Origin: Nonlabens ponticola
Lineage (GTDB): Bacteria > Bacteroidota > Bacteroidia > Flavobacteriales > Flavobacteriaceae
Assembly (NCBI RefSeq): GCF_003966335.1
Contig: NZ_CP034549.1
Span: 300,001-332,000, forward strand
Length of the DNA stretch: 32,000 nucleotides
Direction: 5' to 3'
This document shows, piece by piece, positions 1 through 32,000 of this stretch (position 1 is the stretch's first letter; every line of letters starts with the position of its first letter). The notes beneath the pieces are model-generated. The model saw nothing but the letters and a program-made list of their open reading frames with translations. It was not told where the DNA came from and ran no database searches. The position numbers and the translations under genes are program-made.

Positions 1-845
1 ACAAGAACCGCATGTTCATGCTTGATATTATCAATGCAAACGACTGGAAACGTCCTATTTACTTTTCTGGTGGTGCCTTTGGTGATGAAGATTATATCTG
101 GATGAAAGATTACCTGCAGTTGGATGGTAATGCGTATCGTCTAGTACCTATCTACACGCCACCGCAGGATGCTCGCAATCCATTTGATATGGGCCGTGTG
201 GATCCAGACTATGCCTATGAAGTAATTAAAGGATGGGATTGGGGAAATAGCGGCAGCAGTGAGATCTATCACGATGTGGAAACAAGACGCAACAGTGTAG
301 GTTACCGTAGCAATATCACCAGAGCCGCGCAAGCACTCATTGCAGACGGTCAACTTAAAAGAGCAGAGGAAATTCTTGACCTGGGAATGGATAAAATGCC
401 GTTGGATTATTATGGCCATTACTCGATGATTGAACCCTTTGTGTCTTCTTATTATGAAATAGGTAGTACAGAAAAGGCTTGCGAGCTATTAAGTCGCACG
501 ATTTATAAATATCAAGATGAGATCGATCATTATGCTGCCCTTAAGCTTGAAGAGCAAGTAGGAACGGCTCAGGAAATCATCACTGCTGTTGAACGCTACA
601 GAGCGCTGGTGCAAACCTCAATTACCTATAATGACGATGTCATGATCCAGGAACACCTGGATAGATTCAATGAGTATGTACTGATGTTCCCTAGGTTTTA
701 TGACCGCAGTGAAATGTTGACCCTAGAGTCAAGCGACGTTCAAGATTCTGCAAGTGATGCTTTGTTACAATTGCTGGAAAATGATATCGATAATGCCGAT
801 GCACAGCGAGTTATTGAACCTGTGACAACTGATACGGCACAATAA
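1..845 (+). CDS. C-terminal part of a large membrane protein, probably DUF2723/glycosyltransferase family 117-like. It is 5'-truncated by the window edge.
   Basis: The frame is open from the window start (codons in frame from nt 3) with no upstream stop. The tail is TPR-like and helical. The ...NDWKRPIYFSGGA...YRLVP... segment resembles Bacteroidota DUF2723 C-termini from memory. Its stop overlaps the next start (TAATG). Confidence 0.6.
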   Translation, partial: KNRMFMLDIINANDWKRPIYFSGGAFGDEDYIWMKDYLQLDGNAYRLVPIYTPPQDARNPFDMGRVDPDYAYEVIKGWDWGNSGSSEIYHDVETRRNSVGYRSNITRAAQALIADGQLKRAEEILDLGMDKMPLDYYGHYSMIEPFVSSYYEIGSTEKACELLSRTIYKYQDEIDHYAALKLEEQVGTAQEIITAVERYRALVQTSITYNDDVMIQEHLDRFNEYVLMFPRFYDRSEMLTLESSDVQDSASDALLQLLENDIDNADAQRVIEPVTTDTAQ

Positions 846-1462
846 TGCGTTGGTATCCAGATCGCATACCTGACTGGATATCATCGTTATTTCCTAATTA
901 CACTTGGCACAAAAACAGGTCAACTAAAACAATTTATTTGACCTTTGACGACGGGCCAACGCCTATAGCCACTAGTTATGTGCTAGAATTGCTAGACAAG
1001 TTTAATTTCAAGGCTACATTCTTTCTTATAGGTGATCGAGCACAGCGATATCCTGAATTAAAACAGCAATTAATAGATCATGGACACTCCATTGGGAATC
1101 ATACTCACAATCACCTGAACGCTTGGAAAACTTCAAATAACGAGTATCTAGATAATGTAGCTTTCGCGAAAGCTAACACCAGTAATAAATTATTCAGACC
1201 GCCGTATGGTCGGGTCAGACCAGGCATCACTAACGCCTTGATTAAGGAAGACTATGAGATTGTTTTGTGGGATGTATTGTCAGGCGATTTTGATGTTTCA
1301 AGAACAGCAGAAAGCTGTCTGAAAAATTTAATGAATGCCACTCGCAATGGTAGTATTATCGTTTTTCATGATAGTGATAAAAGCTATGAGAAATTGCAAA
1401 AAATCTTACCTAATTACTTCCGTTGGCTGAGAAATCGAGGATATAAAAGCGCTAGGCTTTAA
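845..1462 (+). CDS. Polysaccharide deacetylase family protein (NodB homology / CE4)
   Basis: CE4 motifs are present: LTFDDGP, HSIGNHTHNH and RPPYG. The ATG overlaps the upstream stop by 1 nt, which suggests translational coupling. Confidence 0.85.
   Translation: MRWYPDRIPDWISSLFPNYTWHKNRSTKTIYLTFDDGPTPIATSYVLELLDKFNFKATFFLIGDRAQRYPELKQQLIDHGHSIGNHTHNHLNAWKTSNNEYLDNVAFAKANTSNKLFRPPYGRVRPGITNALIKEDYEIVLWDVLSGDFDVSRTAESCLKNLMNATRNGSIIVFHDSDKSYEKLQKILPNYFRWLRNRGYKSARL
1158..1175. repeat. Copy 1 of the iterated palindrome, extended to 18 bp (TAGCTTTCGCGAAAGCTA), inside the CE4 deacetylase CDS
   Basis: Read directly from the sequence. The perfect 14-mer core is at 1160-1173 and is translated as V-AFAKA-N. 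Confidence 0.95.
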
Positions 1463-1463
1463 T

Positions 1464-1763
1464 CTAGCGTGCAAACTGATTGAGCAAGGAAATAAGTGAA
1501 CTACCATCTTGTAAACCGCTTTGACGCCATTTCATCTCACCATTTTTATAGATGATGATGGTAGGAAGGCCTTTGATACGCAATGCTTCAGACAACTGCG
1601 GGTTTTTATCTACATTAATCTTTATGATACGTGCCTTATCACCTACAGCGGCTGCCACATCTCTAAGCACTGGATGCATGCTAGTAGAATCGTCGTTCCA
1701 GTCTGTAAAAAAGTTGAATAATACAGGTACGTTTGTACTTATCAATTCACCAAATTTTGACAT
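1464..1763 (-). CDS. Thioredoxin-fold protein lacking the CxxC active site
   Basis: The 99-aa protein aligns by eye with classical Trx (..FFTDW-NDDS-..., KINVDKNPQL, GLPT cis-Pro loop, YKNGE). WCGPC is replaced by WNDDS and the protein contains no Cys at all. Confidence 0.8.
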   Translation of the reverse strand: MSKFGELISTNVPVLFNFFTDWNDDSTSMHPVLRDVAAAVGDKARIIKINVDKNPQLSEALRIKGLPTIIIYKNGEMKWRQSGLQDGSSLISLLNQFAR

Positions 1764-1854
1764 AATCGCCTTTTATTAGTAAAGTAAATGTAAGCAATAT
1801 CATCGATTTCGGTAATTCACATTATTGAATGCGCCGTTGATTGATCATTATTGA

Positions 1855-3078
1855 TTAACCTCGCTTTTTAAGTTTTATAACTGTAATTTCTGGCCAGATA
1901 CCAGCACGTCCAGAATAACCCAAAAAACCAAAACCACGATTCACATTCAAGAACCTGCCATATTCTTTATAGATACCAGCCCACTTTTTATACACAAACC
2001 AGGCAGGACTTAGTTTGATCCAGCCAGGAATCTCGATGCCCATTTGCATACCGTGCGTGTGACCGCTTAGGGTCAAGTGAAAATTAGTATCGTTTTCTTT
2101 GACCTGCGCATCCCAATGCGTTGGATCATGAGAAAGTAACACCTTGAAATCTTCATTTTGCAGTCCTTGTGATGCTTTTTCTAGATCACCATATTTTGGG
2201 AAACGGCCACCACCCCAATTTTGTACACCAACGATCTTTAAAGAATCTGCACCTCTATCGATGGATACATTCTCATCAAGCAATAATCGCCAGCCCATGT
2301 TCTTTTGAATGTCAAAAAGCTCTTGCAGGTTAGCTTGTTTTGCCTCTGGTGTTTCCCAGCTTGCATAATCGCCATAATCATGATTACCCAGTACAGAAAA
2401 GACACCATCGCTGGCAGTAAGCCTTGAGAAAATATCTTCCCAGCCGTACAACTCACTACTCACATTATTTACTAGATCACCTGTAAACAAAATGACGTCT
2501 GAAGCTTGTTTGTTGACTAGGTCGATCGCATATTTCACTTCTTCCTTATCATCAAAGGAACCCACATGAATATCACTAATCTGCGTGATTGTATAACCAT
2601 CAAATTGCTCAGGTAAATCATCAAAGCTAAGCTCATAATTGCGCACTTGATAATCATATTTCCCCTTAAATGCACCGTAAAAAATCGCTCCAAAAGGCAG
2701 TGCGGCAACACCCAATCCTAACATGGATAGAAACTTGCGCCTGCTAGGTAAAAAGCTACTGTTGCTAGCTGCATCTAAAGTCACGCGATTCCAGATTCCC
2801 GCAATCAGCCTATAAATGTCCTCACCTAGCATGAACAGGACAAAAACAACTTGTGCGACAAATACAGCGAGGAATAAAGTAATAGCAAAATCACGCGCAC
2901 TAGACGCTTGCGATCTATCTGGATTCAGGTAAAATTGCAATACGATATTCAGGATCACGAGAATGGTTGCCGCTAGATAAATCCATTTTGCCCAGTGACC
3001 ACGTGATAGCGTACGCACCAATTGAAATGCATAAAACTGAAAGCCAATAACGATTAGTAAGGTGATTATCCATCTCAT
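1855..3078 (-). CDS. Membrane-anchored metallophosphoesterase (calcineurin-like)
   Basis: The N-terminus has about 4 hydrophobic helices. Metallophosphoesterase motifs follow: SDIHVG, TGDLVN, GNHD and SGHTHG. Confidence 0.85.
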   Translation of the reverse strand: MRWIITLLIVIGFQFYAFQLVRTLSRGHWAKWIYLAATILVILNIVLQFYLNPDRSQASSARDFAITLFLAVFVAQVVFVLFMLGEDIYRLIAGIWNRVTLDAASNSSFLPSRRKFLSMLGLGVAALPFGAIFYGAFKGKYDYQVRNYELSFDDLPEQFDGYTITQISDIHVGSFDDKEEVKYAIDLVNKQASDVILFTGDLVNNVSSELYGWEDIFSRLTASDGVFSVLGNHDYGDYASWETPEAKQANLQELFDIQKNMGWRLLLDENVSIDRGADSLKIVGVQNWGGGRFPKYGDLEKASQGLQNEDFKVLLSHDPTHWDAQVKENDTNFHLTLSGHTHGMQMGIEIPGWIKLSPAWFVYKKWAGIYKEYGRFLNVNRGFGFLGYSGRAGIWPEITVIKLKKRG

Positions 3079-3189
3079 GCTGCGAAACTACTATCTACAA
3101 GCATGTTAACACACCAGCTGGTTCTTAAGGTTGTCTTAAATACAACTGGCATACTTGTTATAGACGATCAAGTGTGGTACGCCATTTGA

Positions 3190-4068
3190 ATGACCATTAG
3201 AAAAAGATATATGCGTTTTTTCAGCACCATAATAGGTATCCTAGCCTTAACTATCACCTCATGCACTGCCGCAGACGATGCCGTATCAACAGCACCTATC
3301 ACCAACTTACCAGCCGCTATTGAGAAAAATGCAAGCTATGGTAATCATACACAACAAACCTATGATTTGTACCTACCTGCAAACCGTAAAGCAAATACCA
3401 CACAAACTATCGTACTTCTGCATGGTGGTAGTTGGGTAAGCGGTGATAAATCAAGCATGGACTTTATGGTACAGCGCATTCAATCCAGCTTACCCAATCA
3501 TGCCATCATTAATATGAACTATCGACTCGCAAATGGCAGTACGGTAAAGGCATTCCCTAATCAGTTAGAAGATATTGAATTGATGCTTGACACACTCCAG
3601 GAGCAAAGTGGCAGCTGGCAAATAAGTGATAAGACCACCTTGTTGGGTGTGAGCGCTGGCGCCCATCTATCGTTATTATATGCTGCAGCTTATGATGAGA
3701 GTGATCAGGTAAATAAGGTGATAAACATCGTAGGTCCTACAGATTTTACCGATGATTTCTATGCTGGTAATCCCAGTTTTCAATTTATGTTCAATGCGTT
3801 GGTCGATGTGCCTGCTTTAAACACTAATGATCCAGTGACTGCGGTAAGCCCAGCGCAACGTATCACCACCAGCATGCCTGCCGTGTTTAATTTCTACGGT
3901 AATCAAGATCGTCTTGTCGCCTTGAGCCAGCTAGAATCTCTGGAAAAAGCTCTTGACCAGTTTGCAATTCCCTATGAAAGCACCATTTATGATGGTGGTC
4001 ATGCTAACTGGAACGAGAGCCAGTTGCAGGATCTTGAGGACAAGATTAAAAGCTTTTTAGGTGGTTAG
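3190..4068 (+). CDS. Alpha/beta hydrolase (esterase/lipase type), probably a lipoprotein
   Basis: The signal peptide ends LTITSC (lipobox-like). An HGGSW oxyanion motif and a GVSAG nucleophile elbow are present, with a C-terminal GGHANW region. Confidence 0.8.
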   Translation: MTIRKRYMRFFSTIIGILALTITSCTAADDAVSTAPITNLPAAIEKNASYGNHTQQTYDLYLPANRKANTTQTIVLLHGGSWVSGDKSSMDFMVQRIQSSLPNHAIINMNYRLANGSTVKAFPNQLEDIELMLDTLQEQSGSWQISDKTTLLGVSAGAHLSLLYAAAYDESDQVNKVINIVGPTDFTDDFYAGNPSFQFMFNALVDVPALNTNDPVTAVSPAQRITTSMPAVFNFYGNQDRLVALSQLESLEKALDQFAIPYESTIYDGGHANWNESQLQDLEDKIKSFLGG

Positions 4069-4086
4069 AGGATTGATAATGATTAC

Positions 4087-4100
4087 GCTTTCGCGAAAGC
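4087..4100. repeat. Copy 2 of the iterated palindrome GCTTTCGCGAAAGC, intergenic
   Basis: Perfect 14-mer. Its left flank TAATGATTAC (4077-4086) is identical to the flank of the copy at 20293-20302. Confidence 0.95.
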
Positions 4101-4204
4101 TGACTCACCACAAACCTCTTAACAACTTCACCTGATTTTACCCAACCGCATTGGGTAGTAATACGGCAGTAAATTATCTTTAACGTTCATCAAAAATTAC
4201 TGCT

Positions 4205-7045
4205 TTGACAAACGACGGCACTGACGATAAACGACTGTTTTTACTGGATGCATATGCACTTATTTTTAGAGGATATTATGCGCTGATCAAGAATCCACGC
4301 ATCAATTCGCAAGGCATGGATACCAGCGCAATTATGGGTTTTACCAATTCGCTGTTTGACGTTATACGCCGTGAAAAGCCAGAATATCTGGCAGTAGCTT
4401 TTGACAAGGAAGGCAGCGCAGAGCGTACGGAGCTTTATGAAGATTATAAGGCCAATCGCGACGAGACACCTGAAGCCATACGCATCGCGATTCCTTACAT
4501 TCAACGCATTCTCAAGGCGATGCACATTCCTTATATCATGGAAGCCGGTATCGAGGCAGATGACCTGATAGGAACGCTGTCAAAACAAGCCGAAAAGGAA
4601 GGCTTTACCGTTTATATGGTGACACCAGACAAGGATTATGCTCAGCTGGTTTCAGAAAATATCTTTATGTATCGTCCAGCGCGCATGGGTAATGGTATTG
4701 AGATATGGGGCATTCCTGAAGTACAGAAACGCTTTGAAGTCGAGCGACCAGAGCAAGTCATTGATTATCTAGGTATGATGGGCGACGCTAGCGACAATAT
4801 TCCTGGACTGCCTGGCGTAGGCGATAAAACAGCCAAAAAATATCTCAAGGAATACGGCAGTATGGAAGCTTTGCTAGAAAACGCCGTAAATATTAAAGGA
4901 AAAATAGGTGAGAAAATCCGCGACAATGCAGATCTGGGCAGGCTTTCAAAACAACTCGCGACCATCAAGCTGGATTGCGACGTGACCTTCAATGCCAAAA
5001 ACTACACTCTGGACGATCCAGATGTCGAGGCCGTCCACGAGATCTTTGACGAGCTGGAATTCCGCAGGGCGAAGGAAACGCTGGCCAAGATTTTTTCAAA
5101 AGAATTAGTTACTGCTGGCTCAAGCGGTGTTGGTAGCTCTTCATCGAGTTCAGATACGGCTGGTACTGGACAATTTTCACTATTTGACGCTCCAGGATCA
5201 GGAACCAAGGCAGAGGCTCAAGCTACCGGCCGCCAGACTCTTGCCACGACAGATCACCTATATCAAGTCGTTCAAGAAGGCATGGGAACCAAGCTATTCT
5301 TGCAAAAACTGATGCAACAAACAAGTGTCTGTTTTGATACCGAGACTACTGGTCTGGATCCACTGGCTGCACAACTTGTTGGGATTGCCTTTTGTTGGGA
5401 GAAAGGCAAAGGATATTATCTGCCTTTTCCAGAAGATCGTGATGCTGCGCAAGCCATTGTTGACCAGCTTAAATCGTTCTTTGAGAGTACCGACATTGAG
5501 AAGATTGGGCAAAATTTAAAATACGACATCAAGGTGCTGGACAAGTATGGCGTTGATGTAAAGGGACCGCTTTTTGATACAATGCTAGCCCATTATTTGA
5601 TCAATCCAGACATGCGTCACAACATGGACATTCTGGCCGAAACCTACCTGAACTACACGCCACAATCCATCACAGAGTTGATTGGTAAAAAAGGCAAAAA
5701 CCAGAAATCCATGCGCGATGTAGACATCGAGCAGGTCAAGGAATATGCTGTCGAGGATGCCGACATCACTTACCAACTCAAACAACACTTTGCACCGGAG
5801 CTAAAGGCGGCTGGTACCGATAAACTTTTTGCAGATATCGAGATACCACTCTTGCAGGTACTGGCAGATATGGAGATCGAGGGCATAAACCTAGATGAGG
5901 ATTATTTGGGCACGCTTTCGCGAAAGCTAACTGAAGACATCGCATCATTACAGGAAAACATCTATAAGGAAGCAGGCGAAGAGTTTAACATCGGGTCGCC
6001 AAAACAACTGGGCGAGATTTTATTTGGGAAGATGAAGCTGGTAGATAAGCCTAAAAAGACCAAAACAGGACAATATTCTACCGCTGAAGATGTGCTGAGC
6101 TACCTAGCAAAAGACCATCAAATCATTGCTGACGTCCTCGAATACCGCGGACTTACTAAGCTACAGAGTACTTATGTAGACGCCTTGCCTAATCAGGTAA
6201 ATCCTGAAACGCAGCGCATCCATACCAATTACATGCAAACGGTTGCCGCTACAGGTCGTTTGAGTTCCACAGATCCCAACCTGCAAAATATCCCGATCAG
6301 AACCGAGCGTGGTCGCCAGGTACGCAAGGCATTTATACCTCGTGATGAAAATTACACGCTACTCGCTGCCGACTACTCGCAGATTGAATTACGCATTATC
6401 GCTGCCTTGAGTGAAGAAGATAACATGATGGAAGCCTTTAAAAGCGGTGCAGACATTCACGCATCTACCGCTGCCAAAGTTTTTGACGTGGCGATAGAAG
6501 ATGTGACGCGCGAGCAGCGCAGTAATGCCAAAACGGTCAACTTTGGGATTATCTATGGCGTATCGGCTTTTGGGTTGAGTAATCAAACAGATCTCGACCG
6601 CACAGAGGCCAAAGAACTCATCGATACATACTATAAAACATATCCAAAGCTGCGTGCCTACATGGATGATCAAGTAGCTTTTGCACGCGAGAATGGTTAT
6701 GTAGAAACCGTGCTGGGTCGTCGTCGCTACCTAAAAGACATCAATAGTTCCAATGGTGTAGTGCGAGGCGCAGCCGAGCGTAATGCTGTCAACGCGCCTA
6801 TCCAAGGAAGCGCGGCAGACATTATCAAAATTGCCATGATCAACATTCACAATAAGTTTGAGGAGCTCAACTGCAAGTCAAAAATGCTACTGCAGGTGCA
6901 TGATGAACTCGTTTTTGACATTCACAACGATGAGCTGGATGACATGAGAAAACTCATCCAGGAAGAAATGGAAAACGCCTATAAAATGAGCGTACCGTTA
7001 GATGTTGAAGTAGGAATGGGCGAGAATTGGTTGGAGGCTCATTGA
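4205..7045 (+). CDS. polA: DNA polymerase I (5'-nuclease, 3'-5' exonuclease and polymerase domains)
   Basis: The N-terminus reads KRLFLLDAYALIFRGYYA. Exo motifs are FDTETTGLD, NLKYD and YAVEDAD. Polymerase motifs are DYSQIELRIIA, RSNAKTVNFGIIYG and QVHDEL. The only in-frame start after the upstream stop (4181) is TTG at 4205. Confidence 0.95.
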   Translation: MTNDGTDDKRLFLLDAYALIFRGYYALIKNPRINSQGMDTSAIMGFTNSLFDVIRREKPEYLAVAFDKEGSAERTELYEDYKANRDETPEAIRIAIPYIQRILKAMHIPYIMEAGIEADDLIGTLSKQAEKEGFTVYMVTPDKDYAQLVSENIFMYRPARMGNGIEIWGIPEVQKRFEVERPEQVIDYLGMMGDASDNIPGLPGVGDKTAKKYLKEYGSMEALLENAVNIKGKIGEKIRDNADLGRLSKQLATIKLDCDVTFNAKNYTLDDPDVEAVHEIFDELEFRRAKETLAKIFSKELVTAGSSGVGSSSSSSDTAGTGQFSLFDAPGSGTKAEAQATGRQTLATTDHLYQVVQEGMGTKLFLQKLMQQTSVCFDTETTGLDPLAAQLVGIAFCWEKGKGYYLPFPEDRDAAQAIVDQLKSFFESTDIEKIGQNLKYDIKVLDKYGVDVKGPLFDTMLAHYLINPDMRHNMDILAETYLNYTPQSITELIGKKGKNQKSMRDVDIEQVKEYAVEDADITYQLKQHFAPELKAAGTDKLFADIEIPLLQVLADMEIEGINLDEDYLGTLSRKLTEDIASLQENIYKEAGEEFNIGSPKQLGEILFGKMKLVDKPKKTKTGQYSTAEDVLSYLAKDHQIIADVLEYRGLTKLQSTYVDALPNQVNPETQRIHTNYMQTVAATGRLSSTDPNLQNIPIRTERGRQVRKAFIPRDENYTLLAADYSQIELRIIAALSEEDNMMEAFKSGADIHASTAAKVFDVAIEDVTREQRSNAKTVNFGIIYGVSAFGLSNQTDLDRTEAKELIDTYYKTYPKLRAYMDDQVAFARENGYVETVLGRRRYLKDINSSNGVVRGAAERNAVNAPIQGSAADIIKIAMINIHNKFEELNCKSKMLLQVHDELVFDIHNDELDDMRKLIQEEMENAYKMSVPLDVEVGMGENWLEAH
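5914..5927. repeat. Copy 3 of the iterated palindrome, inside polA
   Basis: Perfect 14-mer, read as T-LSRKL-T in the polA frame. Confidence 0.95.
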
Positions 7046-7066
7046 TTGCCGCGGTGCGGCAATCAA
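7042..7066 (+). terminator. Hairpin overlapping the polA stop codon, a possible terminator
   Basis: TTGATTGCCGC / GGT / GCGGCAATCAA forms a perfect 11-bp stem with a 3-nt loop. No clear U-tract follows. Confidence 0.4.
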
Positions 7067-7179
7067 TCTCCGCGTAGGCAGAGATCTATTTATCAATTAT
7101 CCACGAATTTTTCATGAAGATCGAATACAATCTGATCTCGAGAAGTTGCTTTCTAAGCAATCAATAATTCCGAAAGTGA

Positions 7180-8745
7180 TCACTCCACGATAAGCTCCAA
7201 TACTTGAGATCCTTGTTGTGAAACAACTCTTATAAAGTAAAGTCCAGATGATAAATTGCTTACATCGATGCTACTATTCTCAATGGTAGTGTTAATTCTG
7301 GATCCTGCGATATTATATAACTCAATCGTGGTGAGTTCTGCATTTGCTTTTACCTGTACGCTGTTGCTCGCTGGATTAGGATACAGTTTAACGGTCATCA
7401 CATCTAGATCATCAATACTTGCTGTTGATTCTTGGTAAACACGCACGTAGTCTATCATCATCTCGCCACGAGAAAAACTAGGCTCTACCGCTCCAGAGAT
7501 TCCGCCTAAAGCAACATTAAGCAATAAATACTGATCTGCATCAAACGGCCAGGTTCCCGCATCTTTTACTGTTGGATTATAAGTATAGAAAGGATCGCCA
7601 TCGATCATAAAAACAATTTTTTCTGGCGACCAATTAACCGAATACACATGAAAATTCTCTGACACATCACTTAATACGGTCGACTTAAAGTTCTTAGTGT
7701 TTCCTGAACATTGATCACAAGGTGTATGCAGCGCACTAGATACGTGATTGGTCTGTCCTAAGCCATGTTCCATGATATCAATTTCACCGCATGCCGGCCA
7801 GTTGGCAGTCCCATATTGCTCATCCCAAAAACCGCCATCTTCATTTATATTCTTACCCAATGTCCATATGGCGGGCCAGGTGCCTTCACCAGATGGTAAT
7901 TTGGCACGAACATCTACTCTTCCATAGGTGAAAGCAAATTTTGAATTGAGCCTTGCCGATGTGAAATCTTTTGTTTGATTTTGATCTGTGAATCTTTCTC
8001 GTTGCGCCACTATGTGTAAAAATCCATTTTCAACATAGGAATTTTCTATCCTATCTGTATAATGCTGTATCTCGCCATTGTACCAACTACCACCAGCAGG
8101 CAGCTGAGTTTGATGAAACCATTTATTACTGTCAATAGCATCCTTGCTGGTAGAATCAAATTCATCGCTCCAAACCAATCTATCATAAACTACATCTACT
8201 GGATCTGGATCCGGATCTGACACTGTGGAACCATCAATAATATCATCTAGGTAATACGTACCTGCTGTGTTCTCGCCTATATTGATGAATAAAGTGATGC
8301 GATTGTAAGAACCATTGGCGTTCACTACACCGCTACCATTACTGTATTGTGCGTTTGAAAAGTCAACCGATAGCTCTTGCCATGAATTAGCTGCAGCGCT
8401 TGTTGTAGTTTGCACCTCTACATCTGGGGCATTGCCTCGTTCTAGTTTTACCAAAACTGTATGACTATTATTATCGATGGAATAGAATTGGAAGTCTATT
8501 CTTTGATTAGTAGAAAGATCTATGGGCCGATTCAAGTCGAGGAAAAAACCTTGCGCAATCTCGCCGTTATTTTCAAAACGACCTACATCATTGTCAGCAT
8601 CGTCAGGATCAGTAATTACCGAAAAAGTGGATCCGGAGAATCCAATGAATTGATCCCTTTGATCATCAAAATCTAACGGCATTTCTTGCGCCGTTGAAAA
8701 TATAGAACTTAGGAATAATACAGATAGTGGCAGGAAGCGCATCAT
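7180..8745 (-). CDS. Secreted GH16 beta-glucanase (laminarinase-like) with an N-terminal CBM-like domain and a T9SS C-terminal sorting domain
   Basis: It has a signal peptide, a DPDPDP linker and the GH16 catalytic motif GEIDIMEH (ExDxxE), with WPAIWTLG upstream. The C-terminus (KLYPNPASNSVQV...LYNIAGSRI...SSGLYFIRV) is typical of Por/T9SS tails. Confidence 0.85.
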   Translation of the reverse strand: MMRFLPLSVLFLSSIFSTAQEMPLDFDDQRDQFIGFSGSTFSVITDPDDADNDVGRFENNGEIAQGFFLDLNRPIDLSTNQRIDFQFYSIDNNSHTVLVKLERGNAPDVEVQTTTSAAANSWQELSVDFSNAQYSNGSGVVNANGSYNRITLFINIGENTAGTYYLDDIIDGSTVSDPDPDPVDVVYDRLVWSDEFDSTSKDAIDSNKWFHQTQLPAGGSWYNGEIQHYTDRIENSYVENGFLHIVAQRERFTDQNQTKDFTSARLNSKFAFTYGRVDVRAKLPSGEGTWPAIWTLGKNINEDGGFWDEQYGTANWPACGEIDIMEHGLGQTNHVSSALHTPCDQCSGNTKNFKSTVLSDVSENFHVYSVNWSPEKIVFMIDGDPFYTYNPTVKDAGTWPFDADQYLLLNVALGGISGAVEPSFSRGEMMIDYVRVYQESTASIDDLDVMTVKLYPNPASNSVQVKANAELTTIELYNIAGSRINTTIENSSIDVSNLSSGLYFIRVVSQQGSQVLELIVE

Positions 8746-8875
8746 TATTGTAGCTATTTGCTCAAAGTTAGATCGAGTGGCGACCTATTACAAACAAATC
8801 ACCTATACAAAACCACTACAGGCACGATATTAATTGTTTTCGCTTTAACCCTGGCAATGCAATTACCGGAGAGCG

Positions 8876-9733
8876 CTAATATTTGTATGCTTTATAGATC
8901 ACAACAATTTGATTAGTTCGATTGCTAGTACTTGACCCAGCCAAAAAATTATCGACATTAATTGTAAATCCATCACTGTCAAAGGTGGTAAGCGATGCAC
9001 TTATCAGTCCACTATTATCTTCTACGCCACTATTGTGTCCGTTATCGTGAATAGCCTCACCATTGTTGTTGGTAAACAAGGCAGCGAAACAATGTGATTC
9101 TGATGCATAAGTTCCTATACCATTAATACTAGAACCACTTATACCAGTTGCAATTGCTTGCTGATCGATAGCGCCAGAATTATTTTGAGCGTATCCAACA
9201 GTGAGTCCACCAGAAACCCTGATATCATTTGTGTTTGTAGCCAGCGTTCCATCAAGATTTTCTGCTGTCTTAAAACCAGCATTTACATTTTGTACTCTAT
9301 TAATAGCGGTGAATTCTATAGAACTAGGTCTAAAGCCTACTCCTGTAATGACCTTGTTACCCGATGCATCAATCAACATTTTTCCAAAATGAACCTGTTT
9401 TTCATTGGCCGTCACCAATGGCACAGCGTCATTCACCAATTGGTTCCATTGAGTACCTGTCCAAAAATAAAAACCTGGGCTACCTACTGTATCACCAGTA
9501 TTCCATACCATAGTACCAGCAGGAAGCGGCGTTGCAATAGCTGCTGTAGGATCTACTACAACTGGTGCTGCTGTTACAAGACTTGTAAGCTCTACTCTAG
9601 GAAGCAACACTCCTTGATTGGTAGAATTAATATCAAGTGCAGCTTGAGGAGTTATTGTGTTAATACCTACTTGTGCGTATGCTGTAGATACTAGAAGTAA
9701 TAAGATAAAGATGGTAGGAAATCCTCTTTTCAT
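8876..9733 (-). CDS. Secreted hypothetical protein with a conserved Bacteroidota N-terminal motif
   Basis: The signal peptide ends AYAQ and is followed by VGINTITPQAALDINSTNQGVLLPRV. The rest is rich in G, N, S and T. The long antisense ORF (9158..9694 +) is a shadow. Confidence 0.6.
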   Translation of the reverse strand: MKRGFPTIFILLLLVSTAYAQVGINTITPQAALDINSTNQGVLLPRVELTSLVTAAPVVVDPTAAIATPLPAGTMVWNTGDTVGSPGFYFWTGTQWNQLVNDAVPLVTANEKQVHFGKMLIDASGNKVITGVGFRPSSIEFTAINRVQNVNAGFKTAENLDGTLATNTNDIRVSGGLTVGYAQNNSGAIDQQAIATGISGSSINGIGTYASESHCFAALFTNNNGEAIHDNGHNSGVEDNSGLISASLTTFDSDGFTINVDNFLAGSSTSNRTNQIVVIYKAYKY

Positions 9734-9979
9734 TGTTAACTATTTGTTGATAACAAAGTTAAGAGACAACGCTATTCATCTGAATATTTGATTATTTAAC
9801 TTTACGAAAACGATAATAATTAGACTAAGTGACTGTTTTCATAGATATAGTGCGTATCTATTTTAAACACTTATTGATAAATGTTATTTGTTTACATGCT
9901 GTAAACAAGCTTTATTTGAGTTGAAACACATGAAAAACGGGCTGAAAAGATCAATCGACACGTTAAATAGGTTGATCAG

Positions 9980-11056
9980 TCAATTTTGAATAGATAAAAT
10001 TCTAAGTAGTTTACTTACATCATCGATGGTATTAAAATGAGCAAAACTCACTCTAATACCTTCGCCACGCAGTGAACACAAAATGTTGTTTGACCTAAGG
10101 CGCTGCATCAACTCTACGTCACCCTTTATATTAATTATGGATGAGTGCGTTTTTCTTTTCGCTAGCTGTGAATTGATCATTCCTGTATCCAATAGATGTT
10201 GCCTTGCATGTGAAGCTAGCTTTGCCTGTTGCAATTCAATATTTCTCAAGCCGTAATCAGTCGCAAACTGAATGGCGTGTTGCAACCCACCATAAGCGAG
10301 CAAATCTTGATGACCTGGCTCAAAATGTCCTATAAAACTACCGCGATCCTTACTGCCTTGGACACTATTAAAACCAATATGTGCTGGCTTGATGCGCTCT
10401 ATCGCGTCCTCCTTAAAAATCATGTAAGCATTCCCATCGCCTGCATGTAACCATTTATAGCAACTTGCCGCTAGGATATCTATTTTGCTTTCGCGAAAGC
10501 TAAATTCAAAAGCGCCCGTAAACTGCGTACCGTCTGCAATCACAATCATATCAGGATATTGCACCTTGAGCTCGTCGATAAAATCAAGATCAATCTTGAT
10601 ACCAGTAATGTATTGAACCAGCGACAAAGCCAGCACATCTGGACGATGCTTGCGACAGGCGTCTGCAATGTGATCTTCTACCTTATGATCTAGCGTCGCA
10701 TAAACGCAATCGAAACCTCGCGCCTGCACTGGCCAATTGATCGATGGATAATCACCGTCAACGAGCAGGAATTTCAACGATTTATCCATGCCGTCCAGTA
10801 ACGTATTGAATCCTATGGAAAAGTTGGGAATCAGCGCGGTCAAATGCTCGTCTGCATCCAGGAACTGGGCTACTGTGGATCGCACATTGTCCATAAACCC
10901 AGCTGGATCGCTCCAGACTTCGCTACCTTCTATCGTCATGCGATGCAATAAATCGTTTTTGTACGCCTTTAAACCCGTACTCACCAGGCCGTGCGCCGCA
11001 GTATTGAGGTAAGTGTAGTTGTCCAGGACTGGATATAGCTCTTTTAATTTATGCAT
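9980..11056 (-). CDS. Aminotransferase class V-fold PLP-dependent enzyme (cysteine desulfurase/epimerase-like)
   Basis: The start reads YLNTAAHG. ADGTQ and SCYKW (candidate PLP lysine) motifs are present, and the length is about 358 aa. Confidence 0.75.
   Translation of the reverse strand: MHKLKELYPVLDNYTYLNTAAHGLVSTGLKAYKNDLLHRMTIEGSEVWSDPAGFMDNVRSTVAQFLDADEHLTALIPNFSIGFNTLLDGMDKSLKFLLVDGDYPSINWPVQARGFDCVYATLDHKVEDHIADACRKHRPDVLALSLVQYITGIKIDLDFIDELKVQYPDMIVIADGTQFTGAFEFSFRESKIDILAASCYKWLHAGDGNAYMIFKEDAIERIKPAHIGFNSVQGSKDRGSFIGHFEPGHQDLLAYGGLQHAIQFATDYGLRNIELQQAKLASHARQHLLDTGMINSQLAKRKTHSSIINIKGDVELMQRLRSNNILCSLRGEGIRVSFAHFNTIDDVSKLLRILSIQN
10487..10500. repeat. Copy 4 of the iterated palindrome, inside the aminotransferase CDS
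   Basis: Perfect 14-mer, read on the minus strand as F-SFRES-K. Confidence 0.95.
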
Positions 11057-11086
11057 TTGATAAGGTAAATAATCTGTGGCGTTGGG

Positions 11087-11094
11087 TACATTTG
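11087..11094 (+). promoter_or_regulatory. Candidate Bacteroidota -7 box (TACATTTG, matching TAnnTTTG)
   Basis: It matches the known Bacteroidota sigma-A -7 consensus and lies 19 nt upstream of ATG 11113. It overlaps the TTG at 11092, which argues against that longer start. Confidence 0.35.
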
Positions 11095-11112
11095 ATTATA
11101 AAAGTAACTCAA

Positions 11113-12015
11113 ATGTTTAGCAACAAAAAAAAGCAAACACCTGGTATAGATCCAGATCAAAAAGAGATGATTGACAATGCCCGATTGCGTATCAAGCAAA
11201 AACGTGGGCTATTCTCTCATTTTATAGTATTCCTGGTAGGGTCTGTAGGGTTGATAGTGGTAAGCCAATTTTTCATAAAAAGTGAGATACCGCAATTACT
11301 GGGTATTGATTGGTGGATCTGGATCATTTTTGCATGGGCGCTTATTTTGCTGTATCACTTATTTAAAGTTTACGTGACCCAAAAACTTCTAGGACCAGAC
11401 TGGGAAAAACGACAGTATGACAAACTAGTAAGCAAGCAACAGGATCGCATCAATAAATTACAAGGCAAAGTAGAGAAAGATTATCCACTGCCTGATGCCA
11501 AGGTCGTCATCACACCCACAAAAAACTACCGAGAAGTCACCATGATTGCCGCGGCAGGCAACGATGACGGTTTGGGAAAAGATGGGCAGCTTGTATGGCA
11601 TTTACCTGATGATTTTAAACGCTTCAAGAGACTTACTACCGGGCATCATATTATCATGGGTCGCAAGACCTTTGACAGCTTTGATAAGCCGTTGCCTAAT
11701 CGCACGCACATCGTACTTACCAGAGATAAAAGCTACACCAGTGATCATGCCATCATTTGCCATGACATGGATACCGCGCTGGCAGCAGCTAGTGATGATC
11801 CACAACCATTTATCATAGGCGGCGGCGAGATCTACAAATTGGGCTTGCCCTATGCAGACAAGATCGAACTCACCAGAGTACACGGCTCTTTCACTACCGA
11901 CGCTCATTTTCCCGAAATTGATGAGTCCAAATGGAAACTGGTCAATAGCCTACACCACCCAGCAGACGATAAGCACAAGTACAGCTTTGACTATGAGACT
12001 TGGGTAAGGAAGTAG
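11113..12015 (+). CDS. folA: In-frame fusion of a 2TM membrane module with dihydrofolate reductase. The DHFR part could alternatively start at ATG 11542.
   Basis: The N-terminus has two hydrophobic helices (FSHFIVFLVGSVGLIVV, WWIWIIFAWALILLYHLF) followed by a charged linker. The C-terminus carries DHFR motifs: MIAAAGNDDGLGKDGQLVWHLPDDFKRFKRLTTGHHIIMGRKTFDSF and PFIIGGGEIY. There is no stop codon between the two parts. Confidence 0.75.
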   Translation: MFSNKKKQTPGIDPDQKEMIDNARLRIKQKRGLFSHFIVFLVGSVGLIVVSQFFIKSEIPQLLGIDWWIWIIFAWALILLYHLFKVYVTQKLLGPDWEKRQYDKLVSKQQDRINKLQGKVEKDYPLPDAKVVITPTKNYREVTMIAAAGNDDGLGKDGQLVWHLPDDFKRFKRLTTGHHIIMGRKTFDSFDKPLPNRTHIVLTRDKSYTSDHAIICHDMDTALAAASDDPQPFIIGGGEIYKLGLPYADKIELTRVHGSFTTDAHFPEIDESKWKLVNSLHHPADDKHKYSFDYETWVRK

Positions 12016-12016
12016 G

Positions 12017-12047
12017 TGACAGTTGACAGTTGACAGTTGACAGTTGA
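12017..12047. repeat. Perfect heptamer tandem repeat, (TGACAGT)x4 plus TGA
   Basis: Read directly from the sequence. It starts 2 nt after the folA stop and creates four phased TTGACA hexamers upstream of fabD. Confidence 0.95.
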
Positions 12048-12100
12048 ATGATAAATTAAAAATTCGGATTAGCTTAAATTCGCACTTACAAACAAATCAC

Positions 12101-12982
12101 ATGAAAGCATACGTATTTCCAGGTCAAGGCGCTCAATTTACAGGAATGGGTAAAGACCTATATGATAATTATGAGCAGGCGCGTACTTTATTTCACAAGG
12201 CAAACGAAGTTCTAGGTTTTGATATTTCAAAAATCATGTTTGAAGGAACTGCCGAGGAACTTAAAGAAACCAAGGTAACCCAACCAGCGGTGTTCTTGCA
12301 CAGTGTTATTTTGGCAAGAGTCATGGGAACCAGCTTTAAACCGGATATGGTTGCTGGTCATAGTTTAGGTGAACTTAGCGCACTTACTGCAGTCGGTGCC
12401 TTGAGTTTTACCGACGGTTTAAAACTAGTTTCAGAACGTGCACTTGCTATGCAGGAAGCCTGTGAAATGCAGCGCAGCACCATGGCGGCTATTTTAGGAT
12501 TACCAGATGACACGGTAGAAAACGTTTGTAAGGAAATTGAAGGAACCGTGGTAGCAGCCAACTATAATTGTCCAGGCCAATTGGTGATTTCGGGAGACGT
12601 ACCAGCCGTAGAAATGGCCTGCGAAATCCTTAATGAAAAAGGTGCAAAACGTGCCTTGATATTACCCGTTGGTGGCGCGTTTCATAGTCCATTGATGGAA
12701 CCAGCACGTGAGCGACTGGCGAAAGCCATCGATGCTACTGAGTTTGAGAAACCTATGTGTCCGATTTATCAGAATGTGACAACATTACCAGTAACCGCAA
12801 CAGACGATATCATTACCAACTTAATATACCAACTCACAGCACCAGTAAAATGGACCCAATCCATTCAAGAGATGATCAAAGATGGCGCTACTGAGTTTAT
12901 TGAAGTAGGTCCAGGAAGAGCTTTACAAGGAATGATCAAGAAGATTGATCGTGAGATTGAGGTGAGTCAGGCTGCGGTGTAA
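12101..12982 (+). CDS. fabD: Malonyl CoA-acyl carrier protein transacylase
   Basis: The start reads MKAYVFPGQGAQ. The GHSLGE nucleophile elbow and GAFHSPLM are present. The track ORF start at 12044 is a TTG inside the repeat, and ATG 12101 fits the canonical FabD N-terminus. Confidence 0.92.
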   Translation: MKAYVFPGQGAQFTGMGKDLYDNYEQARTLFHKANEVLGFDISKIMFEGTAEELKETKVTQPAVFLHSVILARVMGTSFKPDMVAGHSLGELSALTAVGALSFTDGLKLVSERALAMQEACEMQRSTMAAILGLPDDTVENVCKEIEGTVVAANYNCPGQLVISGDVPAVEMACEILNEKGAKRALILPVGGAFHSPLMEPARERLAKAIDATEFEKPMCPIYQNVTTLPVTATDDIITNLIYQLTAPVKWTQSIQEMIKDGATEFIEVGPGRALQGMIKKIDREIEVSQAAV

Positions 12983-13033
12983 AAGTTGCCTAAAGAGATC
13001 CGAGATGGTAAAAGATTTATTTCATGGTCTAAC

Positions 13034-13615
13034 TTATTGCCTTACAAAATTTAGACCTGTATTTACTGGAAAATAAGGCTCTATTGCGCCATTAGAACAT
13101 TCATCACCCGTTATCCACAGACTTTCTAAAAGCATAAGCTCTAGATAAAGTGTTTTTCTATTGGTAAGCTGTTCGGTTTCAAGAAGAATTCCCCATTCAT
13201 AATTTGCTTCGCACTCACGCCGATTATAAAAAAAAGAATAAGAACCATCTGGAAATAAGCTGTAGCCTATTCCAGAAAGAACTGCATTACCAGTTTGTCG
13301 TGTATCAATTATCAGATTATCATTTTCATCTCTAATCCTATAATCTAAAATCAGTGCATCAATTTCGTCAAAGATTCCATTATTGATTGTGTTTTTTGAA
13401 ATAAAAACGTCAAATTTTTTCCGGCTATGCACAGCAGACCAATGACCTACAAAAACATCGAGGCTGTTATTACTATCCACGATTTTTTGAATATTCGCAG
13501 GAACAAGTCGATTTGAATCTGATAATATTTCACCGTAATCTTCGACAGTTAGCGTTTGAGAAAAACTAATTGTAATAACAATAAACAAAAAAGCGAATGC
13601 TAACGTCATCTTCAT
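13034..13615 (-). CDS. Secreted hypothetical protein, paralog A (ends ...FVRQ)
   Basis: It has a signal peptide. Segments FVGHWSAV..FDVFISK and IDTRQTG resemble the neighbouring ORF, and the region is AT-rich. Confidence 0.6.
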   Translation of the reverse strand: MKMTLAFAFLFIVITISFSQTLTVEDYGEILSDSNRLVPANIQKIVDSNNSLDVFVGHWSAVHSRKKFDVFISKNTINNGIFDEIDALILDYRIRDENDNLIIDTRQTGNAVLSGIGYSLFPDGSYSFFYNRRECEANYEWGILLETEQLTNRKTLYLELMLLESLWITGDECSNGAIEPYFPVNTGLNFVRQ

Positions 13616-13722
13616 GCCTATGAAGATACCAAAAACATATATGGGCCGAAAAAGCTATTTAATTCAAAATAAGCTTTTAATTTTCTTTAAAGACCCTTAA
13701 ATCTGTGTATCGACAAATCTAA

Positions 13723-14337
13723 TTACTGCCTTACAAAAAGATAATCCTCTTGCCAAGGTAAATCTATCTCAGGAAGAGACTCGCCAATTTGAAGATGGCC
13801 TAAAAACTCAAATACCATCTCGCCTATCAACAGCTCTTGTCCTAAACTTCTATTGACAGCTGGCTTATGTAAGCTAATAGTACCCAAAGGACGGTCAACG
13901 TTTGGTATGTCTATTCTAAGCACGAATCTTGGTTCACCATCTCTGCAATTTTTAGCATTTAAATACCAACAATTATAAACTATGGAATTACCATGAATCA
14001 AATGAGCTCTACCCGATCTAGTGTCTAGTAAGTTCAAGCTGTTTACTTTTTCTATTCCATTTTGAACAAAGCGGTACTCACCTACCAACATATCTTTAAA
14101 ACTTCCATTGAAAGGTACTCTTTCCTCTTTCTTGATAAATAATGTGAATTGATTATCACCATCATCATGGATCCAAGTACCTAAAAAATAATCCATCTCA
14201 TTATCTAAATCCTTATAATAATTGCCAGAAACGCCGATATTATAAAAGTTGTCTTCCGATAAAGGTTCTGTTGTCTGAGAATAACATTCTACCATTGAGA
14301 ATGTAAACAAAAACATAGTCAGTCTAACGATGTTCAT
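13723..14337 (-). CDS. Secreted hypothetical protein, paralog B (ends ...FVRQ)
   Basis: It has a signal peptide. FLGTWIHD..FTLFIKK, LDTRSG and the identical C-terminal FVRQ match 13034..13615. Confidence 0.6.
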   Translation of the reverse strand: MNIVRLTMFLFTFSMVECYSQTTEPLSEDNFYNIGVSGNYYKDLDNEMDYFLGTWIHDDGDNQFTLFIKKEERVPFNGSFKDMLVGEYRFVQNGIEKVNSLNLLDTRSGRAHLIHGNSIVYNCWYLNAKNCRDGEPRFVLRIDIPNVDRPLGTISLHKPAVNRSLGQELLIGEMVFEFLGHLQIGESLPEIDLPWQEDYLFVRQ

Positions 14338-14413
14338 ACGATGAAGGTAATCAAATAGTATTCAATTACTTCACCTTAAGAAACGAGCAGAAAGTGGATG
14401 GTTTCGACACAAT

Positions 14414-14442
14414 AAAAAAAGCGACCTCATCGAGATCGCTTT
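14414..14442 (-). terminator. Rho-independent terminator of sucAB
   Basis: On the minus strand, an AAAGCGATCTC / GAT / GAGGTCGCTTT stem (10 of 11 bp paired) is followed by TTTTTTT. It lies about 65 nt downstream of the sucB stop. Confidence 0.65.
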
Positions 14443-14508
14443 TCTTCTTACTTAAATATTCTAACGTTCTAACATAGTTTTCGACTATGCTCGAATAAGT
14501 ATTGAAAT

Positions 14509-15801
14509 CTATAATTCCAGCGCCTTCTTCACATCATTATCCATCAACAGTTCGATTGGGTTTTCTAACGCTTCCTTGATGGCAACTAAGAAGCCTACGG
14601 ACTCTTTACCATCGATGATTCTGTGATCATAAGAAACGGCTAGATACATCATAGGCCGTGCAACAATCTCTCCATCGATTACTACTGGTCGCTCGATGAT
14701 GTTATGCATTCCCAAAATCGCACTTTGCGGTGGATTGATGATAGGTGTGCTCATCATACTTCCAAAAACGCCACCATTAGTAATGGTAAACGTTCCACCT
14801 GTCATTTCGTCCACGGTGATGTTTCCATCACGCGCTCTTAATGCAAGACGTTTTACTTCTTGCTCTACACCTCTAAAGGATAGATTTTCAGCATTTCTAA
14901 TTACGGGCACCATCAATCCCTTAGGACCTGATACGGCGATGGAAATATCTGCAAAATCATAAGAAATCATTTCTTTGCCATCAATCATACTGTTGACTGC
15001 TGGATACATCTCTAGTGCTCTTACTACTGCTTTAGTGAAGAAAGACATGAAGCCTAGCGACACGCCGTGTTTTGCTTTAAAGGAATCCTTATACTCCGTA
15101 CGCAATGCATAAATCGCATGCATGTCTGCCTCGTTAAAGGTCGTAAGCATAGCCGTTTCATTTTTGGCACTTACCAGACGCTCTGCGACCTTGCGGCGCA
15201 GCATGGATAGTTTCTTGCGAGACTCGCCTCGTGATCCAGATCCTGGCGTTCCCATAGATGGTTTGCCGTCAGCTTTTACAGCATCGTCCTTAGTGATGCG
15301 ACCATCACGGCCTGTACCTTGTACGCTCTTACTGTCAACGCCTTTCTCATCAAGGATTTTCTTGGCCGCAGGACTTGCGGTACCGCTGGCATAAGTTTCC
15401 TTAGCCTGCTTGGGCTGTGGTGCTTTCTCGCTGTTCTTCTTGTTTTTGGTATCCTCAAAGTCTTCTTTAAGATCTTCCTCGGCACTCTCGTCGCCGCCTT
15501 CATCACCACCTTCATAAGTTTCAGGAGCGTCCTCGACATCTTGAGAACCACCATTAGGATTAGGCGCTTCTGTATCAATCAGGCAAACAACCTCACCTAC
15601 GGCAACGGCATCGCCTTCTTCTGCCTTAAGCGTGATAATACCGCTAGCCTCAGCTGGTAATTCCAGTGTTGCCTTGTCGCTATCAACCTCTGCAATGGCC
15701 TGATCTTTCTCGACCCAATCGCCATCTGCAACCAGCCATTCTGCTATTTCTACTTCTGTAATCGACTCGCCTGGTGAAGGCACTTTCATTTCTAGAGCCA
15801 T
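14509..15801 (-). CDS. sucB: 2-oxoglutarate dehydrogenase E2, dihydrolipoyllysine-residue succinyltransferase
   Basis: It has a lipoyl domain ([13 protein letters not shown]), an acidic/Pro-rich linker, a PSBD-like segment ([13 protein letters not shown]) and the catalytic DHRIIDG. I chose the start at [13 protein letters not shown] (15801). The track start at 15834 would overlap sucA. Confidence 0.92.
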
Positions 15802-15805
15802 AATA

Positions 15806-18565
15806 TTATTTGTTGGTATTAAATACGTCTTCAATTATTCTTGCCTGTCTTGCCTTTGATCTGGTTGCACTACCAGATGCTGGCGCGGCGTACATGTTTC
15901 TGGAGCATACGCGCCAGTTTCTTGTTTCTTCCATGTGCAACAATAGGTGTGCATAAGCTCCCATATTGCGCGGCTCTTCTTGAGCCCATACGATATCCTT
16001 GCTACCGTATTTCTTGATGGTCTTCTTGATATCTGCCACTGGTAGCGGGAACAATTGTTCTACTCTTACTAGAGCAACGTCGTTACGATCATGTTCTTCT
16101 CTATATTCCAGTAGGTCATAGTAGAATTTTCCACTGGTGAATACTAGGGTTTTAGCTTTCGCGAAAGCGTCACCATCAACATCAATCACCTCTTTAAAAC
16201 TACCTTTTGTAAACTCCTCAATCGGGCTCACTGCACGTGGCGACCTCAATAACGATTTAGGGGTAAACACGACTAGTGGCTTGCGGTAATTGACCAACAT
16301 CTGGCGTCTCAACAGGTGAAACATGTTGGCTGGCGTGGTACAATTTGCCATAAACATATTGTCGCGTGCACACAGTTGTAAGTAACGCTCCATGCGGGCA
16401 CTACTATGTTCTGCGCCTTGACCTTCATAACCGTGTGGCAACAGCATCACGAGACCATTCTGGTTTTTCCATTTGTCCTCACCAGCACTGATGTACTGGT
16501 CAATCATGATTTGCGCACCGTTTGAGAAATCACCAAATTGTGCTTCCCATATCGTGAGCGTTTCTGGCTGTGCCATCGCATAACCGTACTCAAAACCTAC
16601 CACCGCATATTCTGACAGGTGTGAGTTATAAATCTCCATCTTTCCATCTGCATCCAGGTGGTTGTGTAGGATAAACTCGTTCTCGTGATTCTCTGACTTG
16701 ACCACCGCATGACGGTGAGAGAACGTTCCGCGCTCTACATCTTGTCCACTCATGCGCACATTGTAGCCATCCTGCATCAAGCTACCGTAGGCAAGATGCT
16801 CGCCCATGGCCCAATCCATCTTGTTGTCATCAAACATTTGCTGTCTAGACTCCACAATTTTCTTGATCTTGCGTATGAAGTTTTGATCTTCTGGCAGTTG
16901 GGAAATTACCTTAGTAATCTCCTGTAATTTTTTCTTTTCAACGCCCGTTTTGACTTTTTTCATCATGGCGTCCTCGGTAGCGGTCTCATAACCATCCCAT
17001 TCATCCTGCATGAACGGTGTGATGATGGTATTTTCCATCTGTCGTGAGGTAGCTAGCTCGTCTTCAAGACGGTCTTTGTAGACTTTCTCAAGCTCTTTTA
17101 CCTTGCCTTTATCAATGACATTTTCCTTGAGCAACTTGTCGGCATAAATATCACGCGAGTTTTTATGCTTGCTAATTGCTTTATACAATTGTGGTTGGGT
17201 AAATCTAGGCTCATCACCTTCATTATGACCGTACTTTCTATATCCTAATAGGTCAATAAACACATCCTTGCCAAATTCCATACGGTAATCCAGCGCAAAG
17301 TTCATCGCGTGTACTACAGCCTCGGCATCGTCTGCATTGACGTGAAGTACTGGCGATAACGTAACCTTAGCAATATCTGTGGAATAAGTAGATGATCGAC
17401 CATCCAGATAGTTGGTAGTAAAACCTACCTGGTTATTCACTACTAGGTGAATGGTACCAGCAGTTTTGTAGGCCTCGAGTTGTTCCATTTGAATCACCTC
17501 ATAAACGATACCTTGACCTGCAATAGCAGCATCACCGTGCAATACGATAGGCAAGACCTTGCTGGCATCATCTGGTGTGTGCATGTCTTGTTTGGCTCTG
17601 GTAATACCTTCAACAACAGCACCTACTGTTTCTAGGTGCGATGGATTGGGAACAATATTAATATTAATGTTGTTGCCGTTATCTGTCTTGCGCTTACTAG
17701 TATAACCCAAGTGATATTTTACATCACCATCAAAAATGTCCTGCTCATAATCCTTACCATCAAACTCTGAAAAAATGTCTTTTACTGGCTTACCAAAAAT
17801 ATTAGTCAATACATTCAATCGGCCACGGTGAGCCATTCCTAACACAAACTGGTCAACACCTTTATCGGCAGCATTCTCGATGAGAGAATCCAGTGCTGGA
17901 ATAAGTGACTCATTACCTTCTAGTGAGAAACGCTTTTGACCTACATATTTGGTATGCAGGAATGATTCAAAAGAAACGGCCTCGTTAAGCTTCTTGAGAA
18001 TCTGTACTTTTTGATCTTTATTAAAGTCTGGATGATTATTGTTGCGGTGCAACCAACTCTGGATCCACTTTACCTGTTCTGGTGAGCGCACATACATGTA
18101 CTCTACACCTATACTCTCACAATACACCTGCTTGAGGTGCGATATAATATTTTTAAGGCTGGTTTTACCGAGTCCTACCAGCTCGCCGCTTTCAAACTCT
18201 GTCGATAGATCTGCATCGCTCAATCCAAAATTTTCCAGATCCAACGTAGGCTGATATTGACGACGCTTGCGCACTGGATTGGTTTGTGTGAACAAATGGC
18301 CGCGTGTGCGGTAGCCATCGATCAATTGTACTACTTGAAACTCCTTACGCATCTGGTCTGGCACGCCTACAGATTGCTGGTCGCCAGCATTATCTCGATA
18401 AACTACCTGCGTCTCGCCATCGCCAGCAGACTCCATCCCAAAATCAAAGCCTTGAAAAAAGGCACGCCACGACGGCTCGACCTGATCTGGATTTATTAAA
18501 TATTCATCGTAAAGTTGTGCAAAGTAGGCAGTGTGTGCTGCGTTCAGAAAAGAAAATCTATCCAT
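15806..18565 (-). CDS. sucA: 2-oxoglutarate dehydrogenase E1 component
   Basis: The 919-aa protein starts [53 protein letters not shown] and the C-terminal E1 signature region are present. Its stop lies 4 nt before the sucB start. Confidence 0.95.
16155..16168. repeat. Copy 5 of the iterated palindrome, inside sucA
   Basis: Perfect 14-mer, read on the minus strand as D-AFAKA-K. Confidence 0.95.
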
Positions 18566-18676
18566 AAAGTATTCGGGAATTTTCCCGCTTTCAATAGTTA
18601 TTGCAAAAATAAAGAATTGCTCGTGCCCTAGGCAACCTTTTGTATATTTATAACGATTGCCCTAATATAGCACGCT

Positions 18677-19222
18677 ATGAAGAATATTTCGACTTATGTC
18701 TCACTACTATTTGTGTTTTGCTTTTTTGCCGGATGCCATTTCACCTCTGCTCAAAATATACAACAAGATGGCAGTGATTTCTGGCAGCGTGTACGGTATG
18801 GTGGTAATATAGGGCTCAATTTTAGCAATGGATACAAGGCCGTGCAGTTGGCACCTCAGGCGATTTATCAAGTGAATCCACAAGTTGGCGTTGGTGTAGG
18901 TTTGAATGGTAGTTATGTAAAACGCAATTTTAATGGCGACAATCGGGATTTTTCCAGCACCATTCTAGGTGGAAGTTTAATAAGTATCTACCAACCTATT
19001 GAATTCATCCAAGTAAGTACAGACTTCGAACTACTACACGTCAATCAAAATTTTGAAGATGATGTATTTAGGGATGAGAATTATTGGGTGCCTGCCCTTT
19101 TTCTAGGAGCAGGTTATGCGACTGGAAACGTTGTTTTTGGCGCTAGGTATGATTTGCTGTACAATGAAGGCCGCAGTATTTATAGAAATGGACTGCAGCC
19201 ATTTGTTAGGGTATTGTTTTAG
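18677..19222 (+). CDS. Small outer-membrane beta-barrel-like protein (hypothetical)
   Basis: It has a signal peptide, alternating hydrophobic and Gly/Asn-rich strands, and a C-terminal Phe (..VRVLF). Confidence 0.55.
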   Translation: MKNISTYVSLLFVFCFFAGCHFTSAQNIQQDGSDFWQRVRYGGNIGLNFSNGYKAVQLAPQAIYQVNPQVGVGVGLNGSYVKRNFNGDNRDFSSTILGGSLISIYQPIEFIQVSTDFELLHVNQNFEDDVFRDENYWVPALFLGAGYATGNVVFGARYDLLYNEGRSIYRNGLQPFVRVLF

Positions 19223-19237
19223 GTAATTAATTAGACA

Positions 19238-20170
19238 ATGCAAATGAATAGAATATTAATCTTCCTCGTGATAGGAATCACTTTTGCTTCTTGTAAACAA
19301 GGTAATGAAGAAAAAGCAGGACAAACCACACGAGAGACTGAATTCAAAAAAGTTGTTCGCGATGATTATCAGCTTTACAAACCAGCCAGTGAAATCAAGG
19401 CTGTTTTAATCCTTTTTGGCGGCTACCCAGAAGATGCAGAAGGCATTAAAAGAGAATTCCCGATTCTTGAGGATGCCAGAAATAACAGCATCGCAGTGAT
19501 AATGTCCAACTACAACCAAAAGTTGTGGCTAGAGGAAAATGAAAAACGTCAACTCGCAACCAGTCTGCAGGATATTTTTGAAGAACATCATTTACCTAGT
19601 GAAAATGTAGTTGTTGGAGGTTATTCTAGCGGCGGCGTGGTGAGCCTATTGATCAGTGATTTTATTATAGGACACAAACAATTTTATATCGACCCAAAAG
19701 GAGTGTTCATCGTTGACTCGCCTATTGATCTAGAGGTATTATATAGAACTGCCGAGAAGAATATTGAAAGAGACTTCTCTGAACCTTCCATTCAAGAAAG
19801 CACCTGGCTATTAAAAGAACTAGGAAGCGGATTAGGTAATCCAGATGAACATATTGAAAATTATGAGCAAAGTTCTATTTACACCTATAGCACTGGTAAT
19901 ATTTCTAATTTGAAGAAATTAAAAAAGACCAAAATCAGACTTTATACGGAGCCAGATACCCTTTGGTGGCAAGAAAATAGAATGGCCTCTTACGATGAGA
20001 CCAATGCATTTTATATCCAGGATCTGCACAGGATTCTCACCCAACAAGGCTATAACAAAGTAGAATACATTCCAACTGTCGATAAAGGATATAGAGCAAA
20101 TGGAATGAGGCATCCACATAGCTGGTCTATTGTCGATAAGGCCGACTTGATAGACTGGATTCTAAATTGA
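19238..20170 (+). CDS. Lipoprotein with an alpha/beta-hydrolase-like fold (putative esterase)
   Basis: It has a lipobox (ITFASC), a GGYSSGG nucleophile-elbow-like motif and a late His (RHPHSW). Confidence 0.55.
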   Translation: MQMNRILIFLVIGITFASCKQGNEEKAGQTTRETEFKKVVRDDYQLYKPASEIKAVLILFGGYPEDAEGIKREFPILEDARNNSIAVIMSNYNQKLWLEENEKRQLATSLQDIFEEHHLPSENVVVGGYSSGGVVSLLISDFIIGHKQFYIDPKGVFIVDSPIDLEVLYRTAEKNIERDFSEPSIQESTWLLKELGSGLGNPDEHIENYEQSSIYTYSTGNISNLKKLKKTKIRLYTEPDTLWWQENRMASYDETNAFYIQDLHRILTQQGYNKVEYIPTVDKGYRANGMRHPHSWSIVDKADLIDWILN

Positions 20171-20298
20171 ACATATAATGTGTGGCCTGTGGATAGGATG
20201 GCTATGTAACTAGTTAGCCTTACGCCTGTACAAATCATATCCTGTATTGAAGTTCTGGACCGTACTTCAACGTGTTTCTTGCAATGGGTTTTTAATGA

Positions 20299-20320
20299 TT
20301 ACGCTTTCGCGAAAGCGTAA
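20299..20320. repeat. Copy 6 of the iterated palindrome, the longest form: a 22-bp perfect palindrome TTACGCTTTCGCGAAAGCGTAA, intergenic
   Basis: Read directly from the sequence. The core is at 20303-20316. The left flank TAATGATTAC (20293-20302) is shared with copy 2. Confidence 0.95.
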
Positions 20321-20486
20321 CCCAAAAAAACTTAATTCTTACATAAACTCTTAAAGCCTTTACAACGGCATCATAAATAATGATTGCAATTAACAGTTTT
20401 TAAGCCAGATGAACTTATGTTAATACAGTATTAGTAAACCTAAGTATCTATCATCATAGATTGTCATCAAAATCAAAATAACAACT

Positions 20487-21545
20487 ATGAAAAAGATATT
20501 TTTAAGCATGCTTGCCCTTTCAATGGCGATCACAGCATGTAATGACAGTAAGAAAAAAGACAACGCGTCAAATGATACCGAGTATAATGAAGACGCTACT
20601 GGCGATTCAACATCTGAAGATATGGATACTCAAGAAATGAGTCGTGAGGATGCAGAGCGTATGAGTAAAGATATGCGTGATAATGTCGAGGTAGATGACG
20701 AGGACAATGTGACGATAAAAAGTTTTGCCGAGTATGGTGAATTGCAAACGCAGGTAAGAAACTTATCTACTAAGCCTGATTTGCGCGAGGACATGGTAGG
20801 TATGGAAGCATATAATGCCTTTGAAAAATTTGTGGCTAATATGCCTGCATATTTAAAGACAAATGCTGTCATGAAAGAGGTACAAGACACACGTGTAGCC
20901 ATGGATCGCTTTAAGGCAGATCTTGAGGATGAAAGCGTGTCAAAAGAAACGATGAAGAGACACCTCATGAAAGTAGAGACTGCAGTTGAAGATCTTAATG
21001 ACGAGATTGCTAGTGTACGTCAAGGTCTTGACGCGAGTGATATTGATTATACGGCGTATAATGATTTTGCAACCAATGTAAATTATGGTGATAACGGCCT
21101 AATCTACATCACAGGATTTGATGCTTTTAATCAAGCACAAAGAGATTACATCTTGATGAGAGATGGTGATATGGATGAGAAGATGAAGTATGAGACGTCA
21201 CTTAAAAAAGATTTCAAAGCACTAGCGCAAAACATTCCATCTTACCTACTAGTAGATGATGTAGAAGATGAAATTGAAGATGTACAGGAAGAAATTGCAT
21301 ACTATGAGAAGTACAAAAATGACAAATCAGTAGATGCAGAGCAACAATTAGAAAACCTTGAAGAAATCGAGGAAGCTATGTATGATCTTAACAGAGAGCT
21401 TGTGAAAGCAAGAAAAAAATATGTAGATAACCGCAAGGATGCCATTGAGGAATTCATGGAAGAATTTAATGACGATGATGGCCGCAGCATGGAAGCACGC
21501 TTAAAAGATGCTACCGAAGAATATAATGAGGAGATTGAGGACTAA
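20487..21545 (+). CDS. Highly acidic lipoprotein with an internal duplication (hypothetical)
   Basis: It has a lipobox (AITACN) and is very D/E-rich. Two related modules centre on ..FVANMPAYL.. and ..LAQNIPSYL.., about 131 residues apart. Confidence 0.6.
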   Translation: MKKIFLSMLALSMAITACNDSKKKDNASNDTEYNEDATGDSTSEDMDTQEMSREDAERMSKDMRDNVEVDDEDNVTIKSFAEYGELQTQVRNLSTKPDLREDMVGMEAYNAFEKFVANMPAYLKTNAVMKEVQDTRVAMDRFKADLEDESVSKETMKRHLMKVETAVEDLNDEIASVRQGLDASDIDYTAYNDFATNVNYGDNGLIYITGFDAFNQAQRDYILMRDGDMDEKMKYETSLKKDFKALAQNIPSYLLVDDVEDEIEDVQEEIAYYEKYKNDKSVDAEQQLENLEEIEEAMYDLNRELVKARKKYVDNRKDAIEEFMEEFNDDDGRSMEARLKDATEEYNEEIED

Positions 21546-21566
21546 TCGTTCTCTTTAAAAATTAGG

Positions 21567-21597
21567 ATACCGCTTGGACTATTGGTTCAAGCGGTAT
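21567..21597 (+). terminator. Rho-independent terminator after the acidic lipoprotein gene. It overlaps the 3' end of the convergent small ORF.
   Basis: ATACCGCTTG / 11-nt loop / CAAGCGGTAT forms a perfect 10-bp stem, followed by TTTTATTTTA. Confidence 0.6.
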
Positions 21598-21878
21598 TTT
21601 ATTTTAATCCATTCACGAGATAAGAAACCTAGAACGATACCATGTTCTAGGTTTTTTTCTTGGACGTCTGCGAGATAATAGAGTTGCTGCAATTTAGGAT
21701 CATTATCCTCAATCGCCTCGCTAAGTAATTCTATTAATTCATTAAGAAACTCATCAGGACTTGCGGCTTGGACAGCCTCAAATCCAGATCGTTCTAGATC
21801 CTTATTGACTTGTGCGCGGTAAATGGCAAAGACTTGATGTTTCTGTTCAAGTTTAGATTGAATGGTGATGAGATTCAT
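21579..21878 (-). CDS. Small acidic hypothetical protein co-transcribed with the polyprenyl synthetase
   Basis: This 99-aa ORF starts 2 nt after the stop of the upstream gene. I recognise no motifs in it. Confidence 0.5.
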   Translation of the reverse strand: MNLITIQSKLEQKHQVFAIYRAQVNKDLERSGFEAVQAASPDEFLNELIELLSEAIEDNDPKLQQLYYLADVQEKNLEHGIVLGFLSREWIKIKYRLNQ

Positions 21879-21880
21879 GG

Positions 21881-22864
21881 CTAGCTTATACGAGACATCA
21901 AATCCTTAGAAAATGCAGCCAGCATCTTTTTATGATCTTGGCTTATGTCAAGCGTCTCGATAATTTCTAATGCATGAGCCGTATGCTTTTTGATAGCATC
22001 CAACGTTGCCTGTTTGCCACCGCTGGCATCAAATAGCTGTTTTGCTTTTTCTTTTTTGGCGTCAATTTGCTCGTCTGTTTGTGTAGCATGATCAACGCTG
22101 AACAAGGCTCGCAGCTCATTGGTATAAGTCGCATTTGCCTCACTCATCAAGTATAAATAGGTCTTTTTATTCTCGCGTATATCGCCACCTACTTCTTTGC
22201 CAAAGGTCTCTGGATCGCCATAAGCATCCAGATAATCATCCATTAATTGAAAAGCCAGACCCAATTCAATACCATACTGATACACACGCTGTTGCTCATT
22301 TCTATCCTTGCCTGCGATAATGGCACCCATTTGCAAGGCACAAGCCACGAGAACTGACGTCTTGAGCTTGATCATGAGCAGGTACTCGTCTACCGTGACA
22401 TCATCTCGCGTTTCAAAATCCACATCATACTGCTGCCCTTCACAAACCTCAAGCGCTGTTTTTGAGAAAAGTGTCATGAGCGATTTATAGGTCGCATCCT
22501 GATAAGCATTAAAGGATTGATAGGCCAGTATCATCATGGCATCGCCACTTAATATGCCTGTATTCTCATCCCATTTTTTATGTACGGTAGGCATACCCCG
22601 ACGCAGCGGTGCGGCATCCATGATGTCGTCATGCAACAAGGTAAAATTGTGAAACACCTCAACGGCAACGGCAGCATCAAGCGCCTTGGTATAATCTTCT
22701 CCATACACATCTGCTGCGAGTAAAGTCATTACCGGTCGCAGTCGCTTACCGCCTAGATCAAGGATATAGTGTACTGGATCGTACAATCCTACTGGCTTTG
22801 TTTGGGTAATTGATTTCTTGAGATAGGCTAGAAAAACCTCACGATAGTCATGGATGCTGGTCAT
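21881..22864 (-). CDS. Polyprenyl diphosphate synthase (trans-isoprenyl diphosphate synthase family)
   Basis: Both Asp-rich motifs are present: LLHDDIMD (FARM) and QLMDDYLD (SARM). GKRLRP is also present. Confidence 0.9.
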   Translation of the reverse strand: MTSIHDYREVFLAYLKKSITQTKPVGLYDPVHYILDLGGKRLRPVMTLLAADVYGEDYTKALDAAVAVEVFHNFTLLHDDIMDAAPLRRGMPTVHKKWDENTGILSGDAMMILAYQSFNAYQDATYKSLMTLFSKTALEVCEGQQYDVDFETRDDVTVDEYLLMIKLKTSVLVACALQMGAIIAGKDRNEQQRVYQYGIELGLAFQLMDDYLDAYGDPETFGKEVGGDIRENKKTYLYLMSEANATYTNELRALFSVDHATQTDEQIDAKKEKAKQLFDASGGKQATLDAIKKHTAHALEIIETLDISQDHKKMLAAFSKDLMSRIS

Positions 22865-22938
22865 GATTCAAAAATAAGTCGTGGCAACCAACCAGCCATC
22901 ATAAGTCTCATTCTCAATGTTAAAAGATTGTAAAACTT

Positions 22939-22968
22939 AGGAAACTTTGATCGTTTCTAAAGTTTCCT
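22939..22968. promoter_or_regulatory. Perfect 10-bp inverted repeat AGGAAACTTT-N10-AAAGTTTCCT, a candidate TetR operator
   Basis: Read directly from the sequence. It lies 29 nt upstream of the TetR ATG and just upstream of a TAnnTTTG box. Confidence 0.45.
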
Positions 22969-22973
22969 ATACG

Positions 22974-22981
22974 TATTTTTG
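22974..22981 (+). promoter_or_regulatory. Candidate -7 box (TATTTTTG) for the TetR-efflux operon
   Basis: It matches TAnnTTTG and lies 16 nt upstream of ATG 22997. Confidence 0.35.
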
Positions 22982-22996
22982 CCGCTCAATTAAGCA

Positions 22997-23611
22997 ATGG
23001 AAGTCAAAGAACGCATACTAGAAGAATCCATGGATCTGTTTCTCACGCTGGGATTCAAGAGTGTTACCATGGACGAGATTGCCTCGCGATTGGGTATGAG
23101 CAAGAAGACCTTGTACACCCATTATCGTACTAAGGGTTCTCTGGTGGATGCAGCATCCGTTAATTTTTGTGAGCATGTATGCAACGGCGTGGACGACATT
23201 AGCGCGTCAGAAAGTGCCAATCCCATCGAGGAACTTTATGATGTCAAAAAGTTTGTCATGCAGCAGTTGCGCGGTGACAATACCTCACCCGTTTACCAAC
23301 TCAAAAAATATTATCCAGAGGTACACAGAAAAGTCGAACTCATGCAGTTTGACCACATGGACAAATGCATCAAACGCAATGTAGAGCGCGGCATTGAACA
23401 AGGATTTTATCGCGACAATATTGATGCGGCCTTTGTGGCGCGCATGTACTTTGTAGGCATTCAAGGCATCAAGAACATCAGCATTTTCCCTGCTGAGGAT
23501 TTCCCAGTGAATGACCTCTACGATCAATATCTAGAGTACCACTTGCGCGGCATCGTGACACCAGCTGGCCGTAAAATATTAAATGAACTAACCGACACAA
23601 ACCACGAGTAA
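22997..23611 (+). CDS. TetR/AcrR family transcriptional regulator
   Basis: The N-terminal HTH reads ILEESMDLFLTLGFKSVTMDEIASRLGMSKKTLYTHY. Its stop overlaps the TolC start (TAATG). Confidence 0.9.
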   Translation: MEVKERILEESMDLFLTLGFKSVTMDEIASRLGMSKKTLYTHYRTKGSLVDAASVNFCEHVCNGVDDISASESANPIEELYDVKKFVMQQLRGDNTSPVYQLKKYYPEVHRKVELMQFDHMDKCIKRNVERGIEQGFYRDNIDAAFVARMYFVGIQGIKNISIFPAEDFPVNDLYDQYLEYHLRGIVTPAGRKILNELTDTNHE

Positions 23612-24996
23612 TGAGAAGTACAATTATAACGGTGATGATTTTGTTTGGTTACGCTTTCGCGAAAGCGCAATCCACCACAGACACTACTGCACCGCAATCC
23701 TACAGCTTTACCCTAGAAGAGGCGATCAATTATGCGCTGGAGAATAATTATCAGGCTATTAATGCCAAAAGGGATATCGCTAAAGCGCTGAAGCAAAAGT
23801 GGGAAACAACATCGACCGGATTACCGCAAATCAATGGCGAGGCTGGCTATAATTACAATATCAAGATTCCTCAAACAGCCTTACCTGCACAAATTATTGA
23901 TCCAGATGCACAGCCAGGCACTTTTGTCGCGGTACCATTTGCTCCACGTCAAAGTGCTAATCTCACTGCAACACTTACGCAACTCATTTTTGACGGTTCT
24001 TATATCGTGGCACTTGAGGCATCACAGACTTTTCTGGATTTTAGCGAGAATGCCAACAATAAGACAAAACTAGAGGTGCGCAAAGGCGTCATCAATGCCT
24101 ACGGCGGCGTATTGCTGGCTCAAGAAAATGTGGATATTCTATCTAAGAATCTAGAGAACCTACAGGAAAACCTCAACGAGACTGAAAAGATTTTTGAAAA
24201 CGGTCTCGCCGAAGAAGAAGATGTAGAGCAATTACAAATTACAGCACTGCAATTACAAAACCAACTTAACAGCGCACAGCGACAGGTAGAGATTGCCATG
24301 GACATGTTTCAGCTAGCGCTAGGCATCGACCTTGCGGCAGATGTTGCGTTGAGCGAGGACCTTGAAAGTCTTGCTGTAAAAACCATCGATCTGGCCTTGA
24401 CTGGTCAAAACCTGGACATGGAACAAGCAGTAGATTACCAGATCGCCTATAATTTTACTGAACAACGCAGGCTGGAATACAAGTTGGAACGTGCTAAGGC
24501 GCTGCCTAGAGTAAGCGGTTTTGTGAATTATGGTACACAGGCGTTTGACGAGGATTTTGTCTTTTTTGACAGCAGTACGCCATGGTTCCAGCAATCTACT
24601 GCTGGTTTAAGTATTCAAGTACCTATTTTTAGTTCGCTAGGTCGCACCGCTCGCACCCAACGTGCAAAGATTGCCTACGATCAGGCTCTTACCGACTTTG
24701 AGCGCACCCAACAAGAGATCAAACTCAATTATGAGAGTGCACAAAATCAATATCAACTGGCCATTGACACCTATTTGACTAACAAGAAAAACCTTGCCCT
24801 TGCAGAGCGCGTTGAGAACAAAAACCAAATAAAATTTCAAGAAGGTATTGCCAGCAGTTTTGAATTGCGACAGGCGCAAACACAACTGTATGCCGCACAA
24901 GGCGATTACTTGAACAGCATGTTTCAAGTAATCACCAATAAGGCAGCACTAGAAACCATATTGAATACACCAGAATATATTATCACAAGAGACTAA
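23611..24996 (+). CDS. TolC family outer-membrane efflux protein
   Basis: It has a signal peptide, a LEEAINYALENNYQ start and a two-repeat coiled architecture. Its operon context with MFP and RND genes also fits. Confidence 0.88.
   Translation: MRSTIITVMILFGYAFAKAQSTTDTTAPQSYSFTLEEAINYALENNYQAINAKRDIAKALKQKWETTSTGLPQINGEAGYNYNIKIPQTALPAQIIDPDAQPGTFVAVPFAPRQSANLTATLTQLIFDGSYIVALEASQTFLDFSENANNKTKLEVRKGVINAYGGVLLAQENVDILSKNLENLQENLNETEKIFENGLAEEEDVEQLQITALQLQNQLNSAQRQVEIAMDMFQLALGIDLAADVALSEDLESLAVKTIDLALTGQNLDMEQAVDYQIAYNFTEQRRLEYKLERAKALPRVSGFVNYGTQAFDEDFVFFDSSTPWFQQSTAGLSIQVPIFSSLGRTARTQRAKIAYDQALTDFERTQQEIKLNYESAQNQYQLAIDTYLTNKKNLALAERVENKNQIKFQEGIASSFELRQAQTQLYAAQGDYLNSMFQVITNKAALETILNTPEYIITRD
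23652..23667. repeat. Copy 7 of the iterated palindrome (16-bp CGCTTTCGCGAAAGCG), inside the TolC signal peptide codons
   Basis: The core is at 23653-23666, read as Y-AFAKA-Q. This is the predicted AxA signal-peptidase site. Confidence 0.95.
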
Positions 24997-25020
24997 CCAT
25001 ACCACCATAACAAGATTATC

Positions 25021-26193
25021 ATGAAACATTTAAGCATCCTTATTATAAGTACTGTATTACTAGCGTCTTGTGGCGGTGGTGAACCCAGCGTTGACGAGTT
25101 GATTGCTGCTGGTGAGACAGATGCCATTGCACAACGCAAGACAGAGTTGCTCAACCAGAAGAAAGAGCTGGAGAATGAGATACGTTCCATTGAAAATTAC
25201 ATGGACAATAACGCTGTGAAACGTGCTGGATCACTGGTAAGCGTCAAGACAGTTAACGACACGCTCTTCAAGCACTATGTAGAACTACAAGGTAGCGTGG
25301 ACACAAAACAAAATGTCACATTAATGCCAGAGATGGCTGGAGTACTGACTCAGGTTTATGTTAAGGAAGGACAACGCGTTTCTCGTGGGCAGCGATTGGC
25401 TCGCATTGATGACGGTGGCCTTGCACAGCAAATCGAGCAAATGAAAGTCCAGTCAGAGCTTGCCAGAACAACTTATGAGCGTCAAAAGAGACTTTGGGAT
25501 CAAAACATAGGGTCAGAGATTCAATTCCTACAGGCAAAAACAGCCTATGAATCCCAGCAAAGTGCCATACGCAGCATGCAGCAGCAATTGGCCAAAACAG
25601 TTGTAACAGCACCATTTTCTGGCGTCATCGACGATGTAATTACAGAGCAAGGAAATACCGTGACACCAGGAATGACAAGACTCATGAGAATTGTCAACCT
25701 AGATGACATGTATATAGAGGTAGAAGTTCCAGAGACCTACATCGCAGATATCGAGGCAGGAACGGACGTTGAGGTCGAGTTCCCAGTGTTGGGTAAAACC
25801 ATGAACAGCAAGGTGCGCCAGACCAGCTCCTTTATCAATCCAGCAAACCGCTCATTTAAAATCGAGATTCCTGTAGATAGTGAGAACGGCAATATCAAGC
25901 CTAATCTTACCGCGAGGCTCAAAATCAATGACTACACTAGAGAAGACGCTATTTTAATACCGCTTTCCGTGATAAGTGAAAACTCAAATGGTGAGCAATA
26001 TGTTATGGTGGCAACAAATCGTGAGAGTGGTGAACCTTATGATACCGCTGTCGCGAAAAGGAGATTGATAAAAACAGGCAAAACAAGCGATAACATGATT
26101 GAGATACTAAATGGTATTCAAGAAGGTGATCAAATCCTTGTTGAAGGTGCGCGCAGCGTGAAAGAAGATCAGGAAATCAGAATTAAAGCATAA
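25021..26193 (+). CDS. Efflux RND periplasmic adaptor subunit (MFP/HlyD family), a lipoprotein
   Basis: It has a lipobox (LLASCGG), a coiled-coil hairpin region, and barrel-sandwich and beta-barrel segments (VTAPFSGVI). Confidence 0.9.
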   Translation: MKHLSILIISTVLLASCGGGEPSVDELIAAGETDAIAQRKTELLNQKKELENEIRSIENYMDNNAVKRAGSLVSVKTVNDTLFKHYVELQGSVDTKQNVTLMPEMAGVLTQVYVKEGQRVSRGQRLARIDDGGLAQQIEQMKVQSELARTTYERQKRLWDQNIGSEIQFLQAKTAYESQQSAIRSMQQQLAKTVVTAPFSGVIDDVITEQGNTVTPGMTRLMRIVNLDDMYIEVEVPETYIADIEAGTDVEVEFPVLGKTMNSKVRQTSSFINPANRSFKIEIPVDSENGNIKPNLTARLKINDYTREDAILIPLSVISENSNGEQYVMVATNRESGEPYDTAVAKRRLIKTGKTSDNMIEILNGIQEGDQILVEGARSVKEDQEIRIKA

Positions 26194-26196
26194 GCA

Positions 26197-29100
26197 ATGG
26201 CTAAGAAGAGCGAGAAAGAATTCGGTTTATCATCATGGGCGATCAATAACTCAACGGTGATATGGATCATCATTGCGCTGGTTCTAGTTTTGGGACTGCA
26301 AGGCTATTTTGCCATGCCGCGCGAGGATTATCCAGAGGTAAAAGAGACTAAGATCTACATATCAAGCGTCTATCCAGGTAACACTGCCGAGGATATTGAA
26401 CGATTGATTACAGAACCGCTTGAGGACAAACTCAAGAACTTGTCAAATGTGGTAGAGATTTTATCTACATCACAAGAAGATTATTCCATTATCACTGTAG
26501 AGTTTGATGAGAAACTCACCGTCGAGGATGCCAAGCAAAAAGTAAAAGACGAGGTTGATGTAGAAACTTCAAATGAGGACTGGCCTACCTTCAATGGTGC
26601 CAAAATTGAGCCCAACATCTTTGATCTCAAGATGAGTGAAGAGATACCAATCATGAACATCAATCTGCGAGGCGACTACACGGTACGCGAGCTCAAAACG
26701 TATGCAGAATATCTAGAGGATGAGATTGAAGGATTAGATCAAATCAAAGGAGCAGACATACGCGGTGCGCAAGAGCTTGAGGTAGAAATAGCGGTTGACA
26801 TTTATAAAATGACCGCAGCACAGGTAAGCTTTGATAACATCATCAATGCCGTAAGCGGTGGTAATGCTACCATGAGTGCCGGTAATATAAAAACTGAAAG
26901 TCAGCGACGCACGATCAGGATTCTAGGTGAGATTACTAGACCAGATCAACTGGAGCGATTTGTCGTCAAAAATGAGAATGGTCCTATTTACCTTACTGAT
27001 ATAGCCGAGGTTTCTTTTAAAGAAGAAGACAAGACCACCTATGCTCGTGAGAGCGGTGATCCAGTAGTGATGATCGATGTCAAGAAACAATCTGGTAAAA
27101 ACACTATTGTAGCGTCTGAGAGCATACGTGAGATTATCGCACAATCTCAAATTGAGGAAATTATACCGCAAGATGTGTCGATAACCGTGACAAACGACAA
27201 TTCCAGTCGTACACTTAATCAAGTAGATGACCTGGTCAACAACATCATATTTGGGGTCATACTCGTTGTCGTTGTATTGATGTTTTTTTTAGGTTTTCGA
27301 AATGCCCTTTTTGTAGGTTTTGCGATACCTATGTCCATGTTGATGAGCTTTATCATCTTAAATGGATTAGGCTACACACTCAATACCATGATCTTATTTG
27401 CCATGATTATGGGACTAGGAATGCTAGTGGATAACGGTATCGTGGTGGTAGAGAATGTCTATAGATTGATGGATGAAGAAGGCATGCCGCGCATGCGAGC
27501 AGCCAAAATAGGTATAGGCGAGATCGCCGTGCCTATCATCATATCGACACTAACGACGGTAGCGGCATTTGTACCTATAGGATTATGGCCTGGTGTTATG
27601 GGAGAATTCATGAAATATTTCCCGATAACCTTGTCTGTCGTTCTAGGTAGTTCTCTAATCGTCGCGATCTTTTTCAACTCTATGCTTGTATCAAAATTCA
27701 TGAGCATTGATGAAAAGGTTATCCCAACAAAAAACCTATGGTGGATCACTGCCATTATGGGTGGAATAGGTTTACTGATAATCATTTTTGGTGGTGCCGT
27801 TCGCGGTATAGGTTCTATCATGGTAGTAACCGTTATTTTATTGTGGTTATATAAATATGTGATTAAAGGATGGGCAACTGGTTTCCAGAACAACTTTCTC
27901 AAGTCACTTGACAATGCCTATGAGCGATTCTTGAAATTTGCCTTGCGCGGTAAGAAGCCTTATTTCTTTACAGCAGGTATGGTGGTCATGTTCTTTGGAG
28001 TGTTGGCATTGTACTTTGGTTGGTCGGTAGCTTCTGGGCGAACCAAGGTGGAATTTTTCCCAGAAAACAAGCCTAACCAGATCATTGTTTACATTGAGTA
28101 TCCACAGGGAACAGCAATTGAAAAGACTAACCGTACTACAAAACAAATTGAGGAAGTCGTCTATGATGTCATCAATGATGAAGAGTACATAAAAAATGGT
28201 CGCAACTTTCTTGTAGAGAGCACCGTATCCCAAGTAGGTGAAGGTGCTGGTAACCCGCAAACTGATGGTGGATCTGCGGCAGAGATGCCGCATAAAGCAA
28301 AAATCACTGCTTCCATGCGTGAGTATAAATATCGAGATGGTAAGGACAGCGAAGTATTGCGCAAGAAAATTCAAGAAGCAGTTCAAGGGCGTTTCCCAGG
28401 TATCGCTATAAGTGTGGAGAAAGATCAAGCTGGACCACCAGCTGGTTATCCTGTAAACATCGAATTGCAAGGCGATGACTATTCAGAACTTATCGTGACT
28501 GCAGAGCGCATGGTGAAATTTCTCAACGAGAAAAACATCGCACCTGTTGACGAATTAAAAATTGATGTGAATAAAAGTAAGCCTGCTCTACAAGTAAAAG
28601 TAGATCGTGAAAAAGCTGGTGAGCTAGGTATAAGTGCTGGACAAGTAGGTATGCAATTGCGTAGATCTATTTTTGGAGAGAAAGCTGGTGTTTATAAAAA
28701 AGATGGTGAGGATTATGACATCTATGTACGCTTTAATGAAGACGATCGCTATGACCGCAGCGCCTTATTCAACCAACGTATAACTTTCAGGGATATGGCG
28801 ACTGGCCAGGTCAAAGAAGTACCGGTAAGTGCAGTTACCACTACAGAAAATGTTTCAGGATTCAGCGCGATAAAGCATAAGGATAATCAGCGTGTCGTTA
28901 CTGTTTACAGTGCACTCAAGCCAGGATATTCTGATGCTGGTGCGGCCGTTGCTCAAATCCAGAATGAGATGCTGGACTTTGAGGATCTACCATCAAACAT
29001 CGATATAGATTATACAGGTCAACTAGAAGAGCAAAATAAACAGCAGGCCTTCCTTATGACAGCTTTAATGGGCGGTCTTGCCTTGATATTCTTTATTTTG

Positions 29101-29706
29101 ATTTTCCAATTCAGTGGTATATCAAAACCTACAATTATAATGATATCCATCTTCTTGAGTTTTATAGGTGTATTCCTAGGGTTGATGGCAACAGGATGGC
29201 CGTTTGTCATCATGATGACCATGATGGGAATCATATCGCTAGCTGGTATTGTGGTTAATAATAGTGTAGTACTGATCGATTACGTGGACATTTTGAAACT
29301 CAAGCGCCGCGAGGAATTAGGTATTGATGATGACAAGTACTTGATAAGTAAAGAAGATGCGTTTAAAGCCATCGTTCAAGCCGGTAAAGCCAGGTTGCGT
29401 CCAGTAATCTTGACGGCGATTACCACGGTTTTAGGATTGATACCGCTGGCGATAGGATTAAATATTGACTTCTTCTCACTATTCAATCAGTTTGATCCTA
29501 AAATTTATATGGGTGGTGACAATGTGATTTTCTGGGGTCCGCTAGCATGGACGGTAATCTTTGGATTGTTGTTTGCGACGTTCCTTACCTTGATCATCGT
29601 GCCAGTGCTATTATATCTTGTACATAGAGCCAAGCTGAGATTCCGCAGGAAGTTTGGTGATCAACCAGAAGAAGGTGAAGAAATTGGCGAGCGCACTGCT
29701 GCTTAA
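26197..29706 (+). CDS. Efflux RND permease subunit (AcrB/AcrD/AcrF family)
   Basis: This 1169-aa protein has a 12-TM architecture with two large periplasmic loops. GMLVDNGIVVVENV and GIVVNNSVVLIDY motifs are present. Confidence 0.93.
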   Translation: MAKKSEKEFGLSSWAINNSTVIWIIIALVLVLGLQGYFAMPREDYPEVKETKIYISSVYPGNTAEDIERLITEPLEDKLKNLSNVVEILSTSQEDYSIITVEFDEKLTVEDAKQKVKDEVDVETSNEDWPTFNGAKIEPNIFDLKMSEEIPIMNINLRGDYTVRELKTYAEYLEDEIEGLDQIKGADIRGAQELEVEIAVDIYKMTAAQVSFDNIINAVSGGNATMSAGNIKTESQRRTIRILGEITRPDQLERFVVKNENGPIYLTDIAEVSFKEEDKTTYARESGDPVVMIDVKKQSGKNTIVASESIREIIAQSQIEEIIPQDVSITVTNDNSSRTLNQVDDLVNNIIFGVILVVVVLMFFLGFRNALFVGFAIPMSMLMSFIILNGLGYTLNTMILFAMIMGLGMLVDNGIVVVENVYRLMDEEGMPRMRAAKIGIGEIAVPIIISTLTTVAAFVPIGLWPGVMGEFMKYFPITLSVVLGSSLIVAIFFNSMLVSKFMSIDEKVIPTKNLWWITAIMGGIGLLIIIFGGAVRGIGSIMVVTVILLWLYKYVIKGWATGFQNNFLKSLDNAYERFLKFALRGKKPYFFTAGMVVMFFGVLALYFGWSVASGRTKVEFFPENKPNQIIVYIEYPQGTAIEKTNRTTKQIEEVVYDVINDEEYIKNGRNFLVESTVSQVGEGAGNPQTDGGSAAEMPHKAKITASMREYKYRDGKDSEVLRKKIQEAVQGRFPGIAISVEKDQAGPPAGYPVNIELQGDDYSELIVTAERMVKFLNEKNIAPVDELKIDVNKSKPALQVKVDREKAGELGISAGQVGMQLRRSIFGEKAGVYKKDGEDYDIYVRFNEDDRYDRSALFNQRITFRDMATGQVKEVPVSAVTTTENVSGFSAIKHKDNQRVVTVYSALKPGYSDAGAAVAQIQNEMLDFEDLPSNIDIDYTGQLEEQNKQQAFLMTALMGGLALIFFILIFQFSGISKPTIIMISIFLSFIGVFLGLMATGWPFVIMMTMMGIISLAGIVVNNSVVLIDYVDILKLKRREELGIDDDKYLISKEDAFKAIVQAGKARLRPVILTAITTVLGLIPLAIGLNIDFFSLFNQFDPKIYMGGDNVIFWGPLAWTVIFGLLFATFLTLIIVPVLLYLVHRAKLRFRRKFGDQPEEGEEIGERTAA

Positions 29707-29727
29707 TACTGTATTGACTTTAAAAAT

Positions 29728-29759
29728 AAAAATGCCTCGCAATCACGAGGCATTTTTTT
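29728..29759. terminator. Bidirectional rho-independent terminator between convergent genes
   Basis: The sequence reads AAAA-ATGCCTCG / CAATCA / CGAGGCAT-TTTTTT, with an A-run on one side and a T-run on the other. Confidence 0.8.
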
Positions 29760-29763
29760 ATGA

Positions 29764-30093
29764 TTAACTGCCAGCAACAGGAGATCCAAATATACCAACA
29801 GCAAGCTCCACCCAAACAAGAGCAAGAAGTATGACTACCACAAAAATGAACACAAATGAGCGGTAGCCTTTTCTTCCTAACTTATTACGTATGATTTGGA
29901 TGGTGACGGAACCTGTAAAAAACAATAGAAAAGCCACCACAAAGTCCATGAGCGACCAATTTACCTCATCTGTAAATTGCATAGCGATGAATGGTACTAA
30001 CAGTATGGCGAGACAGGATAATACTATGGTTATGAACTGTCGTCCTGTAATAAAACTTGGTGTTGTTTTTCGTGGGCTCACTTGCAGTAACAA
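29764..30093 (-). CDS. Small integral membrane protein (about 3 TM helices), hypothetical
   Basis: This 109-aa ORF has three hydrophobic segments. I recognise no motif in it. Confidence 0.5.
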   Translation of the reverse strand: MLLQVSPRKTTPSFITGRQFITIVLSCLAILLVPFIAMQFTDEVNWSLMDFVVAFLLFFTGSVTIQIIRNKLGRKGYRSFVFIFVVVILLALVWVELAVGIFGSPVAGS

Positions 30094-30144
30094 ATTAAAA
30101 AACTAGCGATCCAGGTAATTTGTTTTTAGGCCGTTTAGAATTTA

Positions 30145-30185
30145 GCTTTCGCGCCTGCCTATCGGCGAGGCAGGAAAGCGTAATC
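30145..30185. repeat. Interrupted copy 8 of the palindrome: GCTTTCGCG + nested hairpin (CCTGCC-TATCGGCGA-GGCAGG) + AAAGCGTAATC
   Basis: Read directly from the sequence. The outer arms and the GTAATC flank (reverse complement GATTAC) match the intergenic copies. It is intergenic, between the PiT gene and the small membrane protein gene. Confidence 0.85.
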
Positions 30186-30194
30186 CTAAAACAC

Positions 30195-32000
30195 CTATTC
30201 ACTCTCGCTATCCCGATCAAATCGATTGACATCGTACTCAGTGTAGTACTGCTCTGCAATCTGGATAACGGTATTGAGTAGATCACGAGTTTCAAGCAGC
30301 AGTCCAAAGTAAAGCGTAGTGTTTTTAGGCGATTCGTCAGCGTCCTTGGTTCGTTTTACTTGCTTTTCGATTTTGTGATCCACCAGCACAAGAATCTCTC
30401 GCTTTTTATGAATAACGGCCTCTAGTTTCCCGAACTCCTTAGCAGAGAAGATTTGTTGAACCTCGCCAAAAATATCTTGAAGTTGCAAGATGATTTCCTT
30501 AAGGTCCTTAATCTGATTAAATTTTAGGCTCTTGTGATTGTTATTGATGTGATCTGCGCTTGCCTTAGAGATGTAATCCAGTGATTGCGATACATCTTGC
30601 AAGTGACCCAAGACATTTATGTAGAATTTACTGGCACCGATGCTTGTCTCGTCCAGATTCTTGATAAAAAAGTAGATATTGTTGCGCAGGTTATCGATCT
30701 CGCCAGCGAGTTTTTTACTCACCTTGCGGCTTTTTTTAAGACTACTTAAATCCTGCGTCATAAGACCTTCCAGTGTGTTTTGATACATGTGCTTACCGCG
30801 TTTGAAAACGGTAGATACGATATCGCTACTTTCCTCTATAATACCTTGAATGGTATTGCTCTCGGCGCGTTTGAGCTCGTCTGTCGCCTTTTGTACATTT
30901 TGAGATTTCTTGTGCATCAAGAAACTGCGTGTGATAAGAACGATAGCAAGCGCCACCAGACCAACAATAGCGTACATACCACCCATGTAAATGATGTAGG
31001 CAAATATGGCAGCGGCAGTAAAGGCGCTAAAAGCGGTAAAAAACCAACCACCTATTACGTTTAATACACCAGCGATGCGGTAAACGGCACTCTCGGTACC
31101 CCAAGCGCGGTCTGCGAGCGAGGTTCCCATGGCTACCATAAAAGTTACATAGGTTGTGGAAAGTGGCAATTTGTATGAGGTTGCAACAGATATAAGCACA
31201 CTGGCCACCATCAGATTGACCGACGCGCGCACATAATCAAATGCTGGTCTATCTGCATTTCTAGGAACTAAAGTAGATTCTGGAGCCTTCTCAAATTTTG
31301 AAGCGATATACTTATTGGCATTTGCCGGCATGATGCGCTTGATACCTTCGGCAGCGACGAGTGAGTAGCGTACTAGATATCTAGAAAGGGCATTCGCCTG
31401 AAAACGCTCTGTACCGCTGTCTTGACGAGCTAGATCGACTGATGTTTTTACAACGGCTTGAGCCTTTGAAGAGAACCAAAGCGTCAACACCATGATGATA
31501 CCAGCGACCATGAGCAGCCATTTCTGGCTAGGCAATTTGCCTGCGAGTGCGTCCATGGTAAAGTCTGCCGGTGATCCAGCGGCTTGCCACACATTATATG
31601 CGTCATAGGCACCTATGGGTACACCAATAAAGTTTACCAAGTCATTACCGGCAAAGGCCATCGCCAGGCCAAAGGTTCCCATGATAATGATCAACTTGTA
31701 GATATCCCATTTGATCACGTACACATAAATCAAACTGAAAATCGTCCAAAACACAAAGCCATAGGCCAACGTGGTGTAAACGTTTGAAGTGTATTCAAAA
31801 ATAAAGTTGAGTGCTCCTAGATCTGCACCCTTTAATCCTTTTACAAGGATGAAATAATACAAACTGGTGAGTGACAAACCTCCAAAAATCCCAGCCAAAA
31901 AAGCTGGACGCTTGCGGTAGTTAAACGTGAGCATAAGCCTAGACAAAAACTGCACAACGGCACCTATGGTAAAGGCCACCACTACCGATAGTAGAATGCC
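30195..32000 (-). CDS. PiT-family inorganic phosphate transporter with a C-terminal cytoplasmic PhoU-like domain. It is 5'-truncated by the window edge.
   Basis: The PHO4-like core carries GNDLVNFIGVP and multiple TM helices. The last ~230 aa are soluble and helical, with PhoU-like repeats (..LAGEIDNLRNNIYFFI.., ..LLETRDLLNTVIQIAEQY). The frame stays open to nt 32000. Confidence 0.85.
   Translation of the reverse strand, partial: GILLSVVVAFTIGAVVQFLSRLMLTFNYRKRPAFLAGIFGGLSLTSLYYFILVKGLKGADLGALNFIFEYTSNVYTTLAYGFVFWTIFSLIYVYVIKWDIYKLIIIMGTFGLAMAFAGNDLVNFIGVPIGAYDAYNVWQAAGSPADFTMDALAGKLPSQKWLLMVAGIIMVLTLWFSSKAQAVVKTSVDLARQDSGTERFQANALSRYLVRYSLVAAEGIKRIMPANANKYIASKFEKAPESTLVPRNADRPAFDYVRASVNLMVASVLISVATSYKLPLSTTYVTFMVAMGTSLADRAWGTESAVYRIAGVLNVIGGWFFTAFSAFTAAAIFAYIIYMGGMYAIVGLVALAIVLITRSFLMHKKSQNVQKATDELKRAESNTIQGIIEESSDIVSTVFKRGKHMYQNTLEGLMTQDLSSLKKSRKVSKKLAGEIDNLRNNIYFFIKNLDETSIGASKFYINVLGHLQDVSQSLDYISKASADHINNNHKSLKFNQIKDLKEIILQLQDIFGEVQQIFSAKEFGKLEAVIHKKREILVLVDHKIEKQVKRTKDADESPKNTTLYFGLLLETRDLLNTVIQIAEQYYTEYDVNRFDRDSESE

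Follow-up and report, generated by a model that had tools for sequence, protein, structure and literature searches.

What purpose could be served by a perfect 14-bp palindrome that recurs every few kilobases in a flavobacterial chromosome? The window analysed here, a whole stretch of 32 kb from Nonlabens ponticola, contains seven perfect copies of GCTTTCGCGAAAGC (Table 1), the same seven sites that a first-pass annotation of this DNA had considered to be beyond chance. That judgement is borne out, as an exact match is expected about 7e-5 times in the window from its base composition (0.21^8 x 0.29^6 x 32000). Dinucleotide-preserving shuffles of the window (n=100) contained on average 0.14 matches with <=2 mismatches, and 0/100 reached 7. 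A scan of the window for variants of the palindrome with 1-2 mismatches returned none beyond the seven perfect copies.

Table 1. Copies of the palindrome in the 32-kb window and their genetic context.
Feature	Position	Context	Peptide read, or form
Perfect copy	1160..1173	Polysaccharide deacetylase gene (845-1462, +)	A-F-A-K-A
Perfect copy	4087..4100	Spacer, esterase gene (3190-4068) to polA (4205-7045)	
Perfect copy	5914..5927	polA (4205-7045)	L-S-R-K
Perfect copy	10487..10500	Class-V aminotransferase gene (9980-11056, -)	F-R-E-S
Perfect copy	16155..16168	2-oxoglutarate dehydrogenase E1 gene (15806-18565, -)	A-F-A-K-A
Perfect copy	20303..20316	Spacer, tandem genes 19238-20170 / 20487-21545	Full 22-bp form TTACGCTTTCGCGAAAGCGTAA
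Perfect copy	23653..23666	Signal-peptide region of TolC-like outer membrane efflux gene (23611-24996, +)	A-F-A-K-A
Putative disrupted copy	30145..30179		GCTTTCGCG + 21-nt hairpin CCTGCCTATCGGCGAGGCAGG + AAAGC, then GTAA

The abundance of the motif is not peculiar to this window. When it was searched across 185,579 species genomes, about 80 of the 120 match blocks sampled belonged to Dokdonia, Nonlabens and other Flavobacteriaceae, and many of these blocks contain 2-3 copies within 8 kb. For a census of carriers, 80 flavobacterial loci were picked via polA, blind to the motif; 12 of these contain it (29 copies in 193 kb), and a search of the remaining 68 (1.1 Mb) gave no copies. Carriers have about one copy per 5-7 kb, or about 204 copies per Mb, so that the frequency outside the window is likewise far from expectation, and in one complete genome match blocks are located at 0.88, 1.38, 2.15 and 2.82 Mb. 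On the polA tree, carriers do not form one group but are dispersed, and some of their sister lineages are motif-free. We found no earlier description of the motif in the literature.

The motif is a signal at the DNA level, to which coding and spacer sequences are both subject. Roughly two thirds of its copies are intragenic (about 117 of 154 fall in ORFs), and mapping against genes and frames places them in all three frames (AFAKA 63, RFRES 26 and LSRK 28, with 37 intergenic) and in every spacer arrangement (36 tandem, 13 divergent and 5 convergent). Filled and empty orthologous sites are of equal length. For example, 78-80 orthologues can be aligned without an indel at the polA site, where the motif is present only in loci L275 and L284, and substitutions turned an ancestral S-L-S-E/G-D/A-L stretch into the polA copy of the window. 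Creation of the motif also replaced KKFEEMN by NRFRESN, whereas in locus L253 the peptide RLSRKL is unchanged and has been recoded via 5-6 synonymous changes relative to 81%-identical sister genomes. At one intergenic position the motif took the place of another palindrome.

It is very unlikely that selection acts on a product of the motif, be it an AFAKA-type peptide, an mRNA hairpin or a transcription terminator. AFAKA does suit signal-peptidase sites, about 11 of the 63 frame-0 copies are found at signal-peptide ends, and the 22-mer can fold into a 9-bp hairpin. However, the peptide reading is contradicted by the occurrence of three different peptides, by the intergenic copies and by the copy that was made via synonymous changes only. 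An RNA hairpin was rejected because the 14-mer reaches only -2.1 kcal/mol, which shuffles equal, because the loop bases are invariant to the same degree as the stem, and because the motif has no Rfam match. An intrinsic terminator was rejected in view of the weak hairpin, the excess of divergent over convergent spacers and the mostly intragenic location.

Spread by insertion, as a miniature mobile element of the REP/RAYT, MITE or IS200/IS605-target type, has as little to commend it. The motif resembles REP/BIME units with their RAYTs, and MITEs, in being a short dispersed palindromic repeat with a conserved tetranucleotide beside the stem, and the TTAC that often precedes it is superficially reminiscent of the IS608 target site and of the tetranucleotide-plus-hairpin layout of REP units. 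REPs, however, lie outside genes, are imperfect and often occur in pairs, and they spread by insertion; the motif is perfect and solitary, lies mostly within genes and has arisen by substitution. A mobile element was rejected for the sites examined, since these are about two thirds intragenic in all frames, show no indels and have unrelated flanks, and the copies are not part of a longer mobile element. Neither transposase nor RAYT nor methyltransferase domains were found in the 32-kb window. The first-pass annotation had likewise noted no transposase or RAYT-like gene, and had likened the motif to genome-wide iterated signals such as DUS and HIP1 more than to REPs or MITEs; its lineage-wide occurrence in all frames, its origin by substitution and its unrelated flanks uphold that comparison.

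The flanks nevertheless share a composition. Across 153 copies from related genomes the consensus is TTaC-core-GtAA, much as had been proposed from the window (roughly TTA(C)-core-(G)TAA), in which the T at -4 occurs in 61% of copies and that at -3 in 69%, and the C at -1 and the G at +14 each occur in 79%. The last two frequencies indicate that the palindromic unit really spans 16 bp (CGCTTTCGCGAAAGCG), its TT/AA shoulders being weaker. This unit is bordered on each side by ~20 bp of mirror-symmetric DNA which, on both strands, is rich in G/T and poor in C on the 5' side of the core, giving a total symmetric footprint of ~55 bp. The ~20-nt flank 5' of the core has a weak 3-nt T periodicity, and its profile is alike in intergenic, upstream-coding and downstream-coding halves, while the flanks of different copies are neither complementary nor similar beyond column composition. 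The flank skew score is +5.7 at motif sites versus +1.1 at motif-less orthologous positions (13 versus 4.75 for the copy at 16155). Three young polA sites score about 0, and most of the conserved sites score 5-13. The mirror-symmetric flank is stronger at old than at young sites.

Copies are conserved in an all-or-none manner. Between aligned carriers, 32% of motif 14-mers are identical compared with 3.5% of all 14-mers (~9-fold), and old sites are perfect while their flanks are at 55-70% identity, forming invariant islands in diverged spacers and in one signal-peptide region. For example, the spacer position at 4087 has the motif in six relatives as well, and a 15-mer there is invariant although the intergenic alignment averages 54% identity. 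The aminotransferase copy at 10487 is kept in loci L239, L241 and L282, and the copy at 23653 is kept in L057 despite diverged flanks with an indel. Orthologous positions fall into two classes: 27 pairs have no mismatch and 60 pairs have 5-10. Counting of near-perfect variants in relatives gave 183, 14 and 19 copies at 0, 1 and 2 mismatches respectively, with background level from 3 on, so that perfect copies outnumber those with one mismatch by 13:1.

Such a pattern could in principle be a neutral by-product of biased repair or mutation, for instance methylation-directed short-patch repair or quasi-palindrome template switching, whereby a functionless word would be regenerated. New copies do differ from the orthologous sequence at 5-10 of 14 positions at once, a different palindrome was replaced at one intergenic position, and the patchy set of carriers is as might be seen with an accessory repair gene. 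We nevertheless regard this explanation as improbable. Biased repair should hit any DNA and explains neither the avoidance between copies described below, nor the perfection of old sites amid diverged flanks, nor flanks that change after the core; moreover, in the cases examined, template switching from the ancestral arm would yield another palindrome. There is no enrichment of near-matches with 3-5 mismatches or of orphan half-sites (38 per Mb in carriers versus 53 per Mb in non-carriers), and outside the motif TCGCGA and CGCG show neither avoidance nor enrichment, all of which count against such a process.

Copies repel one another. The fairly even spread first noted in the window corresponds to a gap CV of 0.33 (p = 0.011), and among 76 pooled gaps from related loci the smallest is 856 bp, with 0 below 800 bp versus 15.3 expected (p < 0.0005). 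Nonlabens phage P12024S (35.7 kb), which has no annotated integrase, encodes its own ERF/YqaJ recombination genes and has a host that may not be a carrier, contains 0 copies. The prophage-like contigs L173 and L209 have 3 copies per 11-12 kb, which is the host density. Chromosomal residence matters for the motif, and the prophage copies say nothing on uptake itself.

The reading that we prefer, while holding it tentatively, is by analogy with known systems: the motif may be a self-DNA tag of this clade, which a symmetric protein would recognise in duplex form and which DNA uptake or recombination would maintain. The perfect dyad symmetry, which includes the central CG|CG, and the weak hairpin both suggest that a symmetric (dimeric) protein would read the motif as duplex DNA, and its likeliest reader would be a member of a DNA uptake or transformation-recombination pathway. 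Fragments or alleles with a near-perfect tag might be preferentially taken up or recombined, and matches within about 2 mismatches would be driven to perfection and then retained. A second tag near an existing one would bring no gain, which would result in even spacing, and gaps below 856 bp would be missing if a single tag sufficed for a segment of the size that is taken up or recombined. Given the 13:1 ratio, this reading needs a threshold-like advantage, of which we know no demonstrated case among uptake systems; nor do we know of a precedent among proven uptake signals for a 16-bp perfect palindrome with a ~55-bp footprint. No competence or uptake-receptor gene was found in the 32-kb window.

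Conservation, even spacing and absence from the phage lacking an annotated integrase are equally expected of a site for a chromosome-structuring protein. Regular palindromes bound by a nucleoid- or SMC-associated dimeric protein could anchor or phase the chromosome and be kept by ordinary purifying selection; we consider this unlikely. For HIP1, Xu et al. 2018 put forward such a role in chromosome organisation, and HIP1 periodicity has been taken as a signal of nucleoid structure (PMC5861425). The perfect dyad with its weak hairpin fits such a protein, the ~55-bp symmetric footprint suggests a large protein-DNA complex, and over-dispersed, strongly conserved copies that are present in prophage-like regions and missing from P12024S are also in keeping with it. 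The nearest relatives of this kind would be parS, the Noc-binding site (NBS) of the ParB family, matS and SBS, which similarly include 14-16-bp palindromes with TTTC...GAAA arms that are read by dimers and can be genic. However, TTTC is at -6 to -3 from the dyad in the parS and NBS consensus and at -5 to -2 in the motif, shifted by one base. These known architectural sites are also degenerate, regionally confined and number tens per genome, unlike hundreds of perfect 14-16-mers at about 200 per Mb spread over a complete chromosome. The scatter of carriers on the polA tree, with motif-free sisters, is a further difficulty, since an essential organiser would have to be gained or lost repeatedly.

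A Chi-like signal for recombination or self-protection, acting on a helicase-nuclease of the RecBCD/AddAB type at DNA ends, is less probable still. The palindrome would look identical to the enzyme from either direction, and on its switch to recombination the last ~20 nt of the 3' tail would be the G/T-rich, C-poor flank; that this flank is a RecA-loading stretch is something that we infer only. The density of the motif resembles that of Chi in E. coli, and both can be viewed as chromosomal 'self' signals in genes and spacers, possibly linked to recombination. The absence of the motif from a phage with its own recombination genes is also compatible with this explanation, and one suggestion for HIP1 is that it makes a Chi-like contribution (bioRxiv 10.1101/2024.09.10.611283). 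In contrast to the motif, known Chi sites are 5-8 nt long, asymmetric and co-oriented with replication, the information in a 16-bp palindrome far exceeds what single-strand recognition needs, and repulsion between copies is not a known property of Chi. Of the Chi analogy drawn by the first-pass annotation, the notion of a genome-wide iterated signal survives, but the comparison is weakened because a palindrome lacks strand polarity.

A self-DNA tag would be the functional counterpart in flavobacteria of the DUS of Neisseria, the USS of Pasteurellaceae and, following a recent proposal, cyanobacterial HIP1. The DUS of Neisseriaceae is GCCGTCTGAA and the USS of Pasteurellaceae is AAGTGCGGT with AT-rich flanks. 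Like these, the motif is a lineage-specific, hyper-abundant word found about once per few kb, both in spacers and in every reading frame of genes, and it imposes characteristic peptides. It is likewise made by substitution and not inserted, keeps its positions between related species, has weaker flank positions that contribute, is spaced more evenly than random and is missing from the one Nonlabens phage examined. It differs in being a perfect 16-bp palindrome with mirror-symmetric flank skew, where DUS and USS are asymmetric 9-12-mers, in its much steeper ratio of perfect to near-perfect (one-mismatch) copies, and in the scatter of its carriers on the polA tree. To our knowledge, no uptake signal has been defined in Bacteroidota. 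A relative within the Flavobacteriaceae, Riemerella columbina, is reported to be naturally competent and to prefer its own DNA, with no defined signal (PMC7965970).

HIP1 (GCGATCGC) and the alternative HIPs of cyanobacteria are closer to the motif in form, as they are G+C-rich palindromes with a CG-containing centre that are hugely over-represented within and between genes, conserved beyond background and non-randomly spaced. They also have no evident peptide, RNA or expression role, and their function is debated between nucleoid structure and transformation. The motif is not HIP1 itself, as it has another sequence, belongs to another phylum and measures 14-16 bp versus 8 bp. Its density is about 5-fold lower, the HIP1 system is defined by cognate orphan methyltransferases, and HIP1 has a 10-90-kb periodicity (PMC5861425) in place of the short-range repulsion (>0.85 kb) observed here. 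HIP1 is reported to confer higher transformation efficiency in Synechococcus, and its abundance across cyanobacteria to correlate with proteins of what the authors term a 'type IV secretion system', which they link to DNA uptake (bioRxiv 10.1101/2024.09.10.611283, 10.64898/2026.06.24.733823).

It is possible, and we advance it with reserve, that Dokdonia, Nonlabens and allied marine Flavobacteriaceae share a horizontally mobile self-recognition system in which the ~55-bp symmetric signal governs conspecific DNA uptake and/or recombination. If so, Bacteroidota would have their first signal of the uptake type, which would also be the first such signal to be a long palindrome; abundant marine flavobacteria would be naturally transformable, and the DUS/USS and HIP1 phenomena would be joined in one class.

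The window also contains a putative disrupted copy at 30145. Its membership of the family is unproven, as split forms of the type GCTTTC-N(3-45)-GAAAGC are equally frequent in motif-less genomes (4 in 1.12 Mb) and in carriers (5 in 0.90 Mb). The sequence itself is as originally described, and has a folding energy of -11.4 kcal/mol.

All seven perfect copies of the 14-bp palindrome GCTTTCGCGAAAGC that the first-pass annotation had reported were recovered at their exact coordinates, and no further copy is present in the window at one or two mismatches. About 7e-5 exact copies would be expected there from base composition. Chance was rightly excluded, as none of 100 dinucleotide-preserving shuffles reached seven copies (the shuffles averaged 0.14 matches at up to two mismatches). 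Five copies lie within long ORFs and two in spacers, and the genes that bear the motif are ordinary flavobacterial housekeeping genes; a T9SS-sorted GH16 enzyme is also encoded in the window. As had been noted, neither a transposase nor a RAYT domain occurs in the window, which also contains no methyltransferase domain and no Rfam family. The closest genome block (L057) is 72% identical to the window.

Coordinates of motif copies and other features discussed in the text
Sequence	Position (strand)	Feature	Remarks
Window	1160, 4087, 5914, 10487, 16155, 20303, 23653	Perfect motif copies	Host genes of the five ORF copies: polysaccharide deacetylase, DNA polymerase I (polA; 5914), class-V aminotransferase, 2-oxoglutarate dehydrogenase E1, TolC-like efflux protein
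Window	20290-20329	Example of mirrored flank bias	T peaks and opposite A between -13 to -3 and +16 to +26
Window	10500-16155	Longest internal motif-free gap	
Window	11092-12015 (+)	ORF with two domains	2TM membrane domain, aa 29-113; dihydrofolate reductase domain, aa 149-306
Window	13034-13615 (-)	Small secreted protein	No Pfam family
Window	13723-14337 (-)	Small secreted protein	Pfam DUF6705
Window	30145	Possible disrupted copy	
Window	30154-30174	21-nt hairpin splitting 30145	CCTGCC-N9-GGCAGG
L046 (Dokdonia ponticola block)	5107	Loose relative of that hairpin	3 mismatches
Window, L239-L243, L253, L259, L274, L275, L282, L284, L302		Carrier polA loci	
L253 (metagenomic polA locus)	6573	Intergenic motif copy	
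L209 (IMG/VR contig)	191, 6705, 11185	Prophage-like copies	HNH endonuclease, portal, protease and major capsid genes
L173 (IMG/VR contig)	4210, 7851, 10955	Prophage-like copies	Head protease gene
L309	13922, 15522	12-mer TGGAATGTTTAA	Same arrangement in L306, L316, L302, L259
L005; L022 (Bryobacterales)	6322; 3905	Motif matches	Identical duplicated sequence

The suggestion of a genome-wide iterated signal can be extended to whole lineages, as the frequency of the motif beyond the window is not near expectation. When one genome from each of 185,579 species was scanned for exact matches, at least 120 blocks of 8 kb contained the motif. Among the 120 listed, about 80 belong to Dokdonia, Nonlabens and unnamed Flavobacteriaceae, many of them with two or three copies, and one complete Dokdonia chromosome has listed matches at 0.88, 1.38, 2.15 and 2.82 Mb. 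The other listed matches are single, mostly high-G+C, chance-like, or represent a duplicated gene. A Bryobacterales genome was considered as a second carrier lineage and rejected, since its two matches, in a high-G+C genome, are an identical duplicated sequence. A second sample comprised 80 metagenomic loci with 68-84% PolA identity and is unbiased as to the motif, because the loci were chosen through polA. Twelve of these are carriers, with 29 copies in 193 kb (about 1 per 6.7 kb; the density in the window is 1 per 4.6 kb), and the remaining 68 loci (1.1 Mb) contain no copy. Carriers fall into at least four clusters of a PolA neighbour-joining tree, two of which (L253 and L275/L284) are nested among motif-free relatives; provisionally, since the tree is of a single gene, the motif would have been gained or lost repeatedly. 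Searches for motif "dialects" among iterated palindromic 10-mers in the 68 non-carrier loci, and for 11-mers repeated within a locus in all 81 polA loci (window included), revealed nothing comparable, and no other G+C-rich palindrome takes the role of the motif among the non-carriers. Some loci contain a 12-mer, TGGAATGTTTAA, twice about 1.6 kb apart, one copy directly following a conserved hairpin upstream of a gene; this repeat could be a leader or regulatory mimic in a conserved operon.

The motif is a DNA-level signal imposed on genes. Among 154 copies, 63 encode AFAKA, 26 encode (R)FRES and 28 encode (T)LSRK(R), while 37 lie outside ORFs of at least 90 codons, and some of the short-ORF assignments are probably in fact non-coding. 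Intergenic copies make up 24-38% of the total, an approximately three-fold enrichment per base, with the majority still genic. They occur in tandem (36), divergent (13) and convergent (5) spacers and hence are not terminators. A peptide motif, an RNA motif and a terminator were rejected in view of the three frames, of synonymous creation, of the weak hairpin, of the copies in divergent spacers and of the lack of an Rfam match. Nor does restriction-site logic apply, as TCGCGA and CGCG are neither under- nor over-represented outside the motif and orphan half-sites show no enrichment.

New copies can be followed by comparing occupied sites with their empty counterparts. At the polA site of the window, 78 orthologues form a gap-free codon alignment and read S-L-S-(E/G/K)-(D/A)-L; S-L-S-R-K-L with the perfect motif is found only in the window and in L275/L284. 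The orthologous position in the non-carriers L261/L262 reads CTTTCGAAAGCG, which is the motif minus its central CG. This Leu-Ser stretch of polA is evidently predisposed to the motif. A second polA site, in L242/243, encodes NRFRESN where the nearest relatives have KKFEEMN, again with no indel, and the motif is absent from all other orthologues. Sister genomes of L253, with a local identity of 81-87%, are without the motif; in L253 the peptide RLSRKL is kept and 5-6 synonymous changes turn GTCTATCCAGAAAGTT into GGCTTTCGCGAAAGCT. An intergenic copy in L253 stands where L271 has TTAGTTTTAACTAA and L281 has TCGCGTACGCGA, palindromes of equal length within flanks that are about 87% identical among the three loci, and it appears that a structure-conserving hairpin was overwritten by the motif in the L253 lineage. 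A mobile element of the REP or MITE type, which the first-pass annotation had already doubted, was therefore rejected: filled and empty sites differ by no indel, flanks are unrelated and show no complementarity beyond composition, and most copies are intragenic.

The symmetric flank consensus proposed initially is well supported by 153 copies: positions -1 and +14 are C and G, respectively, in 79% of cases, which lengthens the unit to a 16-bp palindrome, and this has TT/AA shoulders. Outside this core a mirror-symmetric bias extends for about 20 bp in both directions. In the 5' flank, G and T are frequent and C is scarce (1-10% at most positions); the 3' flank is its complement, and T peaks at -4, -7, -10 and -13 are mirrored by A on the opposite side. 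This weak 3-nt periodicity is not a codon effect, since intergenic copies display it as well as coding ones. More generally, the flank profile is the same in intergenic half-sites, in the gene-upstream halves of coding copies and in their reverse-complemented downstream halves, and so belongs to the site rather than to codon usage. The flanks of single copies show no complementarity beyond that predicted from column composition and therefore do not extend the hairpin. Folding energy is -2.1 kcal/mol for the 14-mer, which is marginal and does not surpass that of shuffles, and -7.3 kcal/mol for the 22-mer. Given this weak fold and the perfect symmetry, including the central CG|CG, the motif is probably recognised as duplex DNA by a symmetric protein. 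A resemblance to ParB/Noc sites was considered and dropped because the TTTC register is off by one base.

At orthologous positions across carriers the motif was perfect in 27 comparisons and mismatched at 5-10 of 14 positions in 60, with almost none between. Carrier DNA (0.90 Mb) contains 183, 14, 19 and 37 copies at 0, 1, 2 and 3 mismatches, and non-carrier DNA (1.11 Mb) contains 0, 1, 9 and 50, respectively; enrichment in carriers is restricted to the near-perfect classes. Since most copies with a single mismatch retain the C/G shoulders, they are probably in decay. Between aligned carriers, 32% of motif 14-mers are identical, compared with 3.5% of all 14-mers. For example, the spacer upstream of polA has a mean identity of 54% in an alignment of two carrier clades, and its copy forms an invariant island there; the TolC copy is an island within a diverged signal-peptide region. 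One simple interpretation is that sequence that drifts to within about two mismatches of the motif would be captured, driven to perfection and then held. The flank skew has a mean score of +5.7 at motif sites and +1.1 at the orthologous motif-less positions of non-carriers. Three young polA sites score about zero and most of the conserved sites score 5-13 (about eight independent sites overall), which suggests that the flanks may have been shaped after the core. A pre-existing sequence context was rejected as the source of the skew, since motif sites exceed their motif-less orthologous positions and the skew is weak or absent at the young polA sites.

Copies repel one another. The 76 gaps between neighbouring copies have a minimum of 856 bp, with none below 800 bp (15.3 expected) and seven below 1.5 kb (26.9 expected; p < 0.0005, for random placement within the same loci), and the even spread claimed for the window holds (gap CV 0.33, p = 0.011). 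In all 13 carrier loci a copy lies within polA or immediately upstream of it, and four separate positions are used by different lineages. A preference for genome-maintenance genes or a "one copy per segment" turnover might be reflected here, and the presence of such a copy in every carrier locus is consistent with the latter. In the low-density lineages L253 and L275, the polA copy is among only one or two copies in 22 kb.

With mobile element, peptide, RNA and terminator excluded, the motif is left as a duplex-DNA signal under selection or drive, as a by-product of mutation or repair alone agrees poorly with the repulsion between copies, their long-term retention, the maturation of the flanks and the lack of enrichment of intermediates and half-sites. 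The most likely mechanism, held tentatively, is a self-tag for uptake or recombination. An advantage of one tag per fragment would predict the kb-scale repulsion, and the motif matches the uptake sequences of Neisseriaceae (DUS) and Pasteurellaceae (USS) in every respect that the analysis covered. For Riemerella columbina, a relative, competence and a preference for its own DNA have been reported, with no signal defined (PMC7965970), and the cyanobacterial palindrome HIP1 is now reported to enhance transformation (bioRxiv 10.1101/2024.09.10.611283; 10.64898/2026.06.24.733823). A site of nucleoid architecture, as proposed for HIP1 (PMC5861425), would account for conservation and spacing equally well, and we regard it as rather unlikely. 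A Chi-like signal would rationalise the G/T-rich 3'-tail flanks and is more doubtful still. Residence in a carrier chromosome seems to matter, because prophage-like contigs bear the motif and phage P12024S does not. The two IMG/VR contigs have three copies per 11-12 kb, a host-like density, some within structural genes. Nonlabens phage P12024S, a 35.7-kb genome for which no integrase is annotated, gave no match when up to two mismatches were allowed; about five copies would be expected at host density if its host strain is a carrier.

The motif belongs to a known kind, the lineage-specific hyper-iterated DNA words, and differs from known words in its length, perfect dyad symmetry, phylum, extended symmetric footprint, all-or-none spectrum and scattered carriers. 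Neither the 14-mer nor its inner 12-mer occurs in any of the open, non-paywalled papers searched, the Nonlabens genome paper contains none of "palindrom", "competence" or "methyl", and a literature search found no report of flavobacterial TCGCGA methylation. To our knowledge, words iterated throughout the genome with comparable strength have been well characterised in few lineages, namely Neisseriaceae, Pasteurellaceae and cyanobacteria. Each known system has taught something about chromosome biology or the exchange of genes. In marine flavobacteria, which are ecologically important, a perfect palindromic tag of this length would suggest unsuspected natural transformation or self-DNA discrimination in Bacteroidota, and provides an independent test system for the function of palindromes like HIP1, the only other long-studied iterated palindrome that we know of. 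Sister lineages with and without the motif (L253 and L271 types) represent a natural experiment for finding the reader protein, and the all-or-none pattern, the repulsion and the stronger flanks of old sites constrain models of signal evolution. In practice, the motif is a clean taxonomic and binning marker for metagenomes, and genetic work on Dokdonia and Nonlabens might benefit from constructs that include the tag.

Some features of the window stand apart from the seven copies. The interrupted copy reported near its end has the sequence described (GCTTTCGCG, the 21-nt hairpin, then AAAGC). It is only a possible member of the motif family, as split GCTTTC...GAAAGC arrangements are as frequent in motif-free genomes as in carriers. 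The sole loose relative of the hairpin, in a Dokdonia ponticola block, is not surrounded by motif half-sites. One ORF joins an N-terminal membrane domain to a complete dihydrofolate reductase domain, and is either an unusual fusion or the product of a mis-called TTG start. The stretch that encodes the two neighbouring small secreted proteins has 36% G+C and lies in the longest internal gap between motif copies; its DNA may have been acquired more recently.

Follow-up and report, generated by a model that had tools for sequence, protein, structure and literature searches.

In a stretch of 32,000 nucleotides from the genome of Nonlabens ponticola (the window), we observed seven perfect copies of a palindrome, GCTTTCGCGAAAGC. 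This palindrome of 14 to 16 bases is apparently new to the literature and appears to belong with the HIP1/USS class of sequences as a distinct, undescribed case. Copies come about in place by nucleotide substitution and not by insertion, and they appear where the encoded peptide may vary or is even useful, as at the AxA ends of signal peptides. Established copies remain perfect over 25–30% DNA divergence, repel each other with a minimum distance of ~0.85 kb, and decay once a lineage ceases to maintain them.

In the window, GCTTTCGCGAAAGC has exactly seven matches (1160, 4087, 5914, 10487, 16155, 20303 and 23653), all of which are perfect, and no copies with one or two mismatches. Dinucleotide shuffles gave a mean of 0.14 matches at up to two mismatches, and none of 100 shuffles reached the seven of the window. 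By our own calculation, the palindrome is over-represented ~10^5-fold relative to the expectation from base composition; as is characteristic of iterated palindromes, it is thus short, perfect and in excess by orders of magnitude within its lineage. The original prediction had placed five copies in coding sequences, in three frames, and the motif search together with the ORF frames confirmed this, the other two (4087 and 20303) being intergenic; the peptides that it had assigned agreed with the ORF translations. The copies, including an eighth, interrupted one, are listed here with no strand assigned.

1160–1173: copy 1, perfect; in the CE4 polysaccharide deacetylase gene at 845–1462 (+), read as AFAKA (amino acids 106–110)
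4087–4100: copy 2, perfect, intergenic; 19 bp past the esterase-like ORF at 3190–4068 and upstream of polA
5914–5927: copy 3, perfect; in polA (DNA polymerase I) at 4205–7045 (+), read as LSRKL
10487–10500: copy 4, perfect; in the class V aminotransferase-like gene at 9980–11056 (−), read as SFRES
16155–16168: copy 5, perfect; in sucA at 15806–18565 (−), read as AFAKA (amino acids 800–804)
20303–20316: copy 6, perfect, intergenic; between the ORFs at 19238–20170 and 20487–21545
23653–23666: copy 7, perfect; in the TolC-family gene at 23611–24996 (+), read as AFAKA (amino acids 15–19)
30145–30180: copy 8, interrupted, intergenic; GCTTTCGCG, a 21-nt GC-rich mini-hairpin (CCTGCC-TATCGGCGA-GGCAGG) and AAAGC-G(taa)

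The host genes were identified with NCBIfam as polysaccharide deacetylase family, DNA polymerase I, cysteine desulfurase-family class V aminotransferase-like, 2-oxoglutarate dehydrogenase E1 and TolC family. The local context of copy 1160 forms a perfect palindrome of 18 bp (TAGCTTTCGCGAAAGCTA), and copy 20303 carries a complete 22-bp palindrome (TTACGCTTTCGCGAAAGCGTAA). Copy 4087 lies in the context gaTTAC-core-Tgac, with strongly keto-rich, C-free flanks (K/M 0.76, C/G 0.00), and L121, L122, L123, L141, L156 and L184 also have a copy upstream of polA. No terminator consensus was found at copy 4087 or copy 20303, and no promoter consensus at the former. Split copies such as copy 8 are rare: motif-positive DNA yielded three in 878 kb, and motif-negative DNA none in 1.12 Mb.

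The conserved unit is wider than 14 nucleotides (CGCTTTCGCGAAAGCG) and has weak TTAC/GTAA shoulders, the full form being ttaC-GCTTTCGCGAAAGC-Gtaa. On each strand, ~25 nt of the 5' flank is poor in C and rich in G and T, and the 3' flank is A-rich. Dyad symmetry extends over 16–22 bp, and the footprint including flanks is ~60–70 bp. The arms showed no complementarity past ±4, and the hairpin is weak, at −1.9 kcal/mol for the 14-mer to −4.3 kcal/mol for the 16-mer. Isolated half-sites were not enriched, the inner CGCG and TCGCGA sites showed nothing special in their behaviour outside the motif, and Rfam covariance models gave no matches over the window at gathering thresholds. Whether the constraint acts on DNA or RNA had been left open by the original prediction; the evidence favours duplex DNA.

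Nonlabens, Dokdonia and some related marine lineages have a copy of the palindrome every ~5–7 kb (36 copies per 225 kb in DNA not chosen for the motif), which extrapolates to ~450–650 copies per genome, whereas 1.12 Mb of other, motif-free Flavobacteriaceae DNA has none. No alternative palindrome was found in the motif-free relatives, and the distribution of the motif on the polA tree is patchy. Perfect copies outnumbered one-mismatch copies by 144 to 13 (652 kb), with the mismatches spread over every position and not biased to the ends. A tabulation of 180 copies, as the original prediction had proposed, gave 65, 34 and 37 in the three frames and 44 intergenic; 136 (76%) lie within ORFs of at least 100 amino acids. 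The predicted role of AFAKA as the end of the TolC signal peptide extends to ~10 of the 65 AFAKA copies (~15%), which are found at ends of the type h-region/AFAKA/Q. Among intergenic copies with two assignable neighbours (n = 52), 10 lie between divergent and 3 between convergent genes. None of 76 intervals between copies was shorter than 800 bp, compared with 15.5 expected, and the closest pair was 856 bp apart; the genes that separate the closest pairs are ordinary and include no RAYT-like gene. A lytic Nonlabens phage contained no copies in 35.7 kb, and some genuine phage contigs carried two or three copies each, in structural genes.

At the LSRKL site of polA, alignment of 81 orthologues revealed no indel and an ancestral peptide of S-L-S-x-x-L. 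The residues RK were present in all three sequences with a perfect 14-mer (the window, L157 and L166) and in none of the 78 without it, and closer motif-positive relatives have no copy at this site. At a second polA site, RLSRKL was found in 15 of 68 motif-free lineages by way of other codons (AGG CTT TCA AGA AAG CTG; CGA CTC TCC CGA AAA CTG) and the 14-mer only in a motif-positive lineage, so that lineage specificity belongs to the nucleotides and not to the peptide. Orthologues at this second site are up to 8 nt apart within the 14-mer, and the sampled sequences contain no intermediates. In the CE4, sucA and TolC genes, the motif takes the place of a hypervariable peptide with length unchanged. 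Copy 1160 lies in a hypervariable loop, is missing from nine orthologues and shows no indel relative to the closest ones; the sucA copy stands in place of KVDQV or QADQV of the orthologues, again with no indel, and its flank skew is 0.68 versus 0.48 in a motif-free orthologue; and the TolC copy is located at the end of the hydrophobic region of the signal peptide. Indels at motif sites were absent from polA (n = 81 sequences), sucA, the CE4 gene, the aminotransferase gene and the sucA-sucB spacer. The proposal that the constraint acts on nucleotides and not on protein, for which the three frames, the intergenic copies and the alternative RLSRKL codons all speak, therefore survived a comparison of orthologues that could have overturned it, and the related suggestion that copies settle where the peptide is tolerated is borne out by the variability of the polA, CE4, sucA and TolC sites.

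Orthologous sites were perfectly conserved in 26 of 52 cases (50%), compared with 5.7% for control 14-mers, which is above neutral expectation, as for HIP-type sequences. The aminotransferase motif occupies the same codons in L121, L123 and L164, with proteins ~48% and DNA ~67–70% identical, and the motif-free L180 has FDFENS at this site. The TolC 14-mer is kept at the same position in L057 (~72% DNA identity) despite divergence of the flanking peptide. In L135 sister lineages (92% polA identity), independently decayed relics match at 9/14 and 10/14 positions; given that they are mismatched at different positions, the ancestor must have matched at no fewer than 13 of the 14.

The motif resembles HIP1 (GCGATCGC, with alternate HIPs, of cyanobacteria) in being a perfect, CpG-centred palindrome that is hugely over-represented, restricted to certain lineages, present in every reading frame and in intergenic DNA, and spread by substitution. 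It differs in that its sequence is unrelated, its phylum is another (Bacteroidota), it occurs at ~1 per 5–7 kb rather than at densities reaching above one per gene, its one-mismatch copies are rare with mismatches even and not end-biased, and it has a strand-asymmetric flank signature of ~25 nt. Its core of 14–16 bp instead of 8 implies a specificity beyond any known methylase, and we know of no cognate methyltransferase for the palindrome. Given its sequence and its host, a member of the Flavobacteriaceae, it is not HIP1 itself and is at most an analogue. Both HIP1 and the motif show conservation at orthologous sites far above that of controls and non-random spacing (PMC5861425), and both are missing from some related lineages (PMC4390886). 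These features, together with a preference for poorly conserved residues, make the analogy with HIP1 and uptake signals that had been drawn from the window an apt one. As with USS of Pasteurellaceae and DUS of Neisseriaceae, copies run into the hundreds per genome, occupy genes as well as spacers, use several frames and favour poorly conserved residues, with a core and a weaker extended flank, lineage specificity and compatibility with molecular drive; competence and preference for own DNA also occur within the family of the motif (PMC7965970). USS and DUS are asymmetric and 9–12 nt in length, whereas the motif is palindromic, 14–16 nt long and 4–6 times sparser, with far fewer imperfect copies.

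Other repeat families share fewer features with the motif. REP/BIME sequences, which are associated with RAYT transposases, are likewise short, palindromic and repeated hundreds of times, with a conserved tetranucleotide (here TTAC) beside the palindrome, but they are extragenic and imperfect, have stable stems and form clustered pairs around or near the RAYT gene, whereas the motif is 76% genic, perfect, weak as a hairpin and repelling. Chi is similarly an over-represented oligomer, mainly in coding DNA, at ~1 per 5 kb, lineage-specific and with a plausible benefit per segment; it is 5–8 nt long, asymmetric and orientation-biased, whereas the motif, as a perfect 14–16-bp palindrome, has no orientation and therefore shows no such bias. 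The sites parS/ParB, NBS/Noc, ram/RacA and SBS/SlmA are also (near-)perfect palindromes of 14–16 bp that are often intragenic and read by dimers, and the TTTC..GAAA arms of the motif have what we take to be a loose resemblance to parS and NBS. Such organiser sites number in the tens and are clustered in particular chromosome regions, in contrast to the hundreds of evenly scattered copies here, and the register of the motif does not match that of parS. Rickettsia palindromic elements (RPEs) are translated palindromic repeats in protein-coding genes, but they are insertions of 100–150 bp that lengthen the protein, whereas sites of the motif show no change in length.

We tentatively propose, with somewhat less than even confidence, that the 14-mer forms the central part of a duplex-DNA signal with dyad symmetry, which some marine Flavobacteriaceae actively accumulate and maintain for preferential uptake or recombination of conspecific DNA. 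The palindrome would be recognised in double-stranded form by a symmetric (dimeric), lineage-specific factor, and a DNA segment with a copy would gain a transmission advantage to which a second copy close by would add little. Our guess is that natural transformation favours conspecific DNA in uptake, in recombination or in both, and perfect copies would spread through biased gene conversion (molecular drive), with host proteins paying some cost. Biased spread of perfect copies is how USS and DUS work and is now proposed for HIP1. We counted the dyad symmetry of the 16-mer, the lack of enrichment of half-sites and the weak hairpin in favour of a duplex read by a dimer, the lack of intervals below 800 bp in favour of diminishing returns per segment, and the copy-free lytic phage in favour of uptake. 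To our knowledge, competence has not been reported for Nonlabens or Dokdonia. In the Flavobacteriaceae, competence and preference for own DNA are known, with no uptake sequence reported so far; Riemerella columbina, which prefers its own DNA, is the sole precedent at family level (PMC7965970). USSs occupy residues of low conservation (PMC2817400). HIP1, which is both conserved and quasi-periodic (PMC5861425), raises natural transformation (bioRxiv 10.1101/2024.09.10.611283), and DNA-uptake genes co-vary with HIP1 (bioRxiv 10.64898/2026.06.24.733823).

Against uptake, we counted that classical USS and DUS, unlike the palindrome, are asymmetric, shorter and denser and have many one-mismatch copies beside them, that the 8-nt differences with no sampled intermediates are awkward for stepwise drive, that the copies in phage structural genes fit any process acting on resident DNA, that the patchiness over the polA tree suits a mobile methylase or nuclease gene equally well, and that the flank signature has no explanation under uptake. 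Copies might also be written in a single step, by a templated short-patch conversion activity; this would account for the 8-nt jumps, for the near absence of imperfect copies and for a flank footprint that is strand-asymmetric. That the motif is the first sequence-specific DNA uptake or recombination signal of the Bacteroidota, a 16-bp palindrome with a dimeric receptor and, besides HIP1, a second, independent case of an iterated palindrome as a self-DNA tag for natural transformation, is possible but rather doubtful.

An architectural role, in which a dimeric chromosome organiser (ParB/Noc/RacA/SlmA-like or another nucleoid-associated protein) would bind at regular intervals under selection on the organism, is unlikely. 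Periodicity led to a proposed role in chromosome structure for HIP1 (PMC5861425), and the dyad symmetry, the footprint, the even spacing and the strong conservation at sites would suit such a protein; however, close relatives manage with no motif at all, and copies occur in phage structural genes. Known systems, moreover, tolerate degenerate sites and have far fewer of them than we extrapolate here, where imperfect copies are nearly absent, and selection on each site would have to exceed the cost of amino acid changes in polA and sucA. Somewhat less likely is a repair ratchet of the kind put forward for HIP1 by Elhai (PMC4390886), in which a sequence-specific methyltransferase coupled to mismatch or very-short-patch repair perfects near-matches and mends decay, with no need for a benefit to the segment. 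A CGCG/TCGCGA centre is typical of methylase targets, copies are gained by substitution only, the sharp ratio of perfect to imperfect copies suits active correction, patchiness and fast decay after loss are as expected for a class of genes with frequent gain and loss, and resident phage DNA has copies whereas the lytic phage does not. The specificity of 14–16 bp is nevertheless far above what known methylases or Vsr-type enzymes attain, variants with one mismatch occur at all positions with no end bias, CGCG/TCGCGA is unremarkable outside the motif, and a purely mutational process predicts neither repulsion of copies nor an 8-nt jump from unrelated sequence. Site conservation of HIP1 has also been read as selection over biased repair (PMC5861425).

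A Chi-like or 'self' marker, which a recombination or repair nuclease or a defence system would recognise and which would protect the DNA around it or activate its repair, so that one copy would benefit each segment of the chromosome, is improbable. The density is close to that of Chi in Escherichia coli, and the even spacing, the location in coding DNA in all frames, the lineage specificity with decay after loss, and the presence of copies in other phage contigs but not in the lytic phage are all in keeping with it; a perfect palindrome with dyad flanks is nevertheless unlike Chi, which is co-oriented with replication and read as single-stranded DNA. A contribution of this kind has been suggested for HIP1 (bioRxiv 10.1101/2024.09.10.611283). 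Very improbable is an RNA-level element, a small hairpin acting in transcripts, perhaps as a site of processing or binding: although the palindrome is present in a transcript from either strand and most copies are in transcribed DNA, the copies between divergent genes and the occurrence in any frame and at any location within genes argue against it, and a structured RNA was rejected on the basis of the weak hairpin and the lack of Rfam matches. For HIP1, too, no role in RNA was detected (PMC5861425). We consider a miniature mobile element (REP/RAYT-type, MITE or RPE-like) that inserts its own copies extremely improbable. Identical dispersed copies, the nested 21-nt hairpin insertion in one of them and the TTAC beside the hairpin, which recalls the target/cleavage tetranucleotide of IS608, would be consistent with it, but there is no longer stem, copies do not cluster, and the unchanged length at all orthologous sites examined contradicts insertion of a MITE or RPE. 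REP/RAYT was rejected given that most copies (five of seven in the window) are in ORFs, that the hairpin reaches only −2 to −4 kcal/mol and that pairs closer than 856 bp do not occur. An intrinsic terminator was likewise rejected, given the lack of a terminator-like match at the three intergenic window copies, the A-rich 3' flank and the few copies between convergent genes, as was restriction avoidance.

For some thirty years, the debate on how highly iterated palindromes are maintained has relied on HIP1, whose near-universality within a single phylum offers few natural contrasts. The motif is an independent case in cultivable marine Flavobacteriaceae, and its core of twice the length of that of HIP1 makes the chance background essentially zero. 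Its presence or absence differs sharply between close relatives, with perfect copies on one side and decayed relics on the other at 92% polA identity; phylogenetic profiling should therefore be able to identify the gene responsible, and the uptake, repair and architecture hypotheses are testable. The motif is usable as a lineage marker for binning and for assignment of phage contigs to hosts. A process at the level of DNA overwrites residues of the essential enzymes encoded by polA and sucA and recurrently provides predicted AxA signal-peptidase motifs in these bacteria, and, should the motif prove to be an uptake signal, better genetic tools could be built with it for the marine Flavobacteriaceae in which it occurs.

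Seven perfect copies of the palindromic 14-mer GCTTTCGCGAAAGC are present in the window (at positions 1160, 4087, 5914, 10487, 16155, 20303, and 23653), with 0.14 matches expected from dinucleotide-preserving shuffles, and a scan of the whole window detected no further copies with up to two mismatches. Two of the seven copies are intergenic. Translation confirmed the frames and peptides originally predicted for the remaining five, and NCBIfam the identities of their host genes. These coding copies, together with a split eighth copy, are as follows.

CE4 deacetylase gene: copy translated as AFAKA
sucA, minus strand: copy translated as AFAKA
TolC-family gene, residues 15-19: copy translated as AFAKA
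polA: copy translated as LSRKL
class V aminotransferase-like gene: copy translated as SFRES
30145-30180: split eighth copy, consisting of GCTTTCGCG, a 21-nt GC-rich mini-hairpin (CCTGCC-TATCGGCGA-GGCAGG), and AAAGC

The only split copies elsewhere in 878 kb of motif-positive DNA were found at L044:474 and L047:2281 (L-numbers denote related genomic, metagenomic, or viral loci). Short GC-rich CCTGCC…GGCAGG hairpins, as found at 30154 of the window, recur in motif-positive and motif-negative Flavobacteriaceae loci alike (L007:2906, L007:3277, L039:3180, L046:5107, L157:2330, L155:11270, and L134:9086), and may constitute a separate small hairpin family. The window also contains a plus-strand ORF (11092-12015) with a 2TM domain (amino acids 29-113) and a complete dihydrofolate reductase domain (amino acids 149-306), which represents either a genuine fusion or two neighbouring genes joined by mechanical ORF calling, as well as a minus-strand GH16 glycoside hydrolase gene (7180-8745) whose product carries a type IX secretion sorting domain (Por_Secre_tail) at its C-terminus, as is usual in marine Flavobacteriaceae.

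An exact-match scan of one genome per species (596 Gb) yielded at least 120 stretches. Among the 120 listed, ~91 were from Flavobacteriaceae (roughly 33 Dokdonia, 24 Nonlabens including BBFL7, and 26 uncultured Flavobacteriaceae), many of them with two or three copies per 8 kb, the 8-kb genome loci having been chosen for holding a copy. Also among the matches listed were 29 stretches from other phyla, with one copy each, a level allowed by chance in 596 Gb. For a sample chosen independently of the motif, we examined 80 metagenomic loci anchored on polA. Twelve of these loci (193 kb) contained 29 copies, and the other 68 contained none in 1.12 Mb of Flavobacteriaceae-like DNA with polA 68-77% identical to that of the window. 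Inclusion of the window gave 36 copies in 225 kb, or one per 6.3 kb (one per 4.6 kb in the window alone). Given that we calculated an expectation of ~1.5e-9 per position from base composition, the enrichment is ~10^5-fold. Lineage relationships were taken from polA alone, and in a neighbour-joining tree of this one gene, the deep nodes of which are poorly resolved, motif-positive loci fell into four separate groups. The possibility of an artefact was rejected on the basis of the recurrence of the motif in frame across many independent assemblies. No alternative palindrome replacing the motif was found in motif-free relatives, so that a "dialect" system in these relatives was also rejected; the relic TCGCGTACGCGA of L163 is unique. 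Six motif-negative polA loci each contain a single 12-bp palindrome TTTGGCGCCAAA, which probably marks one orthologous site conserved among them and not a dispersed motif. A terminal tandem array on a Nonlabens-like metagenomic contig (L121:1-1955; unit of ~163 nt, about 9-12 copies, 79-97% matches) was considered and rejected as a CRISPR.

Comparison of orthologues revealed how copies are gained. The LSRKL site of polA is of equal length in all 81 orthologues compared and ancestrally encoded S-L-S-x-x-L (TCG CTT TCN GAA GAC CTN), with the left half-site already present and with "RK" confined to three motif carriers (the window, L157, and L166). The polA genes of L157 and L166 are only 74% identical to that of the window, and closer motif-positive relatives (82-84%) do not have the motif at this site. 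At a second polA site, RFRES in L124 and L125 corresponds to KFEEM or KLEEG in relatives, with about 8 nucleotide and 3 amino acid differences within the 14-mer. The original prediction held that the presence of the 14-mer in three frames of unrelated coding sequences places the constraint on nucleotides rather than on the peptide. This claim survived the refutation test proposed for it at a third polA site, where 15 of 68 motif-free lineages encode RLSRKL with different codons and only the motif-positive L135 has the 14-mer. The constraint therefore acts on nucleotide sequence. Alignments across the motif were also gap-free for the CE4 copy, which lies within a hypervariable loop, for the sucA copy, where AFAKA replaces KVDQV, and for the TolC copy, where the signal peptide ends. 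Motif-less orthologous positions match the core at about 4-11 of 14 bases. The position orthologous to a perfect copy at L123:7768 matches at 11 of 14 bases in L122 (79% identity), and this near-motif, among the few intermediates seen, is either nascent or decaying.

Once present, copies are held perfect. L057, with about 72% DNA identity, retains the TolC copy despite divergence of the surrounding signal peptide, and three lineages with proteins about 48% identical to that of the window likewise retain an intact aminotransferase copy. In pairwise alignments between motif-positive loci with 69-89% identity, 26 of 52 motif sites were perfectly conserved, compared with 5.7% of control 14-mers in the same alignments, the pairs being non-independent. 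Loss was apparent in the sister group of L135, which shares 92% polA identity with it and lacks the motif throughout about 61 kb. The sucA-sucB spacers of L135 and of L153 and L163 have flanks that are about 93% identical and are unchanged in length, with the central 14 nt being GTTTTAACTAAAGA in L153 (9/14) and GCGTACGCGATAGA in L163 (10/14). Given that L153 and L163 differ from the motif at different positions, the ancestral site matched at 13 or more of 14 bases. These relics have the appearance expected when maintenance is lost and the sites then decay independently.

The copies are also spaced apart. The minimum of 76 within-locus intervals was 856 bp, and none was shorter than 800 bp, compared with 15.5 expected if equal numbers of sites were placed uniformly (P < 2e-4); seven intervals were shorter than 1500 bp, compared with 27 expected. 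Intervals in the window ranged from 1.8 to 5.7 kb, with a coefficient of variation of 0.36 (P = 0.01). This shortage of close intervals indicates that copies repel each other, the reverse of REP/BIME clustering. Only ordinary genes (patatin-like, PGK, TolC, and DEAD-box helicase) lie between the closest pairs, and REP/RAYT elements were rejected on this basis; together with MITEs and RPEs, they were also rejected because of the absence of indels, the mostly genic location, the weak stem, and the lack of clustering. With ORFs called crudely from stop to stop (at least 100 amino acids), 65 of 180 copies are read as AFAKA, 37 as xLSRKx, and 34 as [RS]FRESx, with 44 (24%) lying outside such ORFs. 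After two false positives were discounted, ~10 AFAKA copies were found at signal-peptide ends of the type h-region|AFAKA|Q/Y/E, far exceeding the share of coding sequence taken by such sites; hydrophobic (T-rich) codons before and polar (A/C-rich) codons after the motif match its flank preference there. Both neighbours could be assigned for 52 intergenic copies, and these gene pairs were co-directional in 39, divergent in 10, and convergent in 3. This configuration and consensus scans led us to reject a terminator or promoter.

Sequence beyond the core was examined in a pool of up to 180 copies, drawn from the window and related loci. C occupies position -1 in 79% of half-sites (1.28 bits), with the full 16-mer CGCTTTCGCGAAAGCG present in 120 of 180 copies and one of the two extensions in another 46. 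T is enriched at positions -3 and -4, so that the consensus is TT[A/C]C-core-G[T/G]AA, although the complete 22-mer is rare (6/180). On each strand, ~25 nt located 5' of the core are C-poor (0.03-0.13 vs 0.19) and G/T-rich, with composition returning to background by about -35. This signature is shared by intergenic copies and by coding copies in each of the three frames, is weak at polA sites under tight constraint, and is new relative to the HIP/USS class, which comprises the cyanobacterial iterated palindrome HIP1 and the DNA uptake signals of other bacteria. The flanks do not form a longer stem, given that a copy's own flanks pair with each other no better beyond +-4 than with those of other copies (z = -1.0 and -0.6, shuffled-arm comparison), and a longer hairpin or MITE was rejected accordingly; the 14-mer and 16-mer themselves form a weak hairpin (-1.9 to -4.3 kcal/mol). 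In the N. ponticola window, position -1 is A (AGC…GCT) in 6 of 14 half-sites, compared with 9% A in the pool, where C/G is dominant, and this A/T next to the core may reflect a species-level flank preference. GCTTTCGCGAAAGCTAA recurs among the flanks of the window copies. In a paired comparison at gain/loss sites, made to see whether the flank skew precedes the motif or is acquired with it, the mean difference was +0.03 (P = 0.30, for only 9 alignable sites). The flank signature could represent extended low-specificity recognition or, alternatively, the C>T/A>G trace left by single-strand exposure of the strand with its 3' end towards the core.

In sum, copies are gained by substitution at tolerant positions rather than by insertion, are held perfect and spaced apart, and are restricted to certain lineages, decaying once maintenance stops; imperfect copies are scarce. 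The motif very probably belongs to the HIP/USS class. It differs from HIP1 in that it is found in another phylum, is unrelated in sequence, is twice as long, and is much sharper. We found no match to the 14-mer in the literature searched, and nothing relevant on HIP or palindromes in Flavobacteria or Dokdonia. Half-site binding was rejected because GCTTTCG is unenriched, restriction avoidance because CGCG and TCGCGA are undepleted outside the motif, and membership of a known RNA family because none matches.

That the 16-mer has dyad symmetry, half-sites are not enriched, and the hairpin is weak suggests that a symmetric factor would read the duplex, and the mutual repulsion of copies would be explained if each DNA segment gains from one copy. 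The motif might be maintained as an architectural binding site, by a methylation-coupled repair ratchet (PMC4390886), or as a Chi-like self marker. Gains of the motif at a cost to protein sequence, without an organism-level benefit per site, would be explained best by biased transmission of conspecific DNA, by uptake or recombination or both during natural transformation. Such transmission is established for USS/DUS (PMC2817400), and an uptake or recombination role has now been proposed for HIP1 (bioRxiv 10.1101/2024.09.10.611283; 10.64898/2026.06.24.733823). Competence with a preference for own DNA exists in Flavobacteriaceae, in which an uptake sequence is not yet known (PMC7965970). We tentatively favor an uptake or recombination mechanism, with somewhat less than even confidence.

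The motif also occurs in phage DNA. The matches listed in viral contigs were mostly singletons without the C/G extension, and two or three typical copies were present on several low-GC IMG/VR contigs (L289, L253, L222, L236, L286, and L314/L317). PHROGs annotation identified the motif-bearing low-GC contigs as genuine phages (portal, major head, prohead protease, and terminase), with copies located within prohead protease and HNH genes. No cultured phage with the motif was found by blastn, and the lytic cultured Nonlabens phage P12024S (L319; 35.7 kb), whose host strain may itself lack the motif, has no copy even at two mismatches. Phage contigs could be assigned to host lineages with the motif as a marker.
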